Part shown: in pieces, positions 1-32,000 of the stretch
Layout: the number at the start of each line of letters is the position of its first letter
How positions within the stretch are numbered: the stretch's first letter is position 1
Notes under the pieces: model-generated
Databases searched by the model: none
Told to the model about the DNA's origin: nothing
Seen by the model: only the letters and a program-made list of their open reading frames with translations
Made by a program: the position numbers and the translations under genes
Origin: Candidatus Saccharimonadota bacterium
GTDB lineage: Archaea > Nanohalarchaeota > Nanosalinia > Nanosalinales > Nanosalinaceae
Reading direction: 5' to 3'
DNA: 32,000 nucleotides
Assembly (NCBI GenBank): GCA_001761425.1
Contig: CP012986.1
Location: 690,001-722,000 of the forward strand

Positions 1-865
1 GTTCCTTTTTCAGTTCTTCTCTGTAGAATTCTTTTTCATCTTCATTCATCTCATCTAGATCTATAACTGACGCTACAAGCCTTGCGATTGTCTCGATCCT
101 GAAAAAGGCCTCCAGCTCCTCAAAGTTTTCCGGGAGATCTCTAACTTTTTGATAGCCTCTGTAAAATTCTTCTCTTACACTCCATTCCGCTGCAGGATCG
201 TGCATCCAGAAGCTGTTCGCTGACTTCACGAGATCCCTTACATCAAGGCCTGCGTACATGTAATCGAAGTCTATCACGCCTGAAATCTCTTTACCTCTGT
301 ATATGACGTTGTCTGGTGAGAAATCAAGATGACAGGGAACTGCTGTGAAGTTCTCTGGGAAAAGGCCTTCGTTCTTCCTAAGAAATTCTTCAACGCTGTC
401 AGCCACGCCGAAACCGTTTTCCCTGAGTACTGGAATCTTCTCATTGTACATATTGTCTATCTTTCTCCGTTTCAGGGAACCTTTCTCGAAGCTGTGTAGT
501 TGAAGGCCTTCCAGCAGTTCTTCCGGTGTTTGATCTTCTTTCTTCATCTCCATCCATCCTTCATGTGGGAAGGAGGCCTTGCTGTGGATCCTCGCGAGCG
601 TTTTACCTGCGTTCCTGGTTCTTTCCGGGTTTACGTTTTTCTCTGCGGATTCTCCCTGTACTTTTTCGACTGTTGTGAACTTTTGGCCGTTGACTTCCTG
701 GACTTCTCTGGTTACTGTTTCGGGGACAGGTACCGTGTCTTGGAAGAGTTCGTAGCATTTCAGGTTGTGCTTCAGGGAGTCATCTTCTCTACCTGAGAAC
801 TGGACTATGTATTTTTCTCCGTCTACGGTGACTGAGTAAGTTTCGTGCATAAGGCCTTCCTCCAT
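1..865 (-). CDS. APH/choline-kinase-type phosphotransferase (C-terminus cut by window edge)
   Basis: Not in the ORF track because it runs off the edge. Manual translation from ATG at 865: MEEGLMHETYSVTVDGEKYIVQF... Contains CHLDFSPDNVI (HxDxxxxN catalytic loop) and VIDFDYM (DFD metal-binding motif), then continues ...FYREELKKE to position 1. Confidence 0.75.
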   Translation of the reverse strand, partial: MEEGLMHETYSVTVDGEKYIVQFSGREDDSLKHNLKCYELFQDTVPVPETVTREVQEVNGQKFTTVEKVQGESAEKNVNPERTRNAGKTLARIHSKASFPHEGWMEMKKEDQTPEELLEGLQLHSFEKGSLKRRKIDNMYNEKIPVLRENGFGVADSVEEFLRKNEGLFPENFTAVPCHLDFSPDNVIYRGKEISGVIDFDYMYAGLDVRDLVKSANSFWMHDPAAEWSVREEFYRGYQKVRDLPENFEELEAFFRIETIARLVASVIDLDEMNEDEKEFYREELKKE

Positions 866-984
866 CTCGTTTATTTTTTCAGGTTTTCTTTTGAGAACTT
901 TTCTGGTTGCTTTCCTGATTTTTTCTTTCATGGGAGAGGATTTGTGTAAAAGCTGATTTAAACCTGATTTTAGTTATAGAGGTT

Positions 985-1551
985 ATGTCTGATGATGCTT
1001 TGAGCAGGATAGATTTTCCGGACAGAAAGTATACTTTGAAGCAGAAAGCTGTGAGGAATGCGTATAAACTGTATGATTCTGAAGAAAATGAGGTTCTCAG
1101 TGCCAAACAGAAACTTTTCAAGGTGAAGGAGGAGTTCCCGTTCACTGATCCTGAAGGTAATGAGGTGTTCAGTGTACAGGCCGAACAGGTACTTGATATA
1201 GCAGGGGATTACGCGATCATCGATTCAGGTACTGATGAGAAACTGGCTGTACTGAAGAAGGAGTTCACTTTTCTTGTGCAAAAATGGAAAATACAGGATT
1301 CTGAAGGGAATTTTCTCGCAAAGATAGAATCTCGTGGAAAGCTCATGGGCCTTTTCAGGGCGTTTTCGGATCTGGCTGATATATTCCCTCATAGATATAC
1401 TATCGAAGATTCGAATGGAGATCAGATAGGAATTATACAGGGCAAGTTCAGCCTGAGAGACAGGTATGTCATCGAACTTGATGAAAACGCTGAAAACCGT
1501 GAGGCCATCATGGCTGCTGCGGTGACAATCGACGCTCTTGAAGGCAACTAG
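985..1551 (+). CDS. LURP-one-related / tubby-C-like (DUF567) family protein
   Basis: 188 aa ORF with ATG start. KQKLFKVKEEFPFTDPEGNEVFSV, GDYAIIDSGT and FSLRDRYVIELD match the pattern I recall for haloarchaeal LURP-one-related proteins. This is memory-based, with no search. Confidence 0.5.
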   Translation: MSDDALSRIDFPDRKYTLKQKAVRNAYKLYDSEENEVLSAKQKLFKVKEEFPFTDPEGNEVFSVQAEQVLDIAGDYAIIDSGTDEKLAVLKKEFTFLVQKWKIQDSEGNFLAKIESRGKLMGLFRAFSDLADIFPHRYTIEDSNGDQIGIIQGKFSLRDRYVIELDENAENREAIMAAAVTIDALEGN

Positions 1552-1556
1552 AGGCC

Positions 1557-1700
1557 TTAATCTAGCTCTTCTATCTCCTCTCCTTTTTCCGGATTATCTA
1601 CTGTCGGATGTTCGCCAGTTCTGTCGTAACGCCAGTGGTTCTCCGCAGTTTTCCGGTCCGGGAATATGTATCCGCATTCAGTGCATCTGAACTAGCTCAT
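1557..1700 (-). pseudogene. Small C2H2-like zinc-finger ORF with an in-frame TAG at codon 3
   Basis: Manual translation: ATG AGC TAG then FRCTECGYIFPDRKTAENHWRYDRTGEHPTVDNPEKGEEIEELD*. It shows the F-x-C-x2-C-x3-F-x8-H spacing typical of C2H2 fingers. There is no canonical start codon after the TAG. Confidence 0.25.
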
Positions 1701-1741
1701 AATGGAATCTTTCCTGACTTTAGGCCTGGTTTAACACTTTT

Positions 1742-2335
1742 TTACTGAGTTCTTTTTTCTGCCTGCATTTTTTCTATCATTTCGACTCTGGCGTTGTAAT
1801 CTAGATCGGAGTATTCGAAGGTCTTTTTCAGTGTTTCCAGGGAAGGTAGGTGTACATTTACTGGTCCACGGGCTATTGGCTCATTTCTGTCTGTCTCCTG
1901 TTCAAGAAGTCTGTGAACTTCTTTTGCATCGTCGTTTCTCCAGTTAAAGGCCTTTCTGTAGTCTGTTATAACGTCTACGAAGGCCTCTGGTGCTTCCACT
2001 GATGTGGATGCGGATGTGGTGTCATAGCACAGCTGGGAGCCGTCTTCTCTGGTTCTTTCAGTGTGTGGGAAGGATTCGAATGTTTCGAGGTCTGCTATCT
2101 CGCTGTTTGCGTAGAGGTCGATGTCCTTGGTATCGGTTTCGTAATGCAGGTCTCTCCTGTCTGCATGGACTGCCAGCGCGCCGCTTCCTGTCAGGACGGT
2201 ATCGAACTGGAACTCCTCGTCCGTGTATTTTTCTTCTGTATCGTTTAGATAGAACCTGACGTCGCCGTTGAGTACGCCTATAACTCTGTAAACGCTTTGG
2301 CATCCGAGGCCTTCCTCTTCGGAACTTATACGCAT
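1742..2335 (-). CDS. hypothetical acidic protein
   Basis: 197 aa ORF with ATG start that fills the spacer. Composition is acidic. The weak GSGALAVH...DIDLY pattern resembles nucleotidyltransferase folds but is not convincing. Confidence 0.5.
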   Translation of the reverse strand: MRISSEEEGLGCQSVYRVIGVLNGDVRFYLNDTEEKYTDEEFQFDTVLTGSGALAVHADRRDLHYETDTKDIDLYANSEIADLETFESFPHTERTREDGSQLCYDTTSASTSVEAPEAFVDVITDYRKAFNWRNDDAKEVHRLLEQETDRNEPIARGPVNVHLPSLETLKKTFEYSDLDYNARVEMIEKMQAEKRTQ

Positions 2336-2400
2336 TAATTACTACCTCTTGACCACAAGTTTAAATGGTTTTGTCTGAGTAAAGAAGAAATTAGGGAGGC

Positions 2401-2868
2401 CTATTCCTCCCATGTTATCTGGTAGCTGTCGGAGGGTCCTTCACGTATCGAGGCTAGTTTTTCACCTTCTCCAGGAAGTTCATCGGTCGTTACTACAGGC
2501 CTGTGGCTCTTGGCTTCTGTTGCGACCCTGTAGCCTTCGATCTCTCCTTTCTCAAGGTTCATTATCTTGAACTCGCCTTCTCCTGTGTTGTAGCTTTCCA
2601 GACTGGCCTTGAGGTACTCATCTTCCCCAGGTTCAAGTTCTTCCTCGGCCTTCTCCAGTATCTGATCCTTCGGAAGCTCAACGTTCTCAAACTTCAGGTA
2701 CTCCGGTCCTTCTCTGAGTACCTCTTTGACGTCTTCAAATACTTCTCTATACCAGTTTCCTTCAGCTTCGGTGCCCGACCTTCCGGTGAAATCTCCCCAT
2801 TCCCTTAATGTGCTTTGATCAAACAGCTCATCTCCGTTGCTTCTTGCTCCAGCACTCATTGTTTTCAC
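2401..2868 (-). CDS. hypothetical acidic protein
   Basis: 155 aa ORF. The start is GTG at 2868 or ATG at 2859. No recognised motif. Confidence 0.5.
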   Translation of the reverse strand: MKTMSAGARSNGDELFDQSTLREWGDFTGRSGTEAEGNWYREVFEDVKEVLREGPEYLKFENVELPKDQILEKAEEELEPGEDEYLKASLESYNTGEGEFKIMNLEKGEIEGYRVATEAKSHRPVVTTDELPGEGEKLASIREGPSDSYQITWEE

Positions 2869-2988
2869 CTTCTAGTAACAAATTACTCACGGAGTGGTTT
2901 AAAGCTTCTGGCTCAATCTCCTCTATTTTCAGGCCTGGAACTGAGACTTTCGGAAGAAATAAAAATTTTGCCACTTTTAAGTTAAAAC

Positions 2989-3519
2989 ATGCCGAGTATG
3001 AACTTGGGTGAGACACGGCTCAGGGAGATCCCTACGGTCGAGGACCTGGAAAAAATTGAGAGAAAACTGAGGCCTCAGGCCGATAAGTACGAGGTTAATA
3101 TTCTCCAGTCCTTCACGCGTCAGGAGATAGTGGAGAGACTTGCTGAAGATGATGAAAGGCTTTCTGACACTGTGTATACTATTTGGGGAAATGTTTTCGA
3201 GTATGAAGGCCTTGAAGGCAGGATTGATGCTGATGAGGAGAGTCTGAGAGTTGACGTTTTTGATGCACAGGAAGATCTGGATGTCAGGGATGTTATGAGG
3301 ATTGGAGGAGCTTCTAAAGGCAGAACTATGCATGGTAAAGCCGTGAGCAGTTACAGGACTTCTCTGCAGAAAGCCGGTTATGATGCGGATGATCTGGACG
3401 GTGAAGAACTGGCAGAGACAGCGCGACAGGCCCTGGAGGATCTAGGTTACGAATCGTTCGAAGTGGAGATAGATGGTTCAGCTAGAGAGGCCTACGAAGA
3501 AGCTATCAGCAAACTCTAA
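2989..3519 (+). CDS. hypothetical acidic protein
   Basis: 176 aa ORF with ATG start and an A/T-rich TATA-like sequence about 25-35 nt upstream. No recognised motif. Confidence 0.5.
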   Translation: MPSMNLGETRLREIPTVEDLEKIERKLRPQADKYEVNILQSFTRQEIVERLAEDDERLSDTVYTIWGNVFEYEGLEGRIDADEESLRVDVFDAQEDLDVRDVMRIGGASKGRTMHGKAVSSYRTSLQKAGYDADDLDGEELAETARQALEDLGYESFEVEIDGSAREAYEEAISKL

Positions 3520-3533
3520 AGAAAATTGATTTT

Positions 3534-4622
3534 TTAGAGGTCGTCTGGATCAACTCTCAGAATTTTGTCCTCTTTACCTACTGGTATGCCTCTTCCATCG
3601 GTGTTGCTTGTGGAAACGTACAGGTATCCTTCAGGCCCTATTTCTACGGCCCGGAGTCTTCCATGCATTTTTTGCCAGTGTTTTTCAAGGCCTGTAACTG
3701 AGTTGTTCCGTATTTTTGCTTCGTAGAGCGTCTTTCCTTTGAGGCCTGCGAAGTAGATGCTTCCGTTGGTGAAGGCTGTCCCCGCGGGTGCCCAGGTTGT
3801 ATCCTCTGCGTAAATCTCGGGCCTTACCATGTCTTCTCTGTTTTGGTCTGCTTCTGTTTCCGGCCAGCCGTAGTTTCCTCCTTTCTGTATCCCGTTCAGT
3901 TCGTCGTTCTGCCGATCGCCGTGTTCTGTTGCCCAGAGTGTACCTTTTATCCATGTAAGGCCTTGCGGGTTTCTGTGGCCGTAGCTGTAGATTTCGTTGT
4001 CGAAAGGGTTATCCTGTGGTACTGTTCCGTCCGGGTTAAGTCTCAGGATTTTCCCTGCCAGTTTTTCCCTTTCCTGGGCCCATTGAGGGTTTGTTGCATC
4101 TCCTGCGGTGATGTAAAGTTTTCCGTCAGGTCCGAAGTTTATTCTTCCGCCGTCATGGTAGATCGCACCTGGCAGGCCTGAGATAACGGTTTTAGGTTCG
4201 GATAGCTGATCTTCCTCCAGTCTGTATCTCTCCACCCGGTTTCTCAGCATTTCTCCGTCTCTCGTGGTCATGTAGAGATAGATGTACCTGTTCTCTGTAA
4301 AGTTCGGATGCTTCGTGACTCCTAGAAGGCCTCCTTCGCCTGCGTGTTCGACTCCCTCAACTTCATAACTTCCTGTGTAGTTTCCGCTCTCTTCCTCCAT
4401 CCTGAGAAGGTTTCCAGGCCTCTCAGTCACAAGAATATCTCCATCGGGAAGAAACTCGATGTCCCAGGGTATTTCAAGGCCTTCAGCCATGATCTCTGTC
4501 TCTGAGTTATTTTGAGGTCTTTCACTGTCTGTGTTATCTGTCTGGACAAATGCTGTCCCTGCTATCAGTGCGATCAGGAGAACCCCGGTTACAGCTATGA
4601 ATTTTTTCATTTCTGTGTACAT
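3534..4622 (-). CDS. PQQ-dependent (soluble aldose) sugar dehydrogenase, membrane-anchored or secreted
   Basis: Motifs GLEIPWDIEFLPDGDILVTERPG, GLLGVTKHPNF, HDGGRINFGPDGKLYITAGD, RLNPDGTVPQDNPF, YSYGHRNPQGL and GGNYGWP are typical of the YliI/SGDH beta-propeller family. N-terminal hydrophobic signal MKKFIAVTGVLLIALIAGTAFV. Alternative start at 4610. Confidence 0.85.
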   Translation of the reverse strand: MYTEMKKFIAVTGVLLIALIAGTAFVQTDNTDSERPQNNSETEIMAEGLEIPWDIEFLPDGDILVTERPGNLLRMEEESGNYTGSYEVEGVEHAGEGGLLGVTKHPNFTENRYIYLYMTTRDGEMLRNRVERYRLEEDQLSEPKTVISGLPGAIYHDGGRINFGPDGKLYITAGDATNPQWAQEREKLAGKILRLNPDGTVPQDNPFDNEIYSYGHRNPQGLTWIKGTLWATEHGDRQNDELNGIQKGGNYGWPETEADQNREDMVRPEIYAEDTTWAPAGTAFTNGSIYFAGLKGKTLYEAKIRNNSVTGLEKHWQKMHGRLRAVEIGPEGYLYVSTSNTDGRGIPVGKEDKILRVDPDDL

Positions 4623-4734
4623 ATTTCTCGTGGCTGGGTCTTATCTTTTGTTTCTGAGGATCGGGTTTTCAGGCCTGTAACCTTGAAACTCTCTGAAGAA
4701 GTTTTCTGGTGATTGAAAAAATGTTCAGGCTGTG

Positions 4735-5097
4735 TTATTTTCCCTCTCTGTCCAGTATTTTCCTCTGCCGCGGGATATGTACGTTTCTTGGTTCGAGGAG
4801 CGTCTCGTCTATCTCTACTTCTCCCGTGTTTCTAAGGTTTCTTTCCAGAAAGTCTTTTTCGAAAGGTACAGGCCCGATTTCTCCGCTCCTGTACTCTCCT
4901 ATGACTTTTCTCTCGTATTCTCCTCTGAACTGGTCGGCGACCTGGACATAGAAAATCGCCCTGTCGCCGAAGACTTCAACTTCTGGGGTTAAATCCGCTG
5001 TCCTGGGCATTTCATCCGCGAAATCCTGGTATCTGTCAGTTTCCACGAGTTCTTCAAGCGCGTTATAGGCCTCTCCGTAATCCATACCTCTTCCCAT
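4735..5097 (-). CDS. hypothetical acidic protein
   Basis: 120 aa ORF with ATG start. No recognised motif. Confidence 0.45.
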   Translation of the reverse strand: MGRGMDYGEAYNALEELVETDRYQDFADEMPRTADLTPEVEVFGDRAIFYVQVADQFRGEYERKVIGEYRSGEIGPVPFEKDFLERNLRNTGEVEIDETLLEPRNVHIPRQRKILDREGK

Positions 5098-5150
5098 GAA
5101 ACATGTACTGGACTGTAACTTTTTACCAGTTTCTGAACCTCTTTAATTTT

Positions 5151-5552
5151 CTATTCCAGTTCCTGGGTCATTTCAAGCGCTGACTCAACTGCGTTGTATG
5201 CATAATGTGTTCTCTCGAAGGCCTCTTCTGCTGTCATGCCTGGACCCGTGATTGCCATTGTTACTGGTGTATCTGCCTCCAGTGATACTTCCTGAAGTGT
5301 TTTTGCGGTTGAGTGACCTATTATTTTGTCGTGATCGGTATCTCCTGTGATTATCGCTCCTATGACCGTCACGCAGTCGATCTCATCTTTCTCGGACAGT
5401 CTCTTCGCTGCCAGAGGTGTATCATAGGAACCCGGTACCTTGACTACTTCGGTCTCCGCATCTTTTTGCTGTGCTGCATCCTCTGCTTCCTCCCTCATCC
5501 TGGATGTGATTTCTCCGTTGTATTCTGCGACTACAAGGCCTACTTTTTTCAT
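5151..5552 (-). CDS. ribH: 6,7-dimethyl-8-ribityllumazine synthase (archaeal type)
   Basis: MKKVGLVVAEYNGEITSRM...VVKVPGSYDTPLAAKRL...IDCVTVIGAIITGDTDHDKII...PVTMAITGPGMT lines up with archaeal RibH as I recall it. The track start at 5558 is TTG; the ATG at 5552 is preferred. Confidence 0.9.
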   Translation of the reverse strand: MKKVGLVVAEYNGEITSRMREEAEDAAQQKDAETEVVKVPGSYDTPLAAKRLSEKDEIDCVTVIGAIITGDTDHDKIIGHSTAKTLQEVSLEADTPVTMAITGPGMTAEEAFERTHYAYNAVESALEMTQELE

Positions 5553-5587
5553 ATACAACTGATTTTTACCTTGGATTTTTTAGGCCT

Positions 5588-5998
5588 TCAGTCCAGGTAT
5601 TCCAGGTCTTCATCTGAAAATTTCTGGTTGTAGAATTCGTCCGGGGTATCGAACTGGGAGCCTTTGATTCTTGTCTCTTCCTCTTCGAAAGCTCCTAGCT
5701 TACCGGAGATATAGCAGTGTCTTGCATGGTTGTAGATCTCTCTAAGAGCTGATTCTCGCTCTATCCTCTCTGAAAGTTCTTCCTTCTTATCGAAAACTGC
5801 CTGTTCATAGGCCTCGTCAGTTTCAAATTCTTCCTCCAGAGAATCTATTTCACGCTCTCCCTGGACCTGTCCTGCAAAGCCGACAAAAGATCCTGCGGCG
5901 ATAGCTCCCGCCGTAGCCCCTGAAACCGCAACTTTAGGGTTCTCCAGGATGTACTGGGCCTGTGGACTGTTCAAGGCCTGTTCAAAAAGTTCATGCAT
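5588..5998 (-). CDS. hypothetical protein with Gly/Ala-rich hydrophobic segment
   Basis: 136 aa ORF with ATG start. AVSGATAGAIAAGSFVGFAG is a possible membrane-associated segment. Confidence 0.45.
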   Translation of the reverse strand: MHELFEQALNSPQAQYILENPKVAVSGATAGAIAAGSFVGFAGQVQGEREIDSLEEEFETDEAYEQAVFDKKEELSERIERESALREIYNHARHCYISGKLGAFEEEETRIKGSQFDTPDEFYNQKFSDEDLEYLD

Positions 5999-6050
5999 TG
6001 CCCAGGCTTTAGGCCTTCAATCTTAAAAACTGGATTCACAACTGGAGGAT

Positions 6051-6851
6051 ATGGAGCCTGAAAAACTGGTGAGGAAGAACAGGTTTACGATCTCCGTGAT
6101 CTTTCCGTTTGTAGGAGGAGTGACGCTTCTTGCCTCTGCTGAAGGCCTTTTACCCGAGATGGTTTCCTACAATCCTTTCCTGATAATTTTCGGGACACTG
6201 GTGATGCGTCTTCCCCTGGTAGCTGGTATGAGGCCTTTACTCGGTAGAAAAGCATTTTTGGGCCTGGGATTTCTGACTTTTTACAGTTATTTCATCGAGT
6301 TTGTAGGTGTAAGAACCGGTTTCCCGTACGGAGACTTTGAGTATGGCATTGATCTGGGCCCTATGATTCTGGGAGAAGTTCCTCTGGGCCTTCCGGTATT
6401 TTTCATTCCTCTGGTGGTTAACGCGTATCTCCTGGTTCTTTTACTGTTCCGTGAGAGATCTCAAAGTTTTTTCTTCCGGCTTTTGACAGTTACAGGTACT
6501 GTTTTACTGCTTGACTTTGTGCTTGATCCTGCAGCGGTCGCGATCAACTTCTGGAGTTACAGCTCAGGATTTTACTACGGAGTTCCTCTTTCAAACTATC
6601 TTGGATGGGTTCTAAGTGCTTCTGTAGCTGTTCTGACTCTGGACATGTTTCTGAGCCGGGAAGGCCTTTATGAGCGTTTGGAAAAATGTGGTTTCTTTCT
6701 TGATGATATGGTATCTTTTGTTTTTCTCTGGGGCCTGGTTAATCTGTATTTCCTGAATCTTGTTCCCTTCGTGCTTTCTCTGTTTCTAGGCCTGGCTTTA
6801 TGGAAGACTGATCGTTTTGATTTTGTCTCGGCGAAGGATCTTCCGATCTGA
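6051..6851 (+). CDS. polytopic membrane protein, carotenoid-biosynthesis (CruF / PF04240-like) family candidate
   Basis: 266 aa with about 7 hydrophobic helices. LDPAAVAINFWSY...YGVPLSNYLGWVL resembles the conserved core I recall for the DUF422/CruF family. This is memory-based. Confidence 0.45.
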   Translation: MEPEKLVRKNRFTISVIFPFVGGVTLLASAEGLLPEMVSYNPFLIIFGTLVMRLPLVAGMRPLLGRKAFLGLGFLTFYSYFIEFVGVRTGFPYGDFEYGIDLGPMILGEVPLGLPVFFIPLVVNAYLLVLLLFRERSQSFFFRLLTVTGTVLLLDFVLDPAAVAINFWSYSSGFYYGVPLSNYLGWVLSASVAVLTLDMFLSREGLYERLEKCGFFLDDMVSFVFLWGLVNLYFLNLVPFVLSLFLGLALWKTDRFDFVSAKDLPI

Positions 6852-6894
6852 GGGCTATCCTGTAATAAAGTTTTGTGGTTAAACTCTGGAGTTA

Positions 6895-7608
6895 ATGGAT
6901 TGGAGGCATGAAGTTGAGAGTCCAAGAGGCTATAACATGGACGTTATGACTTATTTCGGCCTGAAGGATCTCAAGCCTAGAGATATGGATGAAGGAGAAG
7001 TTGTAGGGATTAATACAGATGCCGAGGTCGGTTTCAGATCTGACGGCGCAAAGATCTATGTTAAAGATGTAGAAAGCAGTGAGGATGATACTGTCCAGTC
7101 TCATATCGCTGCACATATCTATGGAAATCATATACCTTCTGTTACTCCAGAAATATCTTATGATGATGCCTACCGTAAAATTCTGATGGAGGAGATGCCC
7201 GGAGAATTTATCGATGACTATCAGGAAGTGGATCAGAGGTCTTTACACAGAGCGATCGCTGAAAAACTTCTGGTAGGTGACTGTGACTACGGAGGGAATT
7301 TTCTGGCAACAGATTACGATGTCAGGCCTATAGACTATGATATGGTGGGAAGAGATCTTGTTACGGCTAAAGAAGCTATTGATACGTGGATGGGCGATGA
7401 ACTGGACGAGGAGCTTCTGAACAGGGAGGCCTCGAAACTGGCGGAAGAGGTAGATATAAGGGCTCTGGAACAGGACTTGAGAGAGGAAAAAACATTGAAC
7501 GAGACATGGTCAAACAGGGATGAATCAAGAGACCCGGAACCTAGAGACGGCCTTTTCCACGGAAGCATAGATAACATCCTGAGTAACGTCAGGGCCTTCC
7601 AGCACTGA
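6895..7608 (+). CDS. hypothetical acidic protein
   Basis: 237 aa ORF with ATG start. No recognised motif. Confidence 0.5.
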   Translation: MDWRHEVESPRGYNMDVMTYFGLKDLKPRDMDEGEVVGINTDAEVGFRSDGAKIYVKDVESSEDDTVQSHIAAHIYGNHIPSVTPEISYDDAYRKILMEEMPGEFIDDYQEVDQRSLHRAIAEKLLVGDCDYGGNFLATDYDVRPIDYDMVGRDLVTAKEAIDTWMGDELDEELLNREASKLAEEVDIRALEQDLREEKTLNETWSNRDESRDPEPRDGLFHGSIDNILSNVRAFQH

Positions 7609-7619
7609 AAAAATTTTTT
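7608..7619. terminator. A6T6 palindromic spacer, candidate bidirectional oligo-T terminator
   Basis: AAAAAATTTTTT lies exactly between the convergent genes 6895-7608(+) and 7622-7945(-). It gives a T-run on each transcribed strand, and archaeal termination uses oligo-T. Confidence 0.35.
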
Positions 7620-7621
7620 AG

Positions 7622-7945
7622 TCAGTAGAGTTCTCCGTCTTCAGGTACTTCGGTGTCAGGCCTTACCAGTACAGGATTTCCGTCTTCGTCGGGTACCCCG
7701 ACTGTAAGGACCTGTGATTTGAATCCTGCGATCCTGACTTCGCCCAGTTCTGTCGCGCACAGTACCTGTAGGCCTTCAACTTTTTCAGGGGTGTAGTTGT
7801 ATCCGAGCTGGGCCGCGCTCTGGAATTTTTCTTCCCCAATGCTGATCCACAGCTTCATCATCTCAGGTTTCTCTGCTTCAGAAAAATCTTCAGCACTCTC
7901 GACTGTACCTACCTTGAGTTCAACATCGAAAACTCCGTTGGCCAT
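7622..7945 (-). CDS. csaA: tRNA-binding domain protein (CsaA / EMAP-II-like OB fold)
   Basis: 107 aa. DVELKVGTVESAEDFSEAEKPEMMKLWISIGEE...QLGYNYTPEKVEGLQVLCATELGEVRIAGFKSQVLTVGV matches the CsaA/Trbp111 pattern (hhVG.I....h..a.k....l.vd.G). Confidence 0.8.
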   Translation of the reverse strand: MANGVFDVELKVGTVESAEDFSEAEKPEMMKLWISIGEEKFQSAAQLGYNYTPEKVEGLQVLCATELGEVRIAGFKSQVLTVGVPDEDGNPVLVRPDTEVPEDGELY

Positions 7946-7981
7946 ATTTCTTTATTTGAGGCGGGGGACTGAAAAATCTGT

Positions 7982-8563
7982 CTACCTGTAGCTGGCGTTC
8001 ACGCATTCGTTCAGGTCACCGATACGGTTGTACTGATCTTCAAGCACCTGGAAAGGAGTTTCAAAGGCATAGGGATCAAGGCCTTCCTGCTGTTTACCTC
8101 TTTCCAGGGAAAGCTCTCTGGCAGCGTCTTCAAGATTCACAGCTTCTTCATGGACTTCCTGAAATCTTTCCCAGGTCTCCAGGATTTCATCCTGCTCCCT
8201 CTGAACAGGGCCTTTCCTGTTTCCAGTCACAGTTATCTCGTTAACATCTTCTTCAGTGTGATGAGCTGCAAAGACAAGGCCTCTGTACGCTGTAAATTTA
8301 TCGTAACTGTTTGAAGGCTCGGGACCTGCTATATCACCGGTTGTTTCTCCCAGCCAGTCCTGGGCACTGAAAACACCTGAAAACTCCTGGACAACCTCCT
8401 GTGCCGAGGCCTCGACTTCTTCGAGAGATACTTCCCCGTCTCTGTACTCGCTGAGAGTTTCGTCGTAGGCCTCGACCGCTGAGTCAAGGCTTTCTATCTC
8501 CTGTCCCAGTTTTTCAAGTCCTGCACCCATTTTTACTTGTATGTCTTTTTCTGCCGGAGCCAT
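7982..8563 (-). CDS. hypothetical acidic protein
   Basis: 193 aa ORF with ATG start. No recognised motif. Confidence 0.5.
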   Translation of the reverse strand: MAPAEKDIQVKMGAGLEKLGQEIESLDSAVEAYDETLSEYRDGEVSLEEVEASAQEVVQEFSGVFSAQDWLGETTGDIAGPEPSNSYDKFTAYRGLVFAAHHTEEDVNEITVTGNRKGPVQREQDEILETWERFQEVHEEAVNLEDAARELSLERGKQQEGLDPYAFETPFQVLEDQYNRIGDLNECVNASYR

Positions 8564-8671
8564 CTACTGTTTTGAAGCCGGGCAAATCTTATTTAGATAT
8601 CGGCAGCTTTCCAGGTTTCCAGGCGTTTCCCTGGAAAGACTGTTAAGTTTTAAACTAGTACATATGTCGTT

Positions 8672-9229
8672 GTGGAACAGGAATATGATTTTGAAGGCCT
8701 TGAAAGGTTTGAGGCCCGTGAGGAAGGTGACAGCGAGTTTGTAGAGGCCTATTCGGATCTTGGAGATCTGAAGGTCAGGGAGAAAGGTGAGGAACTGGAG
8801 TTTGTCTGGGAAACCGGTTCCGGTTTTGAAGATGTTCTTGAAGCAGTTGAGATGTTTTACAGGAGAGAAAACAGCATCCAGTTCCTGGAAAAGGATGATA
8901 TCTCCGGGGATCTGCGTCACGGAAAGATCAGGGACTACGTTCTTAAAGGACCTGTTCAGGACGGGGACGTCGGTAACTGGAGTGATTACCGGCTTCTGCA
9001 GATCGGAGGTTCTGACTTCTACGTTTCCTGGGAAGATACACTGGAAGATGAAGAGGGCTACCGGATTCGTCTGAACACCTCGGGATCAGGCCTCAGGCCT
9101 TTCGCAGCTGTCTACAGAAATACTCTGGATAGAGAGGTTGAAGATGTTATCAGCGATGTTGAGGAGGAATTTTACGACCGGCCGAGAAGTTTCCCGGGTT
9201 TCTGGGATCCCACCGGCCGGTATAATTAA
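8672..9229 (+). CDS. hypothetical acidic protein
   Basis: 185 aa ORF with GTG start. TTTTAAAC lies about 20 nt upstream, so the transcript may be leaderless. Confidence 0.45.
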   Translation: MEQEYDFEGLERFEAREEGDSEFVEAYSDLGDLKVREKGEELEFVWETGSGFEDVLEAVEMFYRRENSIQFLEKDDISGDLRHGKIRDYVLKGPVQDGDVGNWSDYRLLQIGGSDFYVSWEDTLEDEEGYRIRLNTSGSGLRPFAAVYRNTLDREVEDVISDVEEEFYDRPRSFPGFWDPTGRYN

Positions 9230-9255
9230 AGCGGTCAGTTACAAAAGTTTCTACT

Positions 9256-9570
9256 ATGGCAGCTGAAACCGTAACTAAATCATTGTTAACTGTGATAGGT
9301 TTCCTGACAGGCCTTATGGCACTGCTGATACTGAGGAAGCTGAAGAACGAGGATATTTCGATGGTGAAGATGAGGCTGAAACCTGAGTCGACCATATGGG
9401 ACTTCAGAATTATCTCCGCTGCCAACTTCCTGATGTTTATCGGTTTCCTGATGTATATCGCGGGAGTCGTGTTCTCAAATGATTCTCTGTGGATAATCTC
9501 AAAAGCTGTAGGAGGCATCTTCGGCTTGATGTACGCCGGAGTCCTGTTCAGGTGGTGGAGACGATTCTGA
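9256..9570 (+). CDS. small membrane protein
   Basis: 104 aa with ATG start and 3 hydrophobic segments. Confidence 0.5.
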   Translation: MAAETVTKSLLTVIGFLTGLMALLILRKLKNEDISMVKMRLKPESTIWDFRIISAANFLMFIGFLMYIAGVVFSNDSLWIISKAVGGIFGLMYAGVLFRWWRRF

Positions 9571-9887
9571 TACCTTACAAGGCCTGGTTCGGACTTATCG
9601 GCGCGTCAATAACAATCTACGCCCTCTACAACTCATACCACATACTGAAAAACTTCGAGAAAAACGAAGAAGTCGCGTTATCGATGTTTTTCTTGAACGA
9701 CGGGACAGCAGACAAGTTCAGGATGCTTGCATACATCTCTATTCTTTACTCTTTCATGGCTTTGCTTGTAGTTCTGGAAGTGGTGCCTGACACATACGCT
9801 TACGATATAGCAGTAATATCGCTTTTCCTGGGCCTGGCCTACTTCCTCAGAGGGATCAACACCGTTACCTCTGGAGCAGAGGACTAA
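9552..9887 (+). CDS. small membrane protein
   Basis: The track ORF is 9489-9887. I prefer the GTG at 9552 (VVETILIPYKAWFGLIG...), which overlaps the upstream stop by only about 19 nt. It has 3 hydrophobic segments. Confidence 0.4.
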   Translation: MVETILIPYKAWFGLIGASITIYALYNSYHILKNFEKNEEVALSMFFLNDGTADKFRMLAYISILYSFMALLVVLEVVPDTYAYDIAVISLFLGLAYFLRGINTVTSGAED

Positions 9888-9952
9888 GAGGTTAGATAGA
9901 AACCGAACAACTGCTGGATCATATATAAAGTGTCCGCCAGAACAGATTTTAC

Positions 9953-10531
9953 ATGAAAAAGACAGTACTTGCGTTTCTGACACTACTTACGTTCACAGGA
10001 TTCACGGCAGGAGTCGTAGGATCAGACTGTCCGGAAGGACAGCCATGTATCATGAACAAGGACTCAAGTAAAGAAAGCTCCACACACCAGCCTGTGGAGA
10101 AGAAAGGAGAGAACTGGGAGGCCTCCATGAACTTGGAAAAACAGAGGCCTTCAGCAAACATCTCGGAAAGAATCTTCAACACCTCATACGACACAGTCAA
10201 CGGCTCAAAGACAGTGACTTTCCAGGGTGTAATGGAGACAAACAGTCCGGCCTACAGGCCTGGATTCGAGGTAAATTCGACTGAAAACGGCTACGAGATA
10301 AGCATCGAAGCTGTACAGACAGGAGACAACGATTCAGCGACAGCACAGGTCATCACAGAGAACAGGTACAGCATCGAGTTCTCAGCAACCGAGGCCTTCC
10401 AGCTAGAGGTAAATCAGGGAGAGATTTCAAAGACATTTGAACACCCTGACTACGGGACGGATCCGCAGAAAGAGGAAGACGCAGGTCTTCTATCAGGAAT
10501 GTTCAACTGGCTTTCAGGCCTTTTCTCTTAA
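9953..10531 (+). CDS. secreted or cell-surface hypothetical protein
   Basis: N-terminal signal-like MKKTVLAFLTLLTFTGFTAGVVGSDC and an acidic mature part. ATATATAAAG lies about 30 nt upstream of the ATG. Confidence 0.55.
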   Translation: MKKTVLAFLTLLTFTGFTAGVVGSDCPEGQPCIMNKDSSKESSTHQPVEKKGENWEASMNLEKQRPSANISERIFNTSYDTVNGSKTVTFQGVMETNSPAYRPGFEVNSTENGYEISIEAVQTGDNDSATAQVITENRYSIEFSATEAFQLEVNQGEISKTFEHPDYGTDPQKEEDAGLLSGMFNWLSGLFS

Positions 10532-10600
10532 AACCGGTTCCCTTTTTTTCCTTATTTTCTGGTTACAGTCAAAACTTTTGAGGCCTCACTGTTTAGACAA

Positions 10601-11026
10601 GTGGATACAGACAGGTTGAAGGCGGTCGCAGGAAAATACGGTAAAGTCTCGAAGAAAGGCCTTTACTCTGGAGCAGCCGTAGGTAGACTGACCGGAGGCT
10701 ATATCGGTATGAAGGCAGGAGAAAAAGTTTTACCTGAAGCCGATATCGTCGAGATCAGTCCTCACCTGGATCCGGGAACTCTCGGACCGGAAGAGACCGC
10801 AGTTTATACCGCAGTGGTCGGAGGCTACTTTCTTGGAGGGCTCAGCCTTGCGAAAGGAGTCACGAAGTACCAGGAGATGAAGGAGAGTGACGTACAGTAC
10901 ACAAGGCCTTTTCTGAAGCCTCCTGAAGGCCTGAGAAAGGTAAGAGGTTTTCTTGAAGGTAAGGAGGAAGATGAGGATCTTCGGGAGGCCTTTGAAGTTG
11001 TGTTTGACGATGAAAGGGAGAAATAA
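10601..11026 (+). CDS. hypothetical protein with Gly-rich hydrophobic segments
   Basis: 141 aa with GTG start. Contains GAAVGRLTGGYIGMKAG and AVVGGYFLGGLSLA. Confidence 0.4.
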   Translation: MDTDRLKAVAGKYGKVSKKGLYSGAAVGRLTGGYIGMKAGEKVLPEADIVEISPHLDPGTLGPEETAVYTAVVGGYFLGGLSLAKGVTKYQEMKESDVQYTRPFLKPPEGLRKVRGFLEGKEEDEDLREAFEVVFDDEREK

Positions 11027-11032
11027 GTTTTT

Positions 11033-12229
11033 TTACTGGTTTGCGGAGATTATTTCGATAACATCTCCCTGTTCCAGTTTGTGGTCTGCTCCGATCTGTC
11101 TGTTTTCACGGCAGTCGATTGCGTGTAAAAATCCTTCTCCCAGATCCGAGTGGATGGTGAAGGCAAAGTCCTCGGCAGTCGCTCCTTCAGGTACAAGGAA
11201 GCAGTCCGGTAAGATGTTTCCGTGTTCGTCGCCGAGGCCGTCAGCTCCACCCGGGAAAATCGCCATGACACCCAGCTCCTCGAATAATGCATCTTCCAAG
11301 GCCTTCTGAACGCCTGTGCCTCCGTATTCGCCTATAAATTCTCTGATCTGTTGAAGGCCTTCCATCTTCTCCTCAGGAAGGTCCGATAGAATTTCGAACT
11401 CTTCATCGCCAGGATAGTAATCAACGACGTCCTGCTCTGCTGCGTTTTTCAGAGCTTTCTCCGCGTGAGCTGAAACCGGTACAAAGTCGAGGTGCTGGTA
11501 CTCCGGGTCTTCTGTGATCTCTTCCCAGTTTTCCTGGCTTTTTTCCATATCCATCTTGTTGGCGGCGATGATCATCGGTTTGGTCTCTTTCCTGATTTCA
11601 CGTGCCAGTTCCTCTCTATCCTCCTGCTCCCATTCATCAGGATCCAGTTCAAGGCCTACCTGTAAAATTATCTGTTTTATCTCATTCTTGTTCGTTTTAA
11701 ACGCCGACATCTGCTCGGCCAGTTCTTCCTCCAGCTTGACTTCTTTCTGCCTTCTCTTGTTCTCAAAGCGTTCGATCCCTTTCTGCATGATCTCCAGGTA
11801 CCACATATCAAGCTCCTCCTCCAGGAAATCGATGTCCTCTCTCGGATCATGACTATCTGTCGGCTCTCCCTCAATATCTGTCTCACCGGAAAAATCGACT
11901 ACATGTACCAGGACATCTGCCTCGTTAAGATCTGTCAGGAACTTGTTTCCAAGGCCTTTACCCTCATGTGCGCCGGGTATCAGGCCTGCGACATCCACCA
12001 GTTTGACCGGTACATATCTTGTTCCCGTATGACAGAATCCTACTCTTGGATCACAGCTTTCATCAAAATCCGGTGCTGCACAGTTTACCCGTACGTAGGC
12101 CTCTCCTATCGAGGGATCGATCGTAGTGAAAGGATAGTTTCCCTCATCTACCGAGTTCATCGTTGCTGCGTTGAAGAACGTACTTTTTCCCACAGAAGGT
12201 TTTCCCACCAGTCCGATTTTATAGGGCAT
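11033..12229 (-). CDS. ychF: OBG-family GTPase/ATPase, archaeal YchF/OLA1 type with C-terminal TGS domain
   Basis: G1 motif MPYKIGLVGKPSVGKSTFFNA, G2 YPFTTIDP, G3 VDVAGLIPGAHEG, NKMD at AANKMD, and a TGS-like C-terminus (FLVPEGATAEDFAFTIHSDLGEGF...GDVIEIIS). The track start at 12238 is TTG; the ATG at 12229 is preferred. Confidence 0.9.
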   Translation of the reverse strand: MPYKIGLVGKPSVGKSTFFNAATMNSVDEGNYPFTTIDPSIGEAYVRVNCAAPDFDESCDPRVGFCHTGTRYVPVKLVDVAGLIPGAHEGKGLGNKFLTDLNEADVLVHVVDFSGETDIEGEPTDSHDPREDIDFLEEELDMWYLEIMQKGIERFENKRRQKEVKLEEELAEQMSAFKTNKNEIKQIILQVGLELDPDEWEQEDREELAREIRKETKPMIIAANKMDMEKSQENWEEITEDPEYQHLDFVPVSAHAEKALKNAAEQDVVDYYPGDEEFEILSDLPEEKMEGLQQIREFIGEYGGTGVQKALEDALFEELGVMAIFPGGADGLGDEHGNILPDCFLVPEGATAEDFAFTIHSDLGEGFLHAIDCRENRQIGADHKLEQGDVIEIISANQ

Positions 12230-12332
12230 AAATCCCAAGTAGCAGAGAAATTTTTTAACAGTCGTTTCTGAACCAAGAAAAACTCAGCTCTAGGCCAACT
12301 CTTTAATTCTGCTGAGTCAGATAATTTTCTAG

Positions 12333-13064
12333 ATGAAAATCCTCTCCCTCAACGCTGGCTACTTCCTCGGATACGACGGAACGCTCAGCGACTACATCAG
12401 GCATCCTCTAAGAGGTTTCTTAGGAGACAGTGCCATACAGAGCAAAAGGGTGGATAGGTTCACCCGACTCGTTAAGGAGATCGAACCTGACACAGTCCTG
12501 CTCCAGGAAGTAGATCAAGGCTCCATACGCAGTACTCGTGTATCAAGGCCTGAAGAAGTTTCCAGACAGCTTTCTGACGGTTTTGAGGCCTTTGCAGCGA
12601 CAAAGTACTGTGGCTGGGTGAATTCTCTGCCTTTCCTCGGGAAAATGTCCAATGCCATAGTCTACAGAGAGGGAAAGCTGAAAAACCATTACCTGGAGAC
12701 AGGTAGAAAAAGCCTGGTTCAGGAGATATCGCTTGAAGGTTACAGCATTTTCTCCGTTCACCTGGCCCGCTTCGGGAGCGCGGTTAGGCATAACCAGATC
12801 AAAGAATTGGAGAAGATACTTCATGAGAGAGACGAATACGTTGTGGCCGGTGACTTCAACTTCCACAACAAGGGAGAGGCACAACAGGCCTCAGACGTAC
12901 TGAAAGCCGAGGCCTCGACTGACGGGGAAACATTTCCTGTGGAAAATCCTCGTAAAACTCTTGACATGGCCTTCAGTTCGAAAGGCCTTGATTTAGACGT
13001 TGAGGTTCTCGATAGAAAGATTTCTGATCACAGGCCTCTAGTGATAGATGTTGGTAAGGCCTAA
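12333..13064 (+). CDS. endonuclease/exonuclease/phosphatase (EEP) family protein
   Basis: VLLQEVD, VAGDFNF and the C-terminal SDHRPLVIDV are the canonical EEP catalytic motifs. Confidence 0.8.
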   Translation: MKILSLNAGYFLGYDGTLSDYIRHPLRGFLGDSAIQSKRVDRFTRLVKEIEPDTVLLQEVDQGSIRSTRVSRPEEVSRQLSDGFEAFAATKYCGWVNSLPFLGKMSNAIVYREGKLKNHYLETGRKSLVQEISLEGYSIFSVHLARFGSAVRHNQIKELEKILHERDEYVVAGDFNFHNKGEAQQASDVLKAEASTDGETFPVENPRKTLDMAFSSKGLDLDVEVLDRKISDHRPLVIDVGKA

Positions 13065-13115
13065 TTTCTTCTCAGTTTCTCTATTCTTAAAACTTTCGAA
13101 TCCGAATCCTGGTTT

Positions 13116-13496
13116 ATGAGAAAGTTAAAACTTCCAGGAAGGGACAAGACTAAGCCCCGGCTTAACGAGCACGATGTCAGGGTGATCAAGGAGATGGGGA
13201 TAGAGGAGCTAAAGAATCAGGCCAGGGAGATTGTTGAGCAGAAGTTGAGGGAGCAACCGGAAAATGATGGCAAACAGACTCCTACAGCAGGTAATCCTAT
13301 CTACAAGGCGATGCACGCATGTAAATCGGATTCAAGGAAGGAACTCTCCAGAGCACACCGGATAGCTGCGGGTAGAGACCTATCTGATAGACAGGTCGAT
13401 TCCGTGGTCAACCTCCTGGTTCGCTGGATGGTCAGAGAACACAATTTCTACAAGGAGGAAAACTCCCGTCAGAAAGACCTGGGAGAGTTCGCCTAA
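13116..13496 (+). CDS. DUF4186-like protein
   Basis: ENDGKQTPTAGNPIYKAMHA resembles the NDGKQTP..GHPVF.AQHAT core I recall for DUF4186. The downstream Cys residues of that family are not conserved here. Confidence 0.45.
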   Translation: MRKLKLPGRDKTKPRLNEHDVRVIKEMGIEELKNQAREIVEQKLREQPENDGKQTPTAGNPIYKAMHACKSDSRKELSRAHRIAAGRDLSDRQVDSVVNLLVRWMVREHNFYKEENSRQKDLGEFA

Positions 13497-13525
13497 AAAA
13501 GGAAAAAATTGCTGGAAGAGGCCTT

Positions 13526-14827
13526 CTAGAGGAAATCCTCCTTCTCCAGGTGTTCAACTACCTCATCCTTATCTAGAGCCTCTTCTTCACCCGAATCCAT
13601 ATGTTTCATGGTAACTTCATCGTTCTCCAGGTCCCGTTCCCCGATAATTAAAACACGTTTCGCGTTCATGTCGTCAGCGTATCCAAGCTGCTGTCCAAAA
13701 CTTCTTCCGGTTAAATCTGTCTCCACAGATAGGCCTTCCTCTCGGAGAGTGGTTGCATAATCGAGGGCGACGTCTCTCACTGATTCGCTGACTGACAGAA
13801 CGTAGACATCAGTTTCAACCTCGCTGAGAGGGTACCGGTCTTCCTTCTTCAGCAGTTCGATTGTCGGAGAGTAACCGAAGGCAAATCCTACCGCCGGAAC
13901 TTCTCGGTCTCCAAAGGTTCCGACCAGTTCATCATATCTTCCACCGCCGAAAAGCGCTCTCAGCTCGCCCTCGGAGTCGAAGGCCTCGAAGACGAGTCCG
14001 GTGTAATAAGCCAGGCCTCGGACGATGGAGAGGTCAAAACGGCACATACTGGCGACGCCGTAGCTTTCCAGAGCTTCCCCCAGGGATTCCATCCTGTCAA
14101 CGCTTTCCTGAACTTCTTCAGGCGCTTTCTTCCTTAACTCTTCGATATTTTCGAGTATGGGCCCTGAGATATCTGTCAGTTGATCGACCTGTTCAGCATC
14201 TTCACGTGTAAGGCCTCGATCAGTCAAGTCTTCCAAGAATTCTTCCTTCGTCATCTTCTCCTTGTCGTCGACAACTTTCATCGCTTCCTCAGTCTTTTCG
14301 ATGCCGTGAGCTTCAAGGATTGATTCCAGAAGCTTTCTGTCGTTTATCTTGAACTCCACCCGGTTATCAAGGCCTAATTTCTGGAATATACTAGCAGCTG
14401 CTGCTATAATTTCGGCGTCCGCCTCCACTGATTCGATACCGAAGATGTCGATGTCCGTCTGCCGGAACTCCCTATCTCTTCCTTTAGTCACGTCTTCATA
14501 TCTCCACCTTTTCCCGGTCGAGTACCATTTTACCGGTGTCTTCAGGTCCTTTCGTTTCTGCATGAGTCGTGCTCTCCCTGGCGTCGCCTCCGGGATAAGC
14601 GTTATTTCGTTGTCGCCTTTGTCCGTGAAGGCATACATTTCATCTGTTACTGAGTCTTCTTTTTTCTCAGTCCAGAGCTCCTGCCTCTCGATACTTGGCG
14701 GGTCGATCTGGCGGAATCCGAATTCTTCCGCTGTTTCTTCTACTGTTTCGATCAGTTTTTTCCACGTCTCCCACTTGTCCGGGTAACGGTCGTACGTGCC
14801 TTTCAGAGATTCCAGATTAATCGTCAT
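13526..14827 (-). CDS. hisS: histidine--tRNA ligase
   Basis: 433 aa class II aaRS. Contains FRQIDPPSIE, TLIPEATP, YSTGKRWRYE, FRQTDIDIFG, GLAYYTGLVFE and the HisRS-specific GGGRYDEL, plus a C-terminal anticodon-binding domain. Confidence 0.92.
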   Translation of the reverse strand: MTINLESLKGTYDRYPDKWETWKKLIETVEETAEEFGFRQIDPPSIERQELWTEKKEDSVTDEMYAFTDKGDNEITLIPEATPGRARLMQKRKDLKTPVKWYSTGKRWRYEDVTKGRDREFRQTDIDIFGIESVEADAEIIAAAASIFQKLGLDNRVEFKINDRKLLESILEAHGIEKTEEAMKVVDDKEKMTKEEFLEDLTDRGLTREDAEQVDQLTDISGPILENIEELRKKAPEEVQESVDRMESLGEALESYGVASMCRFDLSIVRGLAYYTGLVFEAFDSEGELRALFGGGRYDELVGTFGDREVPAVGFAFGYSPTIELLKKEDRYPLSEVETDVYVLSVSESVRDVALDYATTLREEGLSVETDLTGRSFGQQLGYADDMNAKRVLIIGERDLENDEVTMKHMDSGEEEALDKDEVVEHLEKEDFL

Positions 14828-14843
14828 GAATTTTATTTACCTC

Positions 14844-15713
14844 TTATGCATTCGTTCTCTCCAATTCTTTAAACGAGTTTTCCGGTTTTGCCGTCCATCT
14901 TCGGAGGTAACTGTCCGCAGTTCTCTCGTATCTGAGGTCGTTCCTGTCCGCTGTATCACCTGAACCTACTATGTAGACTCCGCCGATCTCTGGTTCCTTC
15001 CCGATCAGTTCTTCCTCATCATCGTAAATAATGCTGTTTTCCTCTGCGTAGTCCTGGAAGGTGACAGTCTCCACGTCGTCCCAGATATAGTTAGCTATGG
15101 ATCTTGAGATGGTTTCATAGTCCTGAGAAACAAGTACAGTTTCTATACTTCCGTCCTCTAGATTCTTGGAAACCATAGCAGATAAACTTACTCCATCGTC
15201 GACAGCCTCATCCATCTCATAGCTTTCTACACTCTCATCCAGAATCTGGCCCAGATCAACTTTACCACGTCCACTGGAACTGTTCTCACCAAGGTAGACC
15301 TGATCAACGGAACCGTTCTCGTACCTCTCTAGATCCACGAGGCCTTCAAGCAGTTCATCTACTGCCAGGTCGTCAGGAGCATAAACCTCATCAAAGCCCA
15401 ATCCAAATGTATCGTCGCTATAGCCCTTCACAGTCCCTGACCTGGTCTCTACTTCATCGAATCCGTAACGCGGACTCTTCCTCCCTGTATCCTCAAATCT
15501 GCCGGCTTCCTGCCAACCTCTCTGCTGAACCTCATCCAGAAACCCCTGACTGATGCTCTCACTCTTCGCCTCCTCCTTGGACTTTCCGTTAAACTGGTCA
15601 GCGAGAAATCCCGGGTCATAAAACGTATCGTCCAGAACTTTTCCAGCCGCTTTCCTGAAGTTTCTTCCCTTCCAGGGAACACCGATGAACACGACCACCC
15701 TGGACTGAATCAC
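14844..15713 (-). CDS. hypothetical acidic protein, translationally coupled to the upstream AbrB-like gene
   Basis: 289 aa. Its GTG start overlaps the upstream TGA as GTGA (15710-15713). No recognised domain. Confidence 0.5.
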   Translation of the reverse strand: MIQSRVVVFIGVPWKGRNFRKAAGKVLDDTFYDPGFLADQFNGKSKEEAKSESISQGFLDEVQQRGWQEAGRFEDTGRKSPRYGFDEVETRSGTVKGYSDDTFGLGFDEVYAPDDLAVDELLEGLVDLERYENGSVDQVYLGENSSSGRGKVDLGQILDESVESYEMDEAVDDGVSLSAMVSKNLEDGSIETVLVSQDYETISRSIANYIWDDVETVTFQDYAEENSIIYDDEEELIGKEPEIGGVYIVGSGDTADRNDLRYERTADSYLRRWTAKPENSFKELERTNA

Positions 15714-16054
15714 TCACTAATAACCACCTCAACAGTTTCACCATCAAAGGAGAAGCTCTCAACCCTGGAAAAGCTGTACACAAAGGCCTTCGCCTCCTCA
15801 AAGTCTGAAACCTTTTTCTCCCTGACCGTTGCATTCTCTACTGTTATCCTTAGAGAATCGCCGGTTTCAAGGCCTAACCTCTTTCTTATCCTGGAAGGTA
15901 CCGTGATACGGCCTTTGGAATCAAGCTGTGCAGAGCATGTGAACGCCCCGGATTTCCTTCGGACATCTGCTTCGTTCTCCTCTGAGGAGGTGAAAACATT
16001 CACCTTGTGTTGAAGGTGAATTTGAGAAGTCTCCAGAGGAGCTTCGGCCGCCAC
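15710..16054 (-). CDS. AbrB/MazE/SpoVT-family DNA-binding protein
   Basis: SAQLDSKGRITVPSRIRKRLGLETGDSLRITVE is a clear SpoVT-AbrB swapped-hairpin motif. The start is uncertain (GTG at 16054, no in-frame ATG upstream of the domain). Confidence 0.7.
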   Translation of the reverse strand: MAAEAPLETSQIHLQHKVNVFTSSEENEADVRRKSGAFTCSAQLDSKGRITVPSRIRKRLGLETGDSLRITVENATVREKKVSDFEEAKAFVYSFSRVESFSFDGETVEVVISE

Positions 16055-16300
16055 CCTGTGTTGAGGCCTTTTCGGTAGAGCTGTAGCTGTTTAGAAGGTT
16101 TTGATCATTCTGTGAAAACTTTCTTTTCTCCCTTTTCTGGGAGATGATCATAGTCACCTTTCATTGGTGTAATCGCCTTACGGCTAATTAGATAGAAGTA
16201 TTTTTAAACCGGTTTGGGAGGCCTGTGGGAGAGACGAGGTAAGTAACTGTGTTTTTTCCGTTATTTTTTATCTTTGACTGTTTATCTGGGTTTCTAGAGC

Positions 16301-17416
16301 ATGGAAGATTCTGGGACTTCTGGAAATTATGGTGATATCGGTGAAGATACGGATGGTTATCTTGATTCTGTTCACGCGGAGGTATCTCGAACATTTGACC
16401 TGGCTCTGAGACAGCTTGAAAACGATGAGTTGAGGAAAGAGGTCAGGGATAGCTATCTTCTGTGCCGTATAGCCGATACTATTGAGGACACAGATCTTAT
16501 CGATGGGGATGATAAAGCAGAGCTCCTTGAATCCTATTCAGGCCTTATACAGGAGCATAGATCCGGCGAGGCAGGTTACAGGGAGGTTGCTGACTGGGTA
16601 AGGGATGTGTCTGACAGTCTGAAAGGCGTTCATATCAACGACCTGGATGGGTCCGGGGAGGAAAACGCCAGTTACTGGAGTCTTGTAAGAAACGCTCATA
16701 CAGCTTCAAGCAGTTATGACGGCTTTGAAGACGAAGCGAAGGATGATGTCGGAAGAAGTATTCAGGAGATGGCAGAGGGAATGGCAGATTATGTGAAAGG
16801 CCCTCAGGGAATCAGGATAAAAAATGAGGAGGACTTGACAGAGTACTGTCACTACGTCGCAGGAACCGTGGGAGATTTCCTGACTGAACTGTTTTCCAGG
16901 ACGGAAGAGGTAGACGAAAAGGCCTTGAGAGAGAACTCTGAGGACTACGCCCAGCTTCTGCAGAGGATAAATATCGCCAGAGATCCTGTAGCGGATCTTG
17001 AGGAAGAGGACGCTATATTCATACCGGAGACATACATGGAAGGCCTGAGCCACAGAGAGTTCAGGGAAGAAGTGGGGAAAGCACTGGAAAGTGAAGATGT
17101 GAGAGAAGAACATCTGGAGCTTGTTCAATCAGTTGAGGAGATCCTGGATTCGGCTGAGGAAAGAGCGGATTCCGCAGTACGGTATGTCACAGAGTTCGAT
17201 CAAGCAGAAGATGATAACGGGGTAAGAGCTTATCTTGAGACGCCTCTGCTCCTGGCGCTGGCGACAGCAGACCGGACGGAACCTGAGGACGCCTTTACAG
17301 GTTCAGGCCTGAAGATTGGACGTGAAGAAGTTGGAAAGATACTGCATCAGGCCGGAGATATAACTGATGAACAGTGGCAGGACAGGGAGAAACTTCTGAA
17401 GGATATCATGGCCTGA
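16301..17416 (+). CDS. squalene/phytoene synthase family enzyme with squalene-synthase-like motifs
   Basis: YLLCRIADTIEDT (DTxED-type first Asp-rich motif, as in squalene synthases), YCHYVAGTVGDF, and AQLLQRINIARDPVADL (second motif, compare LQKTNIIRDYLED). Confidence 0.75.
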   Translation: MEDSGTSGNYGDIGEDTDGYLDSVHAEVSRTFDLALRQLENDELRKEVRDSYLLCRIADTIEDTDLIDGDDKAELLESYSGLIQEHRSGEAGYREVADWVRDVSDSLKGVHINDLDGSGEENASYWSLVRNAHTASSSYDGFEDEAKDDVGRSIQEMAEGMADYVKGPQGIRIKNEEDLTEYCHYVAGTVGDFLTELFSRTEEVDEKALRENSEDYAQLLQRINIARDPVADLEEEDAIFIPETYMEGLSHREFREEVGKALESEDVREEHLELVQSVEEILDSAEERADSAVRYVTEFDQAEDDNGVRAYLETPLLLALATADRTEPEDAFTGSGLKIGREEVGKILHQAGDITDEQWQDREKLLKDIMA

Positions 17417-17421
17417 ACTTT

Positions 17422-18246
17422 TTAGATAAAGATAGGGATGAAGCTTAGAAGGCCTAGAGCAAAGCATATGTAGGCTACTTCCGCCCTGTCCGCTATTTTG
17501 AGCACTGCCTCTATCATGAAGTAACCTGAGATCATTGAAACTGCTGAGGCGATGACCAGGCCTGTTGAGACTGTGAAACCTGAGAAAAGTTCAAGGCCTA
17601 TATTTGCTGCTGCGATCGCAGGTACACTGATTATAAATGATAGCTTGAAGGCTTCTTCTGCGTCGAAATCTCTGTAAAGTAACGCGAAGCTTGTTATACC
17701 TGAGCGGGAGATACCTGGAAGTATGGAAAAGCTCTGCAGGAGGCCTGTAAGCACTGTGTCTGTGTAGTTCAGGTCTGAGATCTGTCTGTCCTCTTCTTTC
17801 TGGTAGAGTCTTGTGAATCCTGTAACGAAAAGTGCCAGGCCTGTAAGTGCTGTGAACAGTTCCGGGTAGTTTGCTACAGCTTTCAGGCCGAGTACGTAGA
17901 TAGTTCCCCCGACCGTACCTGTGATAGCTGTCACTGCTGTTATGAAGAGTATCAGTTTCCAGTCCTTAGTGTTTTCTCTCATCCGCGATTTTTCCCTAAG
18001 TCCCTGGACTGTTTCTGGCATCTCTGTGAACATTTTTTTCACTAACCTGGTGAAGTCCTCTCTGAAGTAGAGAAGTGCAGCAATCATAGTGCCTGTATGG
18101 AGCCAGACCGAGGCATTGACTGATTCGAGCGGTGACCGGCCGAGAAAGTTCTGAAGTATCAGGCTGATCACTGCCTCACTGGACACAGGAAGCCATTCAG
18201 CGACCCCCTGGATCAGGCCTATCAGCACCGCGCTCAGAAGTTCCAT
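17422..18246 (-). CDS. uppP: undecaprenyl/polyprenyl-diphosphate phosphatase
   Basis: GLIQGVAEWLPVSSEA (BacA motif E.LP.SS) and ILPGISRSGITS (PGxSRSG). 274 aa with about 8 TM segments. Confidence 0.88.
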   Translation of the reverse strand: MELLSAVLIGLIQGVAEWLPVSSEAVISLILQNFLGRSPLESVNASVWLHTGTMIAALLYFREDFTRLVKKMFTEMPETVQGLREKSRMRENTKDWKLILFITAVTAITGTVGGTIYVLGLKAVANYPELFTALTGLALFVTGFTRLYQKEEDRQISDLNYTDTVLTGLLQSFSILPGISRSGITSFALLYRDFDAEEAFKLSFIISVPAIAAANIGLELFSGFTVSTGLVIASAVSMISGYFMIEAVLKIADRAEVAYICFALGLLSFIPIFI

Positions 18247-18354
18247 ACTAAAGGCCTTGGGTCTGAACCTATTTTATAGTTTTTGAGGCCTCCAAGAGAA
18301 TGCTTATTTAAAGGTAAACACTTCTTCTAGGTTTATACAGAGGAGATTTTAAAC

Positions 18355-18516
18355 ATGGCAGAAAAGTTTGACGTAGCGGAGAACAGATTGTTCGGCAGCA
18401 TCTATATCTGCAGAAAATGCAATGCCAAGAACAGGACCGACAATCCAGAGGAAACAAGCTGCAGGAAATGCGGGTACAGCGACTTAAGGAAGAAGAACGA
18501 ACAGTTCGCAGGATAA
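18355..18516 (+). CDS. rpl40e: 50S ribosomal protein L40e
   Basis: Below the ORF-track size cut-off. Manual translation: MAEKFDVAENRLFGSIYICRKCNAKNRTDNPEETSCRKCGYSDLRKKNEQFAG*. It has the CxxC...CxxC zinc ribbon with the ICRKCNA.N / CRKCGY signature of L40e. Confidence 0.85.
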   Translation: MAEKFDVAENRLFGSIYICRKCNAKNRTDNPEETSCRKCGYSDLRKKNEQFAG

Positions 18517-19404
18517 ATGATCTTTGAGGCCTGGTTCCTGGCAACAGCTCTAGCAGCCACGATATGGGCAGTTATAAGCATAGCAGCGAAAAAACTTATG
18601 GAGAAAAGCTCAGGCCTCACATACACTTACCTTTACTGCGTTATCGCACTGATCTTTTACACTCCGGCTTTTCTGTACTTTCTCACGACTGAGACAGTAG
18701 CTCTTACACCGATAGTCTTTCTGGCTTTCCTCGTCTCAGGCCTTGCGAATATACTTGCCTTCCTGTCCTACAACAGGTCGATTAAACTTGGAGAACTCTC
18801 CACTGTAATACCTTTCACCAAACTTAACCCTGTATTCACAGGAATCCTGGCAGCAATCTTCCTCGCCGAAACAATGACCGCAGTAAAAGCTGTAGGAATA
18901 ATACTGGTCACACTGGGAAGCTACGTCATCCTGAAAGACGATGAACACGACCTTCTCGACCCGGTAAGAAGATTCAAGGCCTCCGACGCACCAAAACTGG
19001 GAGCGATGTCAGCATTCATCTTCTCGATTGCAGCGATCGCCGACAGATTTGCAACCCAGACAATCTCACCCAAGATCTACACCTACCTCATCTATCTGTT
19101 CATGACAGCAGGCCTCACAGCCTATATCCTGATAAAGGAAAAACACGTATTCACAGAAGCCAGGGAAAAATTCCTGGAGGATAAAAAACTTTACGCCCTG
19201 ACAGGCCTGGGAGCAGCCCTCGCCTCATACCTGATCTTTTTCAGCTTTTCCAGAGCCGAGGCCTCAAAAGTCATACCTGTCCTCCAGATACAGGTATTCA
19301 TCTCCGTTCTTGCAGGAATAACACTGTTTAACGAGGAAAACGTCAAGGAGAAAATAGTCGGCTCCATCATCCTTGTAGCCGGAGTAATCATGACAGCAAT
19401 CTAA
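18517..19404 (+). CDS. EamA-like transporter (DMT superfamily)
   Basis: 295 aa with about 10 TM segments in two similar halves, and an N-terminus typical of EamA (ATIWAVISIAAKK). Its ATG directly abuts the rpl40e TAA (TAAATG). Confidence 0.7.
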   Translation: MIFEAWFLATALAATIWAVISIAAKKLMEKSSGLTYTYLYCVIALIFYTPAFLYFLTTETVALTPIVFLAFLVSGLANILAFLSYNRSIKLGELSTVIPFTKLNPVFTGILAAIFLAETMTAVKAVGIILVTLGSYVILKDDEHDLLDPVRRFKASDAPKLGAMSAFIFSIAAIADRFATQTISPKIYTYLIYLFMTAGLTAYILIKEKHVFTEAREKFLEDKKLYALTGLGAALASYLIFFSFSRAEASKVIPVLQIQVFISVLAGITLFNEENVKEKIVGSIILVAGVIMTAI

Positions 19405-19446
19405 ACCATTTAAAGAAATAACCATCCCACAAAGAAAATACACAAC

Positions 19447-19593
19447 GCCCCGTTAGCTCAGCTGGTAGAGCACGTCCTTGGTACGCCTGGTTACGCTCGT
19501 GCGGCACGCAAAGACCGGTTCCACCGGCCCCGCCTAAAGCAGAATCAGTTCACAAACAGGACGAGGTCCCGGGTTCAAATCTCGGACGGGGCT
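19447..19593 (+). tRNA. tRNA-Thr(GGU) interrupted by a 74-nt intron at the canonical 37/38 position
   Basis: Folded by hand. Acceptor GCCCCGT/ACGGGGC with discriminator T; D-arm GCTC-AGCTGGTA-GAGC; anticodon stem CGTCC/GGACG with loop TT-GGT-A|intron|A; variable AGGTC; T-arm CCGGG-TTCAAAT-CTCGG. No encoded CCA. Confidence 0.88.
19484..19557 (+). other. tRNA-Thr intron (74 nt, GC-rich, internal hairpin CCGG-TTCCA-CCGG)
   Basis: Boundaries are inferred from the cloverleaf. The central BHB helix can only be drawn with 3 of 4 pairs (T32-A, T33-A, G34-C, G35.A). Confidence 0.6.
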
Positions 19594-19676
19594 CTGAATC
19601 TTTTCCATTTTATGAGCTTTTGAGGCCTTGATGGTGCGAATGCTTATGTGAGAATGAGTTTGTATCTGGATTTTAT

Positions 19677-20618
19677 TCAGAGTTGGTTGAGTAGGGATTC
19701 TATTCTATTTGTTATTCTTTTTTCAGTGTCTTCTTTGTCACTGAAGATTACCAGTAGTCTGGTCATCTGAAGTAGTTCGTATAGTTTTTCCGTGATTTCG
19801 TCATAATTGATGTTTCTGCTTTCTCTGTAGCCTTTTCTGAAAGCTTTCTGATATTTTTCGTCTTCATTGAGCCAGAAAATTCTGATCTCGCTGATTACTA
19901 AATCCAAGAAGGGATCGCCAGCAGCTGCTGTCTCCCAGTCCAGGACAGCAATATCATTTTCCTGGAAGAGAGTATTCCTCAAGTCAAATTCCATGTGGAG
20001 CAGAGTTGAGTCCTTTCTTTCATCCAGTAAATCTGAATATTTATCGAAGCTTTTCTCTGCCTTAACCGCAGTTTCATCGTAGCCGTTTTCTCTTAGTCTT
20101 TTCATCCACCATTCCTGAAGACTCTTCACTCCTTCAGACCAGGTATTATCAGAGATACTAATACCGTTCTCAGGTTGTATCAAACCAGAACGATTGAATG
20201 AATGCGAGTTGTGTACGCCTCCAAGTGTTTTACCCATTCTACGGGAAAGAGTAATCTTTTCCTGTTCCTCCAGATTATGAAAGTTTCTTCCGCCAGAGTA
20301 TCTGTTCAGATTTTCTCCATCCAGGTATTCCATTATACGGAAATATCTTCCTTCTATCTCACCTTCACTAATTATTTCTGGAGTATGAACATCAGATTCC
20401 TCTAAAAGCTTGAGTATCTCTGTTTCCCTATACATCTCTTCCTGCCATCCCGAAGTCCAGTCCTCATTCTTCTCCAGCTTAACAACATACTTCTCATCTA
20501 TGATAAACGTGTGATTTGCATCCCCTACCGATGAAGAAACTAAATCTATATCGTTCTCATTTAGTCTCTGCTCCACCAGTTCCTGAACCAAGTTCGCTAC
20601 CTCACCTGAATCGGACAT
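19677..20618 (-). CDS. APH/choline-kinase-type phosphotransferase paralogue (catalytic loop HxE instead of HxD)
   Basis: LLHMEFDLRNTLF aligns to HxDxxxxN with Glu at the Asp position. VLDWETAAAGDPFLDL is the DWE/DFG-equivalent motif. The N-lobe has VVKLEK (Lys). Confidence 0.7.
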   Translation of the reverse strand: MSDSGEVANLVQELVEQRLNENDIDLVSSSVGDANHTFIIDEKYVVKLEKNEDWTSGWQEEMYRETEILKLLEESDVHTPEIISEGEIEGRYFRIMEYLDGENLNRYSGGRNFHNLEEQEKITLSRRMGKTLGGVHNSHSFNRSGLIQPENGISISDNTWSEGVKSLQEWWMKRLRENGYDETAVKAEKSFDKYSDLLDERKDSTLLHMEFDLRNTLFQENDIAVLDWETAAAGDPFLDLVISEIRIFWLNEDEKYQKAFRKGYRESRNINYDEITEKLYELLQMTRLLVIFSDKEDTEKRITNRIESLLNQL

Positions 20619-20689
20619 ACCGATAAATTATCAAGAGTAAATTAAAGGAACCTGTGAAATCCAACTCTAAATCAGTCAAAAAATCTTAT

Positions 20690-21409
20690 TCACTCCGGAT
20701 TTTTTCTGGTGTGGTTGGAATACGTTCCATATAGAGCGATCCACCCGGCGAGAAGAAGTAAACCTATCTGTAGAACCACTATCATCGAACCATCAAACAA
20801 ATCCAGCAGCTGAATAAGAGGGAAAACCGTCAGACTGTACATAAATGGTGCAAATGTCTTCCTGAAACCTTTGTTTCCTGTCAAAAATGCTGCTCCATGA
20901 GTCACTGTAGCTAAAGCAAAGATTGACGCCGAAATTCCGAGAGCAACTGAAATAAGATGTGCTATTAAACCTTCAAAAATTAGGAATTCTGCTCCTGCGA
21001 CCAGTAACACTGATTTCGAACCATACACAAAATCATAGTAAGAAATAGCCTGGGTCAGCAAAACACTTGACACACCTATCATCAGCCAGTTTTCAACTTT
21101 TCTTCTCTGGTCACCGTAAAACAGATACGGTTCTTTGACAAGCAGTTTTACGTTTTCAACTAAACCACCAGATTTCAACCTGTAAAGATACACCATACTT
21201 ACCGTAAACACTAAAATTCCGCCATAGAAAAGTAGTTCTCCCGTAATACAGACCGCATCGCTAGGCCCTGCAGCAATCATTCCTCCCGGAACCTCCCTTG
21301 CCACAGGATTTCTACACCTTAATCTTACTCCATGACCTAAACCTGTAAGAAAAATAGAAACCAGTACCGAAAATTTGGTGAAGGTCTGTCTCGAGATCAT
21401 ACCGGCCAC
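20690..21409 (-). CDS. polytopic membrane protein, unknown function
   Basis: 239 aa with about 6-7 TM segments, not acidic. Start is GTG at 21409 or ATG at 21400. TTTATAAAT lies about 30 nt upstream. Confidence 0.55.
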   Translation of the reverse strand: MAGMISRQTFTKFSVLVSIFLTGLGHGVRLRCRNPVAREVPGGMIAAGPSDAVCITGELLFYGGILVFTVSMVYLYRLKSGGLVENVKLLVKEPYLFYGDQRRKVENWLMIGVSSVLLTQAISYYDFVYGSKSVLLVAGAEFLIFEGLIAHLISVALGISASIFALATVTHGAAFLTGNKGFRKTFAPFMYSLTVFPLIQLLDLFDGSMIVVLQIGLLLLAGWIALYGTYSNHTRKNPE

Positions 21410-21531
21410 AGAAATAGATAGCTACCTCTGATTTATAAATTAAGCGCCAAGTAAGGCATCTACAATAATCAACTGATCCAGTAAGATTCTCTATCCGAAT
21501 TTTTTACAGAATCTATCGCATTAAACCCGAA

Positions 21532-21548
21532 AGGCCTTATAACGGAAA
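21532..21548. repeat. 17-bp inverted repeat, left copy (AGGCCTTATAACGGAAA)
   Basis: Exact reverse complement of 22819-22835. Contains a TTATAA TATA-like core plus one AGGCCT. Confidence 0.7.
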
Positions 21549-21591
21549 GTTTTTTGTAGAACGAGGCCTTGAATGGCGGTTTTCTCCAGGC

Positions 21592-22093
21592 TTAGTAGAT
21601 CGTGATGCTGAGGTCTTCTATGTTTTGGCCTGTTATGTCGCATTCTGCGGTAGTTTCTCCGTTTCTGTCCTGGACTATGTAGTGGATCTGTGTTAGTTCG
21701 TACTTGTTCAGTGTGGTGGCTATTTCGTCTTTTTCCATAGTCGTGTTGTTGTCGAGGATGTTGCCGTTTCCGTCGTAGACGTTGACTGTTTCAAGGCCTA
21801 GTGCTTCTGTGTTCGATTCTGCCTCCATTATCTGCTGGAGGTTGGTACAGACTGCTTTGAGTATTACTTTTCTGTCCTCGGTATTTGAGAAAAACTCTCT
21901 AGAGTTCTCAGGGGAAGATGTCTGAACACTGTATTCACCGGAGGCTGTCTACTGTGAAGACTGTGTTCTGATCGATGTCCTCTATCTTCAAAACTTCTGC
22001 ATCGTATGTAGAGGTGACGTCCTGTGAATCTCCTCCTGTACAGCCTGATGCAACTAAAGTCAGGGCGATGACAGTAAAGAAACTTTTTCTCAT
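21592..22093 (-). pseudogene. lipoprotein gene split by a +1 frameshift (or an assembly indel)
   Basis: ATG at 22093 gives MRKSFFTVIALTLVASGCTGG... (lipobox LVASGC) and stops at TGA 21935-21937 after 52 codons. The +1 frame is open from 21948 and runs straight into the 78-aa track ORF (21592-21828). The permitted shift window is only 21938-21948. Confidence 0.5.
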
Positions 22094-22180
22094 CCTGTAA
22101 AAAATTGATGTGTTCGATAGTTTTTAACATTTGGCAGTAGAGCTGTCGACTTCTCCAGCATCAGAGAGTTTAAGAAAAGT

Positions 22181-22675
22181 TCAGTGCTGTCCTGTCACAA
22201 GTTCTTCCATGTGTTCGTGAGTGTTCTGAAGTCTTGACTGTTCTCCGTTAAGCGTTCTTATAAGTTCTTCTATGGCTCCTTCCTTGTCCAGATCCTTGTT
22301 GGTCAGTCTTTCCTCCTCTGAGATCATCCTACTCATTTCCTCAAGTTCTGTCCTGATCTCGTGGATGACCTCCATAAACCTTTCCTCATCTTTCACGTAT
22401 TTTTTCTTGAAGGCCTTTCTGTTTATCTCTCCGCCTTCGTAGGCCTCCATGATTTTGTACATGTGCCGGTCTATCTTCTGGATCATCCTGACCTCCTGGT
22501 ACAGATCTTTCATGTCCTGGATGAACTCCCTGTCTTTCTCCATCTCCTCCAAATGCTCTTCATGAAGGTCCTCGACTTCGTGGATCGCATCGCCGAGTTC
22601 TTCAAGTTCCAGCTCTGTTTCCTCATCTATTTTCTCAAGATCGTTGACAGCCTGATGAAGGCGTTTCGAGTTCAT
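22181..22675 (-). CDS. acidic coiled-coil hypothetical protein
   Basis: 164 aa with ATG start, heptad-like and E/K/D-rich. Confidence 0.5.
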   Translation of the reverse strand: MNSKRLHQAVNDLEKIDEETELELEELGDAIHEVEDLHEEHLEEMEKDREFIQDMKDLYQEVRMIQKIDRHMYKIMEAYEGGEINRKAFKKKYVKDEERFMEVIHEIRTELEEMSRMISEEERLTNKDLDKEGAIEELIRTLNGEQSRLQNTHEHMEELVTGQH

Positions 22676-22818
22676 GGTACAGAAATAAGCGTTCTCCGTG
22701 TTTAAAACATGTCCAGAAAAACTCTGTCTACCTTTTCCAGACGGAGAAGGTTACGGCGATATCATCTTTTTTCTGGCTCAGTTTTGTTATAGTATGTCGA
22801 TACTGTTCGGACAACTAT

Positions 22819-22835
22819 TTTCCGTTATAAGGCCT
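22819..22835. promoter_or_regulatory. 17-bp inverted repeat, right copy (TTTCCGTTATAAGGCCT); candidate BRE/TATA element for the 22872 gene
   Basis: The TTATAA core at 22825-22830 lies about 45 nt upstream of the ATG at 22872. The related TTTCCGTTAT also lies about 40-45 nt upstream of the 16301 ATG (around 16254-16263). Confidence 0.35.
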
Positions 22836-22871
22836 GAATAAAATGGTTTTTGGCCATTCTAGTTTTTAGTT

Positions 22872-23153
22872 ATGACAGTAGATTACGACAAGTTAGTTAA
22901 TCTGGATTATACCGCATACGATCATTCCATGGATTTCAGGGAAGGACTTGAGAGAAACGGTATCAGGAACCCGGAAATATCTGTTGAAAAAAGCTATGAA
23001 GACGGTGTTCCTACCGTGGATGTGGAAGCTACTGACTCTTTTCTCGGAACTTCCTACAGCGAGAGTTACAGACTTGAAGGAGTTACTGAGGAAGAGTTCG
23101 AGGAGGTAATGTACGATGTCTGGGACTCTGCTTTCCAGGAACTGGAAATCTAA
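22872..23153 (+). CDS. small acidic hypothetical protein
   Basis: 93 aa with ATG start. It overlaps the convergent gene's end by 4 nt. Confidence 0.45.
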   Translation: MTVDYDKLVNLDYTAYDHSMDFREGLERNGIRNPEISVEKSYEDGVPTVDVEATDSFLGTSYSESYRLEGVTEEEFEEVMYDVWDSAFQELEI

Positions 23154-23449
23154 TCTAGTTCCTCTACAAAGCCCAGCAACTCCCTTATTTCTTCATTTGA
23201 TTCATAGGTGATGACCTCCGAGCTTTCATCATAGTCCACGACGCCGTTTACCTCCATCTTCGGCAGGTGAACATGACTCATCTCCAGCCGGAGCCGTTCC
23301 CTGTAATCCTCCATTTCCTCACCGCCTTCCCTGAGCGCATCAATCACTTCACTGTAGGTGAAAGAATCAGAATCAGATTTTTCCAGAGCATACAGCATAT
23401 CCCTCCTCTTCTCATCGGCCAAAAGCCGCAAAGTATCATCCAGGCTCAT
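23150..23449 (-). CDS. winged-helix (ArsR-like, haloarchaeal DUF7344-type) transcription regulator
   Basis: MSLDDTLRLLADEKRRDMLYAL...FTYSEVIDAL...EMSHVHLPKMEVNGVVDYDE matches the LL.d.rRR.vL..L / HvHLPKL...gvv.yD pattern recalled from halobacterial regulators. The track start at 23482 is TTG; the ATG at 23449 is preferred, with TATAAA about 25 nt upstream. Confidence 0.6.
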   Translation of the reverse strand: MSLDDTLRLLADEKRRDMLYALEKSDSDSFTYSEVIDALREGGEEMEDYRERLRLEMSHVHLPKMEVNGVVDYDESSEVITYESNEEIRELLGFVEELD

Positions 23450-23623
23450 AAAAACAATTTCTCCTGAAAACTGTTTATACAAAACTTCAGTCCAACAAAT
23501 CCACAGAGACAGTTCTAACCGGTTACATAATTTCCTCTGAAAATCTTAACTACGGTGGGAGAACAGGTCAAGGGCCTCCTCGGTTTTTCCAGGCCTTCTT
23601 TTCAAGTACAGAAGCTGTTTCAT

Positions 23624-23650
23624 TGGGAAATATGTTTCCCAGTGGGAAAA
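23624..23650. promoter_or_regulatory. candidate operator: TGGGAAA-tatg-TTTCCCA palindrome followed by a third TGGGAAA half-site
   Basis: Seen in the divergent spacer between the wHTH gene (23449, -) and the DUF1059-like gene (23703, +). It has 7-bp arms with a 4-nt centre, and a direct repeat of the half-site at 23643-23649. Confidence 0.3.
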
Positions 23651-23702
23651 TCGTTAATGGTTTATGAGGCCTAATTATTGGTTAGTAGGTGAGAATGGAA
23701 CG

Positions 23703-23861
23703 ATGCCAAAGTTTGTCTGCCCGGAATGCCAGATGGAGATCTCAGGAGATGAGGAAAACCAGTTGATAGGAGAGGCAGTAAAACACATGGAGGCCCAGCA
23801 CGAAAAGGAAAATTTCTCCGCCCAGTACGCCAAGGGCAATATTAGAGCACAGTCACAGTAA
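23703..23861 (+). CDS. DUF1059-like small metal-binding protein
   Basis: MPKFVCPECQMEISGDEENQLIGEAVKHMEAQH resembles the DUF1059 pattern (M.kF.C...G..C.f...g.teeE......HA...H). The track ORF starts at 23664, but the internal ATG at 23703 fits the family better. Confidence 0.5.
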   Translation: MPKFVCPECQMEISGDEENQLIGEAVKHMEAQHEKENFSAQYAKGNIRAQSQ

Positions 23862-23963
23862 AAACTAGCTTTCCAAGGCCTTTCTTATATTGACCCCTGG
23901 GATGAGGGTAACCTGTCGGTCAGTACCGGTGATTTAAGGTTTTATCCGGTAAAAAACTTTTTT

Positions 23964-24515
23964 ATGAAGGTTCTAAATATAGTTGGAACAGCCCGTGAAG
24001 GAAGAAAATCTGTACACGCTGCCCGTCAAGTAGATGAGGCCTTTGAGGAGAAAGGCCATGAGACAGAGGTCTTTGACCTGGCAGAAGAAGAGTTCCTTCC
24101 GCTCGGCAACCGGACATATGTTGAAGATGAGGAACCTGTTCCGGAGAGCGCTCAGAAACTTTCCAGGAAAGTGAGGGAATCCGATTTCATCGTGATCACG
24201 ACGCCAGAGTACAACCACAGTTTCCCGGGCATCCTGAAGACAGCACTTGATTACCTGTATACAGAGTACGAGGACAAGCCTTTCGGATTCGTAACAGTCT
24301 CTGCAGGAGGCTTCGGAGGAGTAAGAAGCCTGAGCCACCTCCACGACATCGTGCTCGAATTCGAAGGTTTCATAGGCCCTGATCTCCAGGTATCAAGAGT
24401 CGGAGACGTCTTCAACGAAGAAGGAGAACTCGTAGACGAGGCCTACAGCGACAGATTCCAGAGCTTTGTCGAACAGTCAGAAGAATTCAGAGAGAAACTG
24501 GAAAACGGCATATGA
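23964..24515 (+). CDS. NAD(P)H-dependent FMN reductase family oxidoreductase
   Basis: MKVLNIVGTAREGRKS..., DFIVITTPEYNHSFPGILKTALDYL and FGFVTVSAGGFGGVRS are classic FMN_red motifs. Confidence 0.85.
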   Translation: MKVLNIVGTAREGRKSVHAARQVDEAFEEKGHETEVFDLAEEEFLPLGNRTYVEDEEPVPESAQKLSRKVRESDFIVITTPEYNHSFPGILKTALDYLYTEYEDKPFGFVTVSAGGFGGVRSLSHLHDIVLEFEGFIGPDLQVSRVGDVFNEEGELVDEAYSDRFQSFVEQSEEFREKLENGI

Positions 24516-24583
24516 AGCCCAGTTTTTTCCTTCAAAATTTTTTCAGTTGAATCTTTTCGATAAGTATTTGTCGGATATTCCTG

Positions 24584-25045
24584 TTGATTGAAAAAGTTCT
24601 GAACCGCAGTTGGTCGGTGAACTTATACGGATGGGCCACGAATTCAGTGGTTGTGAGCACTTCGAAATCTTTGAGACATGATATCGCCCGTGCGAAAGAT
24701 CTCTATGAACGGGAGTTCAAGGCCTTGACCAGAAACTTCTACATTATGAGGTCTGCTCTCCGCTATTTCTCTGTTAAACAGGGGCTCTCATTCACTTCTT
24801 CAAAAGTGGCGGATAACTTTCCTGTCACTGTCTCTACCGCAGGCTCCTGCCTCAAAGTCATGGATGAGATCGGTGCCGTAGAATCCAGGAACTCCAGCAG
24901 AAAAAGGTTCATGCCCCAGAAATGCGACCTCGAAAAAATGGAGGAAGCGGGAGAGATCCTGAGAGCAAACTACGAAATAAGAGATTTCAGGCCTGAAGCT
25001 GATAAAAATCCGGAAAAAGTCAGACAGACAGAGAAGGAAAAATGA
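24584..25045 (+). CDS. hypothetical protein, possible winged-helix DNA-binding fold
   Basis: 153 aa with a TTG start in the track (start uncertain). FTSSKVADNFPVTVSTAGSCLKVMDEIGAVE looks HTH-like. It lies 10 nt upstream of the next gene. Confidence 0.4.
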   Translation: MIEKVLNRSWSVNLYGWATNSVVVSTSKSLRHDIARAKDLYEREFKALTRNFYIMRSALRYFSVKQGLSFTSSKVADNFPVTVSTAGSCLKVMDEIGAVESRNSSRKRFMPQKCDLEKMEEAGEILRANYEIRDFRPEADKNPEKVRQTEKEK

Positions 25046-25055
25046 GGCCTAGAAA

Positions 25056-26309
25056 ATGGGACTGAAAGACCTGCTTTCAAAGTATTTCCCGAAGAGAAAA
25101 GGGACTAGAAAAACCAGCTGGAGGGACGCAGAACAGTTCTTCAGAGATGAAAAAAGCAGGGAACTGGAGGAAGCCAGGGATAAGAAAAAAGAACACATCC
25201 AGAGAACAGGAGAGCTTGTTGAACAGCTTGGAGAAGCTCTCGAGGCCTTCCAGGACTATGACGACAGCAAAGACCTTCAGGTAGTCGAGGATGTAGCCCA
25301 GAACTTCTACAGATCCAGGAAAAGACTTGTGAAAAACTTCGAGGCCTCACAGAATATGGAGGAACACGTTGAAGAAATAAGGGAGTTTCTGGACGAGTTC
25401 AACGATGTCTCTAGAAAGGAAGGCGAAGTGATGAAATACGTCAAGGATGATTCAAAGGAGCTTTCTACAGCACTGGAGAACATCATCGGACACAGGGAGA
25501 GACTTGAGGCCTTTTCCGAGGGAGAATACATGGTTGTAAAACAGCTTGGTACTGTGGAAGAATTTGTCGAAGAGATACAGAGACTGGAGGAAGAGCTTGA
25601 AAACGCACAGAAAGAGCTTGAAGGCAAAGATACACGTGATATAGCAGAGGATATAGAAGATATAGAGGAGAAACTTGACGAGATAGAGAGATCCGAGGAC
25701 TGGAAACACAAAAAATCCCTGGAAAGGGAGAAAAAAGAACTGGAAAAGAAAAAAACGAGAAAAGAAAAAGAGATCAAATCAAAGATCTCGGAAATGCACA
25801 GAGGCCTGACAAAAATACTTTACAGCATAGAAAATGAAGGCCTCGAGTTCAAAAACCGTAAAAAAGTGCTTGAAAGGCTTGAAAGCCGTCAGATAGATTC
25901 TCTGGATGATCCATTACCTGAGGCAAAAGAAGCTTTAGAAAAACTAGAGGAAGAAGAAATCCTTGAAGGCAGAGACCTCCAGAAATTCCGTGAAGGCGTC
26001 AAAGGCCTTGAAAATTTTGAAGAGCTGAAAGATGAAGTCACAGAGTTTGAAAATCAGATAGAAGATGTCGAGGACGGTCTTGAAGGCCTTGAGATCGGGG
26101 AGAAAAAAGATGAACTTAGACAGAGAAAGAAGAGGCTTGAAGACGACCTTGAGGAGAAGAAAGATGAGGTAAGAAGTCTTGAGGAGACCCGGAACGAGAA
26201 AGAGCTTGAATTTGACCGTAGGATCAGAGAGCTTCAGCACTTCCTGAACTCTGTGATGAGGGGGACAGTAATTGTAGAAGAAGCCGGTGAAAAAGGTGAG
26301 GAAAAATGA
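25056..26309 (+). CDS. long E/K-rich coiled-coil protein
   Basis: 417 aa with ATG start and near-continuous heptad-like charged repeats. No enzymatic motif. Confidence 0.6.
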   Translation: MGLKDLLSKYFPKRKGTRKTSWRDAEQFFRDEKSRELEEARDKKKEHIQRTGELVEQLGEALEAFQDYDDSKDLQVVEDVAQNFYRSRKRLVKNFEASQNMEEHVEEIREFLDEFNDVSRKEGEVMKYVKDDSKELSTALENIIGHRERLEAFSEGEYMVVKQLGTVEEFVEEIQRLEEELENAQKELEGKDTRDIAEDIEDIEEKLDEIERSEDWKHKKSLEREKKELEKKKTRKEKEIKSKISEMHRGLTKILYSIENEGLEFKNRKKVLERLESRQIDSLDDPLPEAKEALEKLEEEEILEGRDLQKFREGVKGLENFEELKDEVTEFENQIEDVEDGLEGLEIGEKKDELRQRKKRLEDDLEEKKDEVRSLEETRNEKELEFDRRIRELQHFLNSVMRGTVIVEEAGEKGEEK

Positions 26310-26506
26310 GTGTCCTGGAAGATCTTGTAGAAACGTTCAGGCAGAGGCCCTGGAGAACTGTTTTTACGATACTCCTGATAATTTTCTGGATAGCTGTACC
26401 GCTTATATCCCAGTTATACTTCGACATGTCGGCGGTAAAGATCTCCTTTACAGTGACAGTGCTTTACTACGCTGGATGGAAACTCTACGAACTACAGACA
26501 GGTTAA
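26306..26506 (+). CDS. small two-TM membrane protein, coupled to the coiled-coil gene
   Basis: 66 aa with an ATGA overlap to the upstream stop. Contains WRTVFTILLIIFWIAVPLI and ISFTVTVLYYAGW. Confidence 0.45.
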   Translation: MSVLEDLVETFRQRPWRTVFTILLIIFWIAVPLISQLYFDMSAVKISFTVTVLYYAGWKLYELQTG

Positions 26507-27159
26507 TCCTCTTCATCTTCAAGTTTACTGTAGACCCTGTAACTGTAGACAGTTCCTGCAACCGAAAGAACGACCGCAGGCCCGACAACAAACTCCAGAA
26601 GCATACCCGGGAATACAAGGCCTCCCAGTGAGAAAAAACCTGCGAACTTGAACCACGGAGCCAGTTTACTGTGTGTCCTGTCCCATACCTCATCTTTACT
26701 TAAAGTCCACGGCGTTCTCAGGCCTATGAACCAGTTTCTCTCTGCTTTCTCGAATACAAGGCCTATGACGTAGAAGATCCCTGCTACAGCAGGTACGACA
26801 GCTCTCGAGATATCGAAAGCCGATCCAGTATTCCACAGCACAATCAAGGCCTGTATATACGTGATGAAAGCGATTATCGCCACTGACAGCCATTCAAAAA
26901 CAGGTTTGAAGTTCTCTATATTATCTTTCAACGGATCTACCGCGGGAAGAATCTTGAACAGCGATAGAACAGCGATAGAGACCAGAGGTAAAACTGCAAG
27001 GCCTGGAAGCTTCTCCATAGTCCTGTCAGGCTGGTTCGACGAGTCGAAATGCGTCGCGACGTCGCCTTCCACCTGTAAGTATCCGTGAAGGGAAACTCCC
27101 AGCATCAGCACTAAGAGGCCTATCGATGCATAATCAGATTTTTCCAGGTTCACAGACAC
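26503..27159 (-). CDS. DUF1648 / SdpI-family membrane protein
   Basis: DVATHFDSSNQPDRTMEK (DUF1648: .P.Hf...G.pDr) and NWFIGLRTPWTLSKDEVWDRTH (SdpI: N...GiRtpWTL.s.evW..TH). GTG start. Its stop overlaps the convergent gene's stop within TTAA (26503-26506). Confidence 0.7.
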   Translation of the reverse strand: MSVNLEKSDYASIGLLVLMLGVSLHGYLQVEGDVATHFDSSNQPDRTMEKLPGLAVLPLVSIAVLSLFKILPAVDPLKDNIENFKPVFEWLSVAIIAFITYIQALIVLWNTGSAFDISRAVVPAVAGIFYVIGLVFEKAERNWFIGLRTPWTLSKDEVWDRTHSKLAPWFKFAGFFSLGGLVFPGMLLEFVVGPAVVLSVAGTVYSYRVYSKLEDEED

Positions 27160-27220
27160 AAATTCGATTTTCTGCTATTATACCTTTCCTTTTTTCTGAA
27201 GGCCTTCAGATCCGGGAAAG

Positions 27221-27781
27221 ATGATTTATAGCAAAAGTTCAAAAACAGGTCTTATGCCCGGTAAAATGTTTATAGAAGGAGAAGACGTAAACCTACGGAC
27301 TATCGAAGAGGAAGATGCACAGTTCCTGAGAAACGGTGTGAACCATCCCGAAGTCCGCATCCATATGGGAAACAGAAGGCCTCAGAACCTTGAAAACGAA
27401 AAAGACTTTATCGAAAACGCGGTACAGGACGAAGACGATGTAAACCTGCTTATCTGTAAAGAAGACGAAGCCATGGGCATCATATCACTGAAACAGAAAG
27501 ACAAGGCCTCAAAACTAGGAGAGATCGGTATCTGGCTCCACCCTGACTACCACGGGAACGGCTACGGAACCGAGGCCTCAAAACTAGTCGTAGAGCACGG
27601 CTTCGAACAGTTGAACTATCACAAACTTTACGCCCGTGCTCACAGCGACAATGAGGCCTCAAAAAGCATCTGGAGGAAACACGGTTTCCAGAAGGAAGGA
27701 GAATTTAAAGACCACGTGTATACTGAAGGAGAGTACAGAGACGTAGTCTATTACGGCCTACTGGAGGAGGACAGATTATGA
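27221..27781 (+). CDS. GNAT N-acetyltransferase, RimJ/RimL (Acetyltransf_3) type
   Basis: VNLRTIEEEDAQFL, GEIGIWLHPDYHGNGYGTEASKLVVEHGFEQLNYHKLYARAHSDNEASKSIWRKHGFQKEGEFKDHVY...RDVVYYGLL. Confidence 0.8.
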   Translation: MIYSKSSKTGLMPGKMFIEGEDVNLRTIEEEDAQFLRNGVNHPEVRIHMGNRRPQNLENEKDFIENAVQDEDDVNLLICKEDEAMGIISLKQKDKASKLGEIGIWLHPDYHGNGYGTEASKLVVEHGFEQLNYHKLYARAHSDNEASKSIWRKHGFQKEGEFKDHVYTEGEYRDVVYYGLLEEDRL

Positions 27782-28311
27782 AACAGACAAAATTCCTTGA
27801 AAAAGAAGACGTCGTCCTGAGGCCTGTAGAAAAGGATGACGCAGAATTTCTTCAGGAAACAGTGCTTGAACCCGAAGTTAGGAACACAATTGGGCGTGCT
27901 CCAAAGCCGACAAGCATCGAGGAACAGAAAGACTGGATAGAGAAAAACAGGAAAGACGATGACCTGGCACAGTTCCTCATAGAGTACAAAGGAGAAAAAG
28001 CCGGTAACATGACACTTCACGGACTTGAAACTGATTACAGGAGAGGAGAATTCGGCATATCCATATATCCGGACTTCCAGGGCAAAGGAATAGGTACTAA
28101 ATCAGTAAAACTGATAGTAAAATATGCCTTCGAAACACTGAACCTCCACAAAGTAAAAGGAGGCTATCTGGAACACAACTCGGCATCAAAAAGAGTCATG
28201 GAAAAAGCAGGATTCAGGGAAGAGGGAACTGGAAGAGACTTCAAATACGTCGACGGAGAATGGAAAGACGTTATCTGGATGAGCATCCTCGAGGACGAAT
28301 ACCATGAATGA
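27778..28311 (+). CDS. GNAT N-acetyltransferase, RimJ/RimL (Acetyltransf_3) type
   Basis: VVLRPVEKDDAEFL, GEFGISIYPDFQGKGIGTKSVKLIVKYAFETLNLHKVKGGYLEHNSASKRVMEKAGFREEG. ATGA overlap with the upstream gene. Confidence 0.8.
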   Translation: MKQTKFLEKEDVVLRPVEKDDAEFLQETVLEPEVRNTIGRAPKPTSIEEQKDWIEKNRKDDDLAQFLIEYKGEKAGNMTLHGLETDYRRGEFGISIYPDFQGKGIGTKSVKLIVKYAFETLNLHKVKGGYLEHNSASKRVMEKAGFREEGTGRDFKYVDGEWKDVIWMSILEDEYHE

Positions 28312-29350
28312 AGAACCTGTTCTCCCAGAAAAACTTGAAAAAGGAGACAAGGTAGCGGTAATCGCGGTCTCATCCGGGATAAAAAATCGGTTCCCGGCAG
28401 CTTTCGAAAAAGGCCTTGAAGTCCTCAGAGAAAGATTTGAACTGGAACCTGTGACATACCCCAGTGCTGAAAGAGATACCGAATACCTCAACCAGCATCC
28501 AGAGGAGAAAGCCGAGGAACTTATGGAAGCGTTCGAAGATCCGGAGATTAAAGGCGTCGTAGCTGTAACAGGCGGTGACGAGCAGCTCAGAGTCCTGAAA
28601 CACCTGGAACAGGAAAGACTGAAGCAGAACCCGACACGTTTCTACGGAATAAGCGACAACACCAATCTACACGTCTATCTTAACCAGTTAGGTCTTCAAA
28701 GCTTCTACGGAGGCCAGTTAGTCAGCGACCTGATGGCACAGGAAGAAATCGCAGACTACACCTTCAAGCACCTGGAGAAGGCCTTTTTCAGCGACTCACT
28801 GGGAAAGATCAGGGCCTCGGAAGAATTCAGTGACGATTTCGTTGATCTAACCAGGGATAAGATTGTCGATAACAGGGAAAAATTTGAGAACCCTGGCTGG
28901 GAGTTCTGGAACTTTGAAAACGAGGTCTCCGGCCGTCTTTTCGGTGGCTGCCTCGAGATAATCTACTGGATGCTTGCCTCGGGAAAGATAGATACAGATA
29001 AACTTGAGGGAAAGATTCTGGCACTTGAGGCATCGGAAGCTCCTTCAGAGACAGAGGTCAAGAGATGGCTGATGTGCATGGGTGAAAGAGGTTTCCTGCA
29101 GAAGTTCGAAGCCATCATCGTTGGAAGGCCTGTCAGAGAGCCTCTTCACGGCGAGGAAAAAACTTTGGAGGAAAAAGAAGAGTATCACAGCAGGTTCAAG
29201 GAAAGAATTAGGAAAGAAATCCATCGATACTGCCCGGATACCCCAGTGGTCTTCGATATGGATTTCGGGCATACAGATCCGAAGATTCCTCTTCAACTCG
29301 GCGGCAAAATCTGTTTAAGGCCTGAAAAAGAAGCTGTAGAATTCAGTTAG
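28304..29350 (+). CDS. S66 family serine peptidase (LD-carboxypeptidase / MccF-like)
   Basis: LEKGDKVAVIAVSSG, IKGVVAVTGGDEQLRVL, FYGISDNTNLH (nucleophile Ser context G.SD.T.L), and DMDFGHTDP (catalytic His context fGH). 8-nt overlap with the upstream gene. Confidence 0.8.
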   Translation: MNEEPVLPEKLEKGDKVAVIAVSSGIKNRFPAAFEKGLEVLRERFELEPVTYPSAERDTEYLNQHPEEKAEELMEAFEDPEIKGVVAVTGGDEQLRVLKHLEQERLKQNPTRFYGISDNTNLHVYLNQLGLQSFYGGQLVSDLMAQEEIADYTFKHLEKAFFSDSLGKIRASEEFSDDFVDLTRDKIVDNREKFENPGWEFWNFENEVSGRLFGGCLEIIYWMLASGKIDTDKLEGKILALEASEAPSETEVKRWLMCMGERGFLQKFEAIIVGRPVREPLHGEEKTLEEKEEYHSRFKERIRKEIHRYCPDTPVVFDMDFGHTDPKIPLQLGGKICLRPEKEAVEFS

Positions 29351-29830
29351 ATGAGAATCCGGCATGCCAACGTCGATGACGTAGAAAAGATACAGGACAT
29401 CGCCATGGAGACATGGCTCGATACATACAAAGACATAATCGACGAAAACACTATCAGAGAGATCGTAGAAAGCTGGTATGACAAAGAGGACCTTGTTCAA
29501 CAGGTAAAAGATCCTGTCTTCTTCGTAGCAGAAGATGATGAAGGCCTGACAGGCTATGTGCATGCTTCGGTGAGGAAAGAAAAATCTCACCTTCACAGAC
29601 TGTACGTAAGACCTGAAAGCCAGGGCAAAGGCAAAGGGGGAAAACTATACGATAGAGCAGAGCAGGAGATCACTGATTCTGGAGCTGAAAGGATAGAACT
29701 TGAAGTTATGGCAGAGAACAGTAAAGGCCTTGGTTTCTACAGATCCAGAGGTTTTACAGAGGACAAGGAAGAAACTGTGGTCCTGAACGGTAAGAAAATC
29801 GTCCAAAAAGTCCTTTTCAAGCCTCTCTAA
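29351..29830 (+). CDS. GNAT N-acetyltransferase (Acetyltransf_1 type)
   Basis: LHRLYVRPESQGKGKGGKLY (acetyl-CoA Q/RxxGxG/A motif) and GFYRSRGF. The ATG follows the upstream TAG immediately. Confidence 0.8.
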   Translation: MRIRHANVDDVEKIQDIAMETWLDTYKDIIDENTIREIVESWYDKEDLVQQVKDPVFFVAEDDEGLTGYVHASVRKEKSHLHRLYVRPESQGKGKGGKLYDRAEQEITDSGAERIELEVMAENSKGLGFYRSRGFTEDKEETVVLNGKKIVQKVLFKPL

Positions 29831-29974
29831 CACCTGGGCTTTCAGCCTCTCCTTTCATCAACGGGAGAAAAATGTTTTTGAAGAGATAATTGAAAAAGGC
29901 TTGATTTTTTCGGGTTTCCATAACTGTTTTGTACTGGCGAACAGGTTTTAAGCTTACAGTTCAAAATTTTTTCC

Positions 29975-30541
29975 ATGTCAGTTTTAGCTTATGTCGCGGG
30001 AGGTATAGTCGTTCTTGTCGCTCTGATAAGTATTTACTATTACAACAGGATGGTGAAGCTGGAAAACCGTGTGGACAATGCATGGGCGCAGATAGATGTC
30101 CAGCTTAAGAAACGTGCCGATTTAGTGCCTAATCTTATGGAGACGGTCGAGGGATACATGGAGCACGAAAGAGAAGTAATGGATCAGGTCTCAGAGTCCA
30201 GGGAGAAAATGATGAACGCACAGAGCCAGGAAGAGGAGGTCCAGGCTGGAAATGACATGGGAAAGGCTCTCAAATCACTGTTCGCCGTCGCAGAGGACTA
30301 CCCCGATCTGAAGGCGTCGCAGAATTTCTCCGAGCTTCAGCAGGAACTATCAAGTATTGAGAACAAGATTGCCTACGCACGCCAACACTACAATGACTCA
30401 GTCATGACATTTAACAACGCGATCGAGACCTTCCCGGCTGTTTTATTCGCCAACATCTTCGGCAAACAGGAGAAAGATCAGCTTGAGATCGAGACAGCAG
30501 ATAAAGAGCTTCCAGAAGTAGATTTCTCCAGCGATGAGTAA
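29975..30541 (+). CDS. lemA: LemA family protein
   Basis: N-terminal TM segment then YYYNRMVKLENRVDNAWAQIDVQLKKRADLVPNLMETV...YPDLKASQNF..LQ.EL...ENKIAYARQHYNDSV..FN, which is the canonical LemA sequence. Confidence 0.88.
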   Translation: MSVLAYVAGGIVVLVALISIYYYNRMVKLENRVDNAWAQIDVQLKKRADLVPNLMETVEGYMEHEREVMDQVSESREKMMNAQSQEEEVQAGNDMGKALKSLFAVAEDYPDLKASQNFSELQQELSSIENKIAYARQHYNDSVMTFNNAIETFPAVLFANIFGKQEKDQLEIETADKELPEVDFSSDE

Positions 30542-30559
30542 AGAGGAGGTGAAAGGCCT

Positions 30560-31429
30560 ATGATGCTGGAAGATCAGATTAAATGGAACCGGCGTAAAAG
30601 CTATGCATTACTCTTCATAGTTCCACTAATCCTTCTGGCGGTTATATTCGTCTTTGGAAGAGTTTTCGTACCGAGAATCAGCCCTTTCCTTATTCTCGCA
30701 GCTGGATCAGGTATATCAGTTCTGTACGTGCTTTTCTCCTATTTCAAGAGCGATGAAATGATACTTGAGGTTGTGGGCGCAAAAGAAGCTTCCGAACAGG
30801 AGTACAGCCAGCTTCATGATTTAATGGAAGGCCTTACTATCTCTTCCGGTATGTCCAAGCCTGATCTCTACATACAGGAAGATGACAGGATCAACGCGTT
30901 CGCAACCGGTAGAAAACCAGAGGACGGGAAAGTCTGTGTGACAACCGGTGCACTGGAGAAACTGGACGAAGACGAACTCGAAGGAGTCCTGGCCCACGAA
31001 CTCTCACACATCAAAAACCAGGATATCATGTTCATGACAGTCGCAGTCGCACTGATCGGAGTCATCAGCATCATCAGCGAACTACTGCTCCACAGCATGT
31101 TCTTCGGAGTAGACGATGATGCACCACCATGGGCAATGGCAGCAGGCCTTTTACTCGCAATCCTCGCACCTATATCAGCGAGAATGGTACAGCTTGCCAT
31201 GTCAAGAAAAAGAGAATACCTGGCCGATGCTTCAGGCGCACAGATGACACGCTACCCGGAAGGCCTCGCATCAGCACTGGAAAAAATCCAGAACCAGAAA
31301 AACCCGAAGATGGATGTGAACAAAGCCGTCTCGCACCTGTACTTCTCAAATCCCTTCAAAAACAAGGCCTCTTTCTTCTCAACGCATCCACCGCTGGAGG
31401 AAAGAGTTGAAAGACTCCGCAACATGTAA
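30560..31429 (+). CDS. htpX: M48 family zinc metalloprotease, HtpX-like
   Basis: Two N-terminal TM segments, INAFATG, HELSHIKNQD (HExxH), two further TM segments, and REYLADASGA (third ligand Glu region). Confidence 0.88.
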   Translation: MMLEDQIKWNRRKSYALLFIVPLILLAVIFVFGRVFVPRISPFLILAAGSGISVLYVLFSYFKSDEMILEVVGAKEASEQEYSQLHDLMEGLTISSGMSKPDLYIQEDDRINAFATGRKPEDGKVCVTTGALEKLDEDELEGVLAHELSHIKNQDIMFMTVAVALIGVISIISELLLHSMFFGVDDDAPPWAMAAGLLLAILAPISARMVQLAMSRKREYLADASGAQMTRYPEGLASALEKIQNQKNPKMDVNKAVSHLYFSNPFKNKASFFSTHPPLEERVERLRNM

Positions 31430-31438
31430 AAAAATTTT
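31428..31438. terminator. A7T4 spacer between convergent genes, candidate oligo-T terminator
   Basis: TAAAAAAATTTTAG lies between the htpX stop and the stop of the 31437-31862(-) gene. Confidence 0.25.
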
Positions 31439-31862
31439 AGCTGAGGTTCTCTCTCAGGAGTCCCTGTGTGTATGCTCCCAGTAACATTCCTGCTATCGCC
31501 AAAAGAGCAGGAAAGTTCCCTATACCGATACTTGCGTATGCTGCTCCGGGACAGATCCCTGAAATACCCCATCCTACGCCGAATACGATACCGCCGAAGA
31601 CTACTCTTCTATCAAGGTCTTTAACGCGTTTTCCCAGTTTTTGACCTGTTATCAGAGCCTCTATGTTTCTCCTTACTGCGATTTCGAATAGAAGGCCTAC
31701 TGAAACAGCTCCTGTAAGCAGGAAAGCCAGTAACCCTAGGTCCTTGAGCTGGAGGAAGTTCAGAACTACTTCAGGCCTTGCCATCTGGCTCAGGGCCAGT
31801 CCCAGGCCGAAAAGCATTCCGCCGGTGATGTAGACTGCGTTCAGCTTCCGGCTTTTTTTCAT
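31437..31862 (-). CDS. YeeE/YedE-family (sulfur/thiosulfate transport) half-size membrane protein
   Basis: 141 aa with 4 TM segments. GVGWGISGICPGAAY is the GxCPG signature of this family. Confidence 0.7.
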   Translation of the reverse strand: MKKSRKLNAVYITGGMLFGLGLALSQMARPEVVLNFLQLKDLGLLAFLLTGAVSVGLLFEIAVRRNIEALITGQKLGKRVKDLDRRVVFGGIVFGVGWGISGICPGAAYASIGIGNFPALLAIAGMLLGAYTQGLLRENLS

Positions 31863-32000
31863 GGAGTTACCCCCAGTGCCTGTACGGTCAGTGCTGTGAT
31901 GATTGCGGTGAAGAGGAAGAAAACAAAGTTGACTATCGAGGCCTTTGACAGCGATCCTATCCCGTTCATACCGTGTCCTGAGGTACAGCCTTTGCCGAAC
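31859..32000 (-). CDS. YeeE/YedE-family half-size membrane protein (N-terminus outside the window)
   Basis: Manual translation: FGKGCTSGHGMNGIGSLSKASIVNFVFFLFTAIITALTVQALGVTP*. Shows the GCTSGHG signature. ATGA overlap with the downstream paralogue. Confidence 0.7.
   Translation of the reverse strand, partial: FGKGCTSGHGMNGIGSLSKASIVNFVFFLFTAIITALTVQALGVTP

Follow-up and report, generated by a model that had tools for sequence, protein, structure and literature searches.

AGGCCT, a palindrome resembling the cyanobacterial HIP elements, saturates the DNA of some nanohaloarchaea

We found that the palindromic hexamer AGGCCT saturates a 32,000-bp stretch of archaeal DNA (henceforth referred to as the window), and that the full hexamer is under a directional force, which raises its odds some 30-fold, whether in genes or in non-coding DNA. 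Synonymous codons are fixed by this force according to context, and amino acids are changed by it to a smaller extent. Where lineages have randomised their other synonymous positions, it still keeps AGGCCT at shared codons, and it is very unequal in strength, or absent, between closely related lineages; a probable recent insertion has not yet been acted on. The HIP palindromes of cyanobacteria are unexplained; we regard AGGCCT as their archaeal counterpart, and since some close relatives share the saturation and others are without it, they provide a natural comparison for the cause of such palindromes.

1..32000 (no strand): AGGCCT-saturated stretch, by exact count, shuffle nulls and 118/160 permitted positions occupied

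Abundance and distribution of AGGCCT

The window lies on a 1.125-Mb JGI metagenome contig of an uncultured, very small, salt-loving archaeon of the Nanohaloarchaeota (DPANN), in agreement with the archaeal source assumed in the original prediction. That prediction, to be given up if an exact count came out far below about 100, estimated about 150 copies and an excess of about 20-fold; we counted 151 copies (one site per 212 bp on average, GC 46.3%), 23-fold over the order-0 expectation of 6.6. As also proposed, the signal is the hexamer and not GGCC: 151 of the 220 GGCC tetramers (69%) lie inside AGGCCT, and the second-most frequent NGGCCN form has 11 copies. Among all hexamers of the window AGGCCT ranks first by a factor of two, the next (AAGGCC and GGCCTT, 71 each) being overlaps of AGGCCT itself. 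The density remains at 4.6 per kb across 50.4 kb of the same genome, a stretch whose sequence is identical in two independent assemblies.

Most copies fall in genes (126), with 23 in spacers and two straddling gene ends. The genic sites are spread over every codon phase (18, 43 and 65), and the density is 4.55 per kb in coding and 5.36 per kb in non-coding DNA, where 23 sites in 4.3 kb compare with about 0.9 expected (~26-fold excess). AGGCCT is thus independent of phase and strand and present in spacers, which indicates, as originally suggested, that the cause lies at the DNA level and not in protein or codon usage. Representative sites are the following.

2989..3519 (+ strand): gene with AGGCCT in all three codon phases (AGG-CCT at 3070, GAA-GGC-CTT at 3205-3213, GAG-GCC-TAC at 3487-3495), by sequence read-out and frame arithmetic
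9088..9100 (no strand): closest AGGCCT pair in the window, 7 nt start to start, CAGGCCTCAGGCCTT
13057..13062 (no strand): AGGCCT overlapping the stop codon of the ExoIII-family gene 12333-13064, AGGCCTAA
25045..25050 (no strand): AGGCCT overlapping the last stop-codon base of gene 24584-25045, TGAGGCCT
30554..30559 (no strand): AGGCCT abutting the ATG of the M48 peptidase (HtpX-like) gene 30560-31429

All the example coordinates given earlier are correct (3070, 3207, 3488, 1552, 13057, 25045, 30554 and the pair 9088/9095). At 1549-1559, described as two convergent stops, one stop codon is real, but the opposite-strand TTA ends no called gene.

Spacing between sites in the window is near-exponential (CV 1.02), and searches of the window found no longer repeat unit around the sites, no enrichment in any type of intergenic region and no inverted pairs at gene ends. 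There is a preference for A/G at -1 (73% of sites) and T/C at +1 (65%), so the flank bias behind the proposed RAGGCCTY is real, but the extended motif is not: the preference varies with codon phase (e.g. T at -1 creates a TAG stop in one phase), which points to codon context and not to a longer motif.

Codon choice around the sites

Shuffles were run on 42 ORF-derived genes containing 126 sites. When synonymous codons were shuffled within each gene 500 times, preserving protein and codon usage, 23.6±4.1 sites were obtained (maximum 37); a similar count after such a shuffle had been named in advance as grounds for rejection, and the excess is left unexplained by it. Shuffling codon order gave 9.1±2.8. 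Codon choice depends strongly on the neighbouring residue: glycine is encoded by GGC in 77% of cases before Leu vs 21% elsewhere, alanine by GCC in 76% within [KEQ]-A-[FLSYCW] vs 20%, arginine by AGG in 86% before Pro vs 31%, and proline by CCT in 91% after Arg vs 40%.

Occupancy among related genomes

To compare lineages we used occupancy, the share of positions at which AGGCCT could be written without altering the protein and is in fact present. Relatives' loci (18 genome and 25 metagenome) were anchored on the histidyl-tRNA synthetase gene (HisRS), and sites were compared one by one in an Obg-like GTPase gene with an orthologue in nearly all relatives.

11033..12238 (- strand): Obg-like GTPase gene, 6 AGGCCT sites (Pfam)
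13526..14827 (- strand): histidyl-tRNA synthetase gene, 5 AGGCCT sites

Occupancy in the window is 74% (118/160), and it is 0-13% in many relatives. Pooled values are 462/649 (71%) for high-density genomes and 56/777 (7.2%) for low-density relatives, an odds ratio of 31.5, a multiplier close to the ~26-fold excess in non-coding DNA, and across lineages the values form a continuum (0.75, 0.55, 0.43, 0.2, 0). Contrasting occupancies are interleaved on the HisRS tree: the window (0.74) vs L004 (0.06), L012 (0.55) vs L034 (0.03), and L035 and L044 (0.43) vs L033 (0.02). Four-fold degenerate sites among these interleaved taxa are just 29-48% identical, near saturation. The comparison of orthologues suggested in the original prediction showed that distant high-density genomes nevertheless keep AGGCCT at the same codons in 54% of cases vs 14-25% for control hexamers; retention from high- to low-density genomes is 7%. 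In the codon alignment of the Obg-like GTPase, distant high-density genomes have AGGCCT columns in common, where low-density genomes carry AGGACT, AGGTCT and similar. The proteins themselves have been altered by AGGCCT, as seen from the enrichment in high-density vs low-density genomes of the dipeptides Gly-Leu (observed/expected 1.58 vs 1.12) and Arg-Pro (1.54 vs 0.90).

Avoidance of 4-mer palindromes at the relatives' loci is extreme and differs by lineage, e.g. ACGT in L004 (1 observed vs 81 expected), CTAG in L011 (3 vs 81) and GATC in L013 (5 vs 56). Gain and loss of AGGCCT occupancy on such a lineage scale resembles the behaviour of restriction-modification genes.

An AGGCCT-free stretch beside a tRNA gene

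One part of the window is devoid of the hexamer.

19447..19593 (+ strand): intron-containing tRNA gene (Rfam RF00005, 49.4 bits), left edge of the stretch
19624..21531 (no strand): AGGCCT-free stretch of 1.9 kb, GC 41% vs 47%
19677-20618: APH-family kinase gene, inside the stretch
20690-21409: membrane ORF, inside the stretch

All 6 of its synonymously permitted positions are empty, for which the chance at the window's 77% occupancy is ~1.5e-4. Integration typically takes place at tRNA genes. The stretch is probably a recent foreign insertion not yet converted, and its lack of AGGCCT implies that the process acts on resident DNA over time.

Resemblance to HIP1

HIP1 (GCGATCGC) and the alternate HIPs (e.g. 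GGCGCC, GCCGGC, GCsGC) are cyanobacterial palindromes; like them, AGGCCT has a GC core. The likeness to HIP1 originally proposed extends to every phenomenological feature tested. Both are found in every reading frame as well as in spacers, with no longer repeat, both show site conservation between genomes above background, and both are sporadic among related genomes and absent from foreign DNA. Over-representation is 23-fold for AGGCCT and 15- to 300-fold for HIP1 (PMC5861425, PMC4390886, PMC3497702). Unlike HIP1, AGGCCT belongs to DPANN archaea, is a hexamer with A/T ends, is about 4-5 times denser (4.6 vs ~1 per kb), fills 71-75% of the synonymously permitted positions, leaves a measurable footprint on the proteome and grades continuously from one near relative to another. 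The literature searched contained no description of the phenomenon, in keeping with the earlier statement that no equivalent was described for an archaeon.

A proposed recognition protein and biased repair

We tentatively favour an explanation in which AGGCCT is a HIP-type genome-wide element driven by a recognition protein, gained by some lineages and lost by others, most plausibly an orphan methyltransferase coupled to biased repair. The force would depend on a protein reading the symmetric 6-bp site, like a homodimeric type II (StuI-type) enzyme, whose gene would come and go among lineages; the likeliest candidate would be an orphan DNA methyltransferase for AGGCCT. Its methyl mark, left on the parental strand once the DNA has been replicated, may bias mismatch repair in or at the site towards the intact site. 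Loss of AGGCCT would then be about 30 times slower than gain, and the hexamer would pile up wherever the encoded protein tolerates it and fall to background after loss of the gene.

Several observations bear on this. One-off variants that differ at an outer position are over-represented (GGGCCT 1.7x, AGGCCC 2.7x, AGGCCG 1.6x) and those that differ in the inner GGCC core under-represented (0.5-0.9x); HIP1 variants have the same bias to the outermost positions, which Elhai took to be left by the core of a methyltransferase (PMC4390886). According to the same source, each alternate HIP of cyanobacteria co-occurs with a methyltransferase of that specificity, shown there to be cognate, the corresponding enzyme for AGGCCT being a putative one (PMC4390886). 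Methyltransferases specific to AGGCCT do exist: in Alcanivorax borkumensis SK2, which has the identical 6-bp sequence as a StuI-type target, nearly all 1674 sites are methylated on both strands (PMC12128166). In a REBASE survey the nanohaloarchaeon M3_22 has a single restriction-modification gene, a type II methyltransferase predicted to be m4C and without a nuclease (PMC10609329), and its locus (L002) shows intermediate occupancy (0.37). The sole published nanohaloarchaeal methylome gave GDGCHC (PMC10266531).

Neither the window nor the 10 kb on either side contains a methyltransferase, StuI-like nuclease or Vsr-like gene, 52 kb of the window's genome contains no methyltransferase or site-specific nuclease gene, and ~600 kb of relatives' loci contain none but an unrelated Eco57I-like type IIG enzyme (L009). 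Restriction targets are usually neutral or avoided, and in A. borkumensis AGGCCT occurs at an estimated ~0.5 per kb, about twice the compositional expectation. In contrast to such targets AGGCCT is >20-fold enriched here, with no restriction-modification gene found in the 52 kb read. Also counting against repair, 4.6 sites per kb is well over the ~1 per kb ceiling of Elhai's mismatch-repair model.

A known system comparable to the repair step is the Vsr (very-short-patch) system at E. coli Dcm sites (CCWGG), likewise a methyltransferase-tied, sequence-specific repair bias that shifts oligomer frequencies. The shift that it causes there is small and confined to T:G mismatches, unlike the ~30-fold shift of AGGCCT. 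The m5C version with very-short-patch-like repair put forward originally has left no signature here, since C-to-T variants (AGGTCT, AGGCTT and complements) are no more depleted than transversion variants, which argues against classical m5C/Vsr.

Alternative explanations

Sequence data of this kind would seem to fit biased repair and direct selection on the sites alike. Selection for function, with AGGCCT as a dense binding or marking array for a dimeric DNA-binding protein, is somewhat less likely. AGGCCT could help to organise the nucleoid, serve every ~200 bp as a mark for telling strands apart or recognising self, or protect symbiont DNA during degradation of host DNA; each site would be under weak purifying selection and decay where the protein was lost or replaced. 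Retention at orthologous codons far over the synonymous background favours it, an argument Xu et al. made for selection on HIP1 (PMC5861425), but biased repair predicts retention equally. The uniform odds multiplier in coding and non-coding DNA and the amino-acid changes accepted to form AGGCCT (the Gly-Leu and Arg-Pro excess) also fit. One site per ~212 bp resembles the density in E. coli of GATC, which serves methyl-directed repair there. Giant SPEARE surface proteins of nanohaloarchaea, thought to act on hosts, carry restriction-endonuclease domains (PMC9765267). Against selection, an effective coefficient would be required individually at each of the ~5,000 sites in a genome, near relatives thrive with no AGGCCT, the spacing is random and unphased, no type of intergenic region is enriched, and there is so far no candidate binding protein.

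An uptake or recombination signal, accumulating by molecular drive as kin fragments with the motif are preferred, is improbable. Such a drive has been put forward for the USS of Pasteurellaceae and the DUS of Neisseriaceae. Like the USS of Haemophilus and DUS of Neisseria, AGGCCT is short, genome-wide, found in spacers and in all frames of genes, placed chiefly at synonymous positions of low cost though with some amino-acid changes, absent from newly acquired DNA and variable between lineages, and such signals accumulate by drive without per-site function. Unlike AGGCCT, the known ones are longer (9-12 nt), asymmetric, present at ~1 per kb with permitted positions far from saturated, and often paired at terminators. 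A 6-bp palindrome would also discriminate poorly, by ~14-fold over a GC-rich host genome as estimated from base composition. We know of no competence in Nanohaloarchaeota, and the comparative-genomics paper checked makes no mention of it.

An origin as a by-product of amino-acid, codon or dinucleotide bias, as a dispersed repeat or as an assembly artefact is refuted: the flanks do track codon context and a maximal-order Markov model gives 135, but that null, built from AGGCCT's own 5-mers, already includes the signal, and both shuffles, the spacers, the context-dependent codons, the lack of a longer consensus and the exact agreement of two assemblies speak against it, as does the same signal in genomes and MAGs from at least 6 independent projects (z 13-21).

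AGGCCT abundance in genes and spacers

AGGCCT was the first-ranked hexamer of the window, twofold ahead of any other. An exact count over the 32,000 bp (GC 46.3%) gave 151 copies, against 6.6 expected from base composition (23-fold). Most of the GGCC tetramers (151 of 220, 69%) lay within AGGCCT, and the runner-up NGGCCN form reached 11 copies. It was also the only enriched palindrome, while CTAG (41 vs 124 expected) and GCGC (21 vs 92) were depleted.

Within 42 genes derived from long non-overlapping ORFs (87% of the window, in agreement with the JGI gene calls) we counted 126 sites. Shuffling synonymous codons gene by gene, which preserves the protein and its codon usage, motif-inflated codons included, yielded 23.6±4.1 sites (maximum 37 in 500 shuffles), and shuffling codon order yielded 9.1±2.8. 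All codon phases were used (18, 43 and 65 sites in phases 0, 1 and 2), and the density in spacers was 5.36 per kb (23 sites in 4.3 kb) vs 4.55 per kb in genes. With the two shuffle nulls and the non-coding density, the excess cannot be put down to biased codon usage or amino-acid content. The original prediction, that the hexamer is hyper-abundant in every codon phase and in spacers, was thus confirmed: the count was not far below about 100, a codon-preserving shuffle did not match it, and each example site that had been named was correct when rechecked.

Site spacing was exponential-like (mean 212, CV 1.02), with no preference for convergent gene ends in the window. The sites tend to have A or G before and T or C after, which had been read as a longer palindrome, RAGGCCTY. 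This reading did not survive, as the preference shifts with codon phase and hence is codon context, and no extended consensus was found around the sites in the window. The most frequent 12-mer containing AGGCCT occurred five times and every such 14-mer at most twice, which rules out a longer motif or repeat family. A by-product of composition, a repeat family and an artefact can all be excluded as causes of the excess.

Saturation of permitted positions and footprint on proteins

We counted as permitted those positions where the protein allows AGGCCT synonymously (Arg-Pro, xAG-Ala-Txx and xxA-Gly-CTx), and define occupancy as the fraction of them that carry it. Occupancy in the window was 74% (118 of 160). 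The effect on codon choice is evident in the window genome: the Gly codon GGC is used in 77% of cases preceding Leu vs 21% in other contexts, the Ala codon GCC in 76% within [KEQ]-A-[FLSYCW] vs 20%, the Arg codon AGG in 86% preceding Pro vs 31%, and the Pro codon CCT in 91% following Arg vs 40%. When AGGCCT-rich (high-density) and AGGCCT-poor (low-density) genomes were pooled, occupancy was 71% in seven of the former (462 of 649) and 7.2% in seventeen low-density relatives (56 of 777), an odds ratio of 31.5. Given that the non-coding excess in the window is of similar size (~26-fold), a single uniform multiplier, an odds advantage of ~30-fold for AGGCCT over any alternative, would cover both coding and non-coding sequence.

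The proteins themselves carry a footprint. Permitted positions numbered 6.0–6.5 per kb in high-density genomes vs 3.2–4.1 in most low-density ones (range 3.2–5.3). In the high-density dipeptide pool (the window plus flanks and the related loci L001, L014, L016, L017, L031 and L038), the observed/expected ratio was 1.58 for Gly-Leu (1.12 in low-density genomes) and 1.54 for Arg-Pro (0.90). No rise was seen when the residue order was reversed (Leu-Gly, Pro-Arg), Gly-Ile and Gly-Val were lowered, and leucine content was 9.7% vs 8.6%. Sites in the genes for histidyl-tRNA synthetase (HisRS), an Obg-like GTPase and a DUF4186 protein mostly differed from low-density orthologues by silent changes alone (in the window, 9 of 10 sites); some coincided with amino-acid replacements, such as the change from GAN to GGC in column 581 of the Obg alignment. 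The force acting on AGGCCT thus overrides codon choice at three quarters of the eligible codons and shifts dipeptide composition.

Distribution among the Nanohaloarchaeota

A HisRS protein identical to that of the window was found in JGI metagenome 3300010222, on contig Ga0136257_100001 (1,125,078 bp, the window corresponding approximately to positions 696,420–728,419), and on a 139-kb Logan contig from SRR2630167; the two assemblies were identical over the ~50 kb fetched from each. Across 50.4 kb of this genome we counted 232 sites, a sustained density of 4.6 per kb, which extrapolates to ~5,000 sites per genome.

The nearest HisRS relatives in GTDB genomes and metagenomes were all Nanohaloarchaeota (68–89% identity). 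We compared 43 nanohaloarchaeal loci obtained with HisRS as anchor gene, four of them duplicates of others, reading 2–21 kb per relative. Occupancy formed a continuum from 0 to 0.75.

AGGCCT occupancy of permitted positions in the window and in loci of nanohaloarchaeal relatives
0.64–0.75: window, L001, L014, L016, L017 (Ca. Nanosalina sp. VS9-1), L031, L038
0.53–0.58: L010, L012, L037, L049
0.37–0.43: L002 (M3_22), L028, L029, L035, L044, L051
0.09–0.24: several loci
0–0.06: L003, L004, L007, L013, L015, L018, L033, L034, L041, L042

Against the synonymous shuffle, AGGCCT had z values of 13–21 in five other genomes, among them L017, L016, L031 and L044, and of -1.7 in L003. A neighbour-joining tree of HisRS, poorly resolved at these depths, interleaves the states, placing the window (0.74) beside L004 (0.06), L012 (0.55) beside L034 (0.03), and L035/L044 (0.43) beside L033 (0.02). 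Because of this poor resolution we prefer the safer statement that taxa at 84–89% HisRS identity to the window cover the full range of occupancy. Four-fold degenerate sites are only 29–48% identical among these taxa, i.e. near saturation, so there has been time enough for complete gain or decay of AGGCCT. The metagenome scan gave no relative closer than ~88% HisRS identity. Pairs at 98.8–99.9% identity occurred among intermediate-occupancy genomes only and differed at two sites, too few to polarise gains and losses. Intermediate genomes may be losing AGGCCT, gaining it, or resting at a weaker equilibrium.

No alternate highly iterated palindrome (HIP) was found in the low-density lineages. AGATCT is mildly in excess in L007 and L045 (contig NAR1_11; 32 vs 6.9 from composition), and we rejected it as a second HIP since its z in L045 reaches no more than 3.3 when synonymous codons are shuffled; excesses of TCGA are accounted for by codon usage. 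A scan of viral contigs for AGGCCT clusters returned, among the matches listed, mostly tandem repeats and chance hits.

The low-density contig L003 (JBLGBK010000010.1) bears the GenBank title 'MAG: Colwellia polaris', yet its HisRS (88%), its Obg GTPase (84%) and two more neighbouring genes (72–78%) are nanohaloarchaeal orthologues; mis-binning or a wrong label is the probable explanation.

Maintenance of sites at orthologous codons

The original prediction had proposed comparing orthologous genes for conservation of the sites. In the three orthologous genes (HisRS, Obg-like GTPase and DUF4186), AGGCCT was shared at the same column in 54% of comparisons between high-density genomes, against 14–25% identity at the same columns for control hexamers. 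Between the window and L017, 8 of 10 sites were retained, whereas retention from high- to low-density genomes was 7%, the latter carrying AGGTCT, AGGACT or AGGGCT at those columns. As synonymous positions in general are randomised, the shared sites reflect continuing maintenance or convergent refilling and not common descent.

Comparison with known highly iterated palindromes

Phenomenologically AGGCCT is a HIP, as the proposed analogy to cyanobacterial HIP1 had anticipated. It is grossly over-represented in all frames and in spacers with no longer repeat around it, its sites are conserved between genomes in the three orthologous genes, it is sporadic among relatives, and foreign DNA lacks it. 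AGGCCT is nevertheless distinct from HIP1 in sequence: HIP1 is GCGATCGC, associated with CGATCG and GATC methyltransferases. Unlike HIP1, it occurs in Archaea at a density ~4–5 times higher, nearly saturates its permitted positions and leaves a footprint on the proteome. It also differs from restriction-modification targets under avoidance, being enriched 23-fold in the same window where CTAG and GCGC are depleted, and from REP, MITE and CRISPR repeat families, as its copies lack a consensus beyond the core.

Few compositional features of prokaryotic genomes are as extreme as HIPs, and to our knowledge the origin of the cyanobacterial ones has been open for more than 20 years. Their cause is left open by both Elhai 2015 (biased repair; PMC4390886) and Xu et al. 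2018 (selection; PMC5861425). No paper in the literature searched ties AGGCCT enrichment to nanohaloarchaea, or any HIP to archaea; AGGCCT would be a HIP in this domain, with none reported in that literature.

Possible origin of the AGGCCT excess

The data demonstrate a strong, hexamer-specific directional force on AGGCCT that acts at the DNA level and differs by lineage. As its cause we favour a repair bias linked to a methyltransferase, which would lower the loss rate of AGGCCT by ~30-fold. Several observations point this way. The on/off pattern among near relatives matches the behaviour of mobile restriction-modification genes. Avoidance of 4-mer palindromes is lineage-specific (observed vs expected: L004 ACGT 1 vs 81, L011 CTAG 3 vs 81, L014 CTAG 2 vs 53, L013 GATC 5 vs 56, L002 CGCG 2 vs 62, L007 GGCC 10 vs 49), which suggests intense and quickly changing restriction pressure in Nanohaloarchaeota; shifting restriction-modification repertoires do mark these genomes strongly. 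In cyanobacteria, alternate HIPs each co-occur with a methyltransferase of matching specificity, and Elhai proposed methyl-directed repair as a ratchet (PMC4390886). AGGCCT methyltransferases are documented elsewhere (PMC12128166), and the only restriction-modification gene listed by REBASE for M3_22 (L002) is an orphan type II methyltransferase of the m4C type (PMC10609329).

Variants one substitution away from AGGCCT lean modestly to the outer positions, in the HIP1-like direction (odds ratios 0.9–2.7 at outer and 0.5–1.1 at inner positions), an effect owed in part to the scarcity of GGCC in the low-density genomes that serve as baseline. Inner variants behave roughly alike (0.5–0.9x), which fits protection from loss, and the excess of outer ones (1.6–2.7x) fits it too if the recognition protein were to read the outer bases less strictly. 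The very-short-patch-like repair that had been suggested found no support, since C-to-T neighbours of AGGCCT were not specifically depleted, either in raw counts or in the synonymous-permitted framework.

We searched for a DNA methyltransferase in ~52 kb of this genome (1.125 Mb in all) and in loci of nanohaloarchaeal relatives totalling ~600 kb. No candidate emerged from Pfam analysis of 30 window ORFs and four candidate ORFs of the relatives' loci, from motif regexes and tblastn across all loci (with an M.HaeIII query), or from precomputed Pfam assignments of called genes in the 10 kb on each side of the window. The only DNA methyltransferase in the ~600 kb was an Eco57I/MmeI-like type IIG restriction-modification enzyme of 1220 aa in a Nanohalobium MAG (L009, 16276–19935, + strand), for which a link to a palindromic site is improbable.

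Counting against a repair-bias explanation are the failure to find a methyltransferase gene in the sequence covered, the lack of a C-to-T-specific signature, and the density of 4.6 per kb, which surpasses the ceiling of ~1 per kb in Elhai's model. Nearly as likely is direct selection on AGGCCT: the sites might form a binding array, serve to discriminate strands, or label as its own the DNA of a symbiont that handles host DNA. Drive by an uptake signal is possible but fits poorly. Uptake sequences (USS/DUS) have an asymmetric core of 9–12 nt at ~1 per kb, often as inverted pairs at terminators, while AGGCCT is a shorter, symmetric 6-bp palindrome at 4.7 per kb that shows neither an extended consensus nor a preference for convergent ends.

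Within the favoured repair-bias explanation, we tentatively suggest, while considering it doubtful, that a mobile gene or gene pair (an AGGCCT methyltransferase and a partner repair nuclease) toggles a strong site-generating ratchet across nanohaloarchaeal lineages. In a bolder version, the dense mark may let an ectosymbiont discriminate its own DNA from imported or degraded host DNA. If a mobile gene were responsible, the occupancy series from 0 to 0.75 in sister genomes would make the HIP machinery identifiable by presence/absence profiling. As AGGCCT is on, intermediate or off in close relatives, the driver gene could be found by comparative genomics and checkable by methylome sequencing; this graded series, with at least two genomes complete and at least one organism apparently in culture, makes the origin of a HIP testable.

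A probable insertion free of AGGCCT, and a two-gene unit

One stretch of the window departs from the general pattern.

Features of the AGGCCT-free stretch and the adjacent tRNA gene
19447–19593 (+), intron-containing tRNA gene, 147 nt (Rfam RF00005, 49.4 bits; missed by ARAGORN)
19624–21531, AGGCCT-free stretch, GC 41%, 0 of 6 permitted positions occupied
19677–20618, APH-family kinase within the stretch (identity with the native paralogue, 2–931: 24%)
20690–21409, membrane ORF within the stretch

The stretch starts ~30 bp past the tRNA gene, and no flanking direct repeats of an attachment site were found around 19624–21531. The native APH-family paralogue at 2–931 carries six AGGCCT sites. 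We interpret the stretch as probably a recent insertion in which conversion to AGGCCT has yet to happen. A lack of HIP1 has likewise served to spot horizontal transfer in cyanobacteria (PMC3497702), and AGGCCT can be put to practical use in binning nanohaloarchaeal contigs and in flagging recently acquired DNA.

Elsewhere in the window, a two-gene unit at 14844–16054 (- strand) encodes a SpoVT/AbrB (MazE-antitoxin-like) protein of 114 aa that overlaps by 4 nt with a 289-aa protein having no Pfam match. The unit, conserved in L003 only (72–78%), may be a toxin-antitoxin-like pair.

What the first reader, a model, noticed from the sequence alone, without database searches (positions are those of the whole stretch)
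19629..23590. Motif-poor, lower-GC stretch immediately downstream of tRNA-Thr: candidate horizontally acquired islet
The genome-wide AGGCCT signature collapses right after the tRNA. There are no copies between 19629 and 21531 (1.9 kb).

Only six copies lie between 19629 and 23590, at 21532, 21564, 21794, 22411, 22441 and 22830. That is about one per 660 bp, against about one per 190 bp in the remaining 28 kb, where roughly 20 would be expected.

Sampled 60-nt lines here are AT-richer than elsewhere (32-47% GC against up to about 57%).

The stretch carries accessory-looking cargo:
- a second APH-type kinase with an atypical HxE catalytic loop
- a non-acidic polytopic membrane protein
- a frameshifted lipoprotein gene
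- an acidic coiled-coil protein
- a small acidic ORF
- a wHTH regulator

tRNA-adjacent placement plus deviant oligonucleotide signature is the classical mark of an integrated element. However, I saw no integrase and no direct repeat of the tRNA 3' end.
Basis: partly seen in the sequence, partly recalled or inferred. Interest (0 to 1): 0.6.

Follow-up and report, generated by a model that had tools for sequence, protein, structure and literature searches.

The report
Foreign two-gene cassette beside tRNA-Thr
In this tiny salt-loving archaeon, only the first 1.9 kb after a tRNA-Thr gene (a kinase gene and an orphan membrane-protein gene) is imported DNA that still lacks the host's hyper-abundant AGGCCT word; the rest of the flagged stretch is older resident accessory DNA, so this is a tidy but fairly ordinary case of gene acquisition.

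Summary
**Observation confirmed.** The six AGGCCT positions, the 1,909-bp gap, the lower GC (42.2%) and the intron-bearing tRNA-Thr(GGU) are all real. The stretch lies in the lowest 2.5-3% of genome windows.

**Interpretation partly supported.** The stretch is a mosaic, not one islet.

- **Foreign part (about 19594-21537).**
  - It holds an APH-fold kinase and an orphan membrane protein.
  - None of its 6 protein-permissive AGGCCT sites is filled, against 73.8% genome-wide.
  - GC is 40%.
  - It is 84% identical in DNA to a metagenome contig from a genus-distant, AGGCCT-poor nanohaloarchaeon, and it sits at the same EamA-tRNA-Thr site there.
  - That contig's flanking EamA is only 41% identical in protein and saturated at synonymous sites.
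  - The cassette is low-GC in both hosts.
  - A 60-64% identical kinase sits beside a tyrosine integrase near a tRNA in another genus.
- **Resident part (21.5-23.6 kb).** AGGCCT filling is native-like (4 of 6). It carries genes specific to the AGGCCT-rich clade and is syntenic in the same-genus genome G001.
- **Age.** The whole layout recurs at 90-93% identity in the sister MAG SW_7_46_7, so the acquisition predates that split.
- **Mechanism.** No integrase and no att repeat are present. I infer a decayed tRNA-targeting integrative element.

The scan had already described the AGGCCT palindrome on this genome. Here it serves as a marker of transfer.

The parts
18517..19404 (+). EamA-family transporter gene. 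It is the native left flank.
   Evidence: All 7 protein-permissive AGGCCT sites are filled. The EamA-tRNA-Thr adjacency is conserved in G011, G010 and contig L041. Against L041 it is only 41% identical in protein, with synonymous sites saturated (pS 0.74).
19447..19593 (+). tRNA-Thr(GGU). By my reading of the sequence: 5' exon 19447-19483, 74-nt intron 19484-19557, 3' exon 19558-19593. High similarity to L041 starts here.
   Evidence: Rfam tRNA hit, 49.4 bits; sequence read. The intron is shared only with L041 (129 of 146 nt over the whole gene). The G003 orthologue has no intron, and other genera carry unrelated introns.
19594..21537 (-). Horizontally acquired two-gene cassette: AGGCCT-free apart from the copy at 19623, which L041 also carries, and the boundary copy at 21532; GC 40%.
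   Evidence: 84% DNA identity over 2,115 nt to L041, which is a contig from an AGGCCT-poor host. Identity drops to about 50-55% left of the tRNA. It ends at the AGGCCT at 21532-21537, which reads AGGTCT in L041. None of 6 permissive sites is filled. It lies in the 1.4-1.7th percentile for GC and motif count.
19677..20618 (-). APH/choline-kinase-fold kinase, 313 aa. Glu replaces the catalytic-loop Asp (LLHMEFDLRN).
   Evidence: PF01636, E 4.8e-22. H208-M-E210...N215 is invariant in 11 homologues and aligns with the HND loop of the aminoglycoside phosphotransferase chain 3uzr_A. omega is 0.15-0.23. The closest homologues (60-77%) are all on AGGCCT-free contigs. The G001 copy is only 36-37% identical.
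20690..21400 (-). Orphan polytopic membrane protein, 236 aa from the ATG at 21400. It is non-acidic, with about 5 hydrophobic segments.
   Evidence: Only 4 relatives turned up in the two large protein libraries searched (5.8 billion clusters and 1.84 billion representatives), and no match with E below 1e-3 in 60 relatives. It has no Pfam or NCBIfam family. omega against L041 is 0.29. Hydropathy.
21432..21439 (-). TATA-like box TTTATAAA, 32-39 nt upstream of the membrane-gene ATG. It is the likely promoter of the cassette itself.
   Evidence: Conserved between the window and L041, within a block that is otherwise 61-74% identical.
21532..21548 (.). Left arm of a perfect 17-nt inverted repeat (AGGCCTTATAACGGAAA). 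It sits exactly at the right end of the cassette.
   Evidence: Each arm is unique in the genome, and only 5 perfect inverted repeats of 17 nt or more within 3 kb exist genome-wide. Both arms are perfectly conserved in SW_7_46_7. The non-AGGCCT part of this arm is absent from L041.
21592..22093 (-). Lipoprotein gene broken by a frameshift (52-aa and 78-aa pieces). It is a decaying accessory gene.
   Evidence: Frames read. An intact 170-aa homologue in G011 spans both pieces. In SW_7_46_7 the gene carries a deletion of about 80-90 nt over the same spot. Not found in G001, G002 or G003.
22181..22675 (-). Acidic coiled-coil protein, 164 aa. It is specific to the AGGCCT-rich clade and is a resident gene.
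   Evidence: Orthologues occur only in G001 (50%), G003 (46%) and G035 (47%). Both permissive sites are filled. It is syntenic with the FMN reductase in G001.
22819..22835 (.). Right arm of the 17-nt inverted repeat (TTTCCGTTATAAGGCCT), 37 nt upstream of the small acidic ORF.
22872..23153 (+). Small acidic ORF, 93 aa, divergent from the coiled-coil gene.
   Evidence: Two copies (49-51% identity) lie next to the coiled-coil gene in G001. It looks frameshifted in SW_7_46_7.
23150..23482 (-). DUF7344 winged-helix protein, 110 aa. It is a patchily distributed accessory gene.
   Evidence: PF24035, E 2e-12. Among 60 relatives the best match is 30% (G006), and none was found in G001, G002 or G003. 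Present in SW_7_46_7.
23964..24515 (+). NADPH-dependent FMN reductase. It is a family-wide gene and the right-hand anchor of synteny.
   Evidence: PF03358, E 2e-35. One match in each of 17 of the 18 same-family genomes searched. It lies beside the orthologue of the 24584-25045 gene in G001 and G002.
19595..19608 (+). TGAATCTTTTCCAT. A 13-of-14 direct repeat of it lies at 24548-24561. It is a weak candidate for an old att scar.
   Evidence: The 11-mer core has only these two + strand copies in the genome. The blastn-short E-value was 0.13. It is absent from the G001 locus.

Best explanation
**What the stretch is.** It is a mosaic variable region downstream of tRNA-Thr(GGU) in a nanohaloarchaeon. 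The genome matches Candidatus Nanopetramus SG9 in size and GC.

**The foreign part.** Only the first roughly 1.95 kb (19594-21537) is foreign DNA.
- It is a two-gene cassette read leftward from its own TATA box.
- It encodes an orphan polytopic membrane protein, followed by an APH/choline-kinase-fold small-molecule kinase whose catalytic-loop Asp is replaced by Glu.
- It came from a low-GC nanohaloarchaeal gene pool that lacks the AGGCCT palindrome.
- It arrived after the genus diverged from G001 but before SG9 and SW_7_46_7 split.
- It has not yet acquired the host's AGGCCT signature.

**Inferred mechanism.** The cassette is the surviving cargo of a tRNA-targeting integrative element. Its integrase and distal att site have been lost.

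**The kinase.** Purifying selection indicates it is functional. Its substrate is unknown.

**The rest.** The lipoprotein pseudogene, the coiled-coil and acidic pair, and the DUF7344 regulator are older resident accessory DNA. This part is poor in AGGCCT mainly because its small acidic proteins offer few permissive sites.
For: **Shown: the host signature is missing.**
- None of 6 permissive AGGCCT sites is filled, against 3,770 of 5,106 (73.8%) genome-wide. By my own arithmetic, 0.262 to the sixth power gives P of about 3e-4.
- Only 23 of 561 ORFs of 700 bp or more have no motif. The kinase and membrane ORFs are two adjacent ones among them.
- The genome's two other APH paralogues of the same size carry 6 motifs each.
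- GC is 40.0%. GC3 is 0.37-0.42 against a genome mean of 0.50.

**Shown: discordant divergence.**
- Contig L041 has the order EamA, tRNA-Thr, kinase, membrane protein.
- DNA identity to the window is about 50-55% in EamA and the spacer. It jumps to about 88% from the tRNA onward.
- dS is 0.31 for the kinase and 0.62 for the membrane gene, but saturated for EamA.

**Shown: the cassette is foreign to both hosts.** In L041 it is 39-40% GC, against 48.6% for that contig's EamA.

**Shown: the kinase travels.**
- The closest homologues (60-77%) sit in different contexts on AGGCCT-free contigs.
- In G006 the order is tRNA-Gly, RDD protein, tyrosine integrase, kinase. That segment is 40.7% GC in a 52.9% GC flank.
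- The same-genus G001 copy is only 36-37% identical and carries AGGCCT at normal density.

**Shown: the marker is calibrated.**
- Other motif-free ORFs include Cas8b and Cas5 of the CRISPR locus, which the genome paper proposed as horizontally acquired.
- Another is a gene inside a 6.9-kb integrase element at tRNA-Thr(CGU). That element has a 13-nt att repeat and an empty site in G001.

**Shown: both junctions are independently assembled.** The left one is in L041. The right one is in SW_7_46_7.

**Shown: selection.** omega is 0.15-0.23 for the kinase.
Against: - No integrase or integrase fragment is present in the window.
- No direct repeat of the tRNA 3' end exists.
- No empty-site allele could be shown. 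G001's contigs break on both sides of the locus. G003 has different genes after its tRNA-Thr.
- The integrase-kinase adjacency is a single independent case, because L036 and G006 are the same organism.
- The direction of transfer rests on composition, not on a rooted tree. The kinase tree is weakly resolved.
- The membrane-kinase pairing is not kept in the more distant membrane homologue, so a functional link between the two genes is unproven.
- Tetranucleotide distance is not an outlier.
Confidence: 0.75

Rival explanations
1. The cassette entered by homologous recombination, not by an integrase. DNA from another nanohaloarchaeon that already had the cassette at this site recombined using the conserved tRNA-Thr as the left anchor. 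A short sequence match, perhaps the AGGCCT site at 21532, served as the right anchor.
For: Similarity to L041 starts inside or at the tRNA and includes its intron. The gene order EamA, tRNA, kinase, membrane protein is identical in L041. The right breakpoint coincides with an AGGCCT (AGGTCT in L041). There is no integrase and no att repeat.
Against: The cassette is compositionally foreign in L041 as well. L041's lineage is therefore not its original home, and two arrivals at the same tRNA fit site-specific integration better. A related kinase sits next to an integrase near a tRNA in G006. This genome has a working example of integrase-mediated insertion at another tRNA-Thr.
Confidence: 0.3
2. 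One reading: the whole 4-kb stretch, or the 4.95 kb up to 24548, is one integrated islet.
For: A 13-of-14 direct repeat, TGAATCTTTTC(C/G)AT, lies 2 nt after the tRNA and again just after the FMN reductase stop. Its 11-mer core has only these two + strand copies in the genome. In G003 the orthologue of the 24584-25045 gene lies 2.3 kb from tRNA-Thr, with different genes in between. The wHTH and lipoprotein genes are patchily distributed.
Against: To the right of 21.5 kb, permissive AGGCCT sites are filled 4 of 6. The coiled-coil gene is restricted to the AGGCCT-rich clade. Coiled-coil, acidic ORF and FMN reductase are syntenic in G001 with 7 motifs in 1.6 kb. The FMN reductase is a family-wide gene. 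Similarity to L041 stops at 21537. The repeat scored only E = 0.13 and is missing in G001.
Confidence: 0.08
3. The region is native and vertically inherited. It is motif-poor by chance, or because selection against the palindrome acts on highly expressed genes.
For: Gaps of 1.4-2.6 kb occur about 40 times in the genome. Tetranucleotide distance is unremarkable. In cyanobacteria, rDNA and ribosomal-protein genes also lack HIP1 (PMC3025956).
Against: The contrast in dS and identity with the flanking EamA. None of 6 permissive sites is filled. GC3 is low, at the 2nd to 6th percentile, which is the opposite of a highly-expressed-gene profile. The membrane protein is an orphan, with no convincing match in 60 relatives.
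Confidence: 0.03
4. The cassette is an assembly chimera in a metagenome-assembled genome.
For: The genome was assembled from a metagenome at about 20x coverage. Draft assemblies of relatives break around this locus.
Against: The right junction (membrane gene, inverted-repeat arm, lipoprotein gene) is reproduced at 88-98% identity in an independent NCBI assembly, SW_7_46_7. The left junction (tRNA, kinase) is reproduced in an ENA contig.
Confidence: 0.02

Closest known systems
tRNA-adjacent genomic islets and degraded integrative elements (tDNA islands); in this genome, the 6.9-kb integrase element at tRNA-Thr(CGU), G000:137650-144579
   Same: It abuts the 3' end of a tRNA gene. Its composition is deviant. 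It carries accessory cargo. The same segment occurs in a distant lineage at the same tRNA. A related gene lies beside a tyrosine integrase elsewhere.
   Different: It has no integrase, no att direct repeat and no demonstrable empty site. It holds only two genes. It is shared with a sister MAG, so it is fixed and not recent.
HIP1-scarcity criterion for recent xenologues in Synechococcus elongatus PCC 7942 (Delaye et al. 2011, PMC3025956)
   Same: Genes that lack the host's highly iterated palindrome and also show atypical codon composition and odd phylogenetic affinity are read as recently acquired.
   Different: The word here is AGGCCT in an archaeon, not GCGATCGC in a cyanobacterium. Here the criterion could be checked against a directly observed donor-like copy and against dS.
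Aminoglycoside phosphotransferase / choline-kinase-like kinases (Pfam PF01636; nearest solved chains 3uzr_A and 3ham_A, deposited as aminoglycoside phosphotransferases; the best NCBIfam hit is the APH(2'')-IIa model)
   Same: Pfam match above the cut-off over 220 of 239 profile positions. The Brenner-type loop H-x-[D/E]-x4-N is present, followed by a D-W-E motif.
   Different: Glu replaces the catalytic Asp in all 11 family members. Scores are far below every NCBIfam resistance-family cut-off (32 bits against 625). The substrate is unknown, and no claim of antibiotic resistance is warranted.

Membership tests
tRNA-targeting integrative element / genomic island | Insertion directly at or next to the 3' end of a tRNA gene | tested here: met
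   Foreign DNA starts at or within tRNA-Thr(GGU), 19447-19593.
tRNA-targeting integrative element / genomic island | Encodes a tyrosine or serine integrase, or a recognisable remnant | tested here: not met
   No PF00589 hit near the locus. No tblastn hit in the window at E of 1 or better with two nanohaloarchaeal integrases.
tRNA-targeting integrative element / genomic island | Direct repeat (att) of the tRNA 3' part at the far end | tested here: not met
   The local alignment score is below the shuffled null. No match of 9 nt or more to positions 19560-19593. The positive control at tRNA-Thr(CGU) did give a 13-nt repeat. The only candidate is a 13-of-14 repeat of the sequence just downstream of the tRNA, at 24548 (E 0.13).
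tRNA-targeting integrative element / genomic island | Absent from close relatives (empty site) | tested here: inconclusive
   The sister MAG SW_7_46_7 carries it. G001's contigs end on both sides of the locus. G003 has ADH and a 147-aa ORF there instead.
tRNA-targeting integrative element / genomic island | Composition and phylogeny discordant with the host | tested here: met
HIP-poor xenologue (criteria of Delaye et al. 2011) | Too few iterated palindromes for gene length, plus atypical codon composition, plus unusual phylogenetic affinity | tested here: met
   No motifs in 942 bp and in 720 bp, and none of 6 permissive sites filled. GC3 at the 2nd to 6th percentile. The nearest homologues are on AGGCCT-free contigs.
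APH / choline-kinase-like kinase (PF01636) | Pfam score above the gathering cut-off | tested here: met
   79.3 bits against a cut-off of 23.2.
APH / choline-kinase-like kinase (PF01636) | Catalytic loop H-x-D-x4-N with Asp as the base | tested here: not met
   The loop reads H208-M-E210-F-D-L-R-N215. The Glu is invariant in 11 homologues and aligns with the Asp of the HND loop of 3uzr_A.
Named aminoglycoside-resistance kinases (NCBIfam APH(2'')-IIa, APH(3')-II) | Score above the curated cut-off | tested here: not met
   32.1 bits against 625, and 15.7 bits against 360.

The most novel reading that the evidence does not exclude
The cassette could serve as a natural clock and probe for how the archaeal AGGCCT palindrome arises.

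- **Slow gain.** The cassette has been resident since before the SG9 / SW_7_46_7 split. Its kinase dS to the nearest outside copy is about 0.3. Even so, none of its 6 permissive sites is filled, and it has the same count of 5-of-6 near-matches as the copy in the palindrome-free host. Palindrome gain would therefore be slow, which is hard to square with a strong repair or conversion drive.
- **Junction at a palindrome.** The right junction of the cassette falls exactly on an AGGCCT (AGGTCT in the other host). That site forms one arm of a conserved 17-nt inverted repeat. This hints that AGGCCT sites serve as recombination or integration joints. A paper titled as describing plasmid recombination in a cyanobacterium is cited among the HIP1 literature in PMC4390886; I did not read it.
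Probability: 0.15. Interest if true: 0.6.

Novelty: new member of a known kind. Interest (0 to 1): 0.35.

Why it matters
- **Calibrated marker.** It shows that depletion of the lineage-specific AGGCCT palindrome is a usable marker of acquired DNA in nanohaloarchaea. Here it is calibrated against a dS contrast, a CRISPR-Cas locus that the genome paper proposed as horizontally acquired, and an integrase element with an empty site in a relative.
- **Gene flow.** It documents gene flow between genus-level-divergent members of these tiny symbiotic archaea at a tRNA hotspot.
- **Rate bound.** It gives a first rough bound on how slowly the palindrome accumulates in new DNA.
- **Cargo.** The cargo is a conserved HxE variant of the APH kinase fold under purifying selection, paired with a near-orphan membrane protein. 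It is a small, defined target for biochemistry.
- **Caveat.** As an event it is an ordinary gene acquisition.

Tried and rejected
**Searches that found nothing.**
- ARAGORN found no tRNA. Rfam was needed.
- A sensitive search for a repeat of the tRNA 3' end found nothing above the shuffled null.
- Integrase remnants: none.
- Scans of genome and viral contigs with the single kinase sequence found nothing. Profile scans added only distant (42-46%) soda-lake homologues and the G006 copy.
- No homology between the cassette's membrane protein and the membrane protein upstream of the kinase in L046.
- The 32-34% identical membrane homologue (P0015) has no kinase beside it.

**Leads rejected or downgraded.**
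- I first counted L036 and G006 as two integrase-kinase cases. Their N-termini are identical, so they are one organism.
- The 18-nt inverted repeat at 23178 / 25371 is explained by two genes encoding the same EEIRE peptide (and my reading of the translations), so I treat it as chance.
- The TGAATCTTTTC repeat is too weak to call an att site.
- The kinase tree is poorly resolved, so I used it only to show that the G000 and G001 copies are not sisters.

Full report
**1. The observation**

AGGCCT occurs 151 times in the window, against 8.3 expected from shuffles.

The window is G000:690001-722000 of a single 1,118,574-bp contig with 46.4% GC. These figures match the published Candidatus Nanopetramus SG9 genome (1.1 Mb, 46.4% GC, one contig; bioRxiv 10.1101/029934). 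Earlier notes of this scan give the same name.

Genome-wide figures:
- There are 4,489 copies, or 1 per 249 bp. The 1,909-bp gap is the 9th longest of 4,488.
- Windows the size of the flagged stretch hold 15.9 copies on average. Only 2.5% hold 6 or fewer, and 3.1% are as AT-rich (42.2% GC).
- The 4-kb grid found 15 comparably poor regions.
- Tetranucleotide distance is not an outlier.

The tRNA is real but carries an intron. ARAGORN finds nothing, whereas Rfam scores it at 49.4 bits at 19447-19593. The sequence reads as Thr(GGU) with a 74-nt intron after position 37.

The gene calls hold:
- APH family and DUF7344.
- HxE loop.
- Frameshifted lipoprotein gene.
- It is one of three APH genes above the Pfam cut-off in the genome; one of the others is at window 158-868.

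**2. The motif as a marker**

AGGCCT is lineage-specific. It is dense in the same-genus genomes G001 and G002 and in genus g2 (G003), at 2.5-3.9 per kb. It is nearly absent in the other genera sampled from the same family and order.

It occurs in all three codon phases and in spacers. Of 5,106 sites where the protein sequence would allow it, 3,770 (73.8%) carry it.

The marker is calibrated by other motif-free ORFs:
- Cas8b and Cas5 of the CRISPR-Cas locus at 804-808 kb. The genome paper had already proposed that locus as horizontally acquired.
- A Schlafen/AlbA-type gene inside a 6.9-kb element at G000:137650-144579. That element has an intact tyrosine integrase next to an intron-bearing tRNA-Thr(CGU) and a 13-nt repeat of the tRNA 3' end. 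G001 has an empty site there.

The same logic was used for HIP1 in Synechococcus elongatus. That work adds the caveat that highly expressed genes also lack the word (PMC3025956).

**3. The stretch is a mosaic**

| Segment | Permissive sites filled | Notes |
|---|---|---|
| Kinase (19677-20618) | 0 of 2 | Foreign cassette |
| Membrane protein (20690-21400) | 0 of 4 | Foreign cassette |
| Lipoprotein fragment | 1 of 2 | Right part |
| Coiled-coil gene | 2 of 2 | Right part |
| Small acidic ORF | 0 of 1 | Right part |
| wHTH (DUF7344) | no permissive sites | Right part |
| DUF1059 gene | 1 of 1 | Beyond the stretch |
| FMN reductase | 2 of 2 | Beyond the stretch |

For the kinase and membrane genes together, 0 of 6 gives a probability of about 3e-4 at 73.8% (my arithmetic). 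The genome's two other APH paralogues of the same length carry 6 copies each, with 6 of 8 and 6 of 6 sites filled.

To the right of 21531 the genes have few permissive sites, but those sites are filled at the native rate (4 of 6 when the FMN reductase is left out).

**4. Direct evidence of transfer**

The membrane protein is almost an orphan. One full-length homologue (70% identity) turned up among 5.8 billion protein clusters. The exhaustive search and the profile search added only one distant full-length relative and two short pieces, one of which is the SW_7_46_7 copy. No match with E below 1e-3 appears in 60 relatives.

The 70% homologue lies on ENA contig k119_84867 (locus L041, 2,973 bp). 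Its gene order is membrane protein, kinase (with frameshifts), tRNA-Thr, EamA. L041 aligns to window 19416-21518 at 83.7% identity over 2,115 nt.

The identity profile is stepped:

| Region | DNA identity to L041 |
|---|---|
| EamA and the spacer | about 50-55% |
| tRNA | about 88% |
| Kinase | 85-92% |
| Membrane gene | 72-84% |

Synonymous divergence is 0.31 for the kinase and 0.62 for the membrane gene, but saturated (pS 0.74) for the adjacent EamA. L041's EamA is 40-48% identical to the EamA of every genus compared. The contig has one AGGCCT in 3 kb. Its host is therefore a separate, palindrome-poor lineage.

The tRNA intron is shared only by SG9 and L041 (129 of 146 nt over the gene). Two compensatory pair changes occur in its hairpin. 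G003's orthologue has no intron, and other genera have unrelated introns.

On the right, similarity ends at the AGGCCT at 21532-21537, which reads AGGTCT in L041.

**5. Where the cassette came from**

- In L041 the cassette is also compositionally foreign: 39-40% GC, against 48.6% for its EamA.
- The kinase's closest homologues (77%, 70% and 60%) all lie on AGGCCT-free contigs in different contexts: beside enolase, beside an amidohydrolase, and beside an integrase.
- In G006 the order is intron-bearing tRNA-Gly(UCC), RDD protein, 444-aa tyrosine integrase, kinase. That segment is 40.7% GC next to 52.9% GC chromosome. L036 is the same organism, so this is one independent case.
- In a soda-lake contig a truncated homologue abuts tRNA-Arg.
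- The only homologue in the same genus (G001) is 36-37% identical and carries 3 AGGCCT. It lies between the 23S and 16S rRNA genes. In the tree it is not sister to the SG9 copy.
- L032, a 37% GC contig on which the kinase matches its surroundings in GC, is the best picture of a donor-type genome.

**6. The resident part and the age of the insertion**

- **G001 contig C25.** It is colinear with the window from 30560 back to the FMN reductase. It then carries two copies of the small acidic ORF and the coiled-coil gene, and there the contig ends. That segment has 7 AGGCCT in 1.6 kb.
- **Coiled-coil gene.** It has orthologues only in the AGGCCT-rich clade.
- **G003.** tRNA-Thr is followed by an alcohol dehydrogenase and a 147-aa ORF. 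The orthologue of the 24584-25045 gene comes next. The interval after this tRNA is therefore a variable spot.
- **SW_7_46_7.** An NCBI contig of this nanohaloarchaeon (PXPF01000014.1) is colinear with window 21102-24515 at 90-93% identity. It runs from the FMN reductase through DUF1059, DUF7344, the coiled-coil gene and the lipoprotein gene to the start of the membrane gene. Both arms of the 17-nt inverted repeat are perfect in it.

The cassette was thus in place before these two genomes split. The right junction is not an assembly artefact.

Gene decay is visible across the region:
- The lipoprotein gene is broken in both sister genomes.
- The acidic ORF is broken in SW_7_46_7.
- The kinase is broken in L041.

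**7. Mechanism**

*Shown:* the segment is foreign, it lies next to the tRNA, and it occupies the same site in two lineages for both of which it is foreign.

*Inferred:* integration by a tRNA-targeting element, followed by loss of the integrase and the far att site.

*Against this inference:* no integrase remnant, no att repeat and no empty site.

The main rival is recombination anchored on the tRNA. A 13-of-14 repeat, TGAATCTTTTC(C/G)AT, lies at 19595 and 24548. These are the only two + strand copies of its 11-mer core in the genome. It is at best a weak scar of an older event (E 0.13).

**8. Function**

- The kinase is under purifying selection (omega 0.15-0.23).
- It keeps H-x-E-x4-N and D-W-E in all 11 family members.
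- It is most like the aminoglycoside phosphotransferase chains 3uzr_A and 3ham_A among solved structures (E 1e-9), and its best NCBIfam hit is the APH(2'')-IIa model. It falls far below every curated resistance-family cut-off.
- I read it as an active small-molecule kinase of unknown substrate.
- The membrane partner has about five hydrophobic segments, no known family, and omega 0.29. Its pairing with the kinase is seen only in this cassette.

**9. Verdict**

This is a new member of a known kind: a small tRNA-adjacent acquired cassette.

Its added value is that it validates the archaeal AGGCCT palindrome as a marker of transfer. It also shows that the palindrome has not begun to accumulate in DNA resident since before a split of about 8-10% sequence divergence: there are no AGGCCT copies and six 5-of-6 near-matches in both SG9 and L041.

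Noticed in passing
G000:C1:137650-144720 (outside the window): A genuine 6.9-kb integrated element. It has an intact 407-aa tyrosine integrase next to an intron-bearing tRNA-Thr(CGU), and a 13-nt direct repeat of the tRNA 3' end at 137650-137662. It also carries a Schlafen/AlbA plus HATPase_c_4 gene. G001 contig C67 has the empty site.
   Followed up: partly
window 21532-21548 and 22819-22835: A perfect 17-nt inverted repeat with a TTATAA core. Each arm is unique in the genome, and both are perfectly conserved in the sister MAG SW_7_46_7 while the surrounding DNA differs by 2-12%. The left arm is exactly the right edge of the foreign cassette. The right arm lies 37 nt upstream of the small acidic ORF. 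Its function is unknown; it could be a shared promoter or operator, or a recombination joint.
   Followed up: partly
window 19484-19557; G000:144567-144720; L023:1440-1600; L026: Introns of several different nanohaloarchaeal tRNAs begin with a shared motif (GGTTACGCTCG.GC.G.ACGCAA). It appears in Thr-GGU, in Thr-CGU, and in a tRNA-like stretch of G002. The SG9 and L041 Thr-GGU introns differ by compensatory changes in a hairpin (CCGG/CCGG against CCAT/ATGG). G003's Thr-GGU has no intron.
   Followed up: partly
window 21532-21537 vs L041:~20-30: At the cassette boundary the host has AGGCCT where the palindrome-poor relative has AGGTCT. This is a one-transition difference at a transfer junction.
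   Followed up: no
L016 (G001:C58:1-7941): In G001 the 23S and 16S rRNA genes are separated by about 5.3 kb. That spacer carries at least five protein-coding ORFs, among them an MFS-like transporter and the divergent APH kinase.
   Followed up: no
L024:3563-7159 (G003:C1:~579.5-583.2 kb): G003 has an insertion between the orthologues of the 24584-25045 and 25056-26309 genes, which are adjacent in SG9. By my reading of the ORF translations it looks like a copper-resistance set: a P-type ATPase, a DUF305-like protein and a PadR-like regulator, followed by a 181-aa ORF.
   Followed up: no
window 19677-20618 and homologues P0002-P0012: A whole subfamily of nanohaloarchaeal APH-fold kinases has Glu in place of the catalytic-loop Asp (HMEFDLRN). 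It is invariant across sequences 41-78% identical to the window's kinase.
   Followed up: partly
L047:3442-4347: In a soda-lake contig, a C-terminally truncated kinase homologue overlaps the 5' end of tRNA-Arg(GCG). This is another tRNA adjacency for the gene family.
   Followed up: no
window 23178-23195 and 25371-25388: An 18-nt perfect inverted repeat. Both copies encode the peptide EEIRE in two acidic proteins, the DUF7344 protein and the 417-aa coiled-coil protein. I treat it as chance arising from biased acidic coding.
   Followed up: partly

Follow-up and report, generated by a model that had tools for sequence, protein, structure and literature searches.

Two immunity chemistries against microcin C are known, acetylation of the MccE type and hydrolysis of the MccF type (PMC8323819), and the mechanism of this immunity is documented (PMC8323819, PMC4010828). 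Stand-alone MccF homologues also confer resistance to microcin C, and in E. coli MccF it is W186 that stacks against the adenine of the bound substrate (PMC8323819). In the E. coli mcc locus MccF adjoins the GNAT-bearing MccE. Many stand-alone enzymes of the MccF-like and GNAT kinds exist, and the natural substrates of few of them are established. Archaea have no murein, and to our knowledge none of their S66 enzymes has been characterised so far. The literature that we searched reports no substrate for BA3275, the Bacillus anthracis member of the family, or for any archaeal S66 protein, and it nowhere connects haloarchaea or nanohaloarchaea with S66 or MccF; nor do we know of any microcin-C-like producer from hypersaline archaea.

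Here we describe a cassette of two GNAT genes, an S66 gene and a third GNAT gene at positions 27221-29830 of the window, by which we mean the whole stretch of 32,000 nucleotides that was analysed. The initial annotation had taken the window as archaeal and had read the cassette as a possible immunity module against aminoacyl-nucleotide toxins. The archaeal origin is borne out by the source genome, which is that of a nanohaloarchaeon (DPANN; Nanohaloarchaeota), a very small halophilic symbiont with a genome of 1.12 Mb.

Organisation of the cassette

ORF calling placed four co-directional genes on the + strand at 27221-29830, and the coordinates, junctions and domains first given for them proved correct. 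GNAT1 (27221-27781, 186 aa as the longest ORF) and GNAT2 (27778-28311, 177 aa) both match Acetyltransf_3 (PF13302) in Pfam, at 2.4e-28 (100 bits) and 2.9e-26 (93 bits), respectively; the S66 hydrolase (28304-29350, 348 aa) matches Peptidase_S66 (1.5e-28) and S66C (8.8e-20), and GNAT3 (29351-29830, 159 aa) matches Acetyltransf_1 (1.3e-16). As read from the sequence, GNAT1 and GNAT2 share an ATGA overlap at 27778-27781, GNAT2 and S66 overlap by 8 nt in ATGAATGA at 28304-28311, and the TAG of S66 is directly followed by the ATG of GNAT3 (29348-29353). An SD-like GGAGGAGG stands ahead of GNAT2 and an SD-like GAGGA ahead of S66. Since the GNAT1 orthologues start with MPG(T/K)(V/M)F, the true start of GNAT1 is probably M12 (27254), which would give a protein of 175 aa. 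The region upstream on the + strand (27160-27253) is TATA-like, with ATTATA at 27177 and TTTATA at 27225, and is the probable promoter of the operon; the TTTATA lies 29 nt upstream of the ATG at 27254, a spacing which suggests a leaderless operon mRNA. Downstream, three T5-T6 runs at 29875-29972 (+), within a gap of 144 nt before LemA, form a probable archaeal oligo-T terminator zone ending the unit, and the 2.6-kb unit itself has a single T5 run, at 28784.

The divergent neighbour on the - strand (26503-27159) encodes an SdpI/DUF1648 membrane protein (SdpI 2e-12, 47.5 bits; cut-off 28.2), and on the + strand Pfam identified the LemA and M48/HtpX protease pair (29975-31429); both neighbours are given as context only. 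None of the four cassette proteins matched any PADLOC defence model, and the SdpI protein gave only a marginal match to a PADLOC 2TM model (E 0.0077). No ThiF/MccB gene and no mcc biosynthetic genes were found by Pfam in the neighbourhood of the cassette. The GC content of the unit (46.1% vs 46.4% for the genome) and its frequency of the AGGCCT signature (4.2 per kb vs 4.0) are native; the cassette is long-resident and no recent import.

The S66 protein and its pocket

The S66 protein is a member of the MccF clade, in the sub-clade of BA3275 and the haloarchaeal proteins, and not an LdcA. Its triad S117/E242/H323 aligns with S118/E243/H311 of MccF and is invariant in 171 homologues. The Ser and His contexts noticed at the outset (GISDNT and FGH) are both intact, as FYGISDNT around S117 and DFGHTDP around H323, and E242 completes the triad. 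In phmmer the protein scored 160 bits with BA3275 (6e-46), 77 with B. anthracis MccF (1e-20) and 58 with E. coli MccF, and LdcA was matched only partially; with the NCBIfam LdcA equivalog PRK11253 it reached 53.6 bits against a cut-off of 378. The structure predicted with AF2 (pLDDT 93) gave TM-scores of 0.89-0.90 with BA3275 and 0.83 with E. coli MccF, against 0.62-0.71 with LdcA. Similarly, in the tree the halophile S66 clade and BA3275 are sister groups (96/94), and LdcA stands far off on a very long branch. Furthermore, the MccF-type active-site loop of ~30 residues (~172-205) is found in S66, MccF and BA3275 and is gapped in E. coli LdcA. Profile, loop, predicted structure and phylogeny all uphold the earlier suggestion that this is not a murein LdcA. 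The protein is probably cytoplasmic, because no signal peptide is apparent in its N-terminal sequence. That an S66 enzyme should occur where there is no murein is puzzling, but not peculiar to this cassette, as the same S66 family is encoded by a stand-alone chromosomal gene in ~60 haloarchaeal species, with no conserved neighbourhood.

We also compared the pocket residues with those of MccF. W186 of MccF aligns with Leu182, although the alignment of this loop carries some uncertainty, and the site is L/I in 74 of the 115 nanohaloarchaeal-type homologues, whereas it is W in 51 of the 56 haloarchaeal ones and in BA3275. Opposite MccF N220 and K247, which we take to form the pocket that receives the acidic side chain of the aminoacyl group, the alignment has Glu218 and Glu245, and opposite R246 it has a gap in the window S66 and Glu in its relatives. 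In PDB 3tly, N220 and K247 of MccF are mutated as active-site residues. Acidic residues at the N220/K247-aligned sites are also present in the non-halophilic BA3275. As aligned, S66 is without the MccF specificity residues, those defining true microcin C immunity, and its pocket argues for a substrate unlike processed microcin C, which may be neutral or cationic rather than Asp/Glu and would be bound without Trp-adenine stacking.

Relatives of the acetyltransferases

GNAT1 and GNAT2 are paralogues with 39% identity. Among PDB entries SpeG was the best match of both: GNAT1 matched SpeG at 2e-21, RimL at 1e-9 and MccE at 8e-6, and GNAT2 matched SpeG at 4e-20, YdaF at 1.4e-19 and RimJ at 4e-14, with no MccE match in this search. 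In direct comparison SpeG scored 80-87 bits with the two proteins, RimL 56 and 32, and MccE 47 and 31. SpeG was also their top match in NCBIfam, though the scores with PRK15130 (77.4 and 80.7 bits) are well below its cut-off of 218. W453 of MccE is replaced by R in GNAT1 and K in GNAT2, and E572 by V and K, while F466 (as F/W) and S553 (as S) are kept; RimL keeps W453, S553 and E572 (MccE numbering). The pairs W453/F466 and S553/E572, whose identities we confirmed on the MccE sequence, presumably make up the adenine-sandwiching set. In addition, both proteins are without the 3-residue WPxFV insertion of RimL and MccE, a deletion of the SpeG type. By score and residue, GNAT1 and GNAT2 thus resemble SpeG more than RimL or MccE; of their first label, RimJ/RimL-type, the family assignment (PF13302, as for RimL and MccE) holds and the closer kinship does not. 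The nearest solved relative of GNAT3 is a Thermoplasma PaiA-type enzyme (PDB 3k9u, 4e-14), and its 52 bits with the NCBIfam PaiA equivalogs do not reach the cut-offs of 225 and 250.

Conserved linkage and gene packing

The order GNAT1-GNAT2-S66 (or GNAT-S66) was observed in 9 of ~20 distinct nanohaloarchaeal genomes/MAGs, whose S66 proteins are 47% to 75% identical to that of the window, and both S66 sub-clades have kept the nucleotide sequence of the GNAT2-stop/S66-start junction, tggatgagcat..gaggaYgaataY ATG. Among 61 relatives S66 is present in 17 and GNAT1 in 27 (18 of the 29 high-quality genomes have GNAT1); ~9 genomes hold both GNAT and S66, 18 hold GNAT only and 8 S66 only, and the presence of the two is weakly correlated. 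Where both were found, they are adjacent in 6 of the 8 genomes searched. The GNAT pair is more widespread than S66 and in many cases is present where S66 is not, and one genome has S66 multiplied in tandem. GNAT3 follows S66 only in the same genus, and in one other genus it follows a GNAT pair without S66 (locus L117). SdpI adjoins the cassette only in loci of the same genus (L002, L033), and LemA-HtpX is found upstream of GNAT1-GNAT2 in L063 and L118 and near the GNAT pair in several genera, in a gene order differing from that of the window. The conserved unit is GNAT1-GNAT2-S66, to which GNAT3 is appended in this genus. The survey thus extends the GNAT-S66 linkage beyond this genome, but the four-gene cassette is not fixed and the linkage of GNAT3 and SdpI is mostly genus-specific. 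The patchy distribution and the tandem S66 copies of one genome mark an accessory, lineage-specific gene set.

When genes were called crudely over the whole 1.12-Mb genome, a gap <=0 was seen in about 21% of adjacent gene pairs on the same strand, and there were 7 gap-free runs of at least 4 genes, about the number predicted by independence; therefore the overlaps alone are not above chance. What is above chance is the recurrence of the GNAT1-GNAT2-S66 order in other genera together with the conservation of the GNAT2/S66 junction.

Possible functions

The leading explanation, which we put forward tentatively, is that the cassette is a genuine operon encoding an accessory enzyme set of the Nanohaloarchaeota, in which a GNAT pair coupled to an S66 enzyme of the MccF clade detoxifies an amine-bearing small molecule. 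The GNATs would N-acetylate a primary amine of the toxic molecule with acetyl-CoA, the Ser117-His323-Glu242 triad of S66 would hydrolyse an acyl-amide bond in the same molecule class, and both chemistries together would inactivate an imported toxic metabolite; aminoacyl-nucleoside or aminoacyl-nucleotide translation inhibitors would be the leading candidate class. In favour of this explanation are the operon anatomy (overlapping junctions, SD-like motifs, the one TATA-like region upstream and the T-runs only downstream of the unit), the recurrent gene order with its conserved junction, the MccF-like S66 protein, the parallel with the mcc locus, the accessory distribution, the neighbours of these genes in other genomes (described below) and the native composition. 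Against it are the replaced MccF specificity residues, the closeness of GNAT1 and GNAT2 to SpeG, the weak correlation of GNAT and S66 across genomes, the stand-alone S66 genes of haloarchaea, which would suit a housekeeping enzyme with no need of a GNAT, the tight packing usual in this genome, the lack of PADLOC matches and the lack of any microcin-C-like producer that we know of from hypersaline archaea. Gene structure, fold, triad, clade placement and conserved linkage are thus shown, whereas we infer that the GNATs and S66 may share a substrate and have a protective role, and the detoxification reading as a whole is plausible.

A doubtful alternative, which still deserves weight, is that GNAT1 and GNAT2 acetylate protein N-termini in the manner of RimJ and RimL, with ribosomal proteins or translation factors as their targets, and that S66 is an independent housekeeping hydrolase sharing highly expressed translation operons. 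GNAT and S66 genes are part of a variable islet that is often located within the ribosomal-protein operon, flanked by SUI1 and Rpp29: the GNAT pair is found there in several genomes (in one, beside an RsmC-like MTS methyltransferase), and S66 alone occurs there too, and also between aIF6 and prefoldin (L003). These positions agree with a role in translation, as do the second-tier GNAT matches to RimL, RimJ and YdaF and the many GNAT pairs without S66. However, presence of GNAT1 in 18 of 29 high-quality genomes would be odd for a core ribosome modification, the conserved GNAT2/S66 overlap argues for coupled expression, and the RimL residues W453 and E572 are missing in the GNATs. The company in the islet consists of APH-family kinases, SAM methyltransferases, a phosphodiesterase, a metallo-beta-lactamase-fold protein and a MazE/PIN pair, and the kinases, phosphodiesterase and toxin-antitoxin pair suggest that this is a hot spot for insertions and not a functional operon. 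It is conceivable, though rather unlikely, that this aSUI1-Rpp29 region is a 'translation-guard' islet at a fixed site of the archaeal ribosomal-protein superoperon, in which enzymes that modify small molecules (the GNAT pair, S66 and the companions just named) are shuffled and co-expressed with the ribosome against translation-targeting metabolites met on a haloarchaeal host; the cassette would then be a relocated copy, and the change of Trp to Leu/Ile in the S66 sub-clade of the window would mean a new substrate.

It is improbable that the cassette handles polyamines or basic amines, with GNAT1-3 acetylating host-derived spermidine, spermine or related amines and an acidic-pocket S66 hydrolysing a cationic acyl-amine conjugate. 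For each of the three GNATs the best characterised relative is indeed a polyamine acetyltransferase, the NCBIfam top matches agree, GNAT1 and GNAT2 share the SpeG-type deletion, and S66 has Glu218 and Glu245 at the aligned specificity positions. But the scores are far below the equivalog cut-offs (SpeG 77 and 81 vs 218 bits, PaiA 52 vs 225-250), the acidic residues are equally present in non-halophilic BA3275, and we know of no S66 enzyme acting on polyamine conjugates, which counts against this role.

At least as improbable is the strict form of the initial annotation, MccE2/RimL plus MccF-type immunity against Asp- or Glu-adenylate mimics like microcin C, in which the processed toxin would be acetylated on its alpha-amine by the GNATs and would have its aminoacyl-nucleotide amide bond cut by S66. 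The mechanism has its documented precedent (PMC8323819, PMC4010828) and the two enzymes their adjacency in the mcc locus, RimL and MccE belong to PF13302, as do GNAT1 and GNAT2, and S66 is in the MccF structural clade, with its nearest solved relative crystallised with AMP. It is weakened by Leu182 in place of the adenine-stacking W186, by Glu218 and Glu245 in place of N220 and K247, a charge reversal disfavouring Asp/Glu substrates, by Arg/Lys for W453 and Val/Lys for E572 of MccE, by SpeG outscoring RimL and MccE, and by a neighbourhood with no ThiF/MccB gene. Least likely of all is a juxtaposition of unrelated genes by genome compaction, with the overlaps as streamlining only, for which the gapless packing of the genome, the mostly genus-specific adjacency of GNAT3 and SdpI and the largely independent phyletic patterns of GNAT and S66 speak, and against which stand the GNAT(-GNAT)-S66 adjacency in 9 genomes and both S66 sub-clades, the conserved junction and the adjacency in 6 of 8 genomes holding both.

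The present analysis brings to light a GNAT-GNAT-S66 operon, conserved and translationally coupled, in a 1.1-Mb genome and identifies a large haloarchaeal S66 family in which the triad, loop and Trp of MccF are kept; the two make the roles of S66 and GNAT enzymes in murein-free organisms open to study. If detoxification is true, it would point to chemical warfare and self-protection in DPANN symbionts and to a resistance-like islet embedded in a ribosomal-protein operon; if it fails, the cassette would be housekeeping acetyltransferases and a peptidase packed by genome reduction.

Comparison with known systems

The best match of the window S66 in both sequence and fold is BA3275 of Bacillus anthracis (PDB 5f5x, 5f9m, 5f1y, 5jyb; 'member of MccF family'), with an rmsd of about 2 A; triad and loop insertion are shared, as are the acidic residues at the N220/K247-aligned positions, and entry 5f5x has AMP bound. 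The two differ in that identity is 28%, BA3275 keeps Trp where the window has Leu182, and its orthologue has no GNAT neighbours. E. coli MccF (PDB 3tla, among other entries) and B. anthracis BA5613 MccF likewise have the S66 fold, the Ser-His-Glu triad and the substrate-covering loop, but are ~22-24% identical to the window S66, whose host is archaeal. LdcA (E. coli 5z01, P. aeruginosa 1zrs) shares the peptidase family and triad, but the loop is missing. SpeG is the best-scoring characterised relative of GNAT1 and GNAT2, and Thermoplasma PaiA that of GNAT3, though identity is 26-31% and the scores are well below the equivalog cut-offs. [quoted passage not shown] In its arrangement, an S66 gene beside a GNAT gene, the cassette parallels the E. 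coli mcc locus, where the GNAT is an immunity enzyme.

Gene organization of the cassette

All four genes were recovered on the forward strand at exactly the coordinates initially assigned to them. GNAT1 (27221-27781) and GNAT2 (27778-28311) each encode an Acetyltransf_3 protein (Pfam, 2.4e-28 and 2.9e-26), S66 (28304-29350) encodes an MccF-like serine hydrolase with the N-terminal and C-terminal Peptidase_S66 domains (1.5e-28 and 8.8e-20) and GNAT3 (29351-29830) an Acetyltransf_1 protein (1.3e-16). Pfam also identified a divergent SdpI/DUF1648 gene upstream of the cassette, and LemA and M48 protease genes downstream. The junctions, likewise as claimed, are ATGA between GNAT1 and GNAT2, the 8-nt overlap ATGAATGA between GNAT2 and S66, and TAG followed by ATG without a gap between S66 and GNAT3. 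Because GNAT1 orthologues begin MPG..F, the true start of GNAT1 is probably M12 at 27254; TTTATA lies 29 nt 5′ of this position, which would be compatible with a leaderless mRNA. As GGAGGAGG precedes GNAT2, so GAGGA precedes S66, and T5-T6 runs are clustered solely 3′ of GNAT3. We infer that the cassette is transcribed as an operon.

The overlaps were rejected as proof of coupling on their own, since a genome as compact as this one is expected to contain overlaps at such a frequency. When genes were called crudely across the 1,118,574-bp genome, 21% of same-strand neighbour pairs had a gap of zero or less, and the gap-free runs of at least four genes numbered seven genome-wide, approximately the count predicted under independence. 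The case for a putative unit is thus made by comparison across genomes, and would not be made by packing itself.

The window forms part of a single 1.12-Mb contig (completeness 98.75%), and its archaeal character was borne out by the sources of the S66 homologues, namely Candidatus Nanohalobium, Nanosalina, Nanosalinarum, Nanohalovita and unclassified Nanohaloarchaea. We rejected recent horizontal acquisition of the cassette, since its GC content (46.1%, genome 46.4%) and its density of the AGGCCT signature (4.2 per kb, genome 4.0) are native.

Placement and active site of the S66 protein

Among solved structures the closest relatives of S66 were BA3275, an MccF-family protein of Bacillus anthracis (5.7e-46), and an MccF-like protein of Streptococcus pneumoniae (5.5e-31), followed by B. 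anthracis MccF BA5613 (1.3e-20) and E. coli MccF (about 1e-14); the murein LD-carboxypeptidase LdcA gave a partial match only, and the score against the NCBIfam LdcA equivalog was 53.6 bits (cut-off 378). An AlphaFold model built from 31 homologues (pLDDT 93) was run against the PDB with Foldseek. The predicted fold matched BA3275 with TM scores of 0.89-0.90, including 5f5x ('S116A Ba3275 with AMP bound'), the pneumococcal protein with 0.83-0.85, E. coli MccF with 0.83, B. anthracis MccF with about 0.81 and LdcA structures with only 0.62-0.71. In a maximum-likelihood tree with references from the E. coli mcc plasmid, K-12 ldcA, pAgK84 agnC5 and others, halophilic-archaeal S66 sequences formed one clade (support 97/98), sister to BA3275/Lactococcus (96/94), separate from E. 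coli MccF/AgnC5 and distant from LdcA. Equivalog score, fold and tree therefore place S66 outside the LdcA-type enzymes, a firm position among which the initial annotation had named as counting against its reading. The nanohaloarchaeal sequences fell into two clades; since the AU test did not reject their monophyly (p = 0.176), we do not claim two independent origins by host-to-symbiont transfer. Our literature search found no function for BA3275 and no paper tying S66 or MccF to haloarchaea or nanohaloarchaea, and the neighbours of a BA3275 orthologue in a Bacillus genome (Rap/TPR protein, DUF3224, DUF1015) were uninformative.

The triad S117/E242/H323 aligned with S118/E243/H311 of E. coli MccF and was invariant in 115 nanohaloarchaeal-type and 56 haloarchaeal homologues, which upheld the Ser and His contexts described as intact. 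The loop of about 30 residues that is absent from LdcA was present. The protein is, as predicted from these features, an MccF-clade hydrolase. The roles given to the specificity residues of MccF draw on general background, a published figure legend and PDB entry titles. W186, which according to that legend stacks on adenine (PMC8323819), aligned with Leu182 of the window S66; the equivalent residue is L or I in 74 of the 115 nanohaloarchaeal-type sequences, and Trp occupies the position in 51 of 56 haloarchaeal sequences as well as in BA3275 and AgnC5. The sub-clade of the window S66 has moved away from a Trp retained by the wider archaeal family. N220 and K247, active-site residues mutated in PDB 3tly (entry title), aligned with Glu218 and Glu245, and R246 with a gap (Glu in relatives). 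By two features that define membership of the microcin C-specific enzymes, the window S66 falls outside them. In one nanohaloarchaeal S66 gene, from B1-Br10_U2g29 (L037:4001-5038), a stop codon interrupts the frame near codon 40, owing either to loss of the gene's function or to a sequencing error.

The acetyltransferases

Among solved structures, the closest matches to the paralogues GNAT1 and GNAT2 (39% identical to each other) were SpeG spermidine acetyltransferases (2e-21 and 4e-20). RimL followed with 1e-9 and 6e-4, and among the solved relatives MccE matched GNAT1 (8e-6) and did not match GNAT2. Against the E. coli proteins the bit scores of GNAT1/GNAT2 were 80/87 for SpeG, 56/32 for RimL and 47/31 for the MccE C-terminal domain, and a SpeG-type three-residue deletion is common to both. 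The label 'RimJ/RimL-type' is therefore correct at the level of the Pfam family only, as both proteins are nearer SpeG than RimL or MccE. Every NCBIfam equivalog score of the GNATs was far under its cut-off. GNAT3 was closest to a PaiA-type enzyme of Thermoplasma (4e-14). Of the MccE residues that we presume to matter, W453 is replaced by Arg or Lys and E572 by Val or Lys in the GNAT1/GNAT2 alignment, and the F466 and S553 positions are retained.

Recurrence of the gene order and the variable islet

S66 was present in 17 of 61 related genomes (12 of the 29 high-quality ones) and GNAT1 homologues in 27 (18 of 29). The order GNAT1-GNAT2-S66, or a single GNAT with S66 after it, is present in the window, in a same-genus genome with the full order SdpI | GNAT1-GNAT2-S66-GNAT3-LemA-HtpX, and in seven more genomes or MAGs, where identity to the window S66 is 47-69%. 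The overlap of the GNAT2 stop with the S66 start is a nucleotide block conserved in both S66 sub-clades, which suggests that the two frames were fused once, in an ancestor.

S66 also stands alone, between SUI1 and Rpp29 of the ribosomal-protein operon in Nanosalina VS9-1, Nanohalovita and one more MAG, and between aIF6 and prefoldin in another genome (L003); in a Nanosalinarum-type genome (G013; loci L007, L018, L021, L040) it is multiplied in tandem, with two complete copies and a fragment adjoining one another and a fourth, divergent copy (41% identity) elsewhere. About 60 haloarchaeal species carry a stand-alone chromosomal S66 (38-48% identity) with neither GNAT1 nor GNAT2 adjoining, and no recurrent neighbour was found there by naive ORF clustering, which in this high-GC DNA yielded mostly spurious ORFs. 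The GNAT pair, in turn, occurs without S66 between SUI1 and Rpp29, adjoining an RsmC-like MTS methyltransferase and an APH/fructosamine-kinase-like gene; beside two APH genes and a metallo-beta-lactamase-fold gene; beside a frameshifted GNAT3, a phosphodiesterase and a methyltransferase; and immediately 3′ of LemA-HtpX. One SUI1|S17 gap holds APH (minus strand), GNAT, GNAT, S66, methyltransferase, phosphodiesterase and MazE-PIN.

Since S66 and the GNAT pair are also found apart, the four-gene cassette is one of several states of a variable accessory islet, in which GNAT1-GNAT2 is the firm unit and S66 a frequent, tightly fused third member; the linkage of GNAT3 and SdpI to S66 is genus-specific. 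Of the four-gene unit proposed initially, GNAT1-GNAT2(-S66) thus recurs but its parts separate; SdpI is indeed adjacent, also in the same-genus genome, but only at the level of the genus.

The aSUI1 to Rpp29/S17 junction of the ribosomal-protein superoperon is a variable site in Nanohaloarchaeota (L022, L023, L024, L041, L044, L116, L117, L119, L122), holding, according to the genome, S66 alone, the GNAT pair, APH-like kinases, methyltransferases, a phosphodiesterase, a metallo-beta-lactamase-fold gene or a MazE-PIN pair. The corresponding gap on the window's own contig (C1:52839-53666) contained nothing but an acidic ORF of 159 aa, encoded on the opposite strand, and nothing clearly matching Rpp29 turned up. 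In another genus the GNAT3 homologue 3′ of GNAT1-GNAT2 is split over two frames by an apparent frameshift (L117:4824-5313). The LemA-HtpX (M48) pair recurs beside the GNAT pair in at least three genera (L063, L118, L033 and the window, 29975-31429), upstream in two and downstream in the window. L063, an 8.6-kb contig titled 'MAG: Colwellia polaris', carries nanohaloarchaeal LemA, HtpX, GNAT1, GNAT2, S66 and APH genes with proteins 47-79% identical to those of the window; its title probably reflects misbinning in the public record. On the Streptomyces sp. F12 plasmid pFRL6 (L114) an LdcA-sized S66 gene lies between a B12-binding radical SAM gene and an 'amino acid--tRNA ligase-related protein', a context resembling that of aminoacyl-nucleotide natural-product clusters. 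APH genes keep company with the GNAT pair in other genomes; none of these APH or methyltransferase partners adjoins the cassette, and the APH-family (aminoglycoside/fructosamine-kinase-like) genes of the window are distant (14-625, minus strand; 19677-20618, minus strand, in a low-signature stretch after tRNA-Thr). PADLOC defence models did not match the four cassette proteins, and SdpI matched a 2TM effector marginally (E 0.0077).

Possible function and comparison with known systems

The most economical reading is that these genes are an accessory enzyme set rather than a core one. Islet members would each neutralise small molecules, by N-acetylation and amide hydrolysis or, elsewhere, by phosphorylation or methylation, and the set would frequently be co-expressed with the translation apparatus. 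Combined together, these points favour a protective role against amine-bearing inhibitors, which we propose tentatively, as a possibility short of even chance; aminoacyl-nucleoside and -nucleotide compounds are the leading candidates because of the MccF-clade membership of S66 and the AMP binding of its nearest solved relative. The serious rival, itself rather unlikely, has the GNAT pair acetylating ribosomal or translation proteins, with S66 a separate housekeeping hydrolase; location in the operon and the RsmC-like neighbour agree with it, whereas the patchy distribution and the mixed islet content do not. Polyamine handling is improbable, for although the GNATs resemble SpeG and PaiA and the S66 pocket is acidic, all scores are sub-threshold. 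Immunity to microcin C specifically, the strict form of the initial reading, is weakened and now carries little probability, because S66 has substitutions at the positions that recognise adenine and the acidic side chain, and because neither MccE nor RimL is what the GNATs resemble. Pure chance juxtaposition is very doubtful, and for GNAT2 and S66 is contradicted by their conserved junction.

What appears to be new here, judged by our literature search, is a stand-alone MccF-clade hydrolase paired with GNATs in an archaeal symbiont, together with changes at the S66 specificity positions and an unusual location within the ribosomal-protein operon. The window S66 shares with MccF the Ser-Glu-His triad and the loop that LdcA lacks, but not W186, N220 and K247. 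E. coli MccF is a more distant relative than BA3275 by sequence, fold and tree, yet BA3275 keeps the Trp where the window S66 has Leu182. The best-scoring relative of GNAT1 and GNAT2 is SpeG, with which they share the deletion while scoring below its equivalog cut-off; of MccE they keep F466 and S553 but not W453 and E572.
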